Below are positions 1 through 57,250 of a DNA stretch of 57,250 nucleotides, piece by piece. A program made the position numbers and the translations under genes. The stretch is from IMG/VR virus record IMGVR_UViG_3300037488_003672; one strand, written 5' to 3'. This DNA is from an uncultured virus (IMG/VR IMGVR_UViG_3300037488_003672). Its lineage: Duplodnaviria; Heunggongvirae; Uroviricota; Caudoviricetes. Position 1 is the first letter of the stretch. Each line of letters begins with the position of its first letter. Under the pieces are notes generated by a model that saw only the letters and a program-made list of their open reading frames with translations, had not been told where the DNA came from and made no database searches.

Positions 1-200
1 GATCTATTTTCAAACTGGCTTTTAATTTAGCTAAAATGCTTTTATCTACCATATTCTTCACACAAATACACAAGAATATAAAGATTATTTTTCGAAAAAT
101 CCAAAAAATAACCATTCACGTGAAAGTATTCTTTTTATGAAATTTGGATCTTAAAAAACCATTATACCCTAACTTTAAATAACTTGCCTACAAAATATTA

Positions 201-755
201 TTGATCAATATGATCTCAAATCAGATCTTATTTTTAGATTTTGATGGAGTTTTCGTACCGAATTTGTTTCGTACAAAAAACAAAAACATCAATACTGCGA
301 ACATTTCTTCCGAAGAGTTCGCCAAAACGGTTCAAATCTATGATCAAATCTCCCGTTTCTTTTTGAACTTCTTTGATTTTCTGCAAGGACTCTTCCCGAA
401 CGCATACACACTCATTCTGACGGGAAGAAAAGAATCTCTTTTAGGGGATTTTACAAGAGAATTGTTAAGAAAAGCTAACATCGTCGATAAAATTAATGAA
501 ATCGCTTTTTATCCCGAAGATAAATCCTATCAGCAAGATGTTTATTTTGATTGGAAAACTTGCTACATTCGAGGTATAATGGATAAGTTTAAAAAAGCGA
601 AAGCAATCGTGCTTGACGATGACTTAGCCTTATTAAAAGAACTTCGTCATAATACAACGCTTCCTCAGCGTCAATTAAAATTTTTATTCTTTGAAGTCAG
701 TGAAATCCCAACTTATACATACTTTTGGGTTGAATCATATTCTTTTTTCACGTGA
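201..755 (+). CDS. HAD-superfamily phosphatase-like protein
   Basis: Motif I LDFDGV, motif II LTGR, motif IV VLDDD; start may be ATG 210. Confidence 0.75.
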   Translation: MINMISNQILFLDFDGVFVPNLFRTKNKNINTANISSEEFAKTVQIYDQISRFFLNFFDFLQGLFPNAYTLILTGRKESLLGDFTRELLRKANIVDKINEIAFYPEDKSYQQDVYFDWKTCYIRGIMDKFKKAKAIVLDDDLALLKELRHNTTLPQRQLKFLFFEVSEIPTYTYFWVESYSFFT

Positions 756-802
756 TTTTTTATGGTTTTATTATTTTCACATTTGAACAATACATTTAAA
801 TA
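747..802 (+). promoter_or_regulatory. Palindrome + TATA module
   Basis: CACGTG 749, TTTAAATA 795 (46 nt), ATG 824. Confidence 0.65.
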
Positions 803-823
803 GATCTAATACATTAAAATAAT

Positions 824-1075
824 ATGGATACACATATTGTGATGAAGGATACTGAAAAACTAAAAGTAAAAGTGATTTTTTCTAATGAATTTACGACTAT
901 TTTAAAAGTTGAAAAATTAAATATTAAATTTTTAGCTTCAAAAAGAGATATAAATCAAAATATTGTCGAAATTTCCGTTTGGCTCTTCAATAATTGGGTT
1001 CCTCTTCAAATCTCAATCAATCGAACTTTAGATGATCTGAGTACAGTTATTCAAATGTTTATTGATAATTTTTAA
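824..1075 (+). CDS. Hypothetical protein
   Basis: 83-aa ORF preceded by TATA box. Confidence 0.65.
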   Translation: MDTHIVMKDTEKLKVKVIFSNEFTTILKVEKLNIKFLASKRDINQNIVEISVWLFNNWVPLQISINRTLDDLSTVIQMFIDNF

Positions 1076-1087
1076 GGAAGTGATCAA

Positions 1088-1594
1088 ATGAGTCAAATTA
1101 ATGTTGCTTCTCGATCTGAGATGATCGACAAAGCTTTAAACGAAGAGAAAACGCTTCTCGAAATCAATCGAGAATTACGTTCTCTCAATATGAAACCCCT
1201 TTCCAAAAAGCAATTTACACAAAAGCTCTCAACAATCAAAAAGAAGGGGAATTATGAAATCGAATATACTCAAAAATTTGCGGGAAAATTTGATAATAAA
1301 ACCTTTTCTCTAAAAAAATATGGCGTTAAAAACTGCGTCAAAGAATGGTTCGAGTTGAAATTGTTGATTGATAAATGTTATCGCATCTCTGAAATGATGG
1401 ATGCTCGAATTAAACCCATTCCACTTCTGAAAACACAATTACACACTGCAACTGTGTCTCAAAACGATCACGCAATCCTTTTAATTCAAACTGAAATTGA
1501 TCGCTTAATTCGAGAATATGATGCGTTAAGTTCGCAACTCAACGCTTTAACTGATAATTATGCAATTAATGAATTAATTGAACCGAGCAATTAA
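1088..1594 (+). CDS. Hypothetical protein
   Basis: 168-aa ORF co-directional with upstream gene, purine-rich sequence before ATG. Confidence 0.7.
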   Translation: MSQINVASRSEMIDKALNEEKTLLEINRELRSLNMKPLSKKQFTQKLSTIKKKGNYEIEYTQKFAGKFDNKTFSLKKYGVKNCVKEWFELKLLIDKCYRISEMMDARIKPIPLLKTQLHTATVSQNDHAILLIQTEIDRLIREYDALSSQLNALTDNYAINELIEPSN

Positions 1595-1648
1595 AAATAT
1601 GAACAAATCAACATCAAAAAAACTTCCTTCACTCGATTTTTTCTTTCT

Positions 1649-1870
1649 TTATGGTAATGAATGAACAAACGAAAGAAGCGTTTTAAATTGCTTTGGCTTG
1701 GCTTCTCTTTTACAATTGGAACAAACACTTTCTTCATCGCAACAGTTAACACAAGTAAAATTGTTGCATTTCTTGCAGATCGAACATTCATAATATCCTT
1801 CTTCTTGATCATCGTTGATTTCAATGTGTTTTTTGCACACAATACACACAATTTCAATCTCGTCAGTCAT
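1649..1870 (-). CDS. Small Cys-rich zinc-finger protein with C-terminal PIP-like motif
   Basis: Four CxxC pairs (CIVC, CSIC, CVNC, CSNC); ends QFKTLLSFV; ATG 1870 preferred over TTG 1894. Confidence 0.65.
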   Translation of the reverse strand: MTDEIEIVCIVCKKHIEINDDQEEGYYECSICKKCNNFTCVNCCDEESVCSNCKREAKPKQFKTLLSFVHSLP

Positions 1871-1952
1871 AGTCTCGATCCTCAAAGCTTTCAATCATTA
1901 TAAATTTCACGTGGTAAATGTTTTTAAATATTTAAAACAATTAAATATTAAT

Positions 1953-3575
1953 ATGAAGAAATCAACTTCAAAAAAACCGAATACAGATTATTATAATCTT
2001 GATGAACTTATTGCAGACGAAATGAAAGCTCACTTGGAATATAAAGTCTATATCCCATTAAATGCTCATTTTAAGGAAATATCTAATCAAGAATTGGAAC
2101 ATCATGCGTTTTTAACGAGCCTTAACCAAACATCAATAAATGTGGATAGTCAAGTATCTCAAATTTCCGAACTAACTCCCGAACGATTAGATGAATTAAT
2201 CAGAGACGAATTGAAAGCGTCTAAGGAATATGCTGATATGGCGAAAGAAAATAACGGGTTCCTTAAACTTGCTACTCAAGAAAAAGAACATTACGATTTT
2301 CTTTGTTCCATTAAAAAAACCCTTTTCACGATTGCTGATACAACGAATTATGGAACTCTTTCCGTTTCCTTTGGGGATAAACAACAAATTGTCAATCTCA
2401 GTAAAATGACCGAACCCTATTTATTTATTTCTAAAGATGGCGTGAAGAAAGGAGAAAAGAAAGCTAAAACGGAAGAAAAGAAATCAGCCAAGACGAAAAA
2501 AGAAGAAGACGAAGAAGAAGAGCGATATTGGACAAATTACATGAACTTACCAAAAGATTCAGCCTCTGAACAATCTGATTATTTTGATCTTGAGAATTAT
2601 AAAGGTTCTTGTTTCAGTGCAAAATCAATTTGGGATTTATTCAATCAAATTATATCAAAATCTGATAAATTATATCCATTTGAAGCACGATATCTCACAA
2701 ATTGGTTTTTTGATAGTTACCATTGGCTTGAATTAAATCCCCACAATACCAATTTAGATTTATGGAGAACAGAATTAATCAAAAGACTTAATATAAAGGG
2801 AGACTTTAAATCTGAATTAAGCGAGATATTATACATTAATCGTAGAATTATTGCTGAGATATTTGAAAGCGAGGTATTATCTATTAATATTAACGAAGCT
2901 TTAAGCGTTAAAAATTTGGGTTTTAATTCCTATCTCTATCTCGATATTGGTATTTTATTAAGTATCATGGATAATATGGCAAAAACAAACGCATTTAGAA
3001 AAACCCAAAATCTCCGACCATTAGATCCCATCGACTTAAATGAATTAACTGGCTTCTTAGATGCTTATAATATTCAATATGATGCAGAGAAACTCAATCA
3101 AGCACAAGAACTCAATCAAGCACAAGAAGCGAAAGATGAAGATGAAGAATCAGAAGATCCTATTACCTCTGATGAATATGGTTTTTGTGTAGTTGGGACT
3201 ATTCATGAAAAATTATGTATTGGTGATGAAATCGAATTAACCGATGACGCTAAAGAAAATTACAACAATAAAAAATATAATGGAAAATGGATTATTACTG
3301 ATTTTACCAATGATCCGAAAGCCAATGGTTATGATTCAAGTCTCTCTCCGCAATATTTAATTAGCTGTATGGGATTAAACATTTCCATTTACGAGTATGA
3401 ATTTGACATTGTAAAACATTTTTCAAAAAAAATCAAAAAAACTACAAAAAAAGCGAAAGATGGACTTTTTCATAAAACTTCTAAACTTCTAAAGGGAGGA
3501 CTGAAAAGAGGCGAACTAAAGCGAATTTCTCAACTAAAAGGATCAAAAATAACCATGATCAAGCGAGATTCATGA
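1953..3575 (+). CDS. Multidomain protein with N-terminal ferritin/rubrerythrin-like repeat
   Basis: Two copies of DE-x2-A-x3-Y...F-x4-QE-x2-H; ATG 1953 follows a TATA box at about 1924. Confidence 0.6.
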   Translation: MKKSTSKKPNTDYYNLDELIADEMKAHLEYKVYIPLNAHFKEISNQELEHHAFLTSLNQTSINVDSQVSQISELTPERLDELIRDELKASKEYADMAKENNGFLKLATQEKEHYDFLCSIKKTLFTIADTTNYGTLSVSFGDKQQIVNLSKMTEPYLFISKDGVKKGEKKAKTEEKKSAKTKKEEDEEEERYWTNYMNLPKDSASEQSDYFDLENYKGSCFSAKSIWDLFNQIISKSDKLYPFEARYLTNWFFDSYHWLELNPHNTNLDLWRTELIKRLNIKGDFKSELSEILYINRRIIAEIFESEVLSININEALSVKNLGFNSYLYLDIGILLSIMDNMAKTNAFRKTQNLRPLDPIDLNELTGFLDAYNIQYDAEKLNQAQELNQAQEAKDEDEESEDPITSDEYGFCVVGTIHEKLCIGDEIELTDDAKENYNNKKYNGKWIITDFTNDPKANGYDSSLSPQYLISCMGLNISIYEYEFDIVKHFSKKIKKTTKKAKDGLFHKTSKLLKGGLKRGELKRISQLKGSKITMIKRDS

Positions 3576-3745
3576 ATTTAAAAATATCGATCAAATAAAT
3601 TCAGAAATGGTTCGTATTGGATAGAATATTTTTTCATCTCTTCTTCATACTCTTTTTTTTCTCAATTCTTCAAACTTCTATATTCATAGAATCGAGCAAA
3701 ATATCGGTTTTTTCGATTTTTTACTTTTACCAAGATAAAATCACA

Positions 3746-3817
3746 ATCGAAAAGCAAAGTATAAGATAATTTCAGTTAATATAAAGAAAAATATGAAAAA
3801 AGAATAATTCACGTGAA
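3746..3817. repeat. Dispersed non-coding repeat, copy 1
   Basis: About 72 bp aligning with 47391-47463 and ending in TTCACGTGAA; weaker similarity extends about 100 bp upstream. Confidence 0.75.
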
Positions 3818-4597
3818 TTATTTTTTAATTGATTTGTATAAACTAATTGAGACAATAATCCATGCTACAATTAAAATTACAATACTTAATACCCAACTTT
3901 CCGATTCTAACAAATATCCAAATTGCGAAAAGCCAAAAATGGCAATTAAGGTGATCATGATATACATTAACGCTTCTCCAAGCGTATCCCATAACCGAAT
4001 TTTCCAAAACGAATATTTTACCATCCCTAACGGAAGAAAAAGCATAGCATCGGAGATAGGGAGAAAATTCATTAAAAAAATCAAATATGGTAATGATTTA
4101 GGATGTTCTTTCACATATAATCCAAATTTAGAACTTTCAAAATTCGTTTTATGTTCGGATAATTTATTTACGCCTCTCCCTAACCAATACGTTGAGAGAT
4201 CACAAATTGATACAATAATAATACATATAATCATATTTACACAAACCCAGATTACATTTGTCGGATAAGGTAAATACCAATACCAATTATATTGAAAGAT
4301 CATGATCGGCAAAACATAAGGCGTTCCAATAGGGATTAAAGCTCCGATAGTTGCACACAAAGCACAAAATAATAATCCTTCCCAAATCGGAATCTCCATG
4401 ATCATAGCATCTTCTCCAAAATACTCTCCAATGGAGAAGACCGAAGCGAAGCCATCATAAAAATACGCCAAAATCGATAATAAGCCAATAATTAGAAAAC
4501 CTATGATTATTATTATGACTTGTGGAGACTTAAACTTAGAATTAGATGTTTTTATTTGATAAGATCCAGATTTTAATTTACCAATATTAAATTTCAT
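3818..4597 (-). CDS. DedA/VTT (SNARE-associated) family membrane protein
   Basis: Multiple TM helices; DLSTYWLGR and FLPISDAMLFLPLGMVKYSFWK are typical of the DedA/YqaA family. Confidence 0.7.
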   Translation of the reverse strand: MKFNIGKLKSGSYQIKTSNSKFKSPQVIIIIIGFLIIGLLSILAYFYDGFASVFSIGEYFGEDAMIMEIPIWEGLLFCALCATIGALIPIGTPYVLPIMIFQYNWYWYLPYPTNVIWVCVNMIICIIIVSICDLSTYWLGRGVNKLSEHKTNFESSKFGLYVKEHPKSLPYLIFLMNFLPISDAMLFLPLGMVKYSFWKIRLWDTLGEALMYIMITLIAIFGFSQFGYLLESESWVLSIVILIVAWIIVSISLYKSIKK

Positions 4598-4656
4598 AAT
4601 TGAATATTGTTCAAGTTGATTAATAAAATTTTAAAAAAATATCTCTAAAATATTAA

Positions 4657-4714
4657 TTCACGTGAAAATTTATTAATAAGCATAAAATAAGTTTAAAACA
4701 AATATATTTAAATA
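4657..4714 (+). promoter_or_regulatory. Palindrome + TATA module
   Basis: CACGTG 4659, TTTAAATA 4707 (48 nt). Confidence 0.65.
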
Positions 4715-4747
4715 CATTAACTACCAAACAAATTCAAAACATATTAA

Positions 4748-5164
4748 ATGGTAATTATTATGGAAAGTCTAACCAAAAATGAAGAATTAAATCAAGATTT
4801 TGAATTAAATCAAGATTTTTACGATCAAGAATTGAAAATCGTTGAAAACGAATCAATTGAAATAAATGAAGGATATAAGAAAGTCTTCGAATTTCCATTA
4901 ACTTTATGCAAAATTTCTCAAATGGATACGATTATATTAAGATCTCCGTGTTCTATATGTATTGATTATAAAAACAAACTATATCGAACGGATTTTCTTC
5001 ACATATATATAACCGATTCTCCAAAGCTTAAAATCACTGTGGGAAGCAATAAAAAGGTATTTCCGTTATTGCTAACTTCTCTGGATAAAAAATATACTTG
5101 TTGCACATCATTTATAATTATAAATGATTATGTTTTTGAACCGAACCATTCTCTCATCATTTAG
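4748..5164 (+). CDS. Hypothetical protein
   Basis: 138-aa ORF containing an 18-bp duplication (ELNQDF x2). Confidence 0.6.
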   Translation: MVIIMESLTKNEELNQDFELNQDFYDQELKIVENESIEINEGYKKVFEFPLTLCKISQMDTIILRSPCSICIDYKNKLYRTDFLHIYITDSPKLKITVGSNKKVFPLLLTSLDKKYTCCTSFIIINDYVFEPNHSLII

Positions 5165-5193
5165 TATTAACATTTTTAACATATTAATCTTTT

Positions 5194-5251
5194 TTCACGT
5201 GAAATACAATATTTTAATTAACCACAAAAACCAAACGATAATATTTATATA
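5194..5251 (+). promoter_or_regulatory. Palindrome + TATA module
   Basis: CACGTG 5196, TTTATATA 5244 (48 nt). Confidence 0.65.
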
Positions 5252-5271
5252 GAATAAACGTCAAAAGTATA

Positions 5272-5342
5272 TTGTTGAATAAATTTTAACACACACACCT
5301 AAAATTTATTCTACACACACACCTTTTTTTCCTTCTTTTTCC
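5272..5342 (+). ncRNA. Candidate small structured RNA or leader
   Basis: Downstream of TATA 5244: 12-bp stem 5277-5288/5300-5311, loop ACACACACACC repeated at 5313-5323, then a T-tract. Confidence 0.3.
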
Positions 5343-5376
5343 TAATAATTATTAATATTTACAGAGATGATCAAAA

Positions 5377-5556
5377 ATGAAACCCAGTAAAAATAAAATA
5401 AAATTATTATCTGAACATTATCAAATTTCAATTAATGTTATCCAAGATCGATTTATCAAAAAACAATGCTTAATGTGTGGTGAAAGTGCATTTAATATCC
5501 CAGTTTGCCGAAACCAAATGATTTATTATTTATGCAAGAACCATCCGATTAAATAA
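5377..5556 (+). CDS. Small zinc-finger protein (59 aa, not in ORF track)
   Basis: Own translation MKPSKN...CLMCGE...YLCKNHPIK*. Confidence 0.55.
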   Translation: MKPSKNKIKLLSEHYQISINVIQDRFIKKQCLMCGESAFNIPVCRNQMIYYLCKNHPIK

Positions 5557-5971
5557 TTAACCAAATGATTAACTATAAATAAATTAATATATCGATCTTT
5601 TTTTTCTACGTTTTTGTAAATTTACTTAACTTCTAAACTAACAGAAAAACATCGATTTTACCGATGAAAATTAATCATAAAATAATATTCACGTGAATGA
5701 ATAAATTAAACCAATTATTGTCTGAAAAACAAACAAAAAACATCGTTTGAAAATAATCAAATTAAACGAAAAAATCTTAATTATTCTTAAGATAAATAAC
5801 AAAAAACTCATCTTATTATGAGTTATATAATAATATAATGATTAAACTCTCGCCAGAAAAAACGTAAAAAATCAACAATAACTCAATAAAAACACAGAAA
5901 AATCAACTCAATTCGAGAAAAAACCGATCTCTCTTCTCTTAATCAAAAACAGCGTAAAAACGAGTTTAAAA

Positions 5972-5998
5972 TGTCGTCTAACTATTAATTAGACGACA
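5972..5998. repeat. Perfect inverted repeat (10-bp arms, 7-nt loop)
   Basis: TGTCGTCTAA-ctattaa-TTAGACGACA. Confidence 0.85.
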
Positions 5999-6023
5999 AA
6001 CACAAGAAAAACAACAAAAAAAA

Positions 6024-6425
6024 CTAAAAAATCACGACTGATCCTTGGTTTTTCTTCTCATAAATCGAAAAAAGAAGATCTTTGATTCTTTCCATCGATT
6101 TGTCATCAATAATAGTCATATTCGCATAAACCGATGAAATTATTTCCCCTACAACTGATCGAATTTTGTTCAAAATACCCATTTGCTCTCGATTTGTTTT
6201 AATTTCATCGAGAATAAACAGATTTCGAATTAACAATGGGTTAGCTTCCTCTATTTTAGGGAATAATTTATTTATTTCGTTATCAAAAAAATCTCTCGCA
6301 AAAGCATGAGAGTTTATATCAATTACCTTTCCGCAAATCGAACATCGATTTATGATGTCCGAATACAATTCATTTTTTCTTCCACATTTTACGCAATTTA
6401 TGCTTACCATATTTTTCTCATCCAC
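6024..6425 (-). CDS. Zinc-ribbon-containing hypothetical protein
   Basis: CVKCG...CSICG at N-terminus. Confidence 0.65.
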   Translation of the reverse strand: MDEKNMVSINCVKCGRKNELYSDIINRCSICGKVIDINSHAFARDFFDNEINKLFPKIEEANPLLIRNLFILDEIKTNREQMGILNKIRSVVGEIISSVYANMTIIDDKSMERIKDLLFSIYEKKNQGSVVIF

Positions 6426-6607
6426 ATTGTTTTATCCATTCAAAAATCAAAATATAAAAAACCCAAAAAAAGAATACAAAAATCAGAGCATAAATGTATC
6501 TCTCTTTCAATTTATTCATCTCTTTTTCCTTCTCTGCTAACTTCTTTTCCATTTCTTCCATATTCAAGCATTACTCCCTATTTTTTTATTTCAAAAATCG
6601 AAAAAAT

Positions 6608-6934
6608 TTAACCTAAAATTTCATCATAAGCGGAAAAAAGAAGATCCTTATTAGGTTTCGAGCCATCTTCCAAACGAAAATCAAAATAAAGACGAGGTTG
6701 ATGTTGAAATGAGAGGGTTCCATTCTGATTTGTTTTTTTATCCGTCACAAAAACGAAGGGAGCTAAAAACGAACGAACAATAAATTTCTCTCGGATTTCG
6801 TCAGTTGTAAAAACATCTTCTTTTCCATAAATCTTAATTAATCTCGCTTTTTCAGATTCAATTGACTCCGATAAAACGCTTTGATTAATAGTTGCAACTA
6901 ATATTCTTCTGATTCCTTCAGTTTCATCTATCAT
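6608..6934 (-). CDS. Conserved hypothetical protein of a type seen in mobile elements
   Basis: FLAPFVFV...GTLSFQHQPRLYFDF resembles a small uncharacterised phage/bacterial family (recall, not searched). Confidence 0.6.
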   Translation of the reverse strand: MIDETEGIRRILVATINQSVLSESIESEKARLIKIYGKEDVFTTDEIREKFIVRSFLAPFVFVTDKKTNQNGTLSFQHQPRLYFDFRLEDGSKPNKDLLFSAYDEILG

Positions 6935-6973
6935 AAAAATTACCTCGAACGTACTCTAATAATATTCCAAAAC

Positions 6974-7030
6974 TATTTAAAACTTTCGTTTCATTAGGCA
7001 TAATAATAATCAACTATAATTTCACGTGAA
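6974..7030 (-). promoter_or_regulatory. Palindrome + TATA module (minus strand)
   Basis: CACGTG 7023-7028; minus-strand TTTAAATA begins 6981 (47 nt). Confidence 0.6.
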
Positions 7031-7170
7031 ATAATATTAAAACAATAAAAGAAAAAGAATTAAAAAAATTATTCAACTCTATGTATATCCAAAGCAGTTT
7101 TGATAGGAAAAAGGAAAAAGGAATATAAATAACTAAACCAATATTTAATCACTCTTCGGGAGAAGATATT

Positions 7171-7812
7171 ATGAAAAAAACACAAATTGCAATCATGGCT
7201 ACATTGGCGTTATTAGTCATGTCTCCATTGATTGAATTAGGTTCGGCATATTATACGACAGATCCAATTGGGGATGCTATCAGAGACGGTTCTTCAATTG
7301 ATATGCCTTATATTGACATTGTGAATTTTACAATAACTCATAATTCAATAATGATCTCGGTTGAAAATGGTTCCTATGAATCAAACGGACACTTTTTAGG
7401 TTTAATGTTTGGCTTTACATTAAAAACAAATATTACTACCCATAAACTCATAGAATATGCTGGATTTGGGGATGAAATAAAGGTCACTACGAATGGACAT
7501 TTATACCTTTATGCATCAGATTTAGGTACGGTTAATATCGATCAAACCGATAACAATACATTAAGTATTAATTTTACTGACGATAATATATTAGAAGAAC
7601 CTACATCCTATTCTCAAATTAATTTAACTGTGAATATATTGACTGCTCATGATACGGTTGGCAATTTACAAGATGCAGTCATTCCTTCCCCAAACTCCCC
7701 AACTAATACATGGAATAATTTTTGGGTTGGATTAGGTTTAACCCCTACCATAATCGGTATTATCGTGATTATTGGAATTGTAGTATTCTTCCTCTATATG
7801 AATAAGCGATAA
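7171..7812 (+). CDS. Secreted, C-terminally membrane-anchored protein (paralog 1)
   Basis: Signal peptide, TDPIGD motif, C-terminal TM followed by NKR. Confidence 0.8.
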   Translation: MKKTQIAIMATLALLVMSPLIELGSAYYTTDPIGDAIRDGSSIDMPYIDIVNFTITHNSIMISVENGSYESNGHFLGLMFGFTLKTNITTHKLIEYAGFGDEIKVTTNGHLYLYASDLGTVNIDQTDNNTLSINFTDDNILEEPTSYSQINLTVNILTAHDTVGNLQDAVIPSPNSPTNTWNNFWVGLGLTPTIIGIIVIIGIVVFFLYMNKR

Positions 7813-7915
7813 GATCGTTTCTTTTTTTCTATTTCTATTAAAATTCATTTCTCATGTGAAAAACATATAAATGAATAAAAGAATATTCAATCATAATACT
7901 TCGGGAGAAGATATT

Positions 7916-8518
7916 ATGAAAAAAATACAGATGTTTTTGTTTGCAACTTTGGCGTTGTTAATAATTTCGCCAATGCTTAAATTGGGATCGGCATATTATA
8001 CAACCGATCCTATTGGTGACGTTAAAAAAAATGGTTCTAATTATGATCAACCTTCAGTTGATATTGTGAATTGTACTATTACTTCCAATTCAATCATAAT
8101 CTCACTTGATAATGGATCTACATATATAAATGGCATTCCTTATGGTGTAATGATTAGTTTTAAGCTTGTTATGAATGTAACTCACTTTAGAGAAGTACTA
8201 TATCAATTTGAAGAACCAGATAGTATCCAAATTGGATCGAGTTACTATCTTGGAGAAGTTACCAATTCATATCCAGATAACAACACTTTAAGTATTGTTT
8301 TAGGAACAAATGTATTAGAAGAACCGACTTCTTATTCTCAATTTAATTTAACTGTTTATTTGGGTACTGCATCTGACACAGTAGGAAGTTATGTTACTCC
8401 AATTACTACTCCCCCCGCAATCAATTGGAATCCGTTTTCGAATTTAGATTCAACCACAATCGGTATTATCGTGATCATTGGAATAGTTGTAGTTGTACTA
8501 TTTATGAAAAAGCGATAA
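7916..8518 (+). CDS. Secreted, C-terminally membrane-anchored protein (paralog 2)
   Basis: Clear paralog of 7171-7812 (LGSAYYTTDPIGD, LEEPTSYSQ); shared upstream TCGGGAGAAGATATTATG places the start at 7916. Confidence 0.8.
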   Translation: MKKIQMFLFATLALLIISPMLKLGSAYYTTDPIGDVKKNGSNYDQPSVDIVNCTITSNSIIISLDNGSTYINGIPYGVMISFKLVMNVTHFREVLYQFEEPDSIQIGSSYYLGEVTNSYPDNNTLSIVLGTNVLEEPTSYSQFNLTVYLGTASDTVGSYVTPITTPPAINWNPFSNLDSTTIGIIVIIGIVVVVLFMKKR

Positions 8519-8548
8519 AAAAGCGTTCTAATCTTTTTTTCTTTGTTT

Positions 8549-9217
8549 TTATCTAATGACTTTAATTATTCCATGTCGAAAATTTTGTACTAATTTCCAT
8601 CGACACACTCCAAACAATCCAACCATGCCGATAAAAACCACAATGTTAATCAGAAAATCACCAAAACAAAATCCAAGAATAGAACCAATTAGCACGAAAT
8701 AATTATCGGAAAGAAACATATTCACCATCGATTCATCATGAATTCCCATTTGAGTTTTATAGAAATGAGTAATATTCTCTCGTTCTAACCATCTTATTAA
8801 GAAAAAGATATCTCCATCCTTTTTTTCCTTTTTTTTCAAGAACAAATACATTAAAAATTCAAAGACTTCAAAAATACTTGAAATAATCAGTGAAAATAAA
8901 ATCGAGTTGAGTAATGAATCCACGATAAATAATTGATAGACAATAATTAAGCCGAATCCAAAAAGAAAATGTCCAATTGACCAATTATCGATAAACATAA
9001 CGTTTTTACTAATTGCTGATATGATTTTATTATCAACAGATGTAAAAAGCATAATGTAGATGATACCTAACATAAAAAGAAGCGTTAAAACAATAAACGC
9101 AATTAAATAATTGAAAATCAATAAGAGAGTTTGTGTTAAAATGATGGAAAGTAATAAACCTAACGTCATTTTCGATTCTTTTGAATATTTTTCTTGAGTT
9201 TGAAGAATAAATTTCAT
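8549..9217 (-). CDS. Integral membrane protein, possible metal-binding membrane enzyme
   Basis: TM helices with WSxxHxxxG, ExxE and ESxxN..D motifs. Confidence 0.6.
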   Translation of the reverse strand: MKFILQTQEKYSKESKMTLGLLLSIILTQTLLLIFNYLIAFIVLTLLFMLGIIYIMLFTSVDNKIISAISKNVMFIDNWSIGHFLFGFGLIIVYQLFIVDSLLNSILFSLIISSIFEVFEFLMYLFLKKKEKKDGDIFFLIRWLERENITHFYKTQMGIHDESMVNMFLSDNYFVLIGSILGFCFGDFLINIVVFIGMVGLFGVCRWKLVQNFRHGIIKVIR

Positions 9218-9266
9218 AATAATAAATGTTTATTTTTCAATCATTTAATTGTTTTCACGTGATATT

Positions 9267-9944
9267 TCATTGATAACAAAGAAAGGGAGATAATTTTCGT
9301 TTAATAAATTTTATTACTTTCTCGTCAAAAATAGTCTGAATATGCGTTGCATGTCCCTTGATCGCCAAACACTGACCATCTCGTAAATGAAATAATTTCT
9401 TTCCATAAAGAAAATGAGAATAGGGAACAATTAAATCGTCAATTCCATGAATCATTGAAACTTTCTTTCCAATTATTTTTCGATCATCCTCTAAATTAAG
9501 GCTTAATTGTTCAAATATCTCTAAATCTTCTTTAGTTATTCGCTTTCTCGTATCAAATATCTTGCGAATATATTCATAATAAAATCCTAATATTACTCCC
9601 ATATCCTTAAAAACAGTATTGGATGTAGGCGATGAAATGGTGATTGTTTTTATCACATATTTATTTGGCGTTAAGCATAACGCATTAAATCCGCCGATTG
9701 AAGATCCAATTAGAATACATTTCTTTTTTCTGCGATTAATAATACGAAGCCAATCTGATTGAGTTTCTTGTAATGATAAACAGTTCCCATTTTTTTTATT
9801 TGATCCTCGGGAATCAATTGCAATAATGGGATTAAGAACTGAACCAAACGAATCTTTAAACCACTTCAACAGATATTCTTTATTACTTCCATACCCATGT
9901 AATAAACAAATTGTCGGACAAGAATCATTAACTTTGAATATCAT
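9267..9944 (-). CDS. Alpha/beta hydrolase
   Basis: LHGYGS, nucleophile elbow GSSIGG, HGxDDxIVP, late His. Confidence 0.85.
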   Translation of the reverse strand: MIFKVNDSCPTICLLHGYGSNKEYLLKWFKDSFGSVLNPIIAIDSRGSNKKNGNCLSLQETQSDWLRIINRRKKKCILIGSSIGGFNALCLTPNKYVIKTITISSPTSNTVFKDMGVILGFYYEYIRKIFDTRKRITKEDLEIFEQLSLNLEDDRKIIGKKVSMIHGIDDLIVPYSHFLYGKKLFHLRDGQCLAIKGHATHIQTIFDEKVIKFIKRKLSPFLCYQ

Positions 9945-9947
9945 AGT

Positions 9948-10280
9948 TTAATCTCTTTGTAATAATGCTAAATCGGTTGCAATACCTCGTAATTCTGCTC
10001 TGACTGGCGATTGATAGGGAAGTTTTGATCGTTTTTCATATATTGAAATCAATTTAATTAGATGTGCTACTTCATGCGTATAATACCCCTTTAATCGTTT
10101 TAACTTATTCATTTGAGTTATCATGTCTTGCGTGGGATTTTCTACATCCAATTCAACCATTGGTTTGACAAGTTCGATTAATTTTGTGAAATATTCATCT
10201 AATTTCTTCTCTTTTTCTTCTTTTGACAATCTGCGTCTCTTTCGATCCGCCTTTATATTTGTAAAAATGAATTTCATCAT
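9948..10280 (-). CDS. Hypothetical protein
   Basis: 110-aa ORF, 3 nt from next gene. Confidence 0.65.
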   Translation of the reverse strand: MMKFIFTNIKADRKRRRLSKEEKEKKLDEYFTKLIELVKPMVELDVENPTQDMITQMNKLKRLKGYYTHEVAHLIKLISIYEKRSKLPYQSPVRAELRGIATDLALLQRD

Positions 10281-10415
10281 TCCAATATTGCTTTACTTTC
10301 ATTTAAAATTTCAGTTAAAATCTTCACATTCATGTTCCTTCACGTGAATTATTCTTTTTTTCAATATTTCAAATTCGAAAAATAGAAAAACCCACATTAG
10401 TTTAATATTCTTATT

Positions 10416-10661
10416 ATGAAATCGCTCGATACGTTTATTAACCAAATCGAAAAAGAAAAAAAAGACCATGAAGATCAAATTCGAAAAGAAAAGGAACGAA
10501 GAATCGTCTTGGATAAAAGAAAAAACGAACGGAAAAAACCGAAAAAAGCCAAAGTCTTAAAAGACATATCCAAATCCGAAAAAGACGAGAAAAAAGAGAT
10601 AATTGAAAATCGGTTTATTGAAAACGAAGGAAACAAGTTTTCGCATCAATTTTTTAGGTGA
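10416..10661 (+). CDS. Small charged protein
   Basis: 81 aa, K/E-rich; N-terminal MKSLDTFI is PIP-like. Confidence 0.5.
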   Translation: MKSLDTFINQIEKEKKDHEDQIRKEKERRIVLDKRKNERKKPKKAKVLKDISKSEKDEKKEIIENRFIENEGNKFSHQFFR

Positions 10662-11367
10662 GATCTTCAAATAACACACAATCCTTTTGATCTGCAAACA
10701 GATCACAGATTGCGAGCTTGAAAGGAGAACACTTACACGCATTAAATTTCTTATGGCGATCACATACATTATAATGACTTTCTATTCCTTTTTTATCAGT
10801 TAATCCAAAGGATGCCTTCGCTTCTCGATTGCAAACAAAACATTTCGCATTCGCTTTTGGTTGGCTATATACGTTTTTTTGATAATTCAAACAAACCGAA
10901 TTTTGAGCATGATTTAGTAATAGATTTTCCTTTTCACTTACACCATCTAACGCTACATCGTTTAGTGACGTGACGTACTCCGAACAAACCGTTTTCTTTT
11001 TCATATATTGACAAGGAGCTAAATGAAATGCAATAAAATCATTACTGCAACAAGAAAATTGAAAATTCTCTTTATCGATTTGACAAATCGGAATTATATT
11101 TGTCTCGAATAGTTTTTTCTCTTTACAAATCATTGACCAAATGGCTTTTCTCTCATCCACAATACAAGGAAGAAGCTCTTTGGCTTTGCTATATTTGGGA
11201 GTATATTGATAATGACAATTGAATTTGTCTAAAATATGCGATAAAGACAATGATAAAGACGCAATTTTTTCTTTCTGATCTTCATCCATTTTCACTTTTG
11301 ATACATCAAACAATGTTTTTGTTTGACTTTGAGTTTTTTTATTTGTTTGAGTCATAATTAATTTCAC
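10654..11367 (-). CDS. Cys-rich hypothetical protein
   Basis: Many Cys, including CFVC...VCDRH. Confidence 0.7.
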   Translation of the reverse strand: MKLIMTQTNKKTQSQTKTLFDVSKVKMDEDQKEKIASLSLSLSHILDKFNCHYQYTPKYSKAKELLPCIVDERKAIWSMICKEKKLFETNIIPICQIDKENFQFSCCSNDFIAFHLAPCQYMKKKTVCSEYVTSLNDVALDGVSEKENLLLNHAQNSVCLNYQKNVYSQPKANAKCFVCNREAKASFGLTDKKGIESHYNVCDRHKKFNACKCSPFKLAICDLFADQKDCVLFEDLT

Positions 11368-11567
11368 CTATATAAATCTATTAAAAAATCGGTCTCTGTT
11401 TGATCGTCAATTAAGGGGGGGATACATCCACGCTCAACTAATAAATATGAAAGCATGTTCATATCTAAATCAAATGATGTTGCTCTTTCGATTATTTCCT
11501 TCTCAGAAATTGATTTTCCATTTTTTAGCTCGGTCACAACTTCTGATACAAAAGAATCTTCATCCAT
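11364..11567 (-). CDS. Hypothetical protein
   Basis: 67 aa; 4-nt stop/start overlap with next gene; TATA about 29 nt upstream. Confidence 0.6.
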   Translation of the reverse strand: MDEDSFVSEVVTELKNGKSISEKEIIERATSFDLDMNMLSYLLVERGCIPPLIDDQTETDFLIDLYR

Positions 11568-11647
11568 ACTAATCCTAAGTTCTTTGACAATTTAAATCTT
11601 TTCAAATACTTAATAAATAAGATAATAAAAAATCACGTGAAAAAAGA

Positions 11648-12610
11648 TTATTCAATAGGAGTTTCTTTTTCAATTGTCATTGATGAAATAATATCTTTTT
11701 TTAGGCTCGTTGCTAAATTCTCTAAAACATCAATTCCAATTTCTTTCATAACCGTCATATTTTGAATTTTAACATTTCTTTTGCCTAATTTCTCAATATA
11801 TTTCAACGCCATCTTAGGATGTAAATACTCGATATTATAGGTTTGGCTCAGATCGTCTTCAACTATCTTCGCAATCACCTTATCACCTAATCTGGATTGC
11901 ATTGTATTCTTAAAATTATCAAAATCGGTAGCAAAAGCTGTCGGATCAAATTTTAAAGCGATCTCTGGGAAATTCAAATTCATCATATCGGAATACATTA
12001 CATTATTCGCATCTAATTGTGTAAAAGTAAAAGGTATATCAATTCCTTTCTCTTCTTTTAAATAATCGTTAAAACATTCATAAAAATAATCGGGAAATTT
12101 CTTCTTTGCTTCTTTTAAATATTCTGTACATTGGGAAAACTCAATGAAAATATATATTCTTGCTATTCCGATCTCTTCGGAATACGATAACAATTGGTGA
12201 ATTGCTGATTGATTGATTACTGCAATCTCGGTTAATTCTTTCGGATCAATGTCGATTGTTTCAATATGTATTTGAGAATAATTCGTCATTTTCATATATT
12301 CCAAATAGATCTTAATTTCATCAATAAGCGAATTTTCTACAAATTCATATAAATGATTCTCGGTCTTCGGATAGGTGATAAAGAATAACATTCTTAATGC
12401 ACAATCAAGATCGGCTGTGGGAATTGCATCTGAAGCAATTTCTTGAGTTGGCGTAAAATCCTTAACTACTTTTATTTGCTCTTCCACTACCTCAGTTGAA
12501 ACTTCGGTTATTGGTGAACTTGCTCTTATGATCTTTACATCGGACAAAGACAAAGTGCTTCTTAATCCCCCTTTCTTTTCTTTTTCATTATCTTGCATTA
12601 TATATTTCAT
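11648..12610 (-). CDS. Hypothetical protein
   Basis: Long ORF; ATG 12610 (MKYIMQ) preferred over TTG 12655. Confidence 0.75.
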   Translation of the reverse strand: MKYIMQDNEKEKKGGLRSTLSLSDVKIIRASSPITEVSTEVVEEQIKVVKDFTPTQEIASDAIPTADLDCALRMLFFITYPKTENHLYEFVENSLIDEIKIYLEYMKMTNYSQIHIETIDIDPKELTEIAVINQSAIHQLLSYSEEIGIARIYIFIEFSQCTEYLKEAKKKFPDYFYECFNDYLKEEKGIDIPFTFTQLDANNVMYSDMMNLNFPEIALKFDPTAFATDFDNFKNTMQSRLGDKVIAKIVEDDLSQTYNIEYLHPKMALKYIEKLGKRNVKIQNMTVMKEIGIDVLENLATSLKKDIISSMTIEKETPIE

Positions 12611-12699
12611 TTGAATACCATCTCGTTTATTAATTACTATTGGCATTAAAAACAATATAAATATTTCTCACGTTGACTTTCAAAATAAGGTTAAAAAAA

Positions 12700-13215
12700 T
12701 TATATCGTAAATGAAACCGATTTCATGACCGAATCATTATTTGAATTGGTTAATCGAACATCAAAAACATTTGTATTCGATTCATTTAAATTCAATTGAC
12801 TCTCTAATGCTAAAGGTATTGTGATAAGAAAAGACGTATTATTCTGCAAATCAAACAAATTCCAACTATTTTCATTAATGCGATATTCTGCGATTAGAAT
12901 AGGAAAATCGGATTCAATATTCGATATTTCAATCGTTGTTCTATTCGCAATCATATTAAATGTAATTGGTTCCTCTGGGAATAAACTAAAATCAGTATTT
13001 TTAGCAACAAAATACCCTCCAAAAAACGAAATAGGAATTAATAAAAACAAAATACCAATACAAATCCGTTTTAGATTCTTTCGATGGTTCGAATTACCCT
13101 TTTTTTGAATGGTTTTTAATTTCATAAACCTTCCAGAGTTCGAATTTTCTGTTCGAATGGTTTTTAATCGGATAAACTTACCTTTTGGTGTATTATTATC
13201 TTCAAAAATACTCAT
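12700..13215 (-). CDS. Single-pass membrane protein with beta-rich extracellular domain
   Basis: Duplicated basic FxxLKTI segment, one TM helix, N-x-T/S sequons. Confidence 0.65.
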   Translation of the reverse strand: MSIFEDNNTPKGKFIRLKTIRTENSNSGRFMKLKTIQKKGNSNHRKNLKRICIGILFLLIPISFFGGYFVAKNTDFSLFPEEPITFNMIANRTTIEISNIESDFPILIAEYRINENSWNLFDLQNNTSFLITIPLALESQLNLNESNTNVFDVRLTNSNNDSVMKSVSFTI

Positions 13216-13250
13216 AACTTAGAATAGAATGAAAAAATATTAATAGTTTT

Positions 13251-13607
13251 TTATTTAATAAATTTTAGTTGAGTTATTAATTTCTGAGCGTCTTCTAACG
13301 TGGTTTTTGCGTTCCCTACGGTTTCAAACACAAGATCTAAATTTTTCTTTATTTCTTTCAACTCATCCGCATCTTTTGATTTTTTCAAGCTTTCAATGAG
13401 TATTTTCCGTTTTTTATCTTCTTCTGTGATTATTTCATTGTATGCGGGAATATATATTTCATTTAATAAAATATCTCCCTTCAGATTTAAAAAGGCTTGA
13501 AAGAAGAAGTCAATTAATTCTCGATACTCCTTATCGAGCATAGTTGCAATTTTGCGTATTAGATAATTGCTTTCGGAAGGAATGCCTAACCCGACACTAA
13601 AAGTCAT
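13251..13607 (-). CDS. Possible ribbon-helix-helix DNA-binding protein
   Basis: Strand SVGLGIP followed by two helices; pattern only. Confidence 0.4.
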   Translation of the reverse strand: MTFSVGLGIPSESNYLIRKIATMLDKEYRELIDFFFQAFLNLKGDILLNEIYIPAYNEIITEEDKKRKILIESLKKSKDADELKEIKKNLDLVFETVGNAKTTLEDAQKLITQLKFIK

Positions 13608-13897
13608 TACAAATCCCCCTTTTTAAATATATCCAATAGACTCTTTTTTTGCTCTGATAACAACTTCAAATTTTGCTTTATCAATAACATTTCTTCGTCA
13701 TTATAAAAACCATTTGCATGACGTTCTTCTGACCATTTTGAGAAGTCCTTTGCATACAACTTACAAATTGCACTTACAAGATCTCCCACAAATTGATCAA
13801 CAGATGTTGGAATATCCTTCTTTTGCAATGCAATTAGTTTTTCTAAAAATCGCCAGTGAACTTCCATAGGCGAAATCGATATATGTTCCATTTCCAT
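13607..13897 (-). CDS. Possible ribbon-helix-helix DNA-binding protein
   Basis: Strand HISISP, helix, TSVDQFV turn; coupled to next gene; C-terminal QKKSLLDIF. Confidence 0.4.
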   Translation of the reverse strand: MEMEHISISPMEVHWRFLEKLIALQKKDIPTSVDQFVGDLVSAICKLYAKDFSKWSEERHANGFYNDEEMLLIKQNLKLLSEQKKSLLDIFKKGDL

Positions 13898-13986
13898 TTT
13901 TTATCACTTTTTATATGTAAAGCCAACTATTAATACTTATCTCATTTTGATAACAATAAAAAATATAAAATTCACGTGAAAATTAA

Positions 13987-14373
13987 TTAAACAATAATAA
14001 AATCTTTTCTTCTTTTCTTTACATTCTTTCCCAAACCTAAAGCTTTCGCAACCTTTTTTACATGCGTATGCACTTGATCCGCATCTAAATTTTGCTTTAT
14101 TTGCATTCCGTCTTGTAAATGGAAAAATAGGTTGTTAAATTTGACTTCAGCTAAACTAAATTTAATCGTTCCATCTCCCCGACAGATACTAAAACAATGG
14201 ATCATTGGGATTCCATCAAAAACCGATGTAGTTTGATGAGAAATAGGAGTATGTCTTTCTTGAATAATTAAATCTGTATATTCTCCATCATTTTTAATCA
14301 TATTCTTAACATTTACAAGAGCATCGTGAAATTCTCGATAATCTAATTTCTTCTCTGTTTTATTTTTCATCAA
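13987..14373 (-). CDS. Hypothetical protein
   Basis: 128-aa ORF directly downstream of the recombinase. Confidence 0.65.
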   Translation of the reverse strand: MMKNKTEKKLDYREFHDALVNVKNMIKNDGEYTDLIIQERHTPISHQTTSVFDGIPMIHCFSICRGDGTIKFSLAEVKFNNLFFHLQDGMQIKQNLDADQVHTHVKKVAKALGLGKNVKKRRKDFIIV

Positions 14374-14402
14374 TATCTTATTGATTTATAGATTAAAAAA
14401 TA

Positions 14403-15512
14403 TTAGCTCTTTTTCTCATCCGAAAAATTAAAATTAAATGGTTTCTTTTCGTGCATTTTGGCTTGGAGAATATCGGAGTTCGCATGAAGATATATTTCAG
14501 TTGTAGTGATTTTTGTATGTCCTAATAACTCCTTTATCATAAAAATATCAATATTCTCTCGAACCAATTTACTCGCAAAACTATGGCGTAATTTGTGGGG
14601 AGTTAAATGTTTTTCAATTTGAAAAAGTTCTCGATATTTTTTAACTCTGCGTTGAATATCTCTCGTTGAAAGCCTATCGCCATTTCGATTATTAAATAAA
14701 CTCCGATTCTTCAAAATTTGTTCTCTTCTTTCTTCAAATTCAGCATAATCTTTATTCTTATGCTTTAATTGGTCTATTTTATTGGATAATTCGGAGATTA
14801 AATGATCTAATCGTTTTTTTCGTTCTTCAAGAAATTTCTCATAAATTCGCATAAATAAAACATCATGGGTTGGAATATAGGATGTTCGCAATTTACTTCC
14901 TTTGCCTAAAATACGAACTTCTCCCGTTTTTATATCAATCGCATCAATATTTAACTCCGATTGTTCACTGACTCTCAATCCCGTTGATAATGGTAATAAC
15001 ATAATTAAGACTTCTTGGTAATAATCAACTCGATCATTATCAATTTTAGACGTTAAATCACGTACTAAATTCATTATTTCCGTATCGGTTAAGAATACCA
15101 CATTCTTTGTGGTTATCGGAGGCATTCTGATATTTTGTGTGGGATTTTCAGTTAAGATTTTTTCTTCAATTAAAAATTCATAATACGAGCTTAAAACCGA
15201 AAAATAATTTATGATTGATTTGGGTTCATAAGGTAAATCCCCATTCTTTTCCTTCACGTGAAAAACCAAATCTTTTCGTGGCATAGTTTGCATTTCATTT
15301 CGGATTAATCGTAATTGAATTTTCGTGAGGGATTTTACGTCAGTTTGAAATTTTGTGTTTGCAATTATTTTCCAAAAGTGAAATAGAACAAAATGGTATT
15401 TCTCTTTAGTAATATGCTTATTACTTTTCGTTGAAGAATCAATTTCCAATAAAAAACTTTTCATTAATTCGTCATCTGCATTATTCGCAACCATCTTCGC
15501 ATCTAAACTCAT
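14403..15512 (-). CDS. Tyrosine recombinase/integrase, XerC/XerD(XerA)-like
   Basis: STGLRVSE (R), GKGSKLR (K), TPHKLRHSFAS (HxxR), LLGH, TEIY (catalytic Y). Confidence 0.95.
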   Translation of the reverse strand: MSLDAKMVANNADDELMKSFLLEIDSSTKSNKHITKEKYHFVLFHFWKIIANTKFQTDVKSLTKIQLRLIRNEMQTMPRKDLVFHVKEKNGDLPYEPKSIINYFSVLSSYYEFLIEEKILTENPTQNIRMPPITTKNVVFLTDTEIMNLVRDLTSKIDNDRVDYYQEVLIMLLPLSTGLRVSEQSELNIDAIDIKTGEVRILGKGSKLRTSYIPTHDVLFMRIYEKFLEERKKRLDHLISELSNKIDQLKHKNKDYAEFEERREQILKNRSLFNNRNGDRLSTRDIQRRVKKYRELFQIEKHLTPHKLRHSFASKLVRENIDIFMIKELLGHTKITTTEIYLHANSDILQAKMHEKKPFNFNFSDEKKS

Positions 15513-15675
15513 ATGATAAATATATATTCAACGAAATATATAATTTTAGTATGAAAGCGATAAAATTTGATGAATCGATGTTTCTAAAAATAAACGACAT
15601 TGTCTTAATTGTTCATAAAAACACAATCAAATTTTTCATCCTTTGAAGAAATCATCGAATTTTTCATCTGAAGAG

Positions 15676-16434
15676 ATGTCTATTCGAGAGTATGAACCCG
15701 ATTTTATCGATATTAAAGTATATGCAGATCAAAATCAAAATATGACGATTAAGTTCCTTCCAAGAGGGTATCCTAAATATAATAGTAGTTTTTCTTTTTC
15801 CATTGAAGAACTTTCAAGAGAACTTTCAACCAAGCGATCAAAAAAACTTGAACCCAGAGTTATTACTTTCTTTAAAGCTTGCCATCAAATATTAGGATTA
15901 TTATCGAGACAAGGTGATATAGAAGACAGAATTAAAGATCCGAAATATAAATTAGGCTTAGATTTACTGAATAAAGAAATGAGTCAATTTACCGAATTAA
16001 AAGATTTTCTCTATCCAAAATTCGATTGTGAAATGATTTCTTCTTTAGAAATCATAGACGACACCACATTCGAAATACATAATTGGAATGCTGTATATCA
16101 TAAAGAAATGGATCAAGCATTGTTAGTTATTGGAATGCGAATGGAAAATAATATTGAACAAATTTATGTACTGACTGACGAAGAAGATCATAAATTCTAC
16201 GCAATTTCTTGTACAAAAGACAGAATTAGATCTTATCCCATAGAATCAAAAAAGTGGGAGGGTGATAAAATATTATCGAAAAAAGAATGTATTACTTTTT
16301 TAAGCACAATGGATGGAGACAACAAAGGATTAGGAGAAAGACTCTATCAAAAAGCATTAGAATTTCAAAAAGAACTCGAAAAATGCGAACGAATAACAGA
16401 TAGAGAATTATATAAATTTTTTAATATAAAATAA
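15676..16434 (+). CDS. Hypothetical protein
   Basis: Long ORF divergent from the recombinase; ATG 15676 or TTG 15643. Confidence 0.7.
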   Translation: MSIREYEPDFIDIKVYADQNQNMTIKFLPRGYPKYNSSFSFSIEELSRELSTKRSKKLEPRVITFFKACHQILGLLSRQGDIEDRIKDPKYKLGLDLLNKEMSQFTELKDFLYPKFDCEMISSLEIIDDTTFEIHNWNAVYHKEMDQALLVIGMRMENNIEQIYVLTDEEDHKFYAISCTKDRIRSYPIESKKWEGDKILSKKECITFLSTMDGDNKGLGERLYQKALEFQKELEKCERITDRELYKFFNIK

Positions 16435-16443
16435 ATTTATCTT

Positions 16444-16499
16444 TTCACGTGAATATTTCTTTTTTTATTTCTTTTCATTTTAATCCTAACCTTTAATAA
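16444..16499 (+). promoter_or_regulatory. Palindrome + TATA module
   Basis: CACGTG 16446, TTTAATAA 16492 (46 nt), ATG 16521. Confidence 0.6.
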
Positions 16500-16520
16500 G
16501 TTTATGCTCTAATTAGACTT

Positions 16521-16991
16521 ATGAATAAAAAATCATTAGAAAAACAAATTGAAAAGCTGAAAGACGAATATATACCAAAAAAAGATTCAAACATCTTAGA
16601 GCAGAATATAGATGAAGATGTTATCATAATGACCGATATTGAAAAGAAAGAAAAATTATCTGTTCAAGCCCGATTAAATCTAAATCTGTTAAACAAATCT
16701 GCTCTTTCCATTACAAGAGAATGTCCTACTTGTCCTTCCTATAATAAAAAGGATAAAGTTTGTGAAGAAAAAACTCTCCCCAAATGTAGTTGTGAAAAAC
16801 CCGAACTCTTAGGGAAATATCGATCATTTGACGATATTGGGTTCTGTAAAAATTGCTATCATTTTATCATTCGATCCAAAGATCAAACGTGGAAGCATTA
16901 TAACCGACCTTATAACTGTCATTTTCCGTATTCAAGTGAAATCTGTGGACATTTAGATAATATCTTAGAAATGATCATATCCAATGATTAA
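16521..16991 (+). CDS. Cys/His-rich putative zinc-binding protein
   Basis: CPTC, CSC, CKNC, CGH motifs. Confidence 0.65.
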   Translation: MNKKSLEKQIEKLKDEYIPKKDSNILEQNIDEDVIIMTDIEKKEKLSVQARLNLNLLNKSALSITRECPTCPSYNKKDKVCEEKTLPKCSCEKPELLGKYRSFDDIGFCKNCYHFIIRSKDQTWKHYNRPYNCHFPYSSEICGHLDNILEMIISND

Positions 16992-17791
16992 AACTTTAAT
17001 TTTTTCACTAATTGCTTTTTTACTTCTTCTAAATCGTAAAATTTTTTTGCCACTTCTAACTTATTTAAAATAACATGCTCAAACGAGAGATCATAATCAT
17101 TTCTATTGCTATATTGTCCCAATAATTTCGATATTTCGTTGAGAATTTGTCGGATTGGATGAAACTTAGGCAATTTATCAAAATTTCCATGCGACAAATA
17201 TAATTGTTTGTCATGTATATAAGGATAAAAAACGGGAAATGTTGTTAATGGTAATTTTTGTCTATATATCATAGCAATACTCGGATCTTCTGCAATATGT
17301 GTTTCTTTATTCTTTTCTATCTCGCTTCTTCCTTCTAATTTTTGCATTCTCTCTTCCAATATTTTTTTTAAAGCTTCTCTAACTTGTATCTCAAAGGTTT
17401 CTTCTGCAAGTTCTCTCTCTCTCTTTTCCTTATCAATAATTTCTCTCTCAATTTCTCTCTGTTTTCTTTCTTCTTCTCTCTGTTTTCTTTCTTCTTCTTT
17501 CTTCTTTCTATATGCTATGCGTAAATCAACAATCAATTTCTCTTTTTCGGCAATGACTTCTTCTCTCTCTTTCTTAACTCTCTCTGCAAAGACTTCTTCT
17601 CGTCTTTTCTTATACAATAGTGCAATTTCTTCATCTAATTCTTGTTTCGATTGATTATTTTCAATTGTCCATAATTTTCCTATTTCTTCTCTCCTCTCTT
17701 TGTTTCTTGCTCGAAATAACTTCCTTAGAGATTTTCTAATTTGTTGATCCTTTTTTACATCATTTAAACTATTTTGGTCTATTAAGCTCAA
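16988..17791 (-). CDS. Coiled-coil, highly charged protein
   Basis: E/K/R-rich helix; 21-bp duplication EERKQRE x2. Confidence 0.7.
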   Translation of the reverse strand: MSLIDQNSLNDVKKDQQIRKSLRKLFRARNKERREEIGKLWTIENNQSKQELDEEIALLYKKRREEVFAERVKKEREEVIAEKEKLIVDLRIAYRKKKEEERKQREEERKQREIEREIIDKEKRERELAEETFEIQVREALKKILEERMQKLEGRSEIEKNKETHIAEDPSIAMIYRQKLPLTTFPVFYPYIHDKQLYLSHGNFDKLPKFHPIRQILNEISKLLGQYSNRNDYDLSFEHVILNKLEVAKKFYDLEEVKKQLVKKLKF

Positions 17792-17807
17792 TTTTTATGA
17801 TCATCAA

Positions 17808-18428
17808 CTATATTTTTAATTCTCTAATTAGGTCTAATTTTAAATTATTCATATCAATAAAAATCAAGAACTGCGAGATTGAAAAATATTTATGGGTTTT
17901 AACCTTATTCGATTTTTTATTCCCTTCAAAAACAGTAATCAATTTATCAATAAACTGAATCATATAATACGTTTTGGGAAGATCTAACGTTATCTCTGAC
18001 AAATTCAGTCCCTTAATTTTATTTTGCAATTCATCCATTGTGTACCGTTTTGCTGAAGTTGGGGAAGGCTGAACTATCTGCTGAACTATTTCTTTCTCTT
18101 TAGGAAGATCTTTAGGTATTATTGGTTCGATTTTTTTTGAAAGAACCTTCGCTTCTTTTTGAATTGCCTTATTTGGAGTTATTTCATTCCATTTTTGCAC
18201 ATTGGTCATAATATGACTAATTTCATCAGCTTTAAAATAAGGTTTTAAAATACTTTCCAATTCAAAATGAGGAAGACTTCGAAAAGATCGAAGTGCATTG
18301 TCAGCAAAAGTAGTAAAATCACAAGAAACCATTTGTTTTTCTTCTCGTTTTATGGTTATCTGAACTTCTTTCAATGTTAAGACATATTCTTTTTTTGAGA
18401 ATATTTCTTCAAAACTTAATTTTTCCAT
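17808..18428 (-). CDS. Hypothetical protein
   Basis: 206-aa ORF with TATA 29 nt upstream. Confidence 0.7.
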   Translation of the reverse strand: MEKLSFEEIFSKKEYVLTLKEVQITIKREEKQMVSCDFTTFADNALRSFRSLPHFELESILKPYFKADEISHIMTNVQKWNEITPNKAIQKEAKVLSKKIEPIIPKDLPKEKEIVQQIVQPSPTSAKRYTMDELQNKIKGLNLSEITLDLPKTYYMIQFIDKLITVFEGNKKSNKVKTHKYFSISQFLIFIDMNNLKLDLIRELKI

Positions 18429-18449
18429 ATTCTATTTTATCTTTTCAAT

Positions 18450-18546
18450 TATTTAAATATAGCGATAAAATCAAACAAAAAAATAAACAAACCATAATTC
18501 ACGTGAATCAAGATATTCTCGAATTAAAAATATATGTATTTATAAT
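18450..18546. promoter_or_regulatory. Divergent promoter region with central palindrome
   Basis: CACGTG 18500-18505; minus-strand TTTAAATA begins 18457 (48 nt); plus-strand TTTATAAT 18539. Confidence 0.6.
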
Positions 18547-18567
18547 AAATGAAAGAAATTAATAAGT

Positions 18568-18933
18568 ATGACTAAGATTTTAGAAGGAAAACAAAAAGGA
18601 GTTTCATTCTTTATTAAGAATGAATATCTCGATAAAAGAACTTTTCTCGCAGAAACAAATCTTATTACGAACGATCTTGACATTCTAAGAAAAAATGAGC
18701 AAGATTTATCTTTGAATGAAATTGAAGAAGCGTTGAAAGAATCGGTGAATATACGATCCAAAGCACAATTATTTAAACAATTACTTTTAGAAATCCCCAA
18801 AGCATCTTTCTTGCGGAAATTCGGTCTAAAACTTCCCAATAAACTGATCTCGCTTCTAACGCTCTTTCCCAATGATTATTTGCTTTCTATCGAAAATATT
18901 CTCTTAGAACTGCAACGCAAAAAATTACAATAA
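18568..18933 (+). CDS. Hypothetical protein
   Basis: 121-aa ORF after TATA box. Confidence 0.65.
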   Translation: MTKILEGKQKGVSFFIKNEYLDKRTFLAETNLITNDLDILRKNEQDLSLNEIEEALKESVNIRSKAQLFKQLLLEIPKASFLRKFGLKLPNKLISLLTLFPNDYLLSIENILLELQRKKLQ

Positions 18934-18982
18934 ATTAAAATGGTCTCTATTCTTTTATTTTTCCTTCTTTCTCTTCTCCTAT

Positions 18983-19576
18983 ATGAAATTCAATATTAAA
19001 AAATTTGAAACTACAATAGATCTAATCTGCACTGAATTTCATTCTCAAAACAAAATCTCAATCATTAAAATGGATTGTGGTAAATTTCTTGAAATTATAC
19101 AATCTAATCAATGTCATCTCTTTAATTATAATCTCTATTGTCTTTGTATTATCTATTTACATCTAAAACCAAATGTTAAACAATTATTCCGAATTAACAT
19201 TCTCTTTCCCTACATTAAATTAAAAAAAGATCCTACTTTTCATCACATATCCCAATGTTTCAAAAAAATCGAAGAAACACTACATCTTCACAATTATTCT
19301 TATTCGTTCTCGGATTATCTCGAAATTTATCATAACGAATACAATCTCTTAAATAAATCATATCCCGTTCTTAGAAATGAAATCGAAAAAATGCCTTTTG
19401 AGCCAAAAATTCAATTTGTCATATATTTTGATTTGATCTGTCGCATGAATTATGTTATTGAAAGAGTATCCTTAAAAAAAATATGCGAAGAATTATCGAT
19501 CCCTATGTTGAAAATAAAGAAAATTGTTCGAAATTTCTTAAACGATCAAAAAAATATCCTTTTTCATGTTAATTAA
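18983..19576 (+). CDS. Divergent TFB/TFIIB-like cyclin-repeat protein lacking the Zn ribbon
   Basis: CIIYLHLK...ISQCFKKIEETLHL...SDYLEIY...LICR...VSLKKICEELSIPMLKIKKIVRNF follows the two-cyclin-repeat/HTH layout of TFB. Confidence 0.5.
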   Translation: MKFNIKKFETTIDLICTEFHSQNKISIIKMDCGKFLEIIQSNQCHLFNYNLYCLCIIYLHLKPNVKQLFRINILFPYIKLKKDPTFHHISQCFKKIEETLHLHNYSYSFSDYLEIYHNEYNLLNKSYPVLRNEIEKMPFEPKIQFVIYFDLICRMNYVIERVSLKKICEELSIPMLKIKKIVRNFLNDQKNILFHVN

Positions 19577-20021
19577 CAAATTGGTTCAATATTGGTTCAA
19601 TCTGTCGAGAAATTTCATCATATTCAAATGAATTTGTGTCTTCATAATTATCTAACAAATGAAGATTATGGATTTTATCCAAAATATCCAAGACAATTGA
19701 ATCTTGTATTTGAAATGAATAATCGGTTAAATTTCGTTTAGTTATTGGATAACCAAGAACAGCAATGAAATGAAAAACAACGTTTAAATTATTTTTATAT
19801 TCAAATTTTTTAAATTGAATAATTTGGCTTTTTAAAATTATTTCTCGAACTTCCGACTTAAACACATCATGACTAAAAGCTTGAATTGCTGAAATAATCA
19901 TGCCGACCAAATCAATGTCTAACGAAAATTTGAATTTTGATGAGATAATCTGAAAAAAGGTAATTCCATTCTCCGAAATGATTTGAAAAAAATCTAAAGA
20001 ATGTAAGTTCTCAATTGACAT
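19569..20021 (-). CDS. Longin/roadblock-like domain protein (Asgard-type)
   Basis: FQIISENGITFF...LVGMIISAIQAFSHDVF..EVREIIL...IQFKK matches the pattern of Asgard longin-like proteins. Confidence 0.55.
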   Translation of the reverse strand: MSIENLHSLDFFQIISENGITFFQIISSKFKFSLDIDLVGMIISAIQAFSHDVFKSEVREIILKSQIIQFKKFEYKNNLNVVFHFIAVLGYPITKRNLTDYSFQIQDSIVLDILDKIHNLHLLDNYEDTNSFEYDEISRQIEPILNQFVN

Positions 20022-20048
20022 AATTATTATTAGTTCTCGTTTCAAATA

Positions 20049-20078
20049 AAGATTAAGAAGATTAAGAAGATTAAGAAG
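20049..20078. repeat. Intergenic 9-bp tandem repeat (AAGATTAAG x3)
   Basis: Direct reading. Confidence 0.85.
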
Positions 20079-20132
20079 AAAAAGATTTATTATTGTAAAA
20101 AGTTAAATCTCACATGATAAAGGAAAAATTCG

Positions 20133-20378
20133 GTGAGTTTTATATTTTCGTCAACTGATAAAAATACAATTGATTCCCAATTAGAACGGTTAGAAGTACC
20201 TAAACAGATGGTTATGTTCTATAAACCTTCCATTGTAAAGAAAATGGGAAAGAAATTTAAAGGGAAAAGTAATTATTATGTATTAAATCAATTTTTATTT
20301 AAAATAACTGGCGATAAATTCGAGAAAATATATTATAACATCGAATATTTGTCAAAAAATCCTCAAATTTTAAAGTGA
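20133..20378 (+). CDS. Hypothetical protein
   Basis: 81-aa ORF, first of a tight cluster. Confidence 0.55.
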   Translation: MSFIFSSTDKNTIDSQLERLEVPKQMVMFYKPSIVKKMGKKFKGKSNYYVLNQFLFKITGDKFEKIYYNIEYLSKNPQILK

Positions 20379-20384
20379 TCGACA

Positions 20385-20873
20385 ATGGACAAAGAAAAAA
20401 CAAAAACAATTAAAAAATGGGTTAAGCGAAGTTTTAAATTATTATTATTCTGTATGTTATTAGTTCAAATCTATTCATCTACCATTATGCTTATTGATAA
20501 TAAGGATAATATTACTCAAATGTCTCCCACTTTTGAATTTGATGAAACTACCTTCTCTTTAACTATTCTCATTCCCATTAAAATAGTCAATAACGGTCTT
20601 ATGGATTTGACGGGGATCTCTTTCTATATTAAACTATCAAATGAAACCATTTCGAAAGAATTTATCTTTCTCTTACCCAATATACCAAAAGGAACAACAA
20701 TGGATCAAGTCTATAATCTAACGCTGTTCTCTGGAATAACCGATGAAACACTTAATATCAAATCTTTGTTAGATTCAATGAATAGTTGTCTATTTGTTAC
20801 TAAATTTACAATATTCATTTTCCCAATTACAATTGAAGGTCATGCTAATGAAATTCAAACCGAGGTTGTTTAA
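20385..20873 (+). CDS. Membrane-anchored beta-sandwich (LEA_2-like) protein
   Basis: N-terminal TM; IPIKIVNNGLMDL motif. Confidence 0.55.
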   Translation: MDKEKTKTIKKWVKRSFKLLLFCMLLVQIYSSTIMLIDNKDNITQMSPTFEFDETTFSLTILIPIKIVNNGLMDLTGISFYIKLSNETISKEFIFLLPNIPKGTTMDQVYNLTLFSGITDETLNIKSLLDSMNSCLFVTKFTIFIFPITIEGHANEIQTEVV

Positions 20874-20874
20874 T

Positions 20875-21609
20875 ATGAATAAAGAAAAAATTGCATCAAT
20901 TACTCGAAAGGGAGCTATCAAAGCTTTTTTGCTTCTTCTCTTATTAATCGTAATAATTCTTTGGGATAAAGAAGTATTATCCATTCCCTTTATTGATCCT
21001 ATTCGAATCGGATTTAATTATATTACTATCGCCATCTTTGGTATTATTATTAAGTCAATCTCCGAATTATTCTTAGTAATAACAGTAATTTATTGTTTTA
21101 AGGCAATTCTAAATCTTTTGAAAGGAATAGTCGGTTCAGCGATTAATTTTGCCTATGATGTAATATTAATTTCAATGATTTGTATTCCCTTCGGGATTTT
21201 TTCCTTTGGATTAAATGGGATTGATCTTACAATGATTCTCTTTGGAACGACAAACTCTTGGGGTTTAACTATTGATATTGATATTAAATTTTTCATCATT
21301 CTCTTATTGATCTATAAAACAATCATATTCGGCATAGATATTCTGCAATATTTTGATCTCTCGGATTTTCAAAAATTACTCGAAGAATCAAAAGAAGAAA
21401 AAGAAGAAATTGGCGAAATTAAATTTGTTCATGATGAAGTAACCCATCAAAAAACCTATTATCCAACTGAAGTGATAAAAGGAAAAGAATTAGCTTATAT
21501 TAATAACGAATTAGTTTCGGTTGAAATTATAACCAAAAAGAAAGGATTTAACAAATACCATAAAATTAGAAATGAAACGGAATCAACTACTGAATATATC
21601 TTCGAATAA
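20875..21609 (+). CDS. Polytopic membrane protein
   Basis: About 4 TM helices; ATG 20875 directly after the upstream stop. Confidence 0.7.
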   Translation: MNKEKIASITRKGAIKAFLLLLLLIVIILWDKEVLSIPFIDPIRIGFNYITIAIFGIIIKSISELFLVITVIYCFKAILNLLKGIVGSAINFAYDVILISMICIPFGIFSFGLNGIDLTMILFGTTNSWGLTIDIDIKFFIILLLIYKTIIFGIDILQYFDLSDFQKLLEESKEEKEEIGEIKFVHDEVTHQKTYYPTEVIKGKELAYINNELVSVEIITKKKGFNKYHKIRNETESTTEYIFE

Positions 21610-21624
21610 TTTTTTTATTTCTTT

Positions 21625-21683
21625 TTCACGTGAATCTTATTTTGATATTTTTTCGAACCATAATTCCAATAAATTTTTATAAT
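21625..21683 (+). promoter_or_regulatory. Palindrome + TATA module
   Basis: CACGTG 21627, TTTTATAA 21675 (48 nt). Confidence 0.6.
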
Positions 21684-21715
21684 TGAAGAAATTTAAATAA
21701 ATCAATGATGTTTTT

Positions 21716-22057
21716 ATGACAAAGAATAAATCAAAAAACGAATTTATCATTCGGTCAGCAATAAAAAAATATATTGCTAAAAAACAAGCAGTTGTTCTAA
21801 ACGGACAAAATGTTGAATTACCTAACTTAAAAACAAGAGAAGACGCTTTAGAATTGATTATGGATCGTCTAAATATCTATATCGAAGAACAGTTAATTAA
21901 TTTAAAATTGTCTTTACCTCGTTTTGCAAGTGGGGAACGGAAAAACGAAATCAAATTTAAAACAATTGTGAGCAATCATTTGATTAGTAGTGAATTTCCT
22001 ATGATCAAAAAGCCAAGTCCCAATACTTTCGTTGATTCAATGGCAGAAATAATCTAA
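21716..22057 (+). CDS. Putative histone-fold protein
   Basis: IIRSAIKKYI (a1), KTREDALELIMDRLNIYIEEQL (L1-a2), KFKTIVSNHL (L2-a3, cf. RKTIKxEDI). Confidence 0.45.
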   Translation: MTKNKSKNEFIIRSAIKKYIAKKQAVVLNGQNVELPNLKTREDALELIMDRLNIYIEEQLINLKLSLPRFASGERKNEIKFKTIVSNHLISSEFPMIKKPSPNTFVDSMAEII

Positions 22058-22089
22058 TTTTTTCCTATTTTTCAAAAAAAGAAAAAACC

Positions 22090-23001
22090 CTATCCATTCA
22101 CTAAGGATTTATATAATTCTTTGTTAATCACATTCTTTCGAAATTTAAGTAAATCAAAAACCACATTTTCAACTAACGTAAAGATCTCACTATCAAATTC
22201 TTCTCTTCGATCTGTAACATCCATTTCATACGTTTTCATAATGGGTTCGATTTTTTTTTCCAAGAATTTCGCAAGAGTTCGTTCTTCTGGGAATAATGTA
22301 TTCATTAACTCCTTATCGTTAATGGTTAAAAATGGAATAACTAATCGCTTATTCTCTTCAATTAATTGACGTTGATAATCAACAGCATTGGCAATTGAAT
22401 TGTCATAGGTTTTCAGCCCTTCAATTTTTTTTCCTATTTTACTTTCAATTGCTTCTTTGGAAGACCACACATTATTATCGATCTCTCTCAATATTTTATC
22501 TTGAATCCCATCTTCCATATCTACCTTATACTTAAATTCAATTATATCGTAATAATCTTGAAAGTAATCTTTAAGAAAATCATAAAAGCCTAAAATAAAT
22601 CCTTCCAAAAGCAATGTTTCACCTTTTACAAAATACCTTTCATCGATGATCTTCTTCAATTCTAAAAGATCGGTTGGAGTAATATCTTGAATCTTAGCAA
22701 TAAAATCGTCTAAGACTTTACGAACTTGCTCTTGATTTAACGTCTTTAAAGATTCAGTCCCCTTCGTTTTTGATGCTTTAGTTTCTTTTTCTCTCGCAGA
22801 TACTTCTTCAAAATATTTGTCCTTTACTAATTTTGCATAAAACCCTTCTAACTTTTTGATGAGACTCTTTGAATAAACTTTAAAGATCCGTCTTAATTGT
22901 TCATTTCCTTTATCTGAAAATGCTAATGAATACATAACCATCGCCATTTCATTATTTGATTTAGAAGGTTTTGTATTTCCCATACCAAATTTTAGAGACA
23001 T
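22090..23001 (-). CDS. Hypothetical helical protein
   Basis: 303-aa ORF. Confidence 0.75.
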   Translation of the reverse strand: MSLKFGMGNTKPSKSNNEMAMVMYSLAFSDKGNEQLRRIFKVYSKSLIKKLEGFYAKLVKDKYFEEVSAREKETKASKTKGTESLKTLNQEQVRKVLDDFIAKIQDITPTDLLELKKIIDERYFVKGETLLLEGFILGFYDFLKDYFQDYYDIIEFKYKVDMEDGIQDKILREIDNNVWSSKEAIESKIGKKIEGLKTYDNSIANAVDYQRQLIEENKRLVIPFLTINDKELMNTLFPEERTLAKFLEKKIEPIMKTYEMDVTDRREEFDSEIFTLVENVVFDLLKFRKNVINKELYKSLVNG

Positions 23002-23093
23002 TATTTTTCCACGTGAAATATTTATATTTTAAAATATATAATATTAATCAAACTAATAAATTTTTAGAGAAATCTTCTTAAAGTTGAAAATAT

Positions 23094-25136
23094 ATGGAAA
23101 AAAAAGGGTTTATTGGAATTATCATAACCATTCTTATGATAATGAGCATAGGGATTTACTCCTTTGCGAACTCGAATATTACTAACGCATCATTATTAGA
23201 ACGTTATAATCCCGAAGAAGAAGCCTTTTGGAACGTAGTTCCCGAAGATGTTTTAATTTATGCAATCTATGATTCATTGATCTATAATGAAACTGGATTC
23301 AATACTCAAGATATTGCGTTATTACGTAATGAAATATTAGCAATTGATGATCAAGGAATCGATAGTGATACTTATCCCGATCTTCTTATGAACTCTGAAT
23401 TTCTTATTGGAAATGAAAATTTTGGTGTAACTATCGGACAATATCTCGATCTCTCGTTCTTAAATCTTATTGAACCAATAGCAACCCTTATCCAAGGCGG
23501 AGTTATGGATAACAATTCCAATATTATTCTTCCATCTTTAAATTCGCTTCATTTTGTTAATTCTGAAGTCTTAAACATCTTAGATGCCTTTCAAACATTC
23601 TTCGCAAGTGAAAATGCCGATGGTAATCTCCCCCTATATTCTTTTAATACTGGAGTTGAAAACACTAATTTATCTAGTACTTTCTTAATGAGTATGTTAG
23701 ATCCTCTAAATAGTGTCACCTATCAATATATGCCATTAGAACGAAATGAAAGCATTGGATTAAGATTTATTCAGAATAATATAACTGGATCTGCTTTTAT
23801 TGCAACAACCAATTTAGACGAATCAACTACTGCTGGATCTTTTGGATATGATTTTTTAATTAATGATACACTTTCAAATTTTACAACGGTCTCTGGCGAT
23901 TTTTATGGTGATAATCCCTTTACAGAAATGAATGGAATTATTTTTACAATAGTTGGGGAAGAAATTTTCATTTATAATGGTGAATTTATTTGGTTTGATA
24001 ATGGAATTATTCAAAATTGGGTTCCTAATCCATTTGCTCAATCCTATTCAAAAATTGCTGACATTGAATTGAATACATGGAATAATATTGAAGTAATTTA
24101 CCCTAACAATTACACAGAAAAAGTAAAATTTCACATAAACGATCAAATAATTGATGTAAATTATTCCGTATCCGATCCTATTTATGATTTTAAAACTTCC
24201 ACGACAATGATGGGAGCTACACCATTTAATAGCAATCCCACTACTTTCTATTTAGACAATCTTGATTTTGATCAGATCAATGTAACTGAAGCAGTTCCTC
24301 CCGCAATGGATGGATCGAATTTAAGAATATTATTAGAAAATATTGATCTTTTCAATCTATTAAAAGTCTTTAGCCTTTATAGTATGTTATTCTTTCCAAA
24401 AACAATTAATTTTGATGTATTTTATGATACGTTATTAAATTTGATTCAATATGTTGATGAAATGCTTTTAAAAAACTTTAATCTTGGCTTTTCACTTGTT
24501 GATATATTTAATGCAATGGCGATCAACAATGATCGACAATTTAAAATAACCTATAACAGCACAATGGCAAAAGACACATGGGATAGTATTTCTGAAAATA
24601 TTCCAATGCTTCCGAATGTTGATTTTGAATTTATCGAAGGGGATACTGATTGGGTTATTGAGATGTCTTGGGATAAACAAATTAATGTTATGAATTGTTC
24701 TCGCATTATTTGTAATTATTTAGATATTGGTGTAGTGAGAGAGATAGGAATGAAATTGATTGCTACAAGATCACCGAAAGGTTTTGCGGATGGATATACC
24801 TATTTTGTGGGAGATTGGTATGATTCTAATATTACAACGCCAGTTCTCCGACCTTACGTTCGAACCACTTCTCAACTCAATGTAGATATTTATCCTTCGA
24901 CAATTCCTAAAGAATACGATATTTTCAATCCCGATATTCTTACCCAAGCATTTATGAGCGAATTTAATTATAACCCAGTCTTAGATCAAATAGTCCGAGA
25001 TAATTTGCCTCTCATTGCTCTTGGTCTTGCGGGAATTGTTGCGGGTTCCAGTCTGTTCACAATTCTTAGTAGTTCACTTGTGGATTTAATAAAAAAACGC
25101 AAACTTGGTAAAATTTCTCCCGAACCATTATTATAA
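23094..25136 (+). CDS. Large secreted/surface glycoprotein with C-terminal anchor (paralog A)
   Basis: Signal peptide, many N-x-S/T sequons, C-terminal TM + KKRK. Confidence 0.8.
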   Translation: MEKKGFIGIIITILMIMSIGIYSFANSNITNASLLERYNPEEEAFWNVVPEDVLIYAIYDSLIYNETGFNTQDIALLRNEILAIDDQGIDSDTYPDLLMNSEFLIGNENFGVTIGQYLDLSFLNLIEPIATLIQGGVMDNNSNIILPSLNSLHFVNSEVLNILDAFQTFFASENADGNLPLYSFNTGVENTNLSSTFLMSMLDPLNSVTYQYMPLERNESIGLRFIQNNITGSAFIATTNLDESTTAGSFGYDFLINDTLSNFTTVSGDFYGDNPFTEMNGIIFTIVGEEIFIYNGEFIWFDNGIIQNWVPNPFAQSYSKIADIELNTWNNIEVIYPNNYTEKVKFHINDQIIDVNYSVSDPIYDFKTSTTMMGATPFNSNPTTFYLDNLDFDQINVTEAVPPAMDGSNLRILLENIDLFNLLKVFSLYSMLFFPKTINFDVFYDTLLNLIQYVDEMLLKNFNLGFSLVDIFNAMAINNDRQFKITYNSTMAKDTWDSISENIPMLPNVDFEFIEGDTDWVIEMSWDKQINVMNCSRIICNYLDIGVVREIGMKLIATRSPKGFADGYTYFVGDWYDSNITTPVLRPYVRTTSQLNVDIYPSTIPKEYDIFNPDILTQAFMSEFNYNPVLDQIVRDNLPLIALGLAGIVAGSSLFTILSSSLVDLIKKRKLGKISPEPLL

Positions 25137-25163
25137 TTTTTTTCAATCAAAAGGGGTATTCAC

Positions 25164-27344
25164 ATGACAAACACAAATAAAAAAGCAATTTTGATCTTTC
25201 TATTATTTGCATCATTAATCCCGATCTCTCTTTCGATTTCATCAATCATTACTGACAATTTGGGTTCGGAACCGATTAATACAGATGCTAATAATAGTCC
25301 TAACTATTGGAAATTAACTCCAAATGATGAAATTATTTGGATTCTCAATGATACTCAATATTATAAAGATAAATTCGTATCGGCGTATTATGGATATTTA
25401 CAAAGTAAAATTGCCGATATTTCCGATCTTTCAACCGATGCTGATAATATATCCGACTTAGCAATTGAAAATAACTTATTATTTGGCTTAGACTCTGCAA
25501 ATTTTCCAATATCAATCTACAATCCTATTGACATATTATCAAAAACACTTTTTCCTATTTTTTTGAATTTTGTTTTATCTATGAATCCCAATAAAACAGA
25601 ATACCTAAATTTAGATGCTCAAAGATTAGGTTCCAATAATCTTGACACATATAACGCTTTAATCCCAGCTCCTCAATTACCTTTAGATTATTTAAGTTCG
25701 TCTTTTTGGGAAAATCTAAATCATACTCTTGAATATATGTTCAATAAACAAGACGATTATTTTTGGAATTATGAAATCTTCGAAGATCTTATGAACTCTC
25801 CCTTATTGCCTAATTATTATGGAATTTATCAAAATTATTCTCAAGCATTTGGAAATGAAATTAATTTAAAACACATGCCAAAAGAACGTAATTTCTCTCT
25901 CGGATTAGAAATGACGAATAATAATTCTATAATTTCATCGGATAATACGGAATCGATTATTACTGTTAGTCATATCTTAGGAAATTTAAATAGTACTGAT
26001 AGTGTATATCAAGACTTTGGCTCTTCTTTTTGGGGTAATTTTGATTTTAATTTTTTCCTTTCCCAAAATTCAAGTCTTCTCTTAAGTTTTACTAAAGAAA
26101 ATATTCTATCCATGAATCCATCTTCCTTTGTAAATGATAATCAGAGTTTTTTTCTTCTATTGGAAAATAACACAATTTATTATTTAGAAAAAAGTTATTT
26201 CACTGGATATACAAGAGATGAATTACCTTCTCTCGACTGGAATTATCATATTATAGAAAATTTTAATGCGGGGAATTGGACTAAATTATTTGGAGAAGAG
26301 ATGGTTTGGGATAAATTAACTGTTGCTGAACAATGGAATAAACTCTTCTTACAATATGGGAGAACCCCATATATGACCAATAACGCTTCCCTTACGTTGA
26401 AAATCGATGAAGATTCTTCTCATCAAAGATTAATTTTCTTACAATATGTGGATAACGATTCTAATGCAATTCCGAACGAATTTATTCCTCAATATGTGAA
26501 TTTTCAAATTGTTAAATCCAATGGTACTTTTCAAACTTGTATTGACGATTGGTTAAGAACTTCGGAGATGAATGAAGTCCCAATGGGATTACTCGAATCA
26601 CCTCAAATGTTCTCATCTTCAATCAACAATCCGTTTTATTGGTTATCGATCATAGAACCGTCTTTGCTAACTATTTTTCCCAATGATGAATGTTTTAATG
26701 TGACTGCATTTTTGAAAAATCTGTTTAGTATGATTCCATCCGAAGCAGAAAATTTAGGACTTAATCTCTTGCTAATTGAAAATGATTCAGAGTTTGGGTT
26801 TATGATAGATCAAGATTTTCTCAATAATGCCTATAATTTAATTGTTAATGAAACAGAGATGAATGGAACTGAATTGAGAACATATTTTGGGAGAGCGACA
26901 TGGAATATTACTTTCATACTCGATAAAGAAGTTAATTTATTAAAACGAATTAACTTTCACATTCATCAACTTGATCTTCAAACCGAACGCTTTATTAGTA
27001 TTGAATTGAAAAAAACAAAAACCGATGGAAAGATCATTTTGGGATATGGTTTTTGGGATAAACCCTTTTACGATAATACAAAACAATATCTCTTCATGAA
27101 TCAAACCTTTAGATCTCGTTTGTTTGATGACAAATATAATGATATTCTTCAATTAAGTGATTATCCCTCAAATATTATCTTGACAATTAACCAAATGATC
27201 GGAGATGTGTCGCCATCCGACATATTTTCTTCTCTGTTGGCTGAAAATCCCGTTGAATTATCCTTAATTTTGGGGGGAATAATTTTAACAACTGTTATTC
27301 CAAGCTTATTAGTTTGGAAAAGAATACGTAAAAATCAACCATAA
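25164..27344 (+). CDS. Large secreted/surface glycoprotein with C-terminal anchor (paralog B)
   Basis: Same architecture; MPKERNFSLGL vs MPLERNESIGL shared with paralog A. Confidence 0.8.
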   Translation: MTNTNKKAILIFLLFASLIPISLSISSIITDNLGSEPINTDANNSPNYWKLTPNDEIIWILNDTQYYKDKFVSAYYGYLQSKIADISDLSTDADNISDLAIENNLLFGLDSANFPISIYNPIDILSKTLFPIFLNFVLSMNPNKTEYLNLDAQRLGSNNLDTYNALIPAPQLPLDYLSSSFWENLNHTLEYMFNKQDDYFWNYEIFEDLMNSPLLPNYYGIYQNYSQAFGNEINLKHMPKERNFSLGLEMTNNNSIISSDNTESIITVSHILGNLNSTDSVYQDFGSSFWGNFDFNFFLSQNSSLLLSFTKENILSMNPSSFVNDNQSFFLLLENNTIYYLEKSYFTGYTRDELPSLDWNYHIIENFNAGNWTKLFGEEMVWDKLTVAEQWNKLFLQYGRTPYMTNNASLTLKIDEDSSHQRLIFLQYVDNDSNAIPNEFIPQYVNFQIVKSNGTFQTCIDDWLRTSEMNEVPMGLLESPQMFSSSINNPFYWLSIIEPSLLTIFPNDECFNVTAFLKNLFSMIPSEAENLGLNLLLIENDSEFGFMIDQDFLNNAYNLIVNETEMNGTELRTYFGRATWNITFILDKEVNLLKRINFHIHQLDLQTERFISIELKKTKTDGKIILGYGFWDKPFYDNTKQYLFMNQTFRSRLFDDKYNDILQLSDYPSNIILTINQMIGDVSPSDIFSSLLAENPVELSLILGGIILTTVIPSLLVWKRIRKNQP

Positions 27345-27389
27345 ATCCCTTTTTTCCTAATTTTTATATTCCTCAAATCTTTTTGCATC

Positions 27390-27611
27390 TTGATTATAAT
27401 GAATCAAATCGAAAATGAAAAAATAAAAAAATATCAACTTGAAAAAATTAAACATAAAATCATAGAATTAGAAAATGATTGTAAAATTGCTTGGAAAATG
27501 GATGATCTAAAAAGATTAGACCAATTGAACAATCAAATTAAAGTCTTATCTGAAAAGATCAAATCTAAAACGAATTTTAAAGAATCGCTCTTACTTTTTT
27601 TAATGGGATAA
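27390..27611 (+). CDS. Small coiled-coil protein
   Basis: 73 aa, heptad pattern. Confidence 0.55.
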   Translation: MIIMNQIENEKIKKYQLEKIKHKIIELENDCKIAWKMDDLKRLDQLNNQIKVLSEKIKSKTNFKESLLLFLMG

Positions 27612-27644
27612 TCGATTATTTTTTCTTTCCAATAAAAATATTAA

Positions 27645-27702
27645 TTCACGTGAATTACCATCTACTCATATTTTATGACCTTTACAACAGTATATTTATA
27701 AG
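27645..27702 (+). promoter_or_regulatory. Palindrome + TATA module
   Basis: CACGTG 27647, TTTATAAG 27695 (48 nt), ATG 27724. Confidence 0.65.
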
Positions 27703-27723
27703 GTTCATACGCCTTATTTTATT

Positions 27724-27981
27724 ATGAACAAATTAGACCTCATTCTAATGAGTATCAAAAACGATGATCTTTTTTTCTCAGTTCATTCGATCATCGAACG
27801 AGTCATCTATGCAACCTATAAACGTTATATTATGTTTCTAATGCGTATAAACGCTCAAAATCTCATTCAAAAAGAAATTAATACCTATTCTTCTTATAAT
27901 CTTAAATTTGAGACGTTTATTTCCGATATTAAACGAGATATTCTTGCATATTTAATAATATATCAATTTATCAACGAATAA
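27724..27981 (+). CDS. Hypothetical protein
   Basis: 85-aa ORF with own promoter. Confidence 0.6.
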   Translation: MNKLDLILMSIKNDDLFFSVHSIIERVIYATYKRYIMFLMRINAQNLIQKEINTYSSYNLKFETFISDIKRDILAYLIIYQFINE

Positions 27982-28017
27982 TTATTCCTTTTTTTATAAT
28001 TATCTAATTATATTAAA

Positions 28018-28075
28018 TTCACGTGAAAATAATAAACATTATTTCTTTCATAAATAAAACCAATAAATTTATATA
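28018..28075 (+). promoter_or_regulatory. Palindrome + TATA module
   Basis: CACGTG 28020, TTTATATA 28068 (48 nt). Confidence 0.65.
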
Positions 28076-28107
28076 TTTAATCAAATATAATTTCAATAAG
28101 GATTTTT

Positions 28108-28476
28108 ATGAAAAAAAAAGAAGAACAATCTATCGGATTGCTTTGTTATCTCCATTTTTTAACCGAAATAAAGGAAAAAAAATTCGAGATCTACGAAAGC
28201 GAATTTATGATGAATGAACATATTGGAAATATTAAATATTTTGGTAATTCAACCGTTGAGATTCAAATCCATCGAGCAAAAGACACCGAACCACTAAAAA
28301 TTGAACTTTTTTTAGACAATGAATATAAAAAAGAAGATGAAATATTGGAAATTGATAAGAAATTTGTCCTTAAGGAACTTGATCGTTCTTTAAAATTCAT
28401 CAAAAAGAAAGGAATTGCGTATTTTTTTAATTATTCAATAGATATAAATCTGAAGTGGAAATCATGGAACAAATGA
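28108..28476 (+). CDS. Hypothetical protein
   Basis: 122-aa ORF. Confidence 0.65.
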   Translation: MKKKEEQSIGLLCYLHFLTEIKEKKFEIYESEFMMNEHIGNIKYFGNSTVEIQIHRAKDTEPLKIELFLDNEYKKEDEILEIDKKFVLKELDRSLKFIKKKGIAYFFNYSIDINLKWKSWNK

Positions 28477-28703
28477 GAGCTGTGAGCATATTAAACAATG
28501 GAATGAAGATCTATTCCACATCGTTTGAAATAAAACCTAAAGAGAACCAAATTATTTTCTCTTTGGATGGAAAAATACAACAAACCGAACCCCTATCTAA
28601 TATCCTATGCTTGTGGGGACTTTCATTAGAAGGTCTAAACGATAAACAAAAAATAACCACAATATCTAATACTTTTTTTAAACCCATTAAACCGAAAAAA
28701 TAA
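28455..28703 (+). CDS. Hypothetical protein
   Basis: 82-aa ORF; ATG 28473 overlaps the upstream stop. Confidence 0.55.
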   Translation: MEIMEQMRAVSILNNGMKIYSTSFEIKPKENQIIFSLDGKIQQTEPLSNILCLWGLSLEGLNDKQKITTISNTFFKPIKPKK

Positions 28704-28713
28704 TGGTGTTAAA

Positions 28714-28890
28714 ATGAGTTGCGAACAATATAAAGAATGTGTTGTTTGTCGTGCAGAAGCGTACGACGTTTATGACAATCAATGGTTATGTTTGAATTGT
28801 ATGATTAAGAGACAAAATGAAATTGATAGACATTTTAAAGAAAAGTCTGAACAAATTATGAAATCTCTTCATAATTCGTCTCACCATTAA
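28714..28890 (+). CDS. Small zinc-finger protein (58 aa, not in ORF track)
   Basis: Own translation MSCEQYKECVVC...WLCLNC...SSHH*. Confidence 0.55.
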   Translation: MSCEQYKECVVCRAEAYDVYDNQWLCLNCMIKRQNEIDRHFKEKSEQIMKSLHNSSHH

Positions 28891-28891
28891 C
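28868..28891. repeat. 24-bp direct repeat, left copy
   Basis: TTCATAATTCGTCTCACCATTAAC, identical to 32411-32434. Confidence 0.9.
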
Positions 28892-28927
28892 AGATGTTCT
28901 TTTTTTTATTTCTTCAATTATTTCCAA

Positions 28928-28985
28928 TTCACGTGAAAATTATCTTCCGTATTTTTATTATATTCGAAACCCATATATTTATATA
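28928..28985 (+). promoter_or_regulatory. Palindrome + TATA module
   Basis: CACGTG 28930, TTTATATA 28978 (48 nt). Confidence 0.65.
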
Positions 28986-29018
28986 CTTCAATAATCTATA
29001 TTTTCTTAAGGAATTGTT

Positions 29019-29627
29019 ATGACTGAAATAAACGAAAAATTATATTCCCTTATTTTTAAATTTGTTCAAGGGAGTGAGTCTGCGGAATACCAATTAGGAC
29101 AAATAGGACAAATGGAAGAAGATATGCCTTCAGAAGAAGATCGGCGTAATATCTCAATATGGAAAGCATTTTTTATTAAAATCAAGATTGAAGAATTAAT
29201 TGCGAATGTATATCAACGAATCGAAACGAAGTCTTTCGGTTTTGAGAACATCTTTAAATATTTTGAAGATGTTTTCTCAAGAGATATGGCTACAATCACA
29301 AAAATTGTTTTCGATCTCCAAGAAATATTCGAAAAAGAAGAAAAACTTTATGATGCCTATCGTTCATTGCGATTAGATGTGGTCGGAATCTGGAATAAGT
29401 ACTTCGAATTAAAAAATAAAATGCGTTTGAAGGGTGAAATAAGAGACGATGTGATCATTTTAGGTTCAAGGAACATAATTGAAACAAAAGCTCTCCGCTT
29501 TAAACAAAAAGGGGATCGCCCTAATGGCGAAGTTTTGGAAATAAAAATTGGAACTGAAGATTCCACGATAAATGATCGCAGTATCAAAACTATCAATTCT
29601 ATTTTGTATTGCTGTCCTCGACAATAA
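29019..29627 (+). CDS. Hypothetical protein
   Basis: 202-aa ORF. Confidence 0.7.
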   Translation: MTEINEKLYSLIFKFVQGSESAEYQLGQIGQMEEDMPSEEDRRNISIWKAFFIKIKIEELIANVYQRIETKSFGFENIFKYFEDVFSRDMATITKIVFDLQEIFEKEEKLYDAYRSLRLDVVGIWNKYFELKNKMRLKGEIRDDVIILGSRNIIETKALRFKQKGDRPNGEVLEIKIGTEDSTINDRSIKTINSILYCCPRQ

Positions 29628-29641
29628 TTTTTTTCTTCTTT

Positions 29642-30328
29642 TTAATAATTTAACTCTGCTAATCTGAAATTACTAAAGTCAGCAAAAGTTTTTACGATTT
29701 CAAAGGCAAGAACATATCTCCCCATATACGATCCGACCTTCAAAATTGTCCCAGAGCCAGAGAAACAATCTAAAACAATATCGTCTGGGTTTGAGAAGAT
29801 AAAGACCAACATTTCCACTAATTCTTTGGGAAGCTTATTTGGCGTTTTTATCAACCCTTTCCAATATTCACGTGGAATCTCAAATATTTCCATTTTTTCA
29901 TCATACTCAGTGGTCATAATATCTTCGCAGTACCAAATTGGTTTATTAAACGTAAATTTAGTTTTATGCTTTGAGCAAAAAAAGATCTTATAGTGAGACG
30001 AAACAAATTTACGCTTCGTGAATAGACCAAAATTATATCTCCAAATGATCTCATTCTGCAAATAAAAATTATTCTCATTAATCGCATTTAATATATCTCG
30101 CTGATTACTCCAACTGGAGACAATAATTAATGTTCCATGCTTTGTCAATTTTGAATAGGCTTTTTGAATCCATTGATTTGAAAATAACGCATAATCTGCT
30201 AATGCTATCTCATGATACCCTTCCATGACATTCACACTATCACGATTATAGTTTAAAGTCTCTGGCTTTCCATTCTCTATCGCAAAAGGACAATCGGTTA
30301 TGATCGTATCAACGCTTTCGTTAGGCAA
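29642..30328 (-). CDS. N4C/N6A DNA methyltransferase (beta class), 5'-truncated
   Basis: TDCPF (motif IV) precedes LDCFSGSG (motif I); native N-terminus displaced to 31168-31401. Confidence 0.8.
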   Translation of the reverse strand: MPNESVDTIITDCPFAIENGKPETLNYNRDSVNVMEGYHEIALADYALFSNQWIQKAYSKLTKHGTLIIVSSWSNQRDILNAINENNFYLQNEIIWRYNFGLFTKRKFVSSHYKIFFCSKHKTKFTFNKPIWYCEDIMTTEYDEKMEIFEIPREYWKGLIKTPNKLPKELVEMLVFIFSNPDDIVLDCFSGSGTILKVGSYMGRYVLAFEIVKTFADFSNFRLAELNY

Positions 30329-30331
30329 TTG
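30261..30331. repeat. 71-bp direct repeat A (partner 31199-31269)
   Basis: Identical except for 1 mismatch. Confidence 0.9.
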
Positions 30332-30340
30332 GCATGATTA

Positions 30341-30396
30341 TCATTCATATTATCGCAGAATCGAACTTCCCCATAATTACCTTTAATTGTTTTCAT
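30341..30396. repeat. 56-bp direct repeat B (partner 31107-31162)
   Basis: Exact second copy of the first 56 nt of the 30383-31162 gene. Confidence 0.9.
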
Positions 30397-31162
30397 TTTG
30401 TTTCTTTCCTTGGATAAATTGATGTAATTTCAATTGGGTTTTATACGTTTTATGTTTGCCAATCCCATGAGCGATTCGTTTCTCAATATCGGGTGCATAT
30501 TCTTCCATGATTTCATAGCCGAGCCACGGGATTCCTAATTCTTCACACACTTCCGCAGTAGTACCAGAACCGAGAAAGGGATCAATAACTGATTTCATTT
30601 GTGATTGAAATATAACTTTTTTCCAAAATTGATATGATTTAGGACAAGGATGAATAAACATATCTTTTTTACAAATTCCTTGATGTAATAATCCAGTTAT
30701 TATATTAAAAGGAAATATTTTTTGTTTATGTTTATTCCAATATGGATCTTGTCCATACATTAAAAATATTTCTGCTTTTGTTAAATAACATAAAGATGAT
30801 AATCCTTGTCCATCAGATTTATTATGAATTAAATAATCTTTAGGATTTGTGTGTTCAATCCATGATTTAAGATTGGGATGTCCCGTTGAAATAATTTGTA
30901 AAGATGAAACTCTTTGTAATTCATTAAACCATTTCATATTCCAATCCATATATTCTTCATTTGTTTTATTATCTTCATATTCTATTTTATCTTGGATTGG
31001 ATGATCATTTATCTTTTGAGAATTTCCTTTCAGCTTAACATTATAGGGTGGATCTGTTAAGCATAAATCCCAACTCTGGTCTTTCAGTGATGGAAGTCCA
31101 TATGTTTCATTCATATTATCGCAGAATCGAACTTCCCCATAATTACCTTTAATTGTTTTCAT
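30383..31162 (-). CDS. N4C/N6A DNA methyltransferase (beta class)
   Basis: TDPPY, HPCPK, IDPFLGSG; C-terminal QLKLHQFI. Confidence 0.9.
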   Translation of the reverse strand: MKTIKGNYGEVRFCDNMNETYGLPSLKDQSWDLCLTDPPYNVKLKGNSQKINDHPIQDKIEYEDNKTNEEYMDWNMKWFNELQRVSSLQIISTGHPNLKSWIEHTNPKDYLIHNKSDGQGLSSLCYLTKAEIFLMYGQDPYWNKHKQKIFPFNIITGLLHQGICKKDMFIHPCPKSYQFWKKVIFQSQMKSVIDPFLGSGTTAEVCEELGIPWLGYEIMEEYAPDIEKRIAHGIGKHKTYKTQLKLHQFIQGKKQNENN

Positions 31163-31167
31163 ATTAA

Positions 31168-31401
31168 TTACCTTGGATAAATTGATTTAAGATAGTTTTC
31201 TGGCTTTCCGTTCTCTATCGCAAAAGGACAATCGGTTATGATCGTATCAACGCTTTCGTTAGGCAATTGCTCTAACCCTTTCAAACAATCCAGATTATAA
31301 CAACGATTTAACGAAAAATCACCAAGTTTCTCTTTTTTTAATTGGTGAGTAATATTGAACAACTTTAATATTGACATCATTGAGAGACTAATTTCAACCA
31401 T
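31168..31401 (-). pseudogene. Orphaned N-terminal fragment of the 29642-30328 methyltransferase
   Basis: NLDCLKGLEQLPNESVDTIITDCPF followed by an early stop. Confidence 0.75.
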
Positions 31402-31513
31402 CCATTTAATTATTGCTTTTTTTTGATTGAATCAATATATTTACCTAAATTCACGTGAATACTTATTTTCTAAAAAAACTGAAGATAATAAACAACAAAA
31501 TAGGAGTTATTAA

Positions 31514-32374
31514 ATGATCAATTTGCCTACTAAAAATATGCAAGGTTCCTATAATAATCATCCATTTAATTTAATCAACGAAGATATTTTTACCTATTTA
31601 CACGCCAATACCCAAATTCTCAATAAATATCGGCTTATTATTATCGATCCGCCTTATTCTTTAACTCAAAATATATGGGATCAAACCATATTCGATTTAA
31701 CAAAATTATGGGATTATTTACCCAATATTTTACTTGACGATGGATCAATTTTGATCTTTTCTCAACAGCCATTTAGCACAGATGTAATTCTTTCTAAGCG
31801 AGATCTTTATCGATATGAGATAATTTGGTTGAAAGAAAAAGGAACTCGCTTTTTTGAAGCTGAAAAACGTCTCCTCCCAGCTCACGAAAATATCCAACTT
31901 TTTAGCAAAAAATACCCTCATCTCTTCAATCCGATTAAATTTCAAGGAAAACCCTATAAAAAATTGCGAAAAAAGGAAAATAGCAGTTCAAACTATCAAA
32001 GTGATTCTAAAGACGAAATCTTAACAACTAACAATGGTGATCGTTATCCTTTGTCATACTTATATTTTCCACGTGATAATGCGAATATCGGAATCCATCC
32101 AACTCAAAAACCCGTTGATTTATTACGTTTTTTAATTAAGACGTATTCTAATGAGAATGATTCCATTTTGGATATATGTAGTGGAAGTGGGAGTACTATG
32201 ATTGCATCTCTTATGGAAAAAAGAAATATAGATTCTATTGAAAAAGATAAAACGATATATGAAAAAGCATGTAATAGACTTTCAACATATTTAATTGATG
32301 GAAAAGACCATTTATCAAAAAAAGATAAAACCAAACAATCAAGTAACTTAGATCACATTTTTTTATCTAAATAA
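31514..32374 (+). CDS. N4C/N6A DNA methyltransferase (beta class)
   Basis: IDPPY, HPTQKP, LDICSGSG. Confidence 0.92.
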   Translation: MINLPTKNMQGSYNNHPFNLINEDIFTYLHANTQILNKYRLIIIDPPYSLTQNIWDQTIFDLTKLWDYLPNILLDDGSILIFSQQPFSTDVILSKRDLYRYEIIWLKEKGTRFFEAEKRLLPAHENIQLFSKKYPHLFNPIKFQGKPYKKLRKKENSSSNYQSDSKDEILTTNNGDRYPLSYLYFPRDNANIGIHPTQKPVDLLRFLIKTYSNENDSILDICSGSGSTMIASLMEKRNIDSIEKDKTIYEKACNRLSTYLIDGKDHLSKKDKTKQSSNLDHIFLSK

Positions 32375-32377
32375 AAA

Positions 32378-33046
32378 TTAAATAAAAAAGGTATTATTCC
32401 ACGCCATTTTTTCATAATTCGTCTCACCATTAACGGTATAATTTAAAAATGGTCTAAACTGATTAAATCCTATTCGATTGCATACAAGATTGTTTAAATA
32501 AACGTCAGTAGACGTTGCTAATGGGATTTTCATAAACGGAGTATTTCCAAAATCCGCCATATTATAGTTATTGGTTCCATTCCATAGGGATAAATCACAA
32601 GCTTCTATGATGAAAAATTCATTAGTATCATTATGAGTAAAACTTAAGGTCAGATTTTTTCCATTAAAAATATGTTCGGGTTTCAAAAACGACATATTAT
32701 ATATTTCAACATCTAAAAACCATGACAGCAAGACTTGATCGATGAAATTCTGATTATGACCAATTGAATCATTGTAAAATTCTTTTCCGCTGACACTTAA
32801 AATATATAATGAATAATTATATCGATTGATTTCCGTTTGGTTATCATAATCATAAAAAATAATATTAAAATCTTGAGGAATAATAAAATTAATCGTTGTT
32901 TGCGTCTGTTCTTCAATTGGAACTTGCATCTTAGGAGGAAAGATCAATAATAATGAAAGAATTACAATACCCAATAGCAATACAACTTCAAGATTTCGTC
33001 TTCCATCTGAAAATACATCTTGATCGGATTTTATTATATATTTCAT
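32378..33046 (-). CDS. Single-pass membrane protein
   Basis: N-terminal TM, many N-x-S/T sequons. Confidence 0.65.
   Translation of the reverse strand: MKYIIKSDQDVFSDGRRNLEVVLLLGIVILSLLLIFPPKMQVPIEEQTQTTINFIIPQDFNIIFYDYDNQTEINRYNYSLYILSVSGKEFYNDSIGHNQNFIDQVLLSWFLDVEIYNMSFLKPEHIFNGKNLTLSFTHNDTNEFFIIEACDLSLWNGTNNYNMADFGNTPFMKIPLATSTDVYLNNLVCNRIGFNQFRPFLNYTVNGETNYEKMAWNNTFFI
32411..32434. repeat. 24-bp direct repeat, right copy
   Basis: Identical to 28868-28891. Confidence 0.9.
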
Positions 33047-33296
33047 ATATGTATCCTTTAATGAAAGAAATAAATAATCTTTTATAAAAATTTCTAAACT
33101 CGAAACAAATCTAATTTACTTCAATTAAATAATCGAAATTCATAAAATTCTCACTTAAAAGGGATTTTACTCACTTTATCATGATAATTCTCCTTCTCCA
33201 AATTACGCATAAAAGTAAAAAAAGTAATTTGTCATGTGAAAAAATATTTATATTCTTAAATGAATAATTCTAATACAGTATTAGTACTCATTATTT

Positions 33297-36014
33297 GTGA
33301 TATTTATGGTAAATAAGAAAAAAAATAAATCAAATAAACCCCATAAAGACGAAACTAATATATCTGAAAGTTCAGATTCTTTTAACTGGACTTTAGAAAG
33401 AGTCGGAATGGTTCTAAAAACACTCTATCTTATTATGATCGTCTCTATGTTTGTTTATTTAAGTACTTATCAATTGATGGAGGGAGAATATGCAATCTTC
33501 TTTTGGATGTTTGTTGCCATCTCTGGAGTGCTTAATTTGATTCAATTTAAAAACCAAAAACGAGATGTCTATTTTATTTATGTAGGATATGTCTCTTTAG
33601 TTTTTGCGATATTGGGAGTCTTAGATCTCTTTAATATTGGATTAGTTAATGTTCTTCCTAACATTCAATATGGTAATTATATCATATATCTAATTGTGGG
33701 AATTGTTTTAGGAAAATTATTAACTGAATACACAATGCATCAAAAAGAATGGGTTTCTACTGAAGCTGACGGTTCAAACAATAAATTTATCTTAGCTCTT
33801 ATTTCTAACCGTTATCAATTAAGCAGTTTATTAGCTACTTTAGGAATTGCTCTCTTAGTTGGAGGATACATGGCTGAAATGGAATGGTATTATACATATT
33901 TAATTTCTCTGTTAATGGTCATTCCATTGTTTGTCGCATTATTCAAAGATCTTTCCATAATCAATAAAACTCCCGAAGGAGTTCAAAAACCCTCTCTCGC
34001 ATCTCGAACCAATTTCTTCCAATTCTTAACCGAAATGATCGTTTCATTGGTCTTATTTGTAGTTTTAGTGTTTGTGATTTGGGGAACATTAGGCGTTGAT
34101 AACCAAAATTTTATCGGGTATGCCAATTGGATTAAAATGAGCATAATCTTAACTGTCGGATTTGAAGTCATTCTCCACATTATCTTTGAAAAATCAACCT
34201 TACGATCAATGTTTGCCAATATTCGAGAAGGAAATTTCTCAATGATGGGGAAAAAAACAGAAGTCGGAACTAACCTCGATGGAATGAGTGAATGGACTTT
34301 ACGAGAACAATTGATCTTAACCGAATTGCTTCTTACTTCTATGTTTATTGTCTGCTCAATTTATCTTGTGCAAGGAGTTTTAAACGTTGTTAATGAAGTT
34401 GGAGTATTTTCAACCACAATCATTCAATTGATTATTGCTTTTGCCTTTGCGATCATGAGCTTAACTGCAAGTCAATTTTATTATGCTGAATATCTACATA
34501 GAACAACTAAAATTGATTTATTACAAGCTCGAAAGTTGATCTATCTCTTTGGATTTGTTCATTTGATCATTTTAGCAATTGCCTTATCTTATTATGCGTT
34601 ATATGATAGTTCAATTGATATGTTTATGATCACCTCTCTTTCATCATTAATCATTTTCAGTGTGGTTATGATTCAAATTATGTCAGTTCCATCTTTCCCG
34701 AAAGAAAGTTATGATTCCATGCCTTCATCTATGACTCTTCTTTATGTGTTTGCAATCATTCTTGGCTGTCTTGCCATTGGATTTGGGATCTTCGGAGTAA
34801 TTCAAATTGAAACAATTGCTTATACCTATTTATTGTTGAGCGTTTTAGGAATTATTTTCGGAGTAATCATTGCAATAATCGGATCTTTGGGAATTATTAA
34901 GAAATACCAAAATGCAACCACTAAAAAAGATGAAATTAGCACAGCGGGTAGCTTTGGCGGATTAATTGTTTGTGGATTCGTGATCTATCTTGCAATCCAA
35001 ACACTCTTGACTAATTATAATATCTTTGCACTTGATTTTACTGACGGTGTAGTTACTGTTTGGGTTTGGGGATTAGTTATCGCCATTGGAGGATTCATTT
35101 TCTTCTTAGGAAAGATAATTGGAAATAATAAAACATTAACTAACGCCATGAATCGATCAGCTAAACGAAGACGTGATGAAGCTTTATCAAATGACACATG
35201 GATCATTATTTTGACTGTTGTTAATTGGTTATGCTTTATTTATTTCTTAGTCGTAGGCTTAATGACTACATTTGATAGTTATTCATACGGATCAATTCTA
35301 TTTGGAATGGTTGCTTTAGCTTCTACTATTGCCATTATTAGAAAAAAGATGGTGAAAGGCAAGACGGATGGCTTAAGTAATGATCAAGATGGTTATTATC
35401 AAAAAATTGGATCAATCGGCTTATTCCTTCAAATCGCCATGATCACAATCTTAATCTTAACAATCGTCAATTTCTTCATTAGATACGATGTAGCTAATTT
35501 GGATTTAAACAATGAAGCCATTTTAACAAATATCTGTTTAATGTTAGTTGCGATTGGAGTCTTCTTCACTATTTTAATTGGAGGAATTGCTAAAAAAGAT
35601 GCAATCGAAGAAGAAAGCGATGCTGAATCAACTTCAATTCCAAAAAGCGTTAAAATTATTGCGATTGTGTTTATCGGAGCTTTAATCAGTTTAGGCTTGT
35701 ATATGCTTATCGCTTATCCGTTTGAGATAGCATCAATCAACACTATTTTAGGTCTTGCAAGTTGTGTTCTCGCAGTAGTTCTCGGAGGCTTTTCTATTTT
35801 CTATTTTAGAGAAGAAAACGAAGCATTAGGCGAAAAATCAACCGAAATCAAAACAGATGGAACATTTGGATCTTCTGAATTGAATTTTATTACCGAGAAT
35901 AAAAATGTAATTAAATCCGAAAGTTTCTCTAAACCCGAAGAAATTAAACGAGTTACCCGAGGGTTTAAAGAAAAGAAATCCAAAAATTCAATCACTTATA
36001 CTTTTGATGTATAA
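33297..36014 (+). CDS. Very large polytopic membrane protein
   Basis: 905 aa, more than 20 hydrophobic helices in pairs; family not recognised. Confidence 0.8.
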   Translation: MIFMVNKKKNKSNKPHKDETNISESSDSFNWTLERVGMVLKTLYLIMIVSMFVYLSTYQLMEGEYAIFFWMFVAISGVLNLIQFKNQKRDVYFIYVGYVSLVFAILGVLDLFNIGLVNVLPNIQYGNYIIYLIVGIVLGKLLTEYTMHQKEWVSTEADGSNNKFILALISNRYQLSSLLATLGIALLVGGYMAEMEWYYTYLISLLMVIPLFVALFKDLSIINKTPEGVQKPSLASRTNFFQFLTEMIVSLVLFVVLVFVIWGTLGVDNQNFIGYANWIKMSIILTVGFEVILHIIFEKSTLRSMFANIREGNFSMMGKKTEVGTNLDGMSEWTLREQLILTELLLTSMFIVCSIYLVQGVLNVVNEVGVFSTTIIQLIIAFAFAIMSLTASQFYYAEYLHRTTKIDLLQARKLIYLFGFVHLIILAIALSYYALYDSSIDMFMITSLSSLIIFSVVMIQIMSVPSFPKESYDSMPSSMTLLYVFAIILGCLAIGFGIFGVIQIETIAYTYLLLSVLGIIFGVIIAIIGSLGIIKKYQNATTKKDEISTAGSFGGLIVCGFVIYLAIQTLLTNYNIFALDFTDGVVTVWVWGLVIAIGGFIFFLGKIIGNNKTLTNAMNRSAKRRRDEALSNDTWIIILTVVNWLCFIYFLVVGLMTTFDSYSYGSILFGMVALASTIAIIRKKMVKGKTDGLSNDQDGYYQKIGSIGLFLQIAMITILILTIVNFFIRYDVANLDLNNEAILTNICLMLVAIGVFFTILIGGIAKKDAIEEESDAESTSIPKSVKIIAIVFIGALISLGLYMLIAYPFEIASINTILGLASCVLAVVLGGFSIFYFREENEALGEKSTEIKTDGTFGSSELNFITENKNVIKSESFSKPEEIKRVTRGFKEKKSKNSITYTFDV

Positions 36015-36084
36015 GTTTTTTTTACTTTATTTTTCCCCCCTTAATCATAAAAACATTTATAATTTCACGTGATATAATTAAATC

Positions 36085-37506
36085 ATGGGAATAGAAAAAT
36101 TCAATCCACGATTTTTTGGGAATAAAAAATTTAGATTACGAGATCCCTTCATAATGCAATTGAAAAAGATCTTAACAGAGCATTCTTACGAATGGCAATT
36201 AGATTATTCCGATATTACAAAAATATATATTACTGGAGACAATATTAATGGCGAATATACAAGAGATACACCATTAGAAATTCGTCTTGAAATGCGAAAT
36301 ATTGCTGTGTTAAATAGTTTCATTAGACAAATTATGAGAACAATTCAAACAACAATGCGAGAATCTTCTCTCCTATTTAAAAATGCGAATTTAACCATAA
36401 TCGCAAGTAATTTGTCACCCAATATTCCTTTTTATTTTGATATTGTTAGAGATAAGATTTTTTTAAATCAATCAATTCGCAGTGCTTATGAATCACAAGA
36501 AGAAGAAGTAGAGGTTCCAATTGTTCAAAAAACGAAAAGAACTATCCCAAAACAAAAAGAATCACAAGAAGAAGTAGAGGTTCCAATTGTTCAAAAAACG
36601 AAAAAAAATGTTTCTAAAACTTATGGAACAACTATAAATATTGAACAAGAATCGAATAATCCCATTGTATATGTGCAACAAGAACCGCAACAAGAACCTA
36701 AAAAACAAACCAAAAAGACTCAAACACATGAACCCCTTATCGCAATTCCTATTAATTTTGAAGATGCTCTTAATATTTTACGTACCGAATCTAAAAAAAT
36801 TTATGAATATGGAAAGGGAGTATATTTTGAATCCGTTGAAAAAATAAATAATTTATTAACTGAAAGGGCATCTAAAAAAGCATTAAAAGGAGAACTTGAA
36901 GAAGAAGAAGAAGAAGAAGAAGAAGAAGAAGAAGAAGAAGAATCCGATGGATTTAAGCAAAATTCCCTAACTTCCTATATTACTCCCAGAGAAAAAATCC
37001 AAGAACCCACGAAGAAAGAAGCAAGATTATCGTTCGGAAAAATCAAATTAAGTCAAATTATCGCTTTAAATAAAGATATTGTTATAAAATCAACTCAAAT
37101 AGGCAAACCCGTTGTCATGGATCTTAGTCATGAGTATCTTCTTTGGCTGAAAGAATCAGCTGAAAAAGATGGATTTAAAGATATTTCATTCGTTCGCTCT
37201 TTAATCAATACATTTGAATCCTATCCCGACAAAGTCTCCGATGATCAATATGAAATCAATGAAATTTTCGAAGCAAAGAAGCAAAAATATACCCTAAATG
37301 ATTTCAATATATCAATAGAAGGGGAACCTCGAAGAGTACCCTATAAAATTGTCTTAGCACATATCAAAAACAAAAGAACGGGAAAGGAACTTAACGATTG
37401 GTTTCGCCCCTCACAAATTTCATCACCAAAAGCAATTAATCAATTCTTTTGGGGATTAGAAGGCAATGAAAAAGTAATTTCGCTTGAAGAAATTTTAAAA
37501 CAATAA
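36085..37506 (+). CDS. Protein with disordered acidic linker and PIP-like motif
   Basis: EVEVPIVQKTK x2, E15 tract, QNSLTSYI. Confidence 0.75.
   Translation: MGIEKFNPRFFGNKKFRLRDPFIMQLKKILTEHSYEWQLDYSDITKIYITGDNINGEYTRDTPLEIRLEMRNIAVLNSFIRQIMRTIQTTMRESSLLFKNANLTIIASNLSPNIPFYFDIVRDKIFLNQSIRSAYESQEEEVEVPIVQKTKRTIPKQKESQEEVEVPIVQKTKKNVSKTYGTTINIEQESNNPIVYVQQEPQQEPKKQTKKTQTHEPLIAIPINFEDALNILRTESKKIYEYGKGVYFESVEKINNLLTERASKKALKGELEEEEEEEEEEEEEEESDGFKQNSLTSYITPREKIQEPTKKEARLSFGKIKLSQIIALNKDIVIKSTQIGKPVVMDLSHEYLLWLKESAEKDGFKDISFVRSLINTFESYPDKVSDDQYEINEIFEAKKQKYTLNDFNISIEGEPRRVPYKIVLAHIKNKRTGKELNDWFRPSQISSPKAINQFFWGLEGNEKVISLEEILKQ
36898..36942 (+). repeat. (GAA)15 coding microsatellite
   Basis: Direct reading. 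Confidence 0.95.
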
Positions 37507-37531
37507 AGAAAAAAAGTTTTTTTACGTTTTC

Positions 37532-38386
37532 TTATGGTTCCAATATTACCTTATGAAAAAAGCCATATTTTCTCATATAATCAGTAAAATATTTCAATGT
37601 ATTGTCCTTCTTAAAGAGTGTTTTCTTAGGAATAACAACAATCGATATCTCCTTATTCTCTAATACAAATTTGAATCGGTTTATATCTGAAGTTTTATCT
37701 TCTTCAAGAGTTATCGCCAATTGATCAATATATTCTTCCACAATTGAAACTTCACTAAATAAATCATTTAAATCAATATTTTCATATTCTTCGATCATCT
37801 CTTCAAAATCAATTTTTTCTCCTTCGGTTCCCATTAAGAGATATTTCATTAAGCTTGGTGAAATTTCTCGCTCACACATAATATAATATAAATATTTAAC
37901 TTCAGTTGAATCAAAATCTTGATGAAACGGATGAGTAAAAAAGCGAAAGAACAACAATAATTCGTTTTGCAATCCTAAATCTAATACTTGTTTATTCAAA
38001 ATGGGATCTGTTAATGGTTGAGGGGGAAAAGGATGGTTATATGCTTTAATAATTTCCTCAATATTTAATCCTTCGATGGTTGGTTCCTTCTTTGTTGAGT
38101 CATCGATATATTGGTCACCAATATATATTGCTTTTTTTAATTCAAATGAAGGTAAATTAGATATTACGTTAGGATCTATGGAAGTATTCGGTCTAATTTC
38201 AAGCGTATCTTTCACTTCAAGAGAATTGATTTTCATCTGATACAACCGATTTATAATTTGTAGGGAATCAATCTCATTTTCAATTTTTTTCATTTCGTTT
38301 TTTAGAATAGAAACTAATTCTGGCTTTTCTATTTTTAAGGCTTCTAAAACTGAAATTTCTTTCATCATATCGATTATTTTCATCAT
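37532..38386 (-). CDS. Hypothetical protein
   Basis: 284-aa ORF. Confidence 0.7.
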   Translation of the reverse strand: MMKIIDMMKEISVLEALKIEKPELVSILKNEMKKIENEIDSLQIINRLYQMKINSLEVKDTLEIRPNTSIDPNVISNLPSFELKKAIYIGDQYIDDSTKKEPTIEGLNIEEIIKAYNHPFPPQPLTDPILNKQVLDLGLQNELLLFFRFFTHPFHQDFDSTEVKYLYYIMCEREISPSLMKYLLMGTEGEKIDFEEMIEEYENIDLNDLFSEVSIVEEYIDQLAITLEEDKTSDINRFKFVLENKEISIVVIPKKTLFKKDNTLKYFTDYMRKYGFFHKVILEP

Positions 38387-38481
38387 AACGATCTATCTTA
38401 TTTATTTCTCTTAGGCATAAATATATTGTGAAAACCGAAAAACAATTAAAAAAAGAAAATTCACGTGAATAAAGAATAAGA

Positions 38482-39777
38482 TTATGAAATCTGCTGTCCA
38501 ATTTTACGAATATTTTGACGAATCTGATCCAAACTAATTGTAGGAGCTAAATTAAAAATGCGACTAAATACAATTACATCGTCTTGCTGAATCAAATCGG
38601 AATCGGTTAGAATTATAAAATTCACATACTTTTCTTCTAATGGATAGGATTTATAGATCAATTCAAACTTTTTGCTCGGATCACTCTTAAATGTGGGAAT
38701 GATCACTTTTGACGAACGCAAAATATCTAAAAATGAATCCAATTCAAAACTTAAACCCCATTCTTTTAATTCCATTCGATTTATATTCGAATACAAGATT
38801 CGAACTTGTAATATTATTAATTCAATCGGAATTATAGCTGTTTTTAAATGATTAGAAAGCGTGAAAGCAGTATTTTGCACAATTTTATTAAAATCTTTTC
38901 CTTCTTTGGATGCACTACTTATATCTTCATTTAATTGAGTTAAATCGCCATAACCCAAATCGGTTAATTGTTTATACATTGAATTGATTGCTTCGATATC
39001 GTTTATGATTGCAGAATCCCCTAATGATTTTAAGTGTGATAAATCTTGAAATAATTCAATCGAATTGGTCTTCTTAATTGAATCGGATTTATCTTGAATC
39101 ATTTCCAAATTAAATTCATTAACCGATTGTAAAAACACAATAAAATCATTAACCATTTTACTTAACCGATTCGGATTTGTCATTATCTTTTCATTAAATT
39201 CAATCAATAAGGGGATCGCATAATTTTTCGAACTTAATTCCTCTACAATATCGTCTTGATTATGCTTAGTGGTTTTTGAAATACGCCATTTATGTGATTT
39301 AAAGAAATTCATGGTAAAATCAACAAGACTAACGTTTGATAATGCGTTTTTTTTGGTTTGAATTAAGATCATCATATCATTTTCTCCCCATGAATCATTT
39401 GACGGATACGAATGAATATCAAAGACTAAGGGGAGTTTATTAAAGACTCGTTTTTGATGACTACAAATAAATCGAATCATTTGGCGATAGAGAAAATCAT
39501 TTTCGTTAATCTCATCGTTTAAGCGAGCTGATTTTCGGTTCATATCGATAATTGATCGAGACGTTTTATTTTCTAAAATGAAAAAATCATTCTTAGCAAA
39601 ACGATTGATTTGTTTAAGGAAGGGAGATACAAAATAATCTGAAAGATGCAATTCTCTTTCTTGGGATAAATTATTCGAGAACGCATGTGTTCCCAATAAA
39701 AATATGGGATATTTTCCCGAAATAAACTCAAAATTATCGATCTGAGAAGTAATTGTTTCATTCAGCAAATTATTCAC
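38482..39777 (-). CDS. Protein with N-formylglutamate amidohydrolase-like (Zn hydrolase) N-terminal domain
   Basis: LLGTHA, IDMNR, VFDIHSYP, LLIEFN in the expected order. Confidence 0.55.
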   Translation of the reverse strand: MNNLLNETITSQIDNFEFISGKYPIFLLGTHAFSNNLSQERELHLSDYFVSPFLKQINRFAKNDFFILENKTSRSIIDMNRKSARLNDEINENDFLYRQMIRFICSHQKRVFNKLPLVFDIHSYPSNDSWGENDMMILIQTKKNALSNVSLVDFTMNFFKSHKWRISKTTKHNQDDIVEELSSKNYAIPLLIEFNEKIMTNPNRLSKMVNDFIVFLQSVNEFNLEMIQDKSDSIKKTNSIELFQDLSHLKSLGDSAIINDIEAINSMYKQLTDLGYGDLTQLNEDISSASKEGKDFNKIVQNTAFTLSNHLKTAIIPIELIILQVRILYSNINRMELKEWGLSFELDSFLDILRSSKVIIPTFKSDPSKKFELIYKSYPLEEKYVNFIILTDSDLIQQDDVIVFSRIFNLAPTISLDQIRQNIRKIGQQIS

Positions 39778-39827
39778 ACATGAAAATTATATATCTTATT
39801 GGTAATAAATATTCATTGTAGAAAATA

Positions 39828-40160
39828 ATGACCACATTTATTTTTCAACAAAATCAATTTCGAGTAAATTCATTACAATTAAGTAGAAAAACACTTTTAA
39901 AGGCATTAGCATCAATCTTTCACCAATTTCCAAAGCAAGATGAATTTACCATAAAAGAAATTCATTATGCTTCCTCAGATAAAACCATTCGAGCCATTAT
40001 TTTTATCTTTGAACAATTTGAATATCTGGAAGTATGCGAGAGCAGAGAGATTATTCCAAAGAAATATCGCTTTAAATCAAACGATCTATCTGCTATGATG
40101 AATGATCTAAAACAAATCGGCATCATTGCAACTAAAACCAATAAAATCCAGTGGGATTAA
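39828..40160 (+). CDS. Hypothetical protein, possible winged helix
   Basis: FTIKEI...helix...KKYRF pattern. Confidence 0.5.
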   Translation: MTTFIFQQNQFRVNSLQLSRKTLLKALASIFHQFPKQDEFTIKEIHYASSDKTIRAIIFIFEQFEYLEVCESREIIPKKYRFKSNDLSAMMNDLKQIGIIATKTNKIQWD

Positions 40161-40225
40161 AAAATAATTCACAAATTAATTTTTATCACGTGAGGTTTAA
40201 TAATTATTCCAACTAATATTCAAAT

Positions 40226-40528
40226 ATGAAACTCGAATATTATAAAATCATTTTTATTGTGTGTCTTATTTCGAATATTATATTTCTCTTAATCGAAACC
40301 CTTCTTCTTAAATCCATTTACTTCTCATTCTATTTATTAGCAACCTTCCCATTTTTGATTTTGAATGGAATTGTGGTAATTAAAAACACACATAAACAAA
40401 TCTTAATTCGAACAGAAAATAATTACCTCCCATCTAAATCTCATTCTCGAAGTGATTCTTCCATACTCTTTGTCTGGCAAGCTGTATCGTTATCATTTTT
40501 TATCTTTTTTACGATTCTCTATTTTTAG
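40226..40528 (+). CDS. Small membrane protein
   Basis: Three hydrophobic segments. Confidence 0.55.
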   Translation: MKLEYYKIIFIVCLISNIIFLLIETLLLKSIYFSFYLLATFPFLILNGIVVIKNTHKQILIRTENNYLPSKSHSRSDSSILFVWQAVSLSFFIFFTILYF

Positions 40529-40635
40529 TTTCTTTTCCGTTTTACTATGGTGATCTTTTTAAATATTAAAATTAATTATTATGTAGATAAATTTTATTTA
40601 TTCACATGAAAAATGAAATTTAAAGTGATAAAATT

Positions 40636-42801
40636 ATGGTTAAATCAGACACAGCTTTAACTTGTACAATTTGTAACGCAGAAATTGCAATAATTGCGAT
40701 TCAACAAAAAGATGAAAAAGAAACGAATTATTTATGTGCTAATGATGCAAAAGAATTACTTCCCGCTTTAGATCTTGATACACTTATAAGAATTGAAGCC
40801 ATCGTTTCTCCAAAAGGGGATGAAATATTAAAAGAATTTAAAATCAAGCAAAAAATCCCTCCAAAATCAGCAATCCAAGTTCCTTCTATTGATGAAGATT
40901 TTAAAAAAATGATTTCAAAGAAAATGATTGAAGTTAAAAAACCCATCGTCAAAGAAAGTATGTTTGTGAAAGACCTATTGCCGAACCTCTTAACTGATAC
41001 GTCTATTATTAATAAATATAGTGAAGATCAATTGATTATTGGATTAAATAGTATCATAAAAAAAATACCAAACGTAATCGATGCAATCAAACCAACTGAA
41101 ACCGAGATTCTTCTTCGAATCGATCTTAATCTTCCCTTCGTTAAATCAGCTTATGAAACATATATCTATGAAGGGCTTAAATTTCCAAGAGGTTCTAAGA
41201 AATTTATTATTCAAACAAATTTATTCCTTACAAATTATTTGAAATGGCTTAAGCCTACTGGATTGTCATCTGGAAGCGGGACTACTGTTATTCAAACAAC
41301 CCCTTCTTCAATACCTATTGATTTAGGTACCGATGACTTCAAAAGCTTAGCAGAAGAAACCATTAATTGTAAAAAATTTCCATCCACAAGAGGAATCTAT
41401 AAACATTTTGAAGAAGCAAAAAAATATATGGTTGAAAGTGGTGTATGGATTCAAGACAAATTATTGCGTAAAATGTTATTAGCAGTCGAAAGGGACACCC
41501 CATTTATCTTGTACGGGGAACCTGGCGATGGAAAGTCTGTGATCACAAAATCCTTTATGCGTTGGGTTTGTTTCTACTTCAATGGAGGGGAAGATATTTA
41601 CGAAGGAAAAAAAGGCAAATCATTAGTGAAAAATACAACGAATCCAATTCCTCTTGCAGTCACCACATCGGGAACTTCAATGACAATTCAACCAGCAGTA
41701 CCTTTTATCATTAATGAGAACATTAAAGACGACAGCAACCTTTATGGTATTGATTATTTGTCTAAAAATATTGACGAATCAACTAACTCATCAACTCTGT
41801 ATGGGGGATTCTCTCCCGAAATTCTTTCAAGTGCAGTTAAAAAACCACGCAGAGACAATATTGAAAAAGGAATTTTCTCAAGAGCAATGGAAGAAGGTAA
41901 ATATATTATGTTGGATGAATTGAATCGAACCGATAATGAAACATTAGGTCGATTGATGGGATTCCTTGCTGATCCATATAATTATGATGTTCCCGAAGGT
42001 AAATTACGATATTGGTATAAAATGAGTTCAAGCGAACGATCCAATATGGTAATTATCGGTACTATGAATATCGGGGATGTTGGTAATTTTAAAATGAGTT
42101 TTGCCTTCAAACGCCGATTTAAAATAATTAAAGTCGAATATACGGAAGAAGAAATCGGCATGATCATGGAATATTTGTATGGATATATTGCTAAACCGAC
42201 CAATAAACTTGATCCAGAAATTACAACAGCTTTAAAGAACATTGTAAATCCTCTGTTTGTCAATGGAGCTATAACAATGCAAGTCTTAGAAAAATTAGAA
42301 GATGAAATAAAAACTTTTGGAAAATTACTATTCTCAATTACTCATGGTTGGAGTAAAGAAGCAAATTTGGTTCAATTTGGAGTCGGGGTTGCACATTGTA
42401 AAACCGTTTTGGAAGATATTTCGCTCTTCATGATAGATATTGTAAGAAGAAATCCAAGAATGCTTTGTAATGGCATTACTGAATCCACATTTACAGATAA
42501 AATTAAAGAAATAGTAACAGATGCAGTTGCAGAGAACGTAATAATGGCAATTATTGATGAAAATGACAAATATAAAATGGGGAAAATGGAAGAAAAAGTC
42601 AAAACTCTTTCCACTGCACTAACACAAGTGATACTCAGAATGATAAACAATATTTCAACCAATATGAATAACTTAGTAGCAAGTACCGAATTAAATAAGG
42701 ATATAAATATGAGAGCATGGGAAGGCATTTGGAAATTTAGCAAAAGTAAATCCGAAATTAAAGATTTATTACTCAAACCCGCTCAACCAATTTCTCCCTA
42801 A
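40636..42801 (+). CDS. AAA+ NTPase, McrB/MoxR (AAA_5)-like
   Basis: Walker A GEPGDGKS, Walker B IMLDELNR, IIGTMNIGD, AFKRRF; N-terminal CxxC. Confidence 0.85.
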   Translation: MVKSDTALTCTICNAEIAIIAIQQKDEKETNYLCANDAKELLPALDLDTLIRIEAIVSPKGDEILKEFKIKQKIPPKSAIQVPSIDEDFKKMISKKMIEVKKPIVKESMFVKDLLPNLLTDTSIINKYSEDQLIIGLNSIIKKIPNVIDAIKPTETEILLRIDLNLPFVKSAYETYIYEGLKFPRGSKKFIIQTNLFLTNYLKWLKPTGLSSGSGTTVIQTTPSSIPIDLGTDDFKSLAEETINCKKFPSTRGIYKHFEEAKKYMVESGVWIQDKLLRKMLLAVERDTPFILYGEPGDGKSVITKSFMRWVCFYFNGGEDIYEGKKGKSLVKNTTNPIPLAVTTSGTSMTIQPAVPFIINENIKDDSNLYGIDYLSKNIDESTNSSTLYGGFSPEILSSAVKKPRRDNIEKGIFSRAMEEGKYIMLDELNRTDNETLGRLMGFLADPYNYDVPEGKLRYWYKMSSSERSNMVIIGTMNIGDVGNFKMSFAFKRRFKIIKVEYTEEEIGMIMEYLYGYIAKPTNKLDPEITTALKNIVNPLFVNGAITMQVLEKLEDEIKTFGKLLFSITHGWSKEANLVQFGVGVAHCKTVLEDISLFMIDIVRRNPRMLCNGITESTFTDKIKEIVTDAVAENVIMAIIDENDKYKMGKMEEKVKTLSTALTQVILRMINNISTNMNNLVASTELNKDINMRAWEGIWKFSKSKSEIKDLLLKPAQPISP

Positions 42802-42825
42802 TCTCTCTTTTTTTCTTATTCTTTT
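42802..42825 (+). terminator. Archaeal-type oligo-T terminator
   Basis: Pyrimidine/T tract immediately after the stop; similar tracts follow many genes. Confidence 0.4.
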
Positions 42826-42899
42826 ATCACGTGAAAATCTCTTATTCCACATCTTTTGAAAATATCAAGTTATATGTTCTTAAAACCATTCTTTGTATT

Positions 42900-44738
42900 A
42901 TGAATGAATTTATTTTGAATGATGGTATGATGTTTGAAAATGAAGAAACTCCGTCAAATCTTAAAAGTAAATTTGCAGAAGAAGATCAAACCATCTTAAA
43001 TTCATTCAAACCGAAGCAATCTTCTATTGATTTTAAACTTTTTCTAAACCACGCTCAAAAAGACGATATTTTTATATTTCCGTTTTTGAATAAGTTATAT
43101 TTAATCATTCAATCAAAAGCGAAACTTATTGAAGAAAAAGGAAAGTTAAAATGGAATGAAATCAGTTCTTATGGAAATTTGATCGAACATAATGACGATA
43201 TGATTCTAAAAATCGATGAGAAAAATGAATTACATATCCTAATAAAATCATATCTAAATTCTTTTTGTCTTTATGAAATTCCCTTTTATTTTATCCCTAT
43301 TGTGAAAGAAACTTATATTGAAAAATATGGTGAAAATAAAGGAAATTGGCGAATTTTCATTCATCCAAATGTTAATATAAATAAGAATAAATTTTCCCTT
43401 CCCTTAACACAAAAATATAAATTACGAGACTATCAAGCCAGTTCTATTAGTGCATGGCGAGAAAATGAATACTTTGGAACCATTAGCATAGCTACAGCGG
43501 GAGGAAAAACACTTATTGGTATTGATGCAATTAAAGAACTACATGAAAATACATTGATCGCAGTTCCAACCGAACCTCTCTTACTGCAATGGAAAGCTGA
43601 GATTGAAAAATACTTGGGCTTAGACAATAATCAAGTAGGGTTATTCTATGGAAAAGTGAAACAACTAAAACCGATCTTAATTGGAACATATACATCATTG
43701 ATGAAGTATATTGTTTTTACTGAGAAGGACAAAGATTTAATTAATTCACTCGAAATTTCGAACGATGAAAAGCAAAAACGGATTCTCGATAGAGAACGAA
43801 TTAGAGATTTCCTTCAAAATTATTATTCTCTCCTAATTTTAGACGAAGCACACCATATCCCAGCTCCTCTGTTCCGTCAATTAGCCCTTAATTCCAAAGC
43901 CATTGATCGTTTGAGTTTATCAGCAACAGTGAAACGATTTGACGGGAACGAACGCATGTTATTTTTTAGTACGGGAAAACTCATCTATTATCTGTCTTAT
44001 TTACAACTTTGTGAGTTAAAATGGGTTATTCCCTTTCTTTATACTTATGTCCCAGTTCAATTAACAGAAGACCAAATTGATTATTATCACACATTAGGAC
44101 AAGATTTGGAAAAAAAGAAAGCCATTAGTTTCTTCAATACTCAAAAATTAGTTAAAATCTTAAAGATTGTTCAAACGCATGTTAATGAATTTAATCATTC
44201 TATTATCATATTCGTCACGTATGTGGAATCAGCTTTCATGATTTATGATGAATTGAAGGATTGTGGAATTAAGTGTGATCTTATTCTATCCGAAATAAAT
44301 CAAAAGAGAAAATCCAAATTTTTACGAAACGATGTTATAACGCAATTCAAACAAAAGGAAATTAATGTTATTATCTCAACTACGGTTCTTGATGAAGGCT
44401 TTAATGTCCCAGAGGCGAATGTTGCAATTATTACAAGTGGTTCAAGTACTGATCGGCAATTAATTCAACGGATCGGAAGAATTGTTCGAAAATCCGAAGA
44501 TCCTTCCAAAATTGGTTATATCTATGAAATTACAACCGAAGGGGATGACTCTTTTCTGACCTTAGATCAAATGAATAGACTGATCCGCAATCACATGATC
44601 ATCGATATTTCCAAATTTAACAAAGAACGGATTGTTTTAGAAAGTGATCTCTGGACTTTTGATTATCAATTAATCAATTCCTATGCAAAAGCACTTTGTT
44701 TAGAACATAAGATAAAACCTATTGAATTTGATTTTTAA
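42900..44738 (+). CDS. XPB/Rad25-like SF2 DNA helicase
   Basis: LRDYQ, TAGGKT, LDEAHH, SAT, LDEGFNVP, QRIGRIVR; ATG 42900 lies 30 nt after a TATA box, while the track start GTG lies in the palindrome. Confidence 0.9.
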   Translation: MNEFILNDGMMFENEETPSNLKSKFAEEDQTILNSFKPKQSSIDFKLFLNHAQKDDIFIFPFLNKLYLIIQSKAKLIEEKGKLKWNEISSYGNLIEHNDDMILKIDEKNELHILIKSYLNSFCLYEIPFYFIPIVKETYIEKYGENKGNWRIFIHPNVNINKNKFSLPLTQKYKLRDYQASSISAWRENEYFGTISIATAGGKTLIGIDAIKELHENTLIAVPTEPLLLQWKAEIEKYLGLDNNQVGLFYGKVKQLKPILIGTYTSLMKYIVFTEKDKDLINSLEISNDEKQKRILDRERIRDFLQNYYSLLILDEAHHIPAPLFRQLALNSKAIDRLSLSATVKRFDGNERMLFFSTGKLIYYLSYLQLCELKWVIPFLYTYVPVQLTEDQIDYYHTLGQDLEKKKAISFFNTQKLVKILKIVQTHVNEFNHSIIIFVTYVESAFMIYDELKDCGIKCDLILSEINQKRKSKFLRNDVITQFKQKEINVIISTTVLDEGFNVPEANVAIITSGSSTDRQLIQRIGRIVRKSEDPSKIGYIYEITTEGDDSFLTLDQMNRLIRNHMIIDISKFNKERIVLESDLWTFDYQLINSYAKALCLEHKIKPIEFDF

Positions 44739-44750
44739 GAATAATAGTTT

Positions 44751-44808
44751 TTCACGTGAATATTTTAAATTAGATTGTTTTAATCCATCAATCAAAAGAG
44801 TTATTAAT
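44751..44808 (+). promoter_or_regulatory. Palindrome + TATA-like module
   Basis: CACGTG 44753, TTATTAAT 44801 (48 nt), ATG 44829. Confidence 0.55.
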
Positions 44809-44828
44809 ATTTACGCAATATTTTAATT

Positions 44829-45245
44829 ATGACTAAAAAAACCAATAAAATTAAACAAGTCGATCAAGATGAACCAATGAAAGTTCAATATGACAAAACG
44901 ATAAAAATGTTTCTCTCAGATAATCGCATTATCGCTCTGACTACTCAAGATAATGACTATGTTAAAAAACTCAACTCCTTTGGGACTCATATTGAAATTA
45001 GTATTAGTCCATATCAATTAATCGAAGCGATCAATCTACTTATTGAAAATGAAGATTTAGAAGAAAGTCTATTCCCTCAAATTAAATTACGTATCGGTTC
45101 TTATTCCGATAATAATAACCCCTTTGGCTTTCCTTTACAAATATATACCAATAAACGCAAAAGCGATGTTGTTCTCATCGCCCCGATTCACACTGAAGAA
45201 GAAGTAAATAATCAAAAGAAAGTTCCATCATTATTTCGGGATTGA
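44829..45245 (+). CDS. Hypothetical protein, weak sliding-clamp C-terminal resemblance
   Basis: IKLRIG...PLQI...VVLIAPI. Confidence 0.5.
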   Translation: MTKKTNKIKQVDQDEPMKVQYDKTIKMFLSDNRIIALTTQDNDYVKKLNSFGTHIEISISPYQLIEAINLLIENEDLEESLFPQIKLRIGSYSDNNNPFGFPLQIYTNKRKSDVVLIAPIHTEEEVNNQKKVPSLFRD

Positions 45246-45250
45246 TCAAA

Positions 45251-45415
45251 ATGGAAAAAGAAATATTTATGAAATTGGTTCCCTCAACTTCTCAGTTTTT
45301 CTATTGCGTAAAATATAAAGCCTCAATTCCATCTAAAATCAATAATTACGAACAATTAAAATGCTGGGAATGCGTAAATAATGTATGCAATAAGGGTTCT
45401 TGTGATCCAATATGA
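45251..45415 (+). CDS. Small Cys-rich protein (54 aa, not in track)
   Basis: Own translation MEKEIF...CWECVNNVCNKGSCDPI*. Confidence 0.45.
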   Translation: MEKEIFMKLVPSTSQFFYCVKYKASIPSKINNYEQLKCWECVNNVCNKGSCDPI

Positions 45416-45528
45416 TTTTAAATGAAAAAAATTATTGTATTAATTGTTGCGAATATAGCTTAACTGAATATTGTGAATTTTGTGGATTGAATCTTAGGGT
45501 ATCTCAAAAAATAGAAAGGATTGAATAA
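45412..45528 (+). CDS. Zinc-ribbon microprotein (38 aa, not in track)
   Basis: MILNEKNYCINCC...YCEFCG...*; ATGA overlap upstream, 2 nt to the next ATG. Confidence 0.5.
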   Translation: MILNEKNYCINCCEYSLTEYCEFCGLNLRVSQKIERIE

Positions 45529-45530
45529 TA

Positions 45531-45893
45531 ATGGATTGCTTTAATTGCTTTTCTTATAAAAAAGAATTTCCATTCAGACAATATGATCAAAATCTCATTT
45601 ATCTCCCATATTGTTGCGAATATTCCACGTATTTTATCATAAAAGAAGATCGAACTTATTTCTTAAAGAAAATTGATCAAATCAATGTAGTTGCTAATCA
45701 AGCCAGACTCAGTCCTATTCGATGGGTAAATATTATACGAGGGGATTTTAATGATTATGAATTAAAAAAAATAGAATATTTTCATTGCACAAAACAAATT
45801 CCAATGGAAGAAGTAATGAAAACACTACTTTCAATCGATGAAAACCTTTTAAAAAAACAACTACAAAAAAATGAAGAAGACGAAGACGAATAA
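45531..45893 (+). CDS. Hypothetical protein
   Basis: 120 aa, N-terminal CFNC. Confidence 0.6.
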   Translation: MDCFNCFSYKKEFPFRQYDQNLIYLPYCCEYSTYFIIKEDRTYFLKKIDQINVVANQARLSPIRWVNIIRGDFNDYELKKIEYFHCTKQIPMEEVMKTLLSIDENLLKKQLQKNEEDEDE

Positions 45894-45895
45894 AT

Positions 45896-45952
45896 CTCAC
45901 GTGATACTTATTTTTTACATTTTATTGAAGAATAAAACCATACTTTTATATA
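45896..45952 (+). promoter_or_regulatory. Palindrome + TATA module
   Basis: CACGTG 45898, TTTATATA 45945 (47 nt), ATG 45974. Confidence 0.65.
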
Positions 45953-45973
45953 GTTTCAATACAAAGAAAAATT

Positions 45974-46288
45974 ATGGCTCAAGTTAATCGAAGTCAATCT
46001 GAAATTTCTTCGGATATTGTGTATATCACTTTAGAAGAATTATTCTGGAGTCTATATCGTGAAGATATGGATATTGCTGAGTTAAGAGAAAAGATTGTGG
46101 ATGTTTTTTCTCAAGATTTAATGGAACTAATGGATGTTTCGGTTCAATTTTTTGTTGATGAGTTTAAAAATCGAAAAAATTCATCAAAAGAAAATGATGA
46201 CAAATACGTAAAAGACACTATCACAAAATTATCAAAAGCAATCTGTGATACAAACAATAAATTAATCAATGAATCTCTTTTCGAGTAA
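45974..46288 (+). CDS. Hypothetical protein
   Basis: 104-aa ORF with own promoter. Confidence 0.65.
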   Translation: MAQVNRSQSEISSDIVYITLEELFWSLYREDMDIAELREKIVDVFSQDLMELMDVSVQFFVDEFKNRKNSSKENDDKYVKDTITKLSKAICDTNNKLINESLFE

Positions 46289-46382
46289 ATTTTTTAATTC
46301 CCTTCTTTTATTCTTTTCTTCTTCTTCTCATATCGCTTTTTAATTTCTTTATTTTCATTTTTCTTCTTTCTATTATTCAACT

Positions 46383-46441
46383 CTCACGTGAATTATTCTT
46401 ATTTTATTTTATCCATTCATGAAACGAAACATTTTTATACT
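46383..46441 (+). promoter_or_regulatory. Palindrome + TATA module
   Basis: CACGTG 46385, TTTTATAC 46433 (48 nt). Confidence 0.6.
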
Positions 46442-46471
46442 CTCACGAACTACAATCAATTACTGTAATTT

Positions 46472-47251
46472 TTGGTGAGTTTAATGGTTAAAAATATAGA
46501 AGAAATTGAATTGGAGTTTTTTCGAAAATTCCTAAAAGAAAATGCTGGATCTGTGTCCAAACAATATTCGGGTTGCGAAGAAACAGTTTGGAATGAAATG
46601 AATCAAAAATTGGTTAAATCATATCCAATTGAATTTAATTTATATAAAACCTTTCGATTTTTTGAATATCAACTTAACGATCCGAATGGAATTTTGAGCA
46701 AAACCTTTGTCTATCGTCTCTATTCCACAATGGATCAGAGAAATATAGATGAACCTTCTTGTTATGCCATCTCCAGAGATTTAATTTCGCTTGAAACCTA
46801 CCTTGGAATAGTCCGAGAAGGCGAATATGGTTTAATTGAAGAAATAGAATCACTAAAATATATCATTATGGATGTGAATGTATTCATGGAAGAAATGATC
46901 TTTGAATTGAATCGAGATAAAACGCTTGATCCAGATTATATCGTTTTTTACCATTACGATCCAGCGATAAAAGGCGATTATTACGCTGAATCTTACGATC
47001 AAGTTTATTTTATTGGGAGTTATAAAAAAGCCATGAAAATCTATGAAAAAAACGCTCAGATTAGACGAGGATGCGGAACTGTTTGCTATTCCTATTCTTA
47101 TCCAGTTCCATATTTACAATTATCTCGACAATATATAATTGGAGAAAAGTTAATCATTCATGCTGAACGTGAAAAAACCGAAGAAACCGAATTTGAACTG
47201 TCATTGGAAAACGATGACGATGAAATTTGCGAAGAAAATTATCCAGATTAA
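46472..47251 (+). CDS. Hypothetical protein
   Basis: 259-aa ORF; start may be ATG 46484. Confidence 0.7.
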   Translation: MVSLMVKNIEEIELEFFRKFLKENAGSVSKQYSGCEETVWNEMNQKLVKSYPIEFNLYKTFRFFEYQLNDPNGILSKTFVYRLYSTMDQRNIDEPSCYAISRDLISLETYLGIVREGEYGLIEEIESLKYIIMDVNVFMEEMIFELNRDKTLDPDYIVFYHYDPAIKGDYYAESYDQVYFIGSYKKAMKIYEKNAQIRRGCGTVCYSYSYPVPYLQLSRQYIIGEKLIIHAEREKTEETEFELSLENDDDEICEENYPD

Positions 47252-47390
47252 TTTTTTAATTTTTTAGAAAATAAAGATCACCTTCCCTTCAATCCATTTT
47301 TTTACTCAATTTTAACTCTCTGTACCTACTCAAAACATAAGCAAAAACTCTCTTTTTTTGATTTTTTCAAATAAACTGGGGAAAACGAAG

Positions 47391-47463
47391 ATCGAAACAC
47401 AAAGTATGCGAAATTTTCAGTTAATTTAAAGGAAAAAAATCAAAAAAGAACAATTCACGTGAA
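47391..47463. repeat. Dispersed non-coding repeat, copy 2
   Basis: Aligns with 3746-3817. Confidence 0.75.
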
Positions 47464-47511
47464 AATAATATTAAATATTAATTATTTGCCTTTTAATAAT
47501 GTTTTTATAGT
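47454..47511 (+). promoter_or_regulatory. Palindrome + TATA module
   Basis: CACGTG 47456, TTTATAGT 47504 (48 nt). Confidence 0.6.
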
Positions 47512-47529
47512 ATCTATATCATAAATCTT

Positions 47530-49002
47530 TTGGTGAAAAAGATTTCAACTCAAAAAAATTCAACTCAAAGAATTATTTGCGGGGATAATTTAATTATTCT
47601 CAAAGAGCTTGCTGATAAAAGTGTCGATTTGTGCTATATCGATCCTCCGTTTTTCACTAATAAGAATTACGAAGTAATTTGGAAAGACGGAGCTGAAATA
47701 CGTCAATTTAATGACCGATGGATAACGAGCGAAAAGGATTCAGACAAGAATCCTAAAAGGAGTTCCAAAGATATTAACGTCTATTTAGAATTTATGGAAC
47801 CAAGAGTTAAAGAAATTTATCGAATCTTGAAAGATACGGGTTCGTTCTATTTGCACTGCGATTATCACGCAGATGCGTATTTGCGTATTTTATGCGATAA
47901 AATATTTGATAAAGAACCGATGAATCGAATTTGTTGGAAGAGAACAAATGCAAAAGGCAATGCAACAAAAGCCTTTGGCGTTAATCATGATGTAATTCTC
48001 ATTTATACCAAATCAACTAAATATACTTTCAATATCCAAAAAGTTCAATCTGCGGATCTAAGTGGACAATACAAAAAAGTGGATAAAATTGGAAAATTTC
48101 GATCAATTACAATTATTAAAGCGAACGATTATGTTAATGTGAGCAAAGGCGAGAGTCGATATTTTCCAAGCGAAGATAAAACAGTTCAATTAGACAAAGA
48201 TCATGGTTGGGTTTGGACACAAGACAAACTTAATGCTTTTGTAAAAGACGGAGGAACTTTCGAATGGTCGTCTGGAGGGTTACCAAATTATAAAAAATAT
48301 TTAGACGATGGAGTTCCATGTGACGATGTATGGGATGGATTATATTTACATCCGTCATCAAAAGAACGCTTGGGTTACCCAACCCAAAAGCCAGAATCTC
48401 TATTGGAAAGAATCATAAAAACAAGTTCCAATGAAGGCGATCTGGTTTTGGATGGATTTTGCGGATGTGGTACTACATTAGCAACTTGTAAAAAACTAAA
48501 AAGGCAATATATCGGAATCGATGTTTCTCCAACAGCTTGTCGGTTGATTGCGAAACGACTTGGTCTCCCTATTCAAGATATTGAAGGTCTCCCTATTAAT
48601 TCGGAAGAAATTGGGAACTTGGATGGAAATGAATTTCAGAATTTTATCATTAGGGAATTTGGGGGATTTTCTGGAAAAAGGGGAGCTGATGGAGGGATTG
48701 ATGGTAATTTAGGCGATTTATTAATTCAAGTCAAAAAATTTAAAGCGGGAAGAATGCACTTGGATACCTTCTCTGGAATGCTATTACGAGAGAAAAAAAC
48801 CGAAGGGGTTTTCATTGCATTAGAGTTTTCGAAAGATTTTCGAGCTGAAGTTGCACGTCTCAAATCTGAGAACGGGATTATCATTCATTGGTTTGACGTA
48901 CAAGACATTATTGATAAAAAACACTATGAATTAGTGAATGAACATATACCAAAACAAGGATTAGAAAAATACAATACCATCAAATTTAATCCCAATAAAT
49001 AA
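47530..49002 (+). CDS. N6A/N4C DNA methyltransferase fused to a C-terminal Mrr-like (PD-D/ExK) domain
   Basis: IDPPF, YPTQKP, LDGFCGCG; then EFQNFI, GADGGIDG, IQVK. Confidence 0.9.
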   Translation: MVKKISTQKNSTQRIICGDNLIILKELADKSVDLCYIDPPFFTNKNYEVIWKDGAEIRQFNDRWITSEKDSDKNPKRSSKDINVYLEFMEPRVKEIYRILKDTGSFYLHCDYHADAYLRILCDKIFDKEPMNRICWKRTNAKGNATKAFGVNHDVILIYTKSTKYTFNIQKVQSADLSGQYKKVDKIGKFRSITIIKANDYVNVSKGESRYFPSEDKTVQLDKDHGWVWTQDKLNAFVKDGGTFEWSSGGLPNYKKYLDDGVPCDDVWDGLYLHPSSKERLGYPTQKPESLLERIIKTSSNEGDLVLDGFCGCGTTLATCKKLKRQYIGIDVSPTACRLIAKRLGLPIQDIEGLPINSEEIGNLDGNEFQNFIIREFGGFSGKRGADGGIDGNLGDLLIQVKKFKAGRMHLDTFSGMLLREKKTEGVFIALEFSKDFRAEVARLKSENGIIIHWFDVQDIIDKKHYELVNEHIPKQGLEKYNTIKFNPNK

Positions 49003-49005
49003 TGA

Positions 49006-49062
49006 TTCACGTGAATAACCATATTTCTATTTTTTTATTGCTTTTCCATAAACATTTAATAT
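49006..49062 (+). promoter_or_regulatory. Palindrome + TATA module
   Basis: CACGTG 49008, TTTAATAT 49055 (47 nt), ATG 49086. Confidence 0.6.
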
Positions 49063-49085
49063 AATTTAAAATATATTCTCTTATT

Positions 49086-50120
49086 ATGGATAAAATAATC
49101 GCCAGTCCGATCACTACCAATGGAGGAAAATACGCATCCATTAAAGAATATCATTTAGACGAATATATTCCGACACTATCCGATAACCACTATGTTTATG
49201 TGGAATTATTTTGTGGTTCGGGAGTTGTATTCTTAAATGTTGCTCATAAAATCGTTTCATGTATATTAAATGATGACAATTACGATATTTGGAATTTTTT
49301 TGATATTATAACAAGTAAATCGCTTTATCCTATATTTCAATCTAAATTGGATACAATCTACATCGGAAAAGCATGGTTTGATTCATTTGATTCAGAAAAT
49401 ATTGATCTTACAACAAAATTAACGCCAGATGAAACTAAACTTCTCTTGAAAACAATTCAAAATATTCTCAATCCTTCAATCCATTATTCTCTTATTAATA
49501 ATAGTGAAACTAATCAAACCTTAACAAATATTGCCGATATTTTACATCGTTCGCTTTCCGAACAAGAAAAACGGATCAATCGAGCCATTGCGTTCTATGT
49601 TAAAAACAAAATTAATTTTAAAGGCATTGTTAAAAATAAAAATTGGTATAATTCAGCAAAACCCAAGCCTTTCAATAAAGATCTTGCTCTTTACCATGAA
49701 ATTTTCAATAGTGTGAAATATATGAATATTTGGAATCTCGATTTTCGAGAAGCATTAAAACGTCTTAACCATCATGAAACTAAAGATCGAGATAAATATT
49801 TTATCTTTATTGATCCTCCCTATCCCGATACGGTTGGATATAATTCAATATTCGATAAACAAGCTCAACTCGATCTATTCGAACTATTAAAAAATTGTCC
49901 CCATACATTCTTAATGACACACAAAAATGATCCCTTTATTGTCGATCTCTATAAAGATTTCTTTCAAACCGAAATTGAAGTAAACTATTTCTCAAAATTA
50001 GGATCTGAAAAAGGAAAAGAAATCCTTATCTCAAATAATCCAATAAAACGGAATAATAGATCCATACAAAAAACATTAATAGAAAAAGGTGAACCACGTG
50101 AAAAAACAAATAATCATTGA
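49086..50120 (+). CDS. Dam-like (D12 class, alpha) DNA adenine methyltransferase
   Basis: GGK, YVELFCGSGVVF, FIDPPY, EILISN. Confidence 0.9.
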   Translation: MDKIIASPITTNGGKYASIKEYHLDEYIPTLSDNHYVYVELFCGSGVVFLNVAHKIVSCILNDDNYDIWNFFDIITSKSLYPIFQSKLDTIYIGKAWFDSFDSENIDLTTKLTPDETKLLLKTIQNILNPSIHYSLINNSETNQTLTNIADILHRSLSEQEKRINRAIAFYVKNKINFKGIVKNKNWYNSAKPKPFNKDLALYHEIFNSVKYMNIWNLDFREALKRLNHHETKDRDKYFIFIDPPYPDTVGYNSIFDKQAQLDLFELLKNCPHTFLMTHKNDPFIVDLYKDFFQTEIEVNYFSKLGSEKGKEILISNNPIKRNNRSIQKTLIEKGEPREKTNNH

Positions 50121-50322
50121 TCGAATAAATGCTACTAAATTTAATAAGACAGATCTAAATATGGAAGATCAGTTAATCTATAATCGGTTTATTGAACATT
50201 TACAACTCAATATCATATTAGAAGGGGTTGTTTGTCCGATCTGCTTCTTTTCTCAAGATACTAAACAAGGTATTTGTTGTAATTGTGGTGAAATCCTAAA
50301 CGATGAAGATTGGATTCAATAA
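50089..50322 (+). CDS. Zinc-ribbon protein
   Basis: CPIC...CCNCG. Confidence 0.55.
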   Translation: MNHVKKQIIIDRINATKFNKTDLNMEDQLIYNRFIEHLQLNIILEGVVCPICFFSQDTKQGICCNCGEILNDEDWIQ

Positions 50323-50337
50323 AAAACAATAAAAAAT

Positions 50338-50703
50338 TTAAAAAAGAAGAAGATCTCTATCTTTGTTTCTTAAATAAATGCTTTCTTTACGACCTTTTTT
50401 ATATGCCGATTCAATTGATGCGGGATCAATTACTCTATATGTGTACTTGGTGTATTTTGAAATATATCCAAGCTTTAAAAAAATAGTCAGCCAAAATGAT
50501 AGTTCACGATTGTATCGCAACAAATAAAGCGATTCCTTTTGGGTTTCATTTTTATTCCCTCGAATTGAGAGAAACGCCATTTTCAGTTTTTTTAGTCGGA
50601 AGTATGGAGATTCGACAATCGTTTTAATACTAAAATCTAAAAAAGCACTTCGAATTGATTTTGTTCGGAGTTCTTCGGATGAAATTTGATCTACGTCAAT
50701 CAT
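50338..50703 (-). CDS. Basic hypothetical protein, possible winged helix
   Basis: Helix followed by LGYISKYTKYTYRV hairpin. Confidence 0.55.
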   Translation of the reverse strand: MIDVDQISSEELRTKSIRSAFLDFSIKTIVESPYFRLKKLKMAFLSIRGNKNETQKESLYLLRYNRELSFWLTIFLKLGYISKYTKYTYRVIDPASIESAYKKGRKESIYLRNKDRDLLLF

Positions 50704-50744
50704 AATATTATCATATATCTTTTAGCGATAAAAGCATAAAAATG

Positions 50745-51152
50745 TTAGCACTTATGATTGATAATATTATTTTTTATTTCTTCACGTGATTTTTTATTTT
50801 TTAGATTTATACTAAATTCCAAAGTTGGAAAAAGGCGAATGGGAGGTCTTCCTTTAGCATTTTTTTTATAAATTCTTCGAATAACAATTATATTCTTTTT
50901 CTCTAAATCAAAAAAATACGGATATAACGAATTTCGTTTTAAATTCATCTGACCTCCTAACTCTGTGAGATTAAAGCCATTTTGCTCAAATTTATTGACG
51001 TATTCAACCTTCTCTGCATTTTCCACAATATTTAAAAGAATACGTAAGGTAGGATACAATAACGCCGATATTTCTTTTTGAAAATACAACGAATTTATGC
51101 TTTTTTGCTCTTCTTGAATAGCATTTTGAATGGGAACATTGATGTTTTCCAT
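50745..51152 (-). CDS. Winged helix-turn-helix transcription regulator (TrmB/ArsR-like)
   Basis: LTELGGQMNLKRNSLYPYFFDLEKKNII...KGRPP. Confidence 0.7.
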   Translation of the reverse strand: MENINVPIQNAIQEEQKSINSLYFQKEISALLYPTLRILLNIVENAEKVEYVNKFEQNGFNLTELGGQMNLKRNSLYPYFFDLEKKNIIVIRRIYKKNAKGRPPIRLFPTLEFSINLKNKKSREEIKNNIINHKC

Positions 51153-51351
51153 GTGTGATCAAATTGTGTCGGTTATTTAAAGTTTATTTATTGTGCTTTT
51201 TAAATTAAATAACTCATTGTAAATTTCAAGACAAATCTTATTCACGTGAAATTATACTTTTTTACGATAATTTTTCAGATTCAAAAGATATGAAACTCAC
51301 TTTAATATTATTTTAGTTATGTTTAAATAGTCTTTGTTTATAAAAATACAT

Positions 51352-51507
51352 ATGGAAAACGATTATTGGTATAATTCAAAACGAAAAAGAAATTCTCCTT
51401 CATATTCATCCTCATTTAATTCTAATAATGAAAATTCTTCAAACACATTAGATAAATTCATAAAAACCGAGAAAAAAAAGATAACCAAATTTGTGTTTGC
51501 TAATTAA
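51352..51507 (+). CDS. Small disordered protein (51 aa, not in track)
   Basis: MENDYWY...NTLDKFIK...KFVFAN*; TATA at 51322. Confidence 0.4.
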   Translation: MENDYWYNSKRKRNSPSYSSSFNSNNENSSNTLDKFIKTEKKKITKFVFAN

Positions 51508-52187
51508 AGATTTTTTTCTTCTAATTCTTTTGAATAATATGCTATCTCTAAATTTCTCAAAGATTTTATCTCGGTCTCATATTTTTGAACTGCTTTTTGA
51601 GTAATCATTCTTCTTTGTTTATTATTTTTAGTTGTTAGCAATCCTTCTTTTTCCATCCTTTCAATTAACATATTAAATTCGGGATTTTGATCTACCCTTA
51701 AATCTAATGCAAGTTCTCTGTTATCTCGTCTAATCCAATGTTCTTTATCTCCCTTATGAAAATTTACAATGAAAGAAAGAATTATTTCTTTTTCAAGATT
51801 TTTGTCTTTAATTAAAAATTGTTTTAACTCATTTCGTAATATTTCAACTTCTTCTTGAATTAATTTCTTTAACTCTGACTTTTGGGTATTCATTTGCTCT
51901 GTAAATACAAATGTGGTCTCTTTCTGTTTATTACTGATTGATGTGATTAATACATTTCGAACGTCTTCCAATTCTCGTTTAATATTTACACGATTTCCTT
52001 CATTTTTGGGTTCCCTTTTCTTCTTCTTAATCTCTTCTTCTATTATTTCTTTCTCTTCTTCCTCTTCTTCTATTATTTCCTTCTCTTCTTCCTTTTCTTG
52101 TTTCTTAGAAGATTTCTTAACGTCTTCAATGATTATCGGAGTAAAGGATTCCCATGTATCGTCTTCTTTCTCGGTCATAATACTCAT
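51504..52187 (-). CDS. Acidic/coiled-coil protein with possible C-terminal winged helix
   Basis: EEEKEIIEEE x2; LIERMEKEGLL...RMITQKA. Confidence 0.65.
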   Translation of the reverse strand: MSIMTEKEDDTWESFTPIIIEDVKKSSKKQEKEEEKEIIEEEEEEKEIIEEEIKKKKREPKNEGNRVNIKRELEDVRNVLITSISNKQKETTFVFTEQMNTQKSELKKLIQEEVEILRNELKQFLIKDKNLEKEIILSFIVNFHKGDKEHWIRRDNRELALDLRVDQNPEFNMLIERMEKEGLLTTKNNKQRRMITQKAVQKYETEIKSLRNLEIAYYSKELEEKNL

Positions 52188-52188
52188 C

Positions 52189-52869
52189 TCATATCTTCTT
52201 CTTTGCTTCCATTATTACATTCTTCATCTTTGCCATCAATTCTACAAATTTTAATGCAATCGGTTTAATCTTCTCTATTTTAGTGTTTTGCAGTTCTGCA
52301 TTTGTTGTATTTAATTCTTTAAACACACCGAATAACTCTTTTGATAAAACAGTAAAAAAATCACTTATTGCTTCTTTCTTAATCAAGTTCTTTTCATCAT
52401 TTGAAAGAGAAGGCTTTCCCGTCTTTTGAATCTGTTCTTTTAATTCTATATTCTCATTCAAAACCTCTTGGTATAAACGAAAAACATCGCCTAATTGATT
52501 CGGCATATTTTTTTCATTTACTTCCAACTCTTGAACAAAACATTTTTCTTCATTTTTGGTCTTATCTGTGTAAAACGTGAAACATTGCTTAAAATCTCGT
52601 AATGCTACATCCGATTGAACTTCATATATTAGTCCACGTTTAAAAATAGTCTCTCTATTTCTTGTTAAAACTCGATGTGTCTTCTTCGGAAATAATTCTT
52701 TTCTAAAATCGATTCGCTCTTGGGGAGTCATTGTATCTTCATTTCGAACCGAAGATTCCTCACTTGATTTTCTAATTGATCGTAAAAGTGGATATTTTGA
52801 AACGTCATACATTTCATCGTAATTGAAAAAAACCAATTTTTTTACTTTAATCTTATTCATAAAAATCAT
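52189..52869 (-). CDS. Hypothetical protein
   Basis: 226-aa ORF, coupled to next gene. Confidence 0.7.
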   Translation of the reverse strand: MIFMNKIKVKKLVFFNYDEMYDVSKYPLLRSIRKSSEESSVRNEDTMTPQERIDFRKELFPKKTHRVLTRNRETIFKRGLIYEVQSDVALRDFKQCFTFYTDKTKNEEKCFVQELEVNEKNMPNQLGDVFRLYQEVLNENIELKEQIQKTGKPSLSNDEKNLIKKEAISDFFTVLSKELFGVFKELNTTNAELQNTKIEKIKPIALKFVELMAKMKNVIMEAKKKI

Positions 52870-53056
52870 TATATAATTATTTTTTTCCTTTTTAAAACTT
52901 GTTAATTAAAACAATTAAACGATAAAACATATTTTTATGTTATATCTCACGTGAAAACATAAAATAGAAAATCAACTAAAAAAAAATTTCACTTAATTAC
53001 ACTTATCTCTAATTGTTTTAAAATGATTATGTTTAAGAAAAAATAAAAAAATTAAA

Positions 53057-55396
53057 TTAATCGCTTTTACCTTTTGATTTTTTGGCTTTTGGTTTTGGTT
53101 TTTCTTCTTCTGGCTTTGGCTTTTCTTCTTTTAATGGTTCTGCTTCTTCAGATCCTAATGCAATTGGTTCTAACTCTTCTCCAACTAATTCATTGATGTC
53201 TTTTTTAGCACCTTTAATTCCTTGCTCAATAGTTTCATTTATTTTTTCAATCCCCTCTTGCATCACGTCATCTGTAATGTCTTTGACTTTTCCCCGTTCC
53301 GTTTTTTGCACTTCTAACGTACAACGCCTTCCAGAATCATTACACATTATGGTAAAATGTTCCATTAGATTAAAGAAAATTGGTCGAGTTATCAAAGGAT
53401 CTTTCTTCTTATTATCACTTAATTTCTCAAATTCACTTTTTGCGAGAACAAATTGATCTTCAAAAGCTTTAAAACTCTTTGAAAAATCTTTATTGATCTT
53501 AAGATAATCATCTCCATCTTTCCCCTTCATCGCTTTAATTTGTGTTTCAACTGATTTTAACGCATTAGTCCCATTCGTTTCAAACGAATTTAACATATTT
53601 GCTACTGCTTCTAAAACCAAATTAAATTTTGCAGATACTTTTTTATCCATAGATACTACTGATCCCGAAACTTTGAGGCTTTTTCCTAATTTTTCAACAA
53701 TGCCGACAATTAACTCTTTTAATTTTCGGAATTTCTCTGAAATAACTACAATTGTCGCTTCTACTTCGTCAGATTTAGTATTCGAATATTGCTCTCTCCA
53801 ATCTTTATGTGTTTCGAGAATTTCTTTGTACTTAGTTAAAATATTATTATATGTATTTGCTAAGAACGAAGAAATTGATGTTTTAAGCTGAACTTTGAGA
53901 AGAGCTTCACTTAATCTTTCATCTACCTTTTTTAGATCTGATTCGATTGAATTGTTGAAAATATTAATAATCTTTTGGGTAGTTGCTGGAGATGAATTAC
54001 TCACCAAATTTAAGATCGTGAAGGCAATATAGAAATAAGCATCCCAACCATAGTGCATTACTTTAGTATTATTTTCTTCTATTTCGTATTCGAAATTATC
54101 TGATGTTGGATTATGATTGCTATCATAATCGTCATTAATTCCATGACACAATAAACAACTGCGATATGATACAAAATATTTTAAAAACGAATCACCAACC
54201 TTCTTTTCAACGAACTCTTGCTTATATGGATGTGGGGAATACATATCGAAATATGCGTTTTGACTATTAACCCAATGATTATATTTTCGATTATATCTCA
54301 GTTCGTCAACTGCAAGATACCAATGAACTTTTATCATTTTCGATACTTTTACCATGTTTTCAACATGCTCGATACTTGCGGGAGAGTTTTTACTTCTTTC
54401 TTCTCGGATTTCAATTAATAACTCTTCTGCATTTAATAGATCTACAAGAAATTTAATTGTTTTATCACTCAAACTTAACCATAATCGCATTATGTCATCA
54501 AACCAATCACTATCAATCTCCAAATCTTTGATATAAGTTGTTGGAATATTGGATGTACCTAAAATGCTTTTTTGTTGAAGCATACAAGCATCCATAAAGT
54601 ATTTAATTTCCTTTTTAGAATTTGGCGTTAATTCTGACGAACTAATGAAAATTGGATCAATCACAATCTTCAAATATTGATAACGCATGAACATATTAAT
54701 CCCAGTAAAAGTATCCATAAATCTTTTATACAATGCTTCTTCAACGTCTTTCGTCTTTCCATCGGGAACCACATAAAATGAATCTTTAATGGAGAATCCC
54801 CCATTAACATAAAAGATTCTTTCAAATTCTTGACGAGATTTACCTAAGCGTCTTACTAAGACTTCTAATAAATCAATATCACATCTATATGTATAATTTA
54901 AATGAATCAAATTATGAAAATCAATTCCAATATCAATTAATTTTTTCTTAGCATTATCAAGATTATTCATTAACGAGACTAAATTAGGCGATTTTTGAGA
55001 TTTCGCAATGGTTAAAACTTTTTCTAAATTTTCAATGTTAGGAAGTTCAATTATTAAATCTGTAAATTTCTCCCATGCTTTCACTTTCCAATGTCCTTTT
55101 CCATACTTAGCTTCAGCTTCAGCTAATGTTGAAATGGCAAAAGTTCCAATATTTCCCCTTTTCCCTTTAACATTTTTAACTTCTCCAAACTCTAAAATCG
55201 TCTGATCCCATACTATCTCGAAATCTTCTTTCAATATATTTAATTTGGGGGCATATTGTCGTTTATTTTCGGAAGGCAAAGTATATGTAATTTCAGTAAT
55301 TTGACCTCCATAATTGTTTTGTTCTGATATTTTTTTCGTTACATTTTGTATTTGTATATCGGCAGTTTTCTTATTTGGCTTTACCAATTTTTTCAC
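53057..55396 (-). CDS. Large hypothetical protein with helical C-terminal half
   Basis: 779-aa ORF; family not recognised. Confidence 0.8.
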   Translation of the reverse strand: MKKLVKPNKKTADIQIQNVTKKISEQNNYGGQITEITYTLPSENKRQYAPKLNILKEDFEIVWDQTILEFGEVKNVKGKRGNIGTFAISTLAEAEAKYGKGHWKVKAWEKFTDLIIELPNIENLEKVLTIAKSQKSPNLVSLMNNLDNAKKKLIDIGIDFHNLIHLNYTYRCDIDLLEVLVRRLGKSRQEFERIFYVNGGFSIKDSFYVVPDGKTKDVEEALYKRFMDTFTGINMFMRYQYLKIVIDPIFISSSELTPNSKKEIKYFMDACMLQQKSILGTSNIPTTYIKDLEIDSDWFDDIMRLWLSLSDKTIKFLVDLLNAEELLIEIREERSKNSPASIEHVENMVKVSKMIKVHWYLAVDELRYNRKYNHWVNSQNAYFDMYSPHPYKQEFVEKKVGDSFLKYFVSYRSCLLCHGINDDYDSNHNPTSDNFEYEIEENNTKVMHYGWDAYFYIAFTILNLVSNSSPATTQKIINIFNNSIESDLKKVDERLSEALLKVQLKTSISSFLANTYNNILTKYKEILETHKDWREQYSNTKSDEVEATIVVISEKFRKLKELIVGIVEKLGKSLKVSGSVVSMDKKVSAKFNLVLEAVANMLNSFETNGTNALKSVETQIKAMKGKDGDDYLKINKDFSKSFKAFEDQFVLAKSEFEKLSDNKKKDPLITRPIFFNLMEHFTIMCNDSGRRCTLEVQKTERGKVKDITDDVMQEGIEKINETIEQGIKGAKKDINELVGEELEPIALGSEEAEPLKEEKPKPEEEKPKPKAKKSKGKSD

Positions 55397-55530
55397 CTAA
55401 AATTAATTACTAAATACCAATATAACTCACGTGAATTTAAATTTTTATATTTTTTTTGGCATAAAACAAAGAAAAAAATGATTTTCAGCCCAAGACTTTC
55501 AAAAACAATATTTTCACGTGAACACTTAAT

Positions 55531-56043
55531 TTAGAAATTACTCTTCTCTTTTTCATCTCGTTTTAAGCCATACTCGATTAAATTCATTAATTTAACTACA
55601 CCATTACATTCATTCTGAATCCGATATTTTCTTTGAGTATGCTCACCGATTGGAATCGCATGTTCTCTATGTGATAACGTATTAAATCTTTTTTCCAAAT
55701 TAATTAATTCCTTTTTCAAATCTTCAGATGTTCGTTTTCCCTTAAAAAAAAGGTACTTCTCATAATCCCGATCTTCCCCTTCTTTTCTTGACTTCAATAT
55801 TTTTTTCTTCTCACTTTCACGCTTTAGTTTAAATTTTTCAAAATAGACAAACAATTCATTGGGTTTATTCTGTTTTGCTAATTGCATCTCATATTTTAAA
55901 ATGTCCTTCGAACTCGGAATTAAATAATGCTTTGTATCTCTTTCTTCTAAAAATATTTCTACTTCATTAATTAGATCTTTAGGTTTTTTAGATTCTTTTA
56001 GAAACTTATCTAAATTATCTGAAGATTTAAACACAAATTTCAT
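55531..56043 (-). CDS. Hypothetical basic protein
   Basis: 170-aa ORF; DNLDKFL near N-terminus. Confidence 0.65.
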   Translation of the reverse strand: MKFVFKSSDNLDKFLKESKKPKDLINEVEIFLEERDTKHYLIPSSKDILKYEMQLAKQNKPNELFVYFEKFKLKRESEKKKILKSRKEGEDRDYEKYLFFKGKRTSEDLKKELINLEKRFNTLSHREHAIPIGEHTQRKYRIQNECNGVVKLMNLIEYGLKRDEKEKSNF

Positions 56044-56175
56044 ATTATTCCAATATACTCATTATATTCAATATTTATAAATTATATTATTCACGTGGTT
56101 TTATAATTTTTAATTGTTTTAAAAATATGAAAAAAGAAACCCATATTTACCTAAATTTATTCATGTTTAATTATC

Positions 56176-56886
56176 ATGGGATTATTTGGAAAAAATATCA
56201 GAGAAGGAATCGAAGAAGTTAATCTAACAAAATATACAATTGGATTAATGCTTTTAGAGAAAATTCCATTAATTAATAAAGACTATCTCAGTATTGATGT
56301 TTTTGATCTTACTGTAACAACGTTAAAAATACCCTCCAAAACAAAATACAAAACCGAAACCATAAAGGGTAAAAAAGTTCGAAAAACAATTATTACTCCC
56401 GACATTGTATTTTATCTACATTACGATAACGAAAATATCTCATTAACCGAATGTTTATTACCAAATCAATGTGTTATTGCTTCCAAAGCTGAGATTGTGG
56501 AGAATCAATCAGAAAAACGATCCGTTGACGGAACCGAATACTACATTAAAGTTGTTTTCAATTTAATTGTTTTTACACGAAGAAGTCTCATTCAAACAAC
56601 TCAAACTTATGAAGATTATCAAAATGAAATTACTCAAATTAAAAGTGTGCATAAAGAAGAATTAGACGAAATGAGAGAAAGTTATGAAGAACGAATGGAA
56701 AATCGACTTGTTCCTTATAAGAAAAATGAAGAAAACCTTCGAAAAAAGATTGAAGAACGAGATGAACAAATACTTGACTTAATTTCATCAATCCCTAATC
56801 GTATGAATGAAAAGATCTATAAACTCGTTCGCAAACTAAATAATACCGATGAAACCGATAAAGCCATAGAAAAATCCACAATTTAG
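56176..56886 (+). CDS. Protein with C-terminal coiled coil
   Basis: 236-aa ORF. Confidence 0.7.
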   Translation: MGLFGKNIREGIEEVNLTKYTIGLMLLEKIPLINKDYLSIDVFDLTVTTLKIPSKTKYKTETIKGKKVRKTIITPDIVFYLHYDNENISLTECLLPNQCVIASKAEIVENQSEKRSVDGTEYYIKVVFNLIVFTRRSLIQTTQTYEDYQNEITQIKSVHKEELDEMRESYEERMENRLVPYKKNEENLRKKIEERDEQILDLISSIPNRMNEKIYKLVRKLNNTDETDKAIEKSTI

Positions 56887-56898
56887 GAGTTCATTTAA

Positions 56899-57250
56899 AT
56901 GCCATCGACAAAAGAAATATTAGAAGCTTTAAAACAAAAAAGATTGCTTCAAAAAAACACAATTTCGGAAGAAGAATTAGAAAATAACATTAAAAAAGAA
57001 TTAGAATCAAACGAAGATGACAAAGAAAACGAATCGAACTTGGATACTGAAGATAAGGAATTGAACTTAGATAACGAAGATGAAGAAGAAAATGAGTTCG
57101 ATCATGATACTAATCTCGTTATAGAACCCAAGAAAGAAGCAATCGAACCCAAGAAAGAAGCAATCGAACCCAAGAAAGAAGCAATCGAACCCAAGAAAGA
57201 AGCAATCGAACCCAAGAAAGAAGCAATCGAACCCAAGAAAGAAGCAATCG
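56899..57250 (+). CDS. Partial acidic repeat protein (runs off window)
   Basis: AGGAG upstream; MPSTKEILEALK...(EPKKEAI)n, open to the window end. Confidence 0.7.
   Translation, partial: MPSTKEILEALKQKRLLQKNTISEEELENNIKKELESNEDDKENESNLDTEDKELNLDNEDEEENEFDHDTNLVIEPKKEAIEPKKEAIEPKKEAIEPKKEAIEPKKEAIEPKKEAI
57124..57250 (+). repeat. Perfect 21-bp tandem array, at least 6 units
   Basis: GAACCCAAGAAAGAAGCAATC x6, truncated by the window edge. Confidence 0.97.

Follow-up and report, generated by a model that had tools for sequence, protein, structure and literature searches.

A directional CACGTG palindrome recurs at a fixed distance upstream of TATA-like boxes in an AT-rich mobile element

Results

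The window, by which we mean the whole 57,250-nt stretch analysed, is 87% coding and belongs to an element that is 67 kb or longer. It encodes a helicase, an integrase and five DNA methyltransferases. Because the helicase most resembles those of lipothrixviruses and Infirmifilum, the element appears to have an archaeal affinity, and we infer an archaeal origin for this AT-rich virus or plasmid; the integrase counts against it, since outside the element's own group its relatives are XerC/D-like proteins of bacteria.

The hexamer CACGTG occurs 39 times in the window, compared with 1.94 on average and never more than 6 in 100 dinucleotide-preserving shuffles. Its copies are dispersed, at about one per 1.5 kb, rather than clustered. 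The fuller site extends beyond the CACGTG core to a 10-base palindrome, TTCACGTGAA, and TCACGTGA is found 33 times against 0.41 expected. This abundance holds despite an otherwise general purge of G+C-rich palindromes from the element: the 23 other six-base palindromes containing four G/C have a mean of 0.13 copies each, against 3.13 for non-palindromic 6-mers of equal composition.

The methyltransferases raise the question of whether CACGTG is an epigenetic mark, methylated by one of the five enzymes and then either recognised at promoters, much as CcrM sites are by GcrA in Caulobacter, or simply protected and hence tolerated. The presence of five such genes within the window and the retention of CACGTG while every other G+C-rich palindrome was purged fit this reading, to which we nevertheless assign very little probability: tolerance predicts about 2–3 copies instead of 39 and cannot place them 47 nt from TATA boxes, and the NCBIfam matches of the methyltransferases, all below the cut-off, give no specificity. 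A role in partition or condensation, in which the copies would be parS-like centromeres for a ParB-type protein and promoter proximity would be secondary, is similarly far-fetched. TTCACGTGAA does equal the central 10 bp of bacterial parS in L113, L125, L127, L144, L151 and L154, and of parS as given in parts of the ParB literature, but the outer parS bases (GTTTCACGTGAAAC) are present at 0/39 sites, so that membership of the parS family fails. Moreover, the copies are dispersed and locked to TATA boxes, and a ParB domain was not found in the window.

The palindrome is directly seen to favour intergenic DNA: 30 of the 39 copies are not wholly within ORFs (p = 3e-19) and only three lie deep within genes. 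It is present in 27/36 promoter-bearing gaps, which contradicts the initial annotation's proposal of a special promoter subclass, and in 8/11 divergent gaps that span 90 nt or more, as well as in 3/14 convergent gaps, every one of them large.

We measured the spacing from CACGTG start to TATA start, with a control scan over 78 oriented flanks at offsets 8–150; TATA boxes and transcription starts were assigned from geometry alone. A TATA-like box lies 46–48 nt downstream at 17/39 sites, with an SD of 0.8 nt (Table 1). Exact TTTAWATA had 8 of its 14 matches at offsets 46–48, against 0.29 expected (binomial p = 1e-10), and at a threshold of at least 7/8 the figures were 12 of 74 against 1.55 (p = 5e-8). 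When 39 non-coding anchors were drawn at random 500 times, the maximum at 46–48 was two exact and seven 7/8 matches, and in any 3-nt bin it was three and ten. The fixed spacing claimed by the initial annotation is real: its 16 pairs are all present, as is its longer 57-nt pair at 117/174, the observed count was reached by no random anchor set (0/500), and we found a 17th pair, at 50783 on the minus strand. At the conforming sites, the distance from TATA to start codon varies from 27 to 133 nt and that from stop codon to motif from −7 to 204 nt. Since only the motif–TATA distance is tight, the palindrome is tied to the TATA box and not to neighbouring gene ends.

The promoters have archaeal-type geometry. 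The distance from TATA to ATG has two peaks, one at 29 nt for leaderless starts and one near 41 nt for starts with a short leader and an AGGA-type ribosome site. The BRE-like AAAC that had been described as often preceding the TATA box was recovered in about 10 of the 17 conforming promoters (columns −9 to −7: A 11, C 9 and C 10 of 17).

Table 1. CACGTG sites, putative promoters and a candidate regulator gene in the window. Offsets (+) run from CACGTG start, in nt; pairs (CACGTG/TATA) are those of the initial annotation; AT denotes AT at +21/22.
Feature	Coordinates	Strand	Pair	Details
Composite promoter	747..802	+	749/795	TTCACGTGA-type site, CACGTG 749-754, overlapping the stop of ORF 210-755; AT; TTTAAATA +46; ATG 824
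Composite promoter	4657..4714	+	4659/4707	Divergent gap; CACGTG 4659; TTTAAATA +48; ATG 4748, 41 nt past TATA
Composite promoter	5194..5251	+	5196/5244	CACGTG 5196; AT; TTTATATA +48; next called ATG 133 nt past TATA
Composite promoter	6974..7030	-	7028/6981	Divergent gap; CACGTG 7023-7028; AT; TTTAAATA +47; ATG 6934
Composite promoter	16444..16499	+	16446/16492	CACGTG 16446, 11 nt past upstream stop; AT; TTTAATAA +46; ATG 16521 (29 nt)
Composite promoter	18450..18507	-	18505/18457	Divergent gap; CACGTG 18500-18505; AT; TTTAAATA +48; ATG 18428 (29 nt)
Composite promoter	21625..21682	+	21627/21675	CACGTG 21627; TTTTTATA/TTTTATAA +47/48; ATG 21716
Composite promoter	27645..27702	+	27647/27695	CACGTG 27647; AT; TTTATAAG +48; ATG 27724 (29 nt)
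Composite promoter	28018..28075	+	28020/28068	CACGTG 28020; AT; TTTATATA +48; ATG 28108 (40 nt), preceded by AAGGA
Composite promoter	28928..28985	+	28930/28978	CACGTG 28930; AT; TTTATATA +48; ATG 29019 (41 nt), preceded by AGGA
Composite promoter	38414..38469	-	38467/38421	CACGTG 38462-38467; AT; weak box TTTATGCC +46; ATG 38386
Composite promoter	44751..44808	+	44753/44801	3' of helicase gene; CACGTG 44753, 14 nt past stop; AT; weak box TTATTAAT +48; ATG 44829
Composite promoter	45896..45953	+	45898/45945	CACGTG 45898, 4 nt past stop; AT; TTTATATA +47/48; ATG 45974 (29 nt)
Composite promoter	46383..46440	+	46385/46433	CACGTG 46385; AT; TTTTTATA +47
Composite promoter	47454..47510	+	47456/47504	490-aa DNA methyltransferase gene; CACGTG 47456; AT; TTTTTATA +46/47; TTG start 47530
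Composite promoter	49006..49062	+	49008/49055	Dam-like methyltransferase gene; CACGTG 49008, 5 nt past stop; AT; TTAATATA +47/48; ATG 49086
Composite promoter	50734..50790	-		CACGTG 50783-50788, within 3' end of ORF 50745-51152; AT; TTTTTATG +46/47; ATG 50703
TATA one turn farther	115..181	+	117/174	CACGTG 117; TTTAAATA +57; ATG 210
Proximal class	1906..1930	+		CACGTG 1908; TTTAAATA +15; in-frame ATG 1953, 30 nt past TATA
Proximal class	40185..40203	+		CACGTG 40187; TTTAATAA +9; ATG 40226, 30 nt past TATA
Operator-like position	36054..36073	+		TTTATAAT at -12; CACGTG 36066 between TATA and ATG 36085
Operator-like position	23008..23026	-		Gene 22090-23001; TATAAATA just upstream; ATG 14 nt past motif start; in plus orientation, 51 nt ahead of a 6/8 TATA-like box of gene 23094
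Site	11575..11641	-		CACGTG 11634; AT in both orientations; TTTAAATT +43 (minus); ATG 11567 (29 nt)
Site	13907..13980	-		CACGTG 13973; AT; TTTACATA +57 (minus); ATG 13897
Site	42826..42876	+		CACGTG 42828, 5' of helicase gene; 6/8 box GTTATATG +41; ATG 42900
Site	50093..50147	+		CACGTG 50095 in 3' end of Dam-like gene; AT; TTTAATAA +45; ATG 50161
Site	51170..51330	.		Divergent gap; CACGTG 51243; TTTAAATA +67 (minus) and +79 (plus); flanking ATGs 51152 (29 nt past minus TATA) and 51352 (30 nt past plus TATA)
Site	52884..52955	-		CACGTG 52948; AT; TATA-like boxes +43 and +57 (minus); ATG 52869
Site	56090..56153	+		Divergent gap; CACGTG 56092; AT; 6/8 box TTTACCTA +54; ATG 56176
Site	10339..10348	.		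Divergent gap; CACGTG 10341; TTTAAATG +39 (minus), ATG 27 nt farther
Site	3808..3817	.		Convergent gap; CACGTG 3810 ends a repeated non-coding module; TTTATATT +30 (minus)
Site	5688..5697	.		CACGTG 5690; 467-nt convergent gap; no assigned promoter
Site	9254..9263	.		CACGTG 9256, 5 nt past stop of ORF 9267-9944 and 38 nt ahead of ATG 9217; no clear TATA
Site	31450..31459	.		CACGTG 31452; divergent gap flanked by two methyltransferase-region genes; no TATA-like box matching at 7/8 or more
Site pair	55426..55522	.		CACGTG 55428 and 55515 in a single 325-nt gap; no assigned promoter
Intragenic CACGTG	15255..15260	.		Deep in integrase gene
Intragenic CACGTG	29869..29874	.		Deep in methyltransferase gene; no AA flank
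Intragenic CACGTG	32070..32075	.		Deep in methyltransferase gene; no TT..AA flanks
Candidate regulator gene	50745..51152	-		135-aa ORFan, winged-helix-like in sequence; unproven, a lead only

On one side only, the palindrome is extended by a T-rich tract and an AT at a constant position, +21/+22. The AT is present at 17 of the 22 tandem-oriented sites (p = 1e-10) and is retained where the TATA box sits at 43, 45 or 57. The site therefore has a direction, and the spacers, previously described as unrelated, are partly related: the description does not hold for the whole spacer, since the tract and the AT are locked to the palindrome.

These features bear on the idea of a boundary element, in which a bound protein and the flanking T-runs would end upstream transcription, by roadblock or oligo-T termination, and insulate the next promoter, the TATA spacing being mere tight packing of terminator and promoter. 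In its favour, the distance from the upstream stop to the palindrome is −7 to 39 nt in 11/13 conforming tandem cases, T-runs of at least 5 occur just before the palindrome or within 40 nt after it in the majority of the 22 tandem cases, and the gene end that precedes site 3810 has no called gene beyond it. We regard it as improbable all the same, because 11/14 convergent gene ends have no palindrome, whereas divergent gaps, where there is nothing to terminate, commonly do; in the divergent gaps at 7023 and 18500, the AT/T-rich arm faces the promoter with the 47–48 nt spacing. In addition, packing alone cannot give the observed SD when the stop-to-site distance is so variable. The second suggestion of the initial annotation, chromatin phasing, in which a bound factor would position host histones or nucleoid proteins and so expose the TATA box, has the fixed distance alone in its favour and is hardly probable, as the 40-bp spacer fits neither a 30-bp nor a 60-bp logic.

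The other 22 of the 39 sites lack the 46–48 nt spacing. Their TATA boxes lie at 9, 15, 39–45, 51–57, 67 and 79 nt, of which 57 (twice) and 67 are in helical phase with the main class, and 39–45 and 51–54 are off-phase; the remaining sites are located between TATA and start codon, deep in genes or in places with no assignable promoter. A few copies thereby occupy classical operator positions, either abutting the TATA box (1908, 40187) or between TATA and ATG (36066, 23010).

Such copies invite comparison with a global silencer, a protein that nucleates at the palindromes and spreads or slides to promoters, quieting the element. KorB spreads or slides in this way from the OB operators of plasmid RK2 to nearby promoters, and archaeal viral repressors of the SvtR/AvtR type oligomerise along DNA. 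As described in part of PMC5569661, the known archaeal viral regulators are mostly repressors and AvtR protects about 100 nt, both of which count for a silencer, as do the repressor-position copies, the presence of one palindrome per transcription unit throughout the window, and the identity of the 10-mer with the core of the ParB-family site. We consider this explanation unlikely but worth keeping in mind: a spreading protein would need neither a TATA spacing held to ±1 bp nor a one-sided AT contact, and the window yielded no ParB-like domain.

We searched for the putative binding protein and for the palindrome in relatives. No clear DNA-binding domain was found with Pfam, PHROGs and NCBIfam over the 76 scanned ORFs in the window. 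One lead is the 135-aa ORFan, whose nearest named Atlas clusters are HTH/wHTH families, with scores of 0.92, and which has zero homologues among 1.84 billion representatives. The relative L020, with a helicase 48% identical, has no CACGTG and only CATGTG and CACATG near promoters, and the more distant helicase loci contain no comparable palindrome.

Discussion

Because the palindrome recurs ahead of most transcription units, usually at a fixed distance before the TATA box, a single regulator most likely docks there. We propose, with moderate confidence, that TTCACGTGAA binds a dimeric regulator whose action on an archaeal BRE/TATA promoter is stereospecific. The module would read, in order, palindrome, 13 nt, AT with the T-rich tract, BRE-like AAAC, TTTAWATA at 46–48 nt past the palindrome start and, with one exception, a start codon 27–51 nt farther on. 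A single sequence-specific, probably homodimeric protein, a product of either the element or its host, would recognise the palindrome, whose centre lies about 48 bp upstream of the TATA centre and roughly at −75 from the predicted transcription start. The tolerance of ±1 bp and the one-sided AT contact suggest that this protein, or a complex nucleated by it, touches the TBP/TFB/RNA polymerase assembly stereospecifically.

At the promoters with the 46–48 nt spacing, the bound protein would most likely aid or license initiation, and the copies abutting the TATA box or located between it and the start codon may be ordinary operators. Given these operator-position copies, one general regulator with position-dependent effects fits better than the pure distal activator first envisaged, of which the positional lock to a TATA-like box and the archaeal geometry stand and the promoter subclass does not. 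The site is indeed more distal than those of characterised archaeal activators, as had been noted: passages of PMC1635249 locate the Sta1 sites within the core promoter and some 30 bp upstream, and the palindrome is farther from the TATA box than the activator sites described in the corresponding parts of PMC2995911 and PMC1635249, so that the proposed contact has no precedent there. Taken together, the TTCACGTGAA-binding protein would be a common control point for most promoters of the element.

Results

CACGTG is over-represented and concentrated in promoter-bearing gaps

The window contains 39 copies of the palindrome CACGTG against 1.94 expected, spread over its entire 57 kb. The flanking bases are also strongly biased, with T at position −1 in 36 copies and at −2 in 31, and A at +6 in 36 and at +7 in 30. 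The extended word TCACGTGA occurs 33 times and the exact 10-mer TTCACGTGAA 22 times; outside TT..AA, the flanks are A/T with no preference. Thirty of the 39 copies do not lie wholly within an ORF (p = 3e-19), and only three are located deep within genes, two of these without the full flanks. Plus-strand tandem gaps of 60 nt or more have the palindrome in 15 of 18 cases, minus-strand tandem gaps in 4 of 7 and divergent gaps of 90 nt or more in 8 of 11. The initial annotation had proposed that it marks a special class of promoters, but with a copy in 27 of all 36 promoter-bearing gaps, this is no minority class. Some of the gaps lacking a perfect palindrome hold weaker CAYRTG variants.

Convergent gaps show a different pattern: only 3 of 14 contain the palindrome, and all three are large. 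This distribution bears on whether the palindrome could be a terminator or insulator boundary. Intrinsic archaeal terminators place a T-run at the 3′ end of each transcription unit, convergent ends included, and T-runs do adjoin most of the tandem sites. However, the remaining 11 convergent ends have no palindrome and the divergent gaps usually have one, and we therefore consider a boundary role improbable. An RNA hairpin terminator was rejected, as judged from the sequence, because the palindrome would form a stem without a loop.

The palindrome is retained in a window almost purged of similar words

The window is 29% G+C and about 87% coding, with approximately 78 ORFs across both strands, no tRNA and no match to any Rfam family. 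Nearly all of its proteins are orphans. The recognisable ones are a tyrosine integrase, an AAA_5 ATPase, an SF2 helicase and five DNA methyltransferases. One of these is Dam-like and the other four are of the N6_N4 type; three of the five genes are adjacent. The named sequences nearest to the helicase are those of lipothrixviruses and, at 32% identity, of Infirmifilum. This kinship and the promoter geometry described below suggest, short of certainty, an archaeal origin, and the window probably belongs to an archaeal virus or plasmid that is uncultured. A helicase 99% identical to that of the window is carried on a 67-kb contig, an integrase identical to that of the window on a 119-kb contig, and DNA of the element was found in six sequencing runs, all from sediment or freshwater-sediment metagenomes, with no RNA run among those listed.

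DNA methyltransferase genes identified in the window
Feature	Position	Strand	Evidence
DNA methyltransferase gene	29642-30328	-	profile matches
DNA methyltransferase gene	30383-31162	-	profile matches
DNA methyltransferase gene	31514-32374	+	profile matches
DNA methyltransferase gene	47530-49002	+	profile matches
Dam-like DNA methyltransferase gene	49086-50120	+	profile matches

Other palindromes are scarce. CCGG, CGCG, GCGC and GGCC are each absent, against 16-31 expected copies, and CTAG occurs once against 56 expected. Apart from CACGTG, the six-base palindromes that have four G/C (23 in all) average 0.13 copies, compared with 3.13 for comparable non-palindromes. This purge of G+C-rich palindromes points to heavy restriction pressure. 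Since such words have been almost wholly eliminated beside five methyltransferase genes, the retained CACGTG stands out as positively selected. That the hexamer serves as a methylation mark is, in our estimation, very improbable.

The palindrome is locked to the TATA box

In an archaeal promoter, transcription starts about 25-30 nt downstream of an A/T-rich TATA box of 8 bp, which is directly preceded by a purine-rich BRE. When TATA-like boxes were tallied over the 78 gene starts, they peaked 29 nt before the ATG, a leaderless geometry, with a second peak about 41 nt before the start codon, where AGGA-type ribosome sites appear. The initial annotation had listed 16 palindrome/TATA pairs and noted a BRE-like element before many of the boxes. 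All 16 pairs are present in the sequence, along with a 17th at 50783 (minus orientation) that had not been listed. The BRE-like element was likewise recovered, as AAC(C) at −9 to −7 from the TATA box and A-rich columns at −6 to −3, in about 10 of these 17 promoters. The TATA boxes look like real archaeal promoters, with start sites predicted from their geometry.

In the 17 conforming sites, the TATA-like box starts 46-48 nt downstream of the palindrome start (all offsets are counted in the site's orientation), leaving 38-40 bp clear between the 10-mer and the box. When the 78 oriented flanks were taken together, the exact word TTTAWATA occurred 14 times within offsets 8-150, and eight of these fell at 46-48, where 0.29 would be expected. 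None of 500 sets of random non-coding anchors came near this count, so that the fixed spacing survives the control and chance matches in AT-rich DNA are rejected as its source. The motif-to-TATA distance at the conforming sites has an SD of only 0.8 nt, whereas the distance from TATA to start codon ranges from 27 to 133 nt and that from the preceding stop codon to the motif from −7 to 204 nt. It is thus the TATA box, and not the gene ends, that fixes the position of the palindrome. We also weighed chromatin phasing as the role of the palindrome and give it very little credence.

Other arrangements occur. Spacings of 57, 57 and 67 nt, in helical phase with the main class, were found, as were off-phase values of 39-45 and 51-54 nt. 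At 40187 and 1908, the palindrome lies 9-15 nt before the TATA box, which is followed by the start codon 30 nt later, and at 36066 and 23010 (minus orientation), it lies between the TATA box and the start codon.

A one-sided AT arm gives the site a direction

According to the initial annotation, the sequences between palindrome and TATA box were unrelated. This does not hold: a T-rich tract extends from +8 to +28 downstream of the palindrome, and among the 22 tandem-oriented sites, A is found at +21 in 18, T at +22 in 19 and the AT pair in 17 (p = 1e-10). Across the 78 oriented flanks, AT at +21/+22 occurs 26 times, two of which (3810 and 47456, minus orientation) belong to a single repeat pair and are not independent, compared with 3-22 times at other offsets. 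Because the AT stays at +21/+22 where the TATA box is at 43, 45 or 57, it belongs to the palindrome and not to the TATA box. In divergent gaps (7023 and 18500), the arm is directed at the promoter with the 47-48-nt spacing. The AT arm thus confers direction on a palindromic site.

A recently duplicated promoter cassette was rejected as the source of these similarities: outside the AT/T-rich pattern the spacers differ, and there is one real repeat pair, 3810 and 47456.

This pair consists of two copies of a non-coding module of about 200 nt (3600-3815 and 47260-47461), with 78% column identity and no common ORF. Both copies end at a CACGTG site and have, on the minus strand, a TATA-like box (TTTATATT and TTTAAATT, respectively) 30-31 nt beyond the palindrome; the two could represent paired genes for small RNAs. 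Perfect short tandem repeats are located at 57124-57250, 3091-3128, 4784-4819 and 20049-20079, the largest being 6.0 copies of a 21-nt unit at 100% identity within the last ORF. The 460 nt at 17348-17807, without a convincing ORF call, abound in CT repeats, with 21-nt and 36-nt arrays.

Candidates for the binding protein

No clear DNA-binding domain emerged in the window from Pfam (76 ORFs), PHROGs (35) or NCBIfam (30), the only trace in these scans being a sub-threshold Cdc6_C winged-helix match in the ORF at 39828-40160. Pfam and NCBIfam gave no match to an Lrp/AsnC-family regulator in the scanned ORFs, and no bHLH domain was matched there either. Atlas look-ups yielded HTH/wHTH leads solely for a 135-aa ORF (50745-51152, minus strand). 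A HMMER search of this ORF against 1.84 billion representatives matched only the protein itself, its single-sequence fold was unusable (pLDDT 46), and PDB sequence searches with three ORFs returned nothing below E = 0.2. The candidate regulators are orphan small proteins, among which the 135-aa ORF appears to be the best.

The simplest account would be that a single dimeric DNA-binding protein recognises one common site, present at nearly all transcription units. At distal sites, the bound protein would license or activate initiation; at proximal sites, it would act as an ordinary operator-bound regulator. Because of the 1-bp tolerance and the one-sided contact, its relation to the pre-initiation complex would be stereospecific rather than one of loose spreading. 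This combination of distal licensing or activation with proximal operator action is the reading that we favour, at roughly even confidence.

Relatives and database scans

No relatives were found in IMG/VR with the single helicase, an 11-sequence helicase alignment, a 902-aa ORF or the AAA ATPase. The pattern TTCACGTGAA-N38-42-TTTAWATA matched 19 IMG/VR loci at one site each, consistent with chance. A metagenome scan with the helicase alignment gave 495 relatives, and among the 80 retained, the only close one was on a 3.1-kb locus (L020; helicase 48% identical). This locus has no CACGTG; CATGTG and CACATG occur 35 nt and about 50 nt, respectively, before TATA-like boxes flanking its helicase gene (990-1054 and 2930-3022), and may be degenerate counterparts of the palindrome. 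Further relatives at 42-64% helicase identity are known as proteins. Two helicase relatives of about 985 aa (P0003 and P0005) have intein/homing-endonuclease Pfam domains, and so are intein-bearing versions of the window helicase. No comparable enriched palindrome was seen in 30 helicase-related loci.

Three archaeal MAGs carry 2-3 copies of TTCACGTGAA each. In 401 genomes of the phylum of a Woesearchaeota MAG (DPANN-type), the 10-mer was not enriched: 125 genomes had any match, with a maximum of 6 per genome, similar to the reversed-word control. This tally includes an unpublished genome (G399, two sites), the exclusion of which changes nothing.

A pattern scan of genome_contigs returned at least 120 loci, and among the matches listed, almost all were single matches in bacteria and the CACGTG-rich loci were bacterial parS clusters. 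Six loci on AT-rich bacterial MAG contigs (L113, L125, L127, L144, L151 and L154) contain 4-7 copies of TGTTTCACGTGAAACA per 0.4-0.6 kb; these are ordinary parS arrays. In the accessible portions of the literature, occurrences of TTCACGTGAA are largely in ParB/parS work, and the 10-mer is identical to the bacterial parS core. Even so, partition sites of this type are a highly unlikely explanation for the window: it has no match to the 16-bp consensus TGTTNCACGTGNAACA or to GTTTCACGTGAAAC, its 39 sites are dispersed over 57 kb instead of being few and clustered near parAB or an origin, and no ParBc match was obtained at E <= 0.01 in 76 ORFs.

Discussion

The palindrome module is a real, strongly non-random and directional promoter-linked element, whose function we infer. 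In the literature searched, no report joined CACGTG with archaeal viruses and promoters or with archaeal TATA-box palindromes, and an element of this kind was not described for archaea.

Several known systems share part of its design. In bacteria, the KorB operators (OB) of the IncP plasmid RK2 are short palindromes at set positions relative to many promoters, and one global regulator reads them all. The window resembles them in that one short palindrome is scattered over a mobile element at set promoter positions; KorB/ParB systems, in contrast, work with sigma-70 promoters, not the BRE/TATA type. A KorB-like global silencer is an unlikely, though not negligible, alternative. The TGM palindrome of TrmBL1/Tgr precedes BRE/TATA in some promoters and follows the TATA in others, implying that the effects are opposite, and the palindrome of the window likewise occupies both positions. 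TGM sites, however, are close to the core promoter, unlike the distal sites at about −75, and we know of no class at that position with 1-bp tolerance. In eukaryotes, the E-box/G-box CACGTG is read by dimeric bHLH factors such as Myc/Max, USF, Pho4, Cbf1 and PIFs. The hexamer, the upstream placement and the presumed dimeric reader are alike, but with no bHLH domain in the scanned ORFs, the resemblance is one of the DNA word only. The mimivirus early motif is a genome-wide promoter word, and medusavirus reportedly uses a palindromic motif in this way. There too, one short word precedes a large share of a mobile genome's genes, but these are eukaryotic viruses with their own transcription machinery, whereas the word in the window goes with a host-type TATA box that lies at a constant distance from it.

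Among archaeal regulators, the activating site of Ptr2, LysM and Ss-LrpB sits a few bp off the BRE in a highly constrained position, as far as the available part of the source goes (PMC2995911). According to similarly partial texts, Ptr2 and TFB-RF1 recruit TBP or TFB and archaeal viral regulators are mostly repressors (PMC5569661; PMC11705074); such recruitment is the presumed action at the sites of all four activators (PMC2995911, PMC5569661, PMC11705074). The statement in the initial annotation that characterised archaeal activators bind nearer to BRE/TATA is borne out, since a gap of 38-40 bp to the TATA box lies outside the range in the accessible parts of PMC2995911 and PMC1635249. The regulons of these activators are also small, unlike the broad distribution of the palindrome. 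A viral parallel is Sta1, a host winged-helix activator of SIRV1 promoters that, in the portion available, binds imperfect AT-rich repeats (ATNT-N8-A/TNAT) located both within the core promoter and about 30 bp upstream (PMC1635249). The likeness consists of an archaeal viral promoter, a dimeric DNA-binding protein and an upstream site besides the core promoter; the site in the window differs in that its palindrome is perfect and G+C-cored, stands about 48 bp from the TATA box and has a one-sided extension. By analogy with Sta1, a host-encoded regulator is a live option.

The module TTCACGTGAA-N13-AT ... TATA is small and sharply defined, and is therefore directly testable in vitro; it could also be bait for a candidate binding protein. 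Archaeal transcription combines eukaryote-like core machinery with bacteria-like regulators, almost all of which bind at or right beside the core promoter. If most promoters of a mobile element use a regulator site that is held, to within 1 bp, about 48 bp upstream of the TATA box, this would mean either that archaeal initiation can be activated or licensed at a distance, or that an archaeal virus or plasmid can mark its own promoters as a class. More tentatively, and with clearly less confidence than in the favoured reading, an archaeal mobile element may drive about three-quarters of its promoters via a dedicated directional upstream element, a perfect E-box-like palindrome with a one-sided AT, fixed about 48 bp from the TATA box, from which a candidate reader protein would span four and a half helical turns to reach the pre-initiation complex. 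If true, it would be the first distal, phase-locked element upstream of archaeal promoters, and the archaeal equivalent of what phages and giant viruses have in their promoter-specificity systems.
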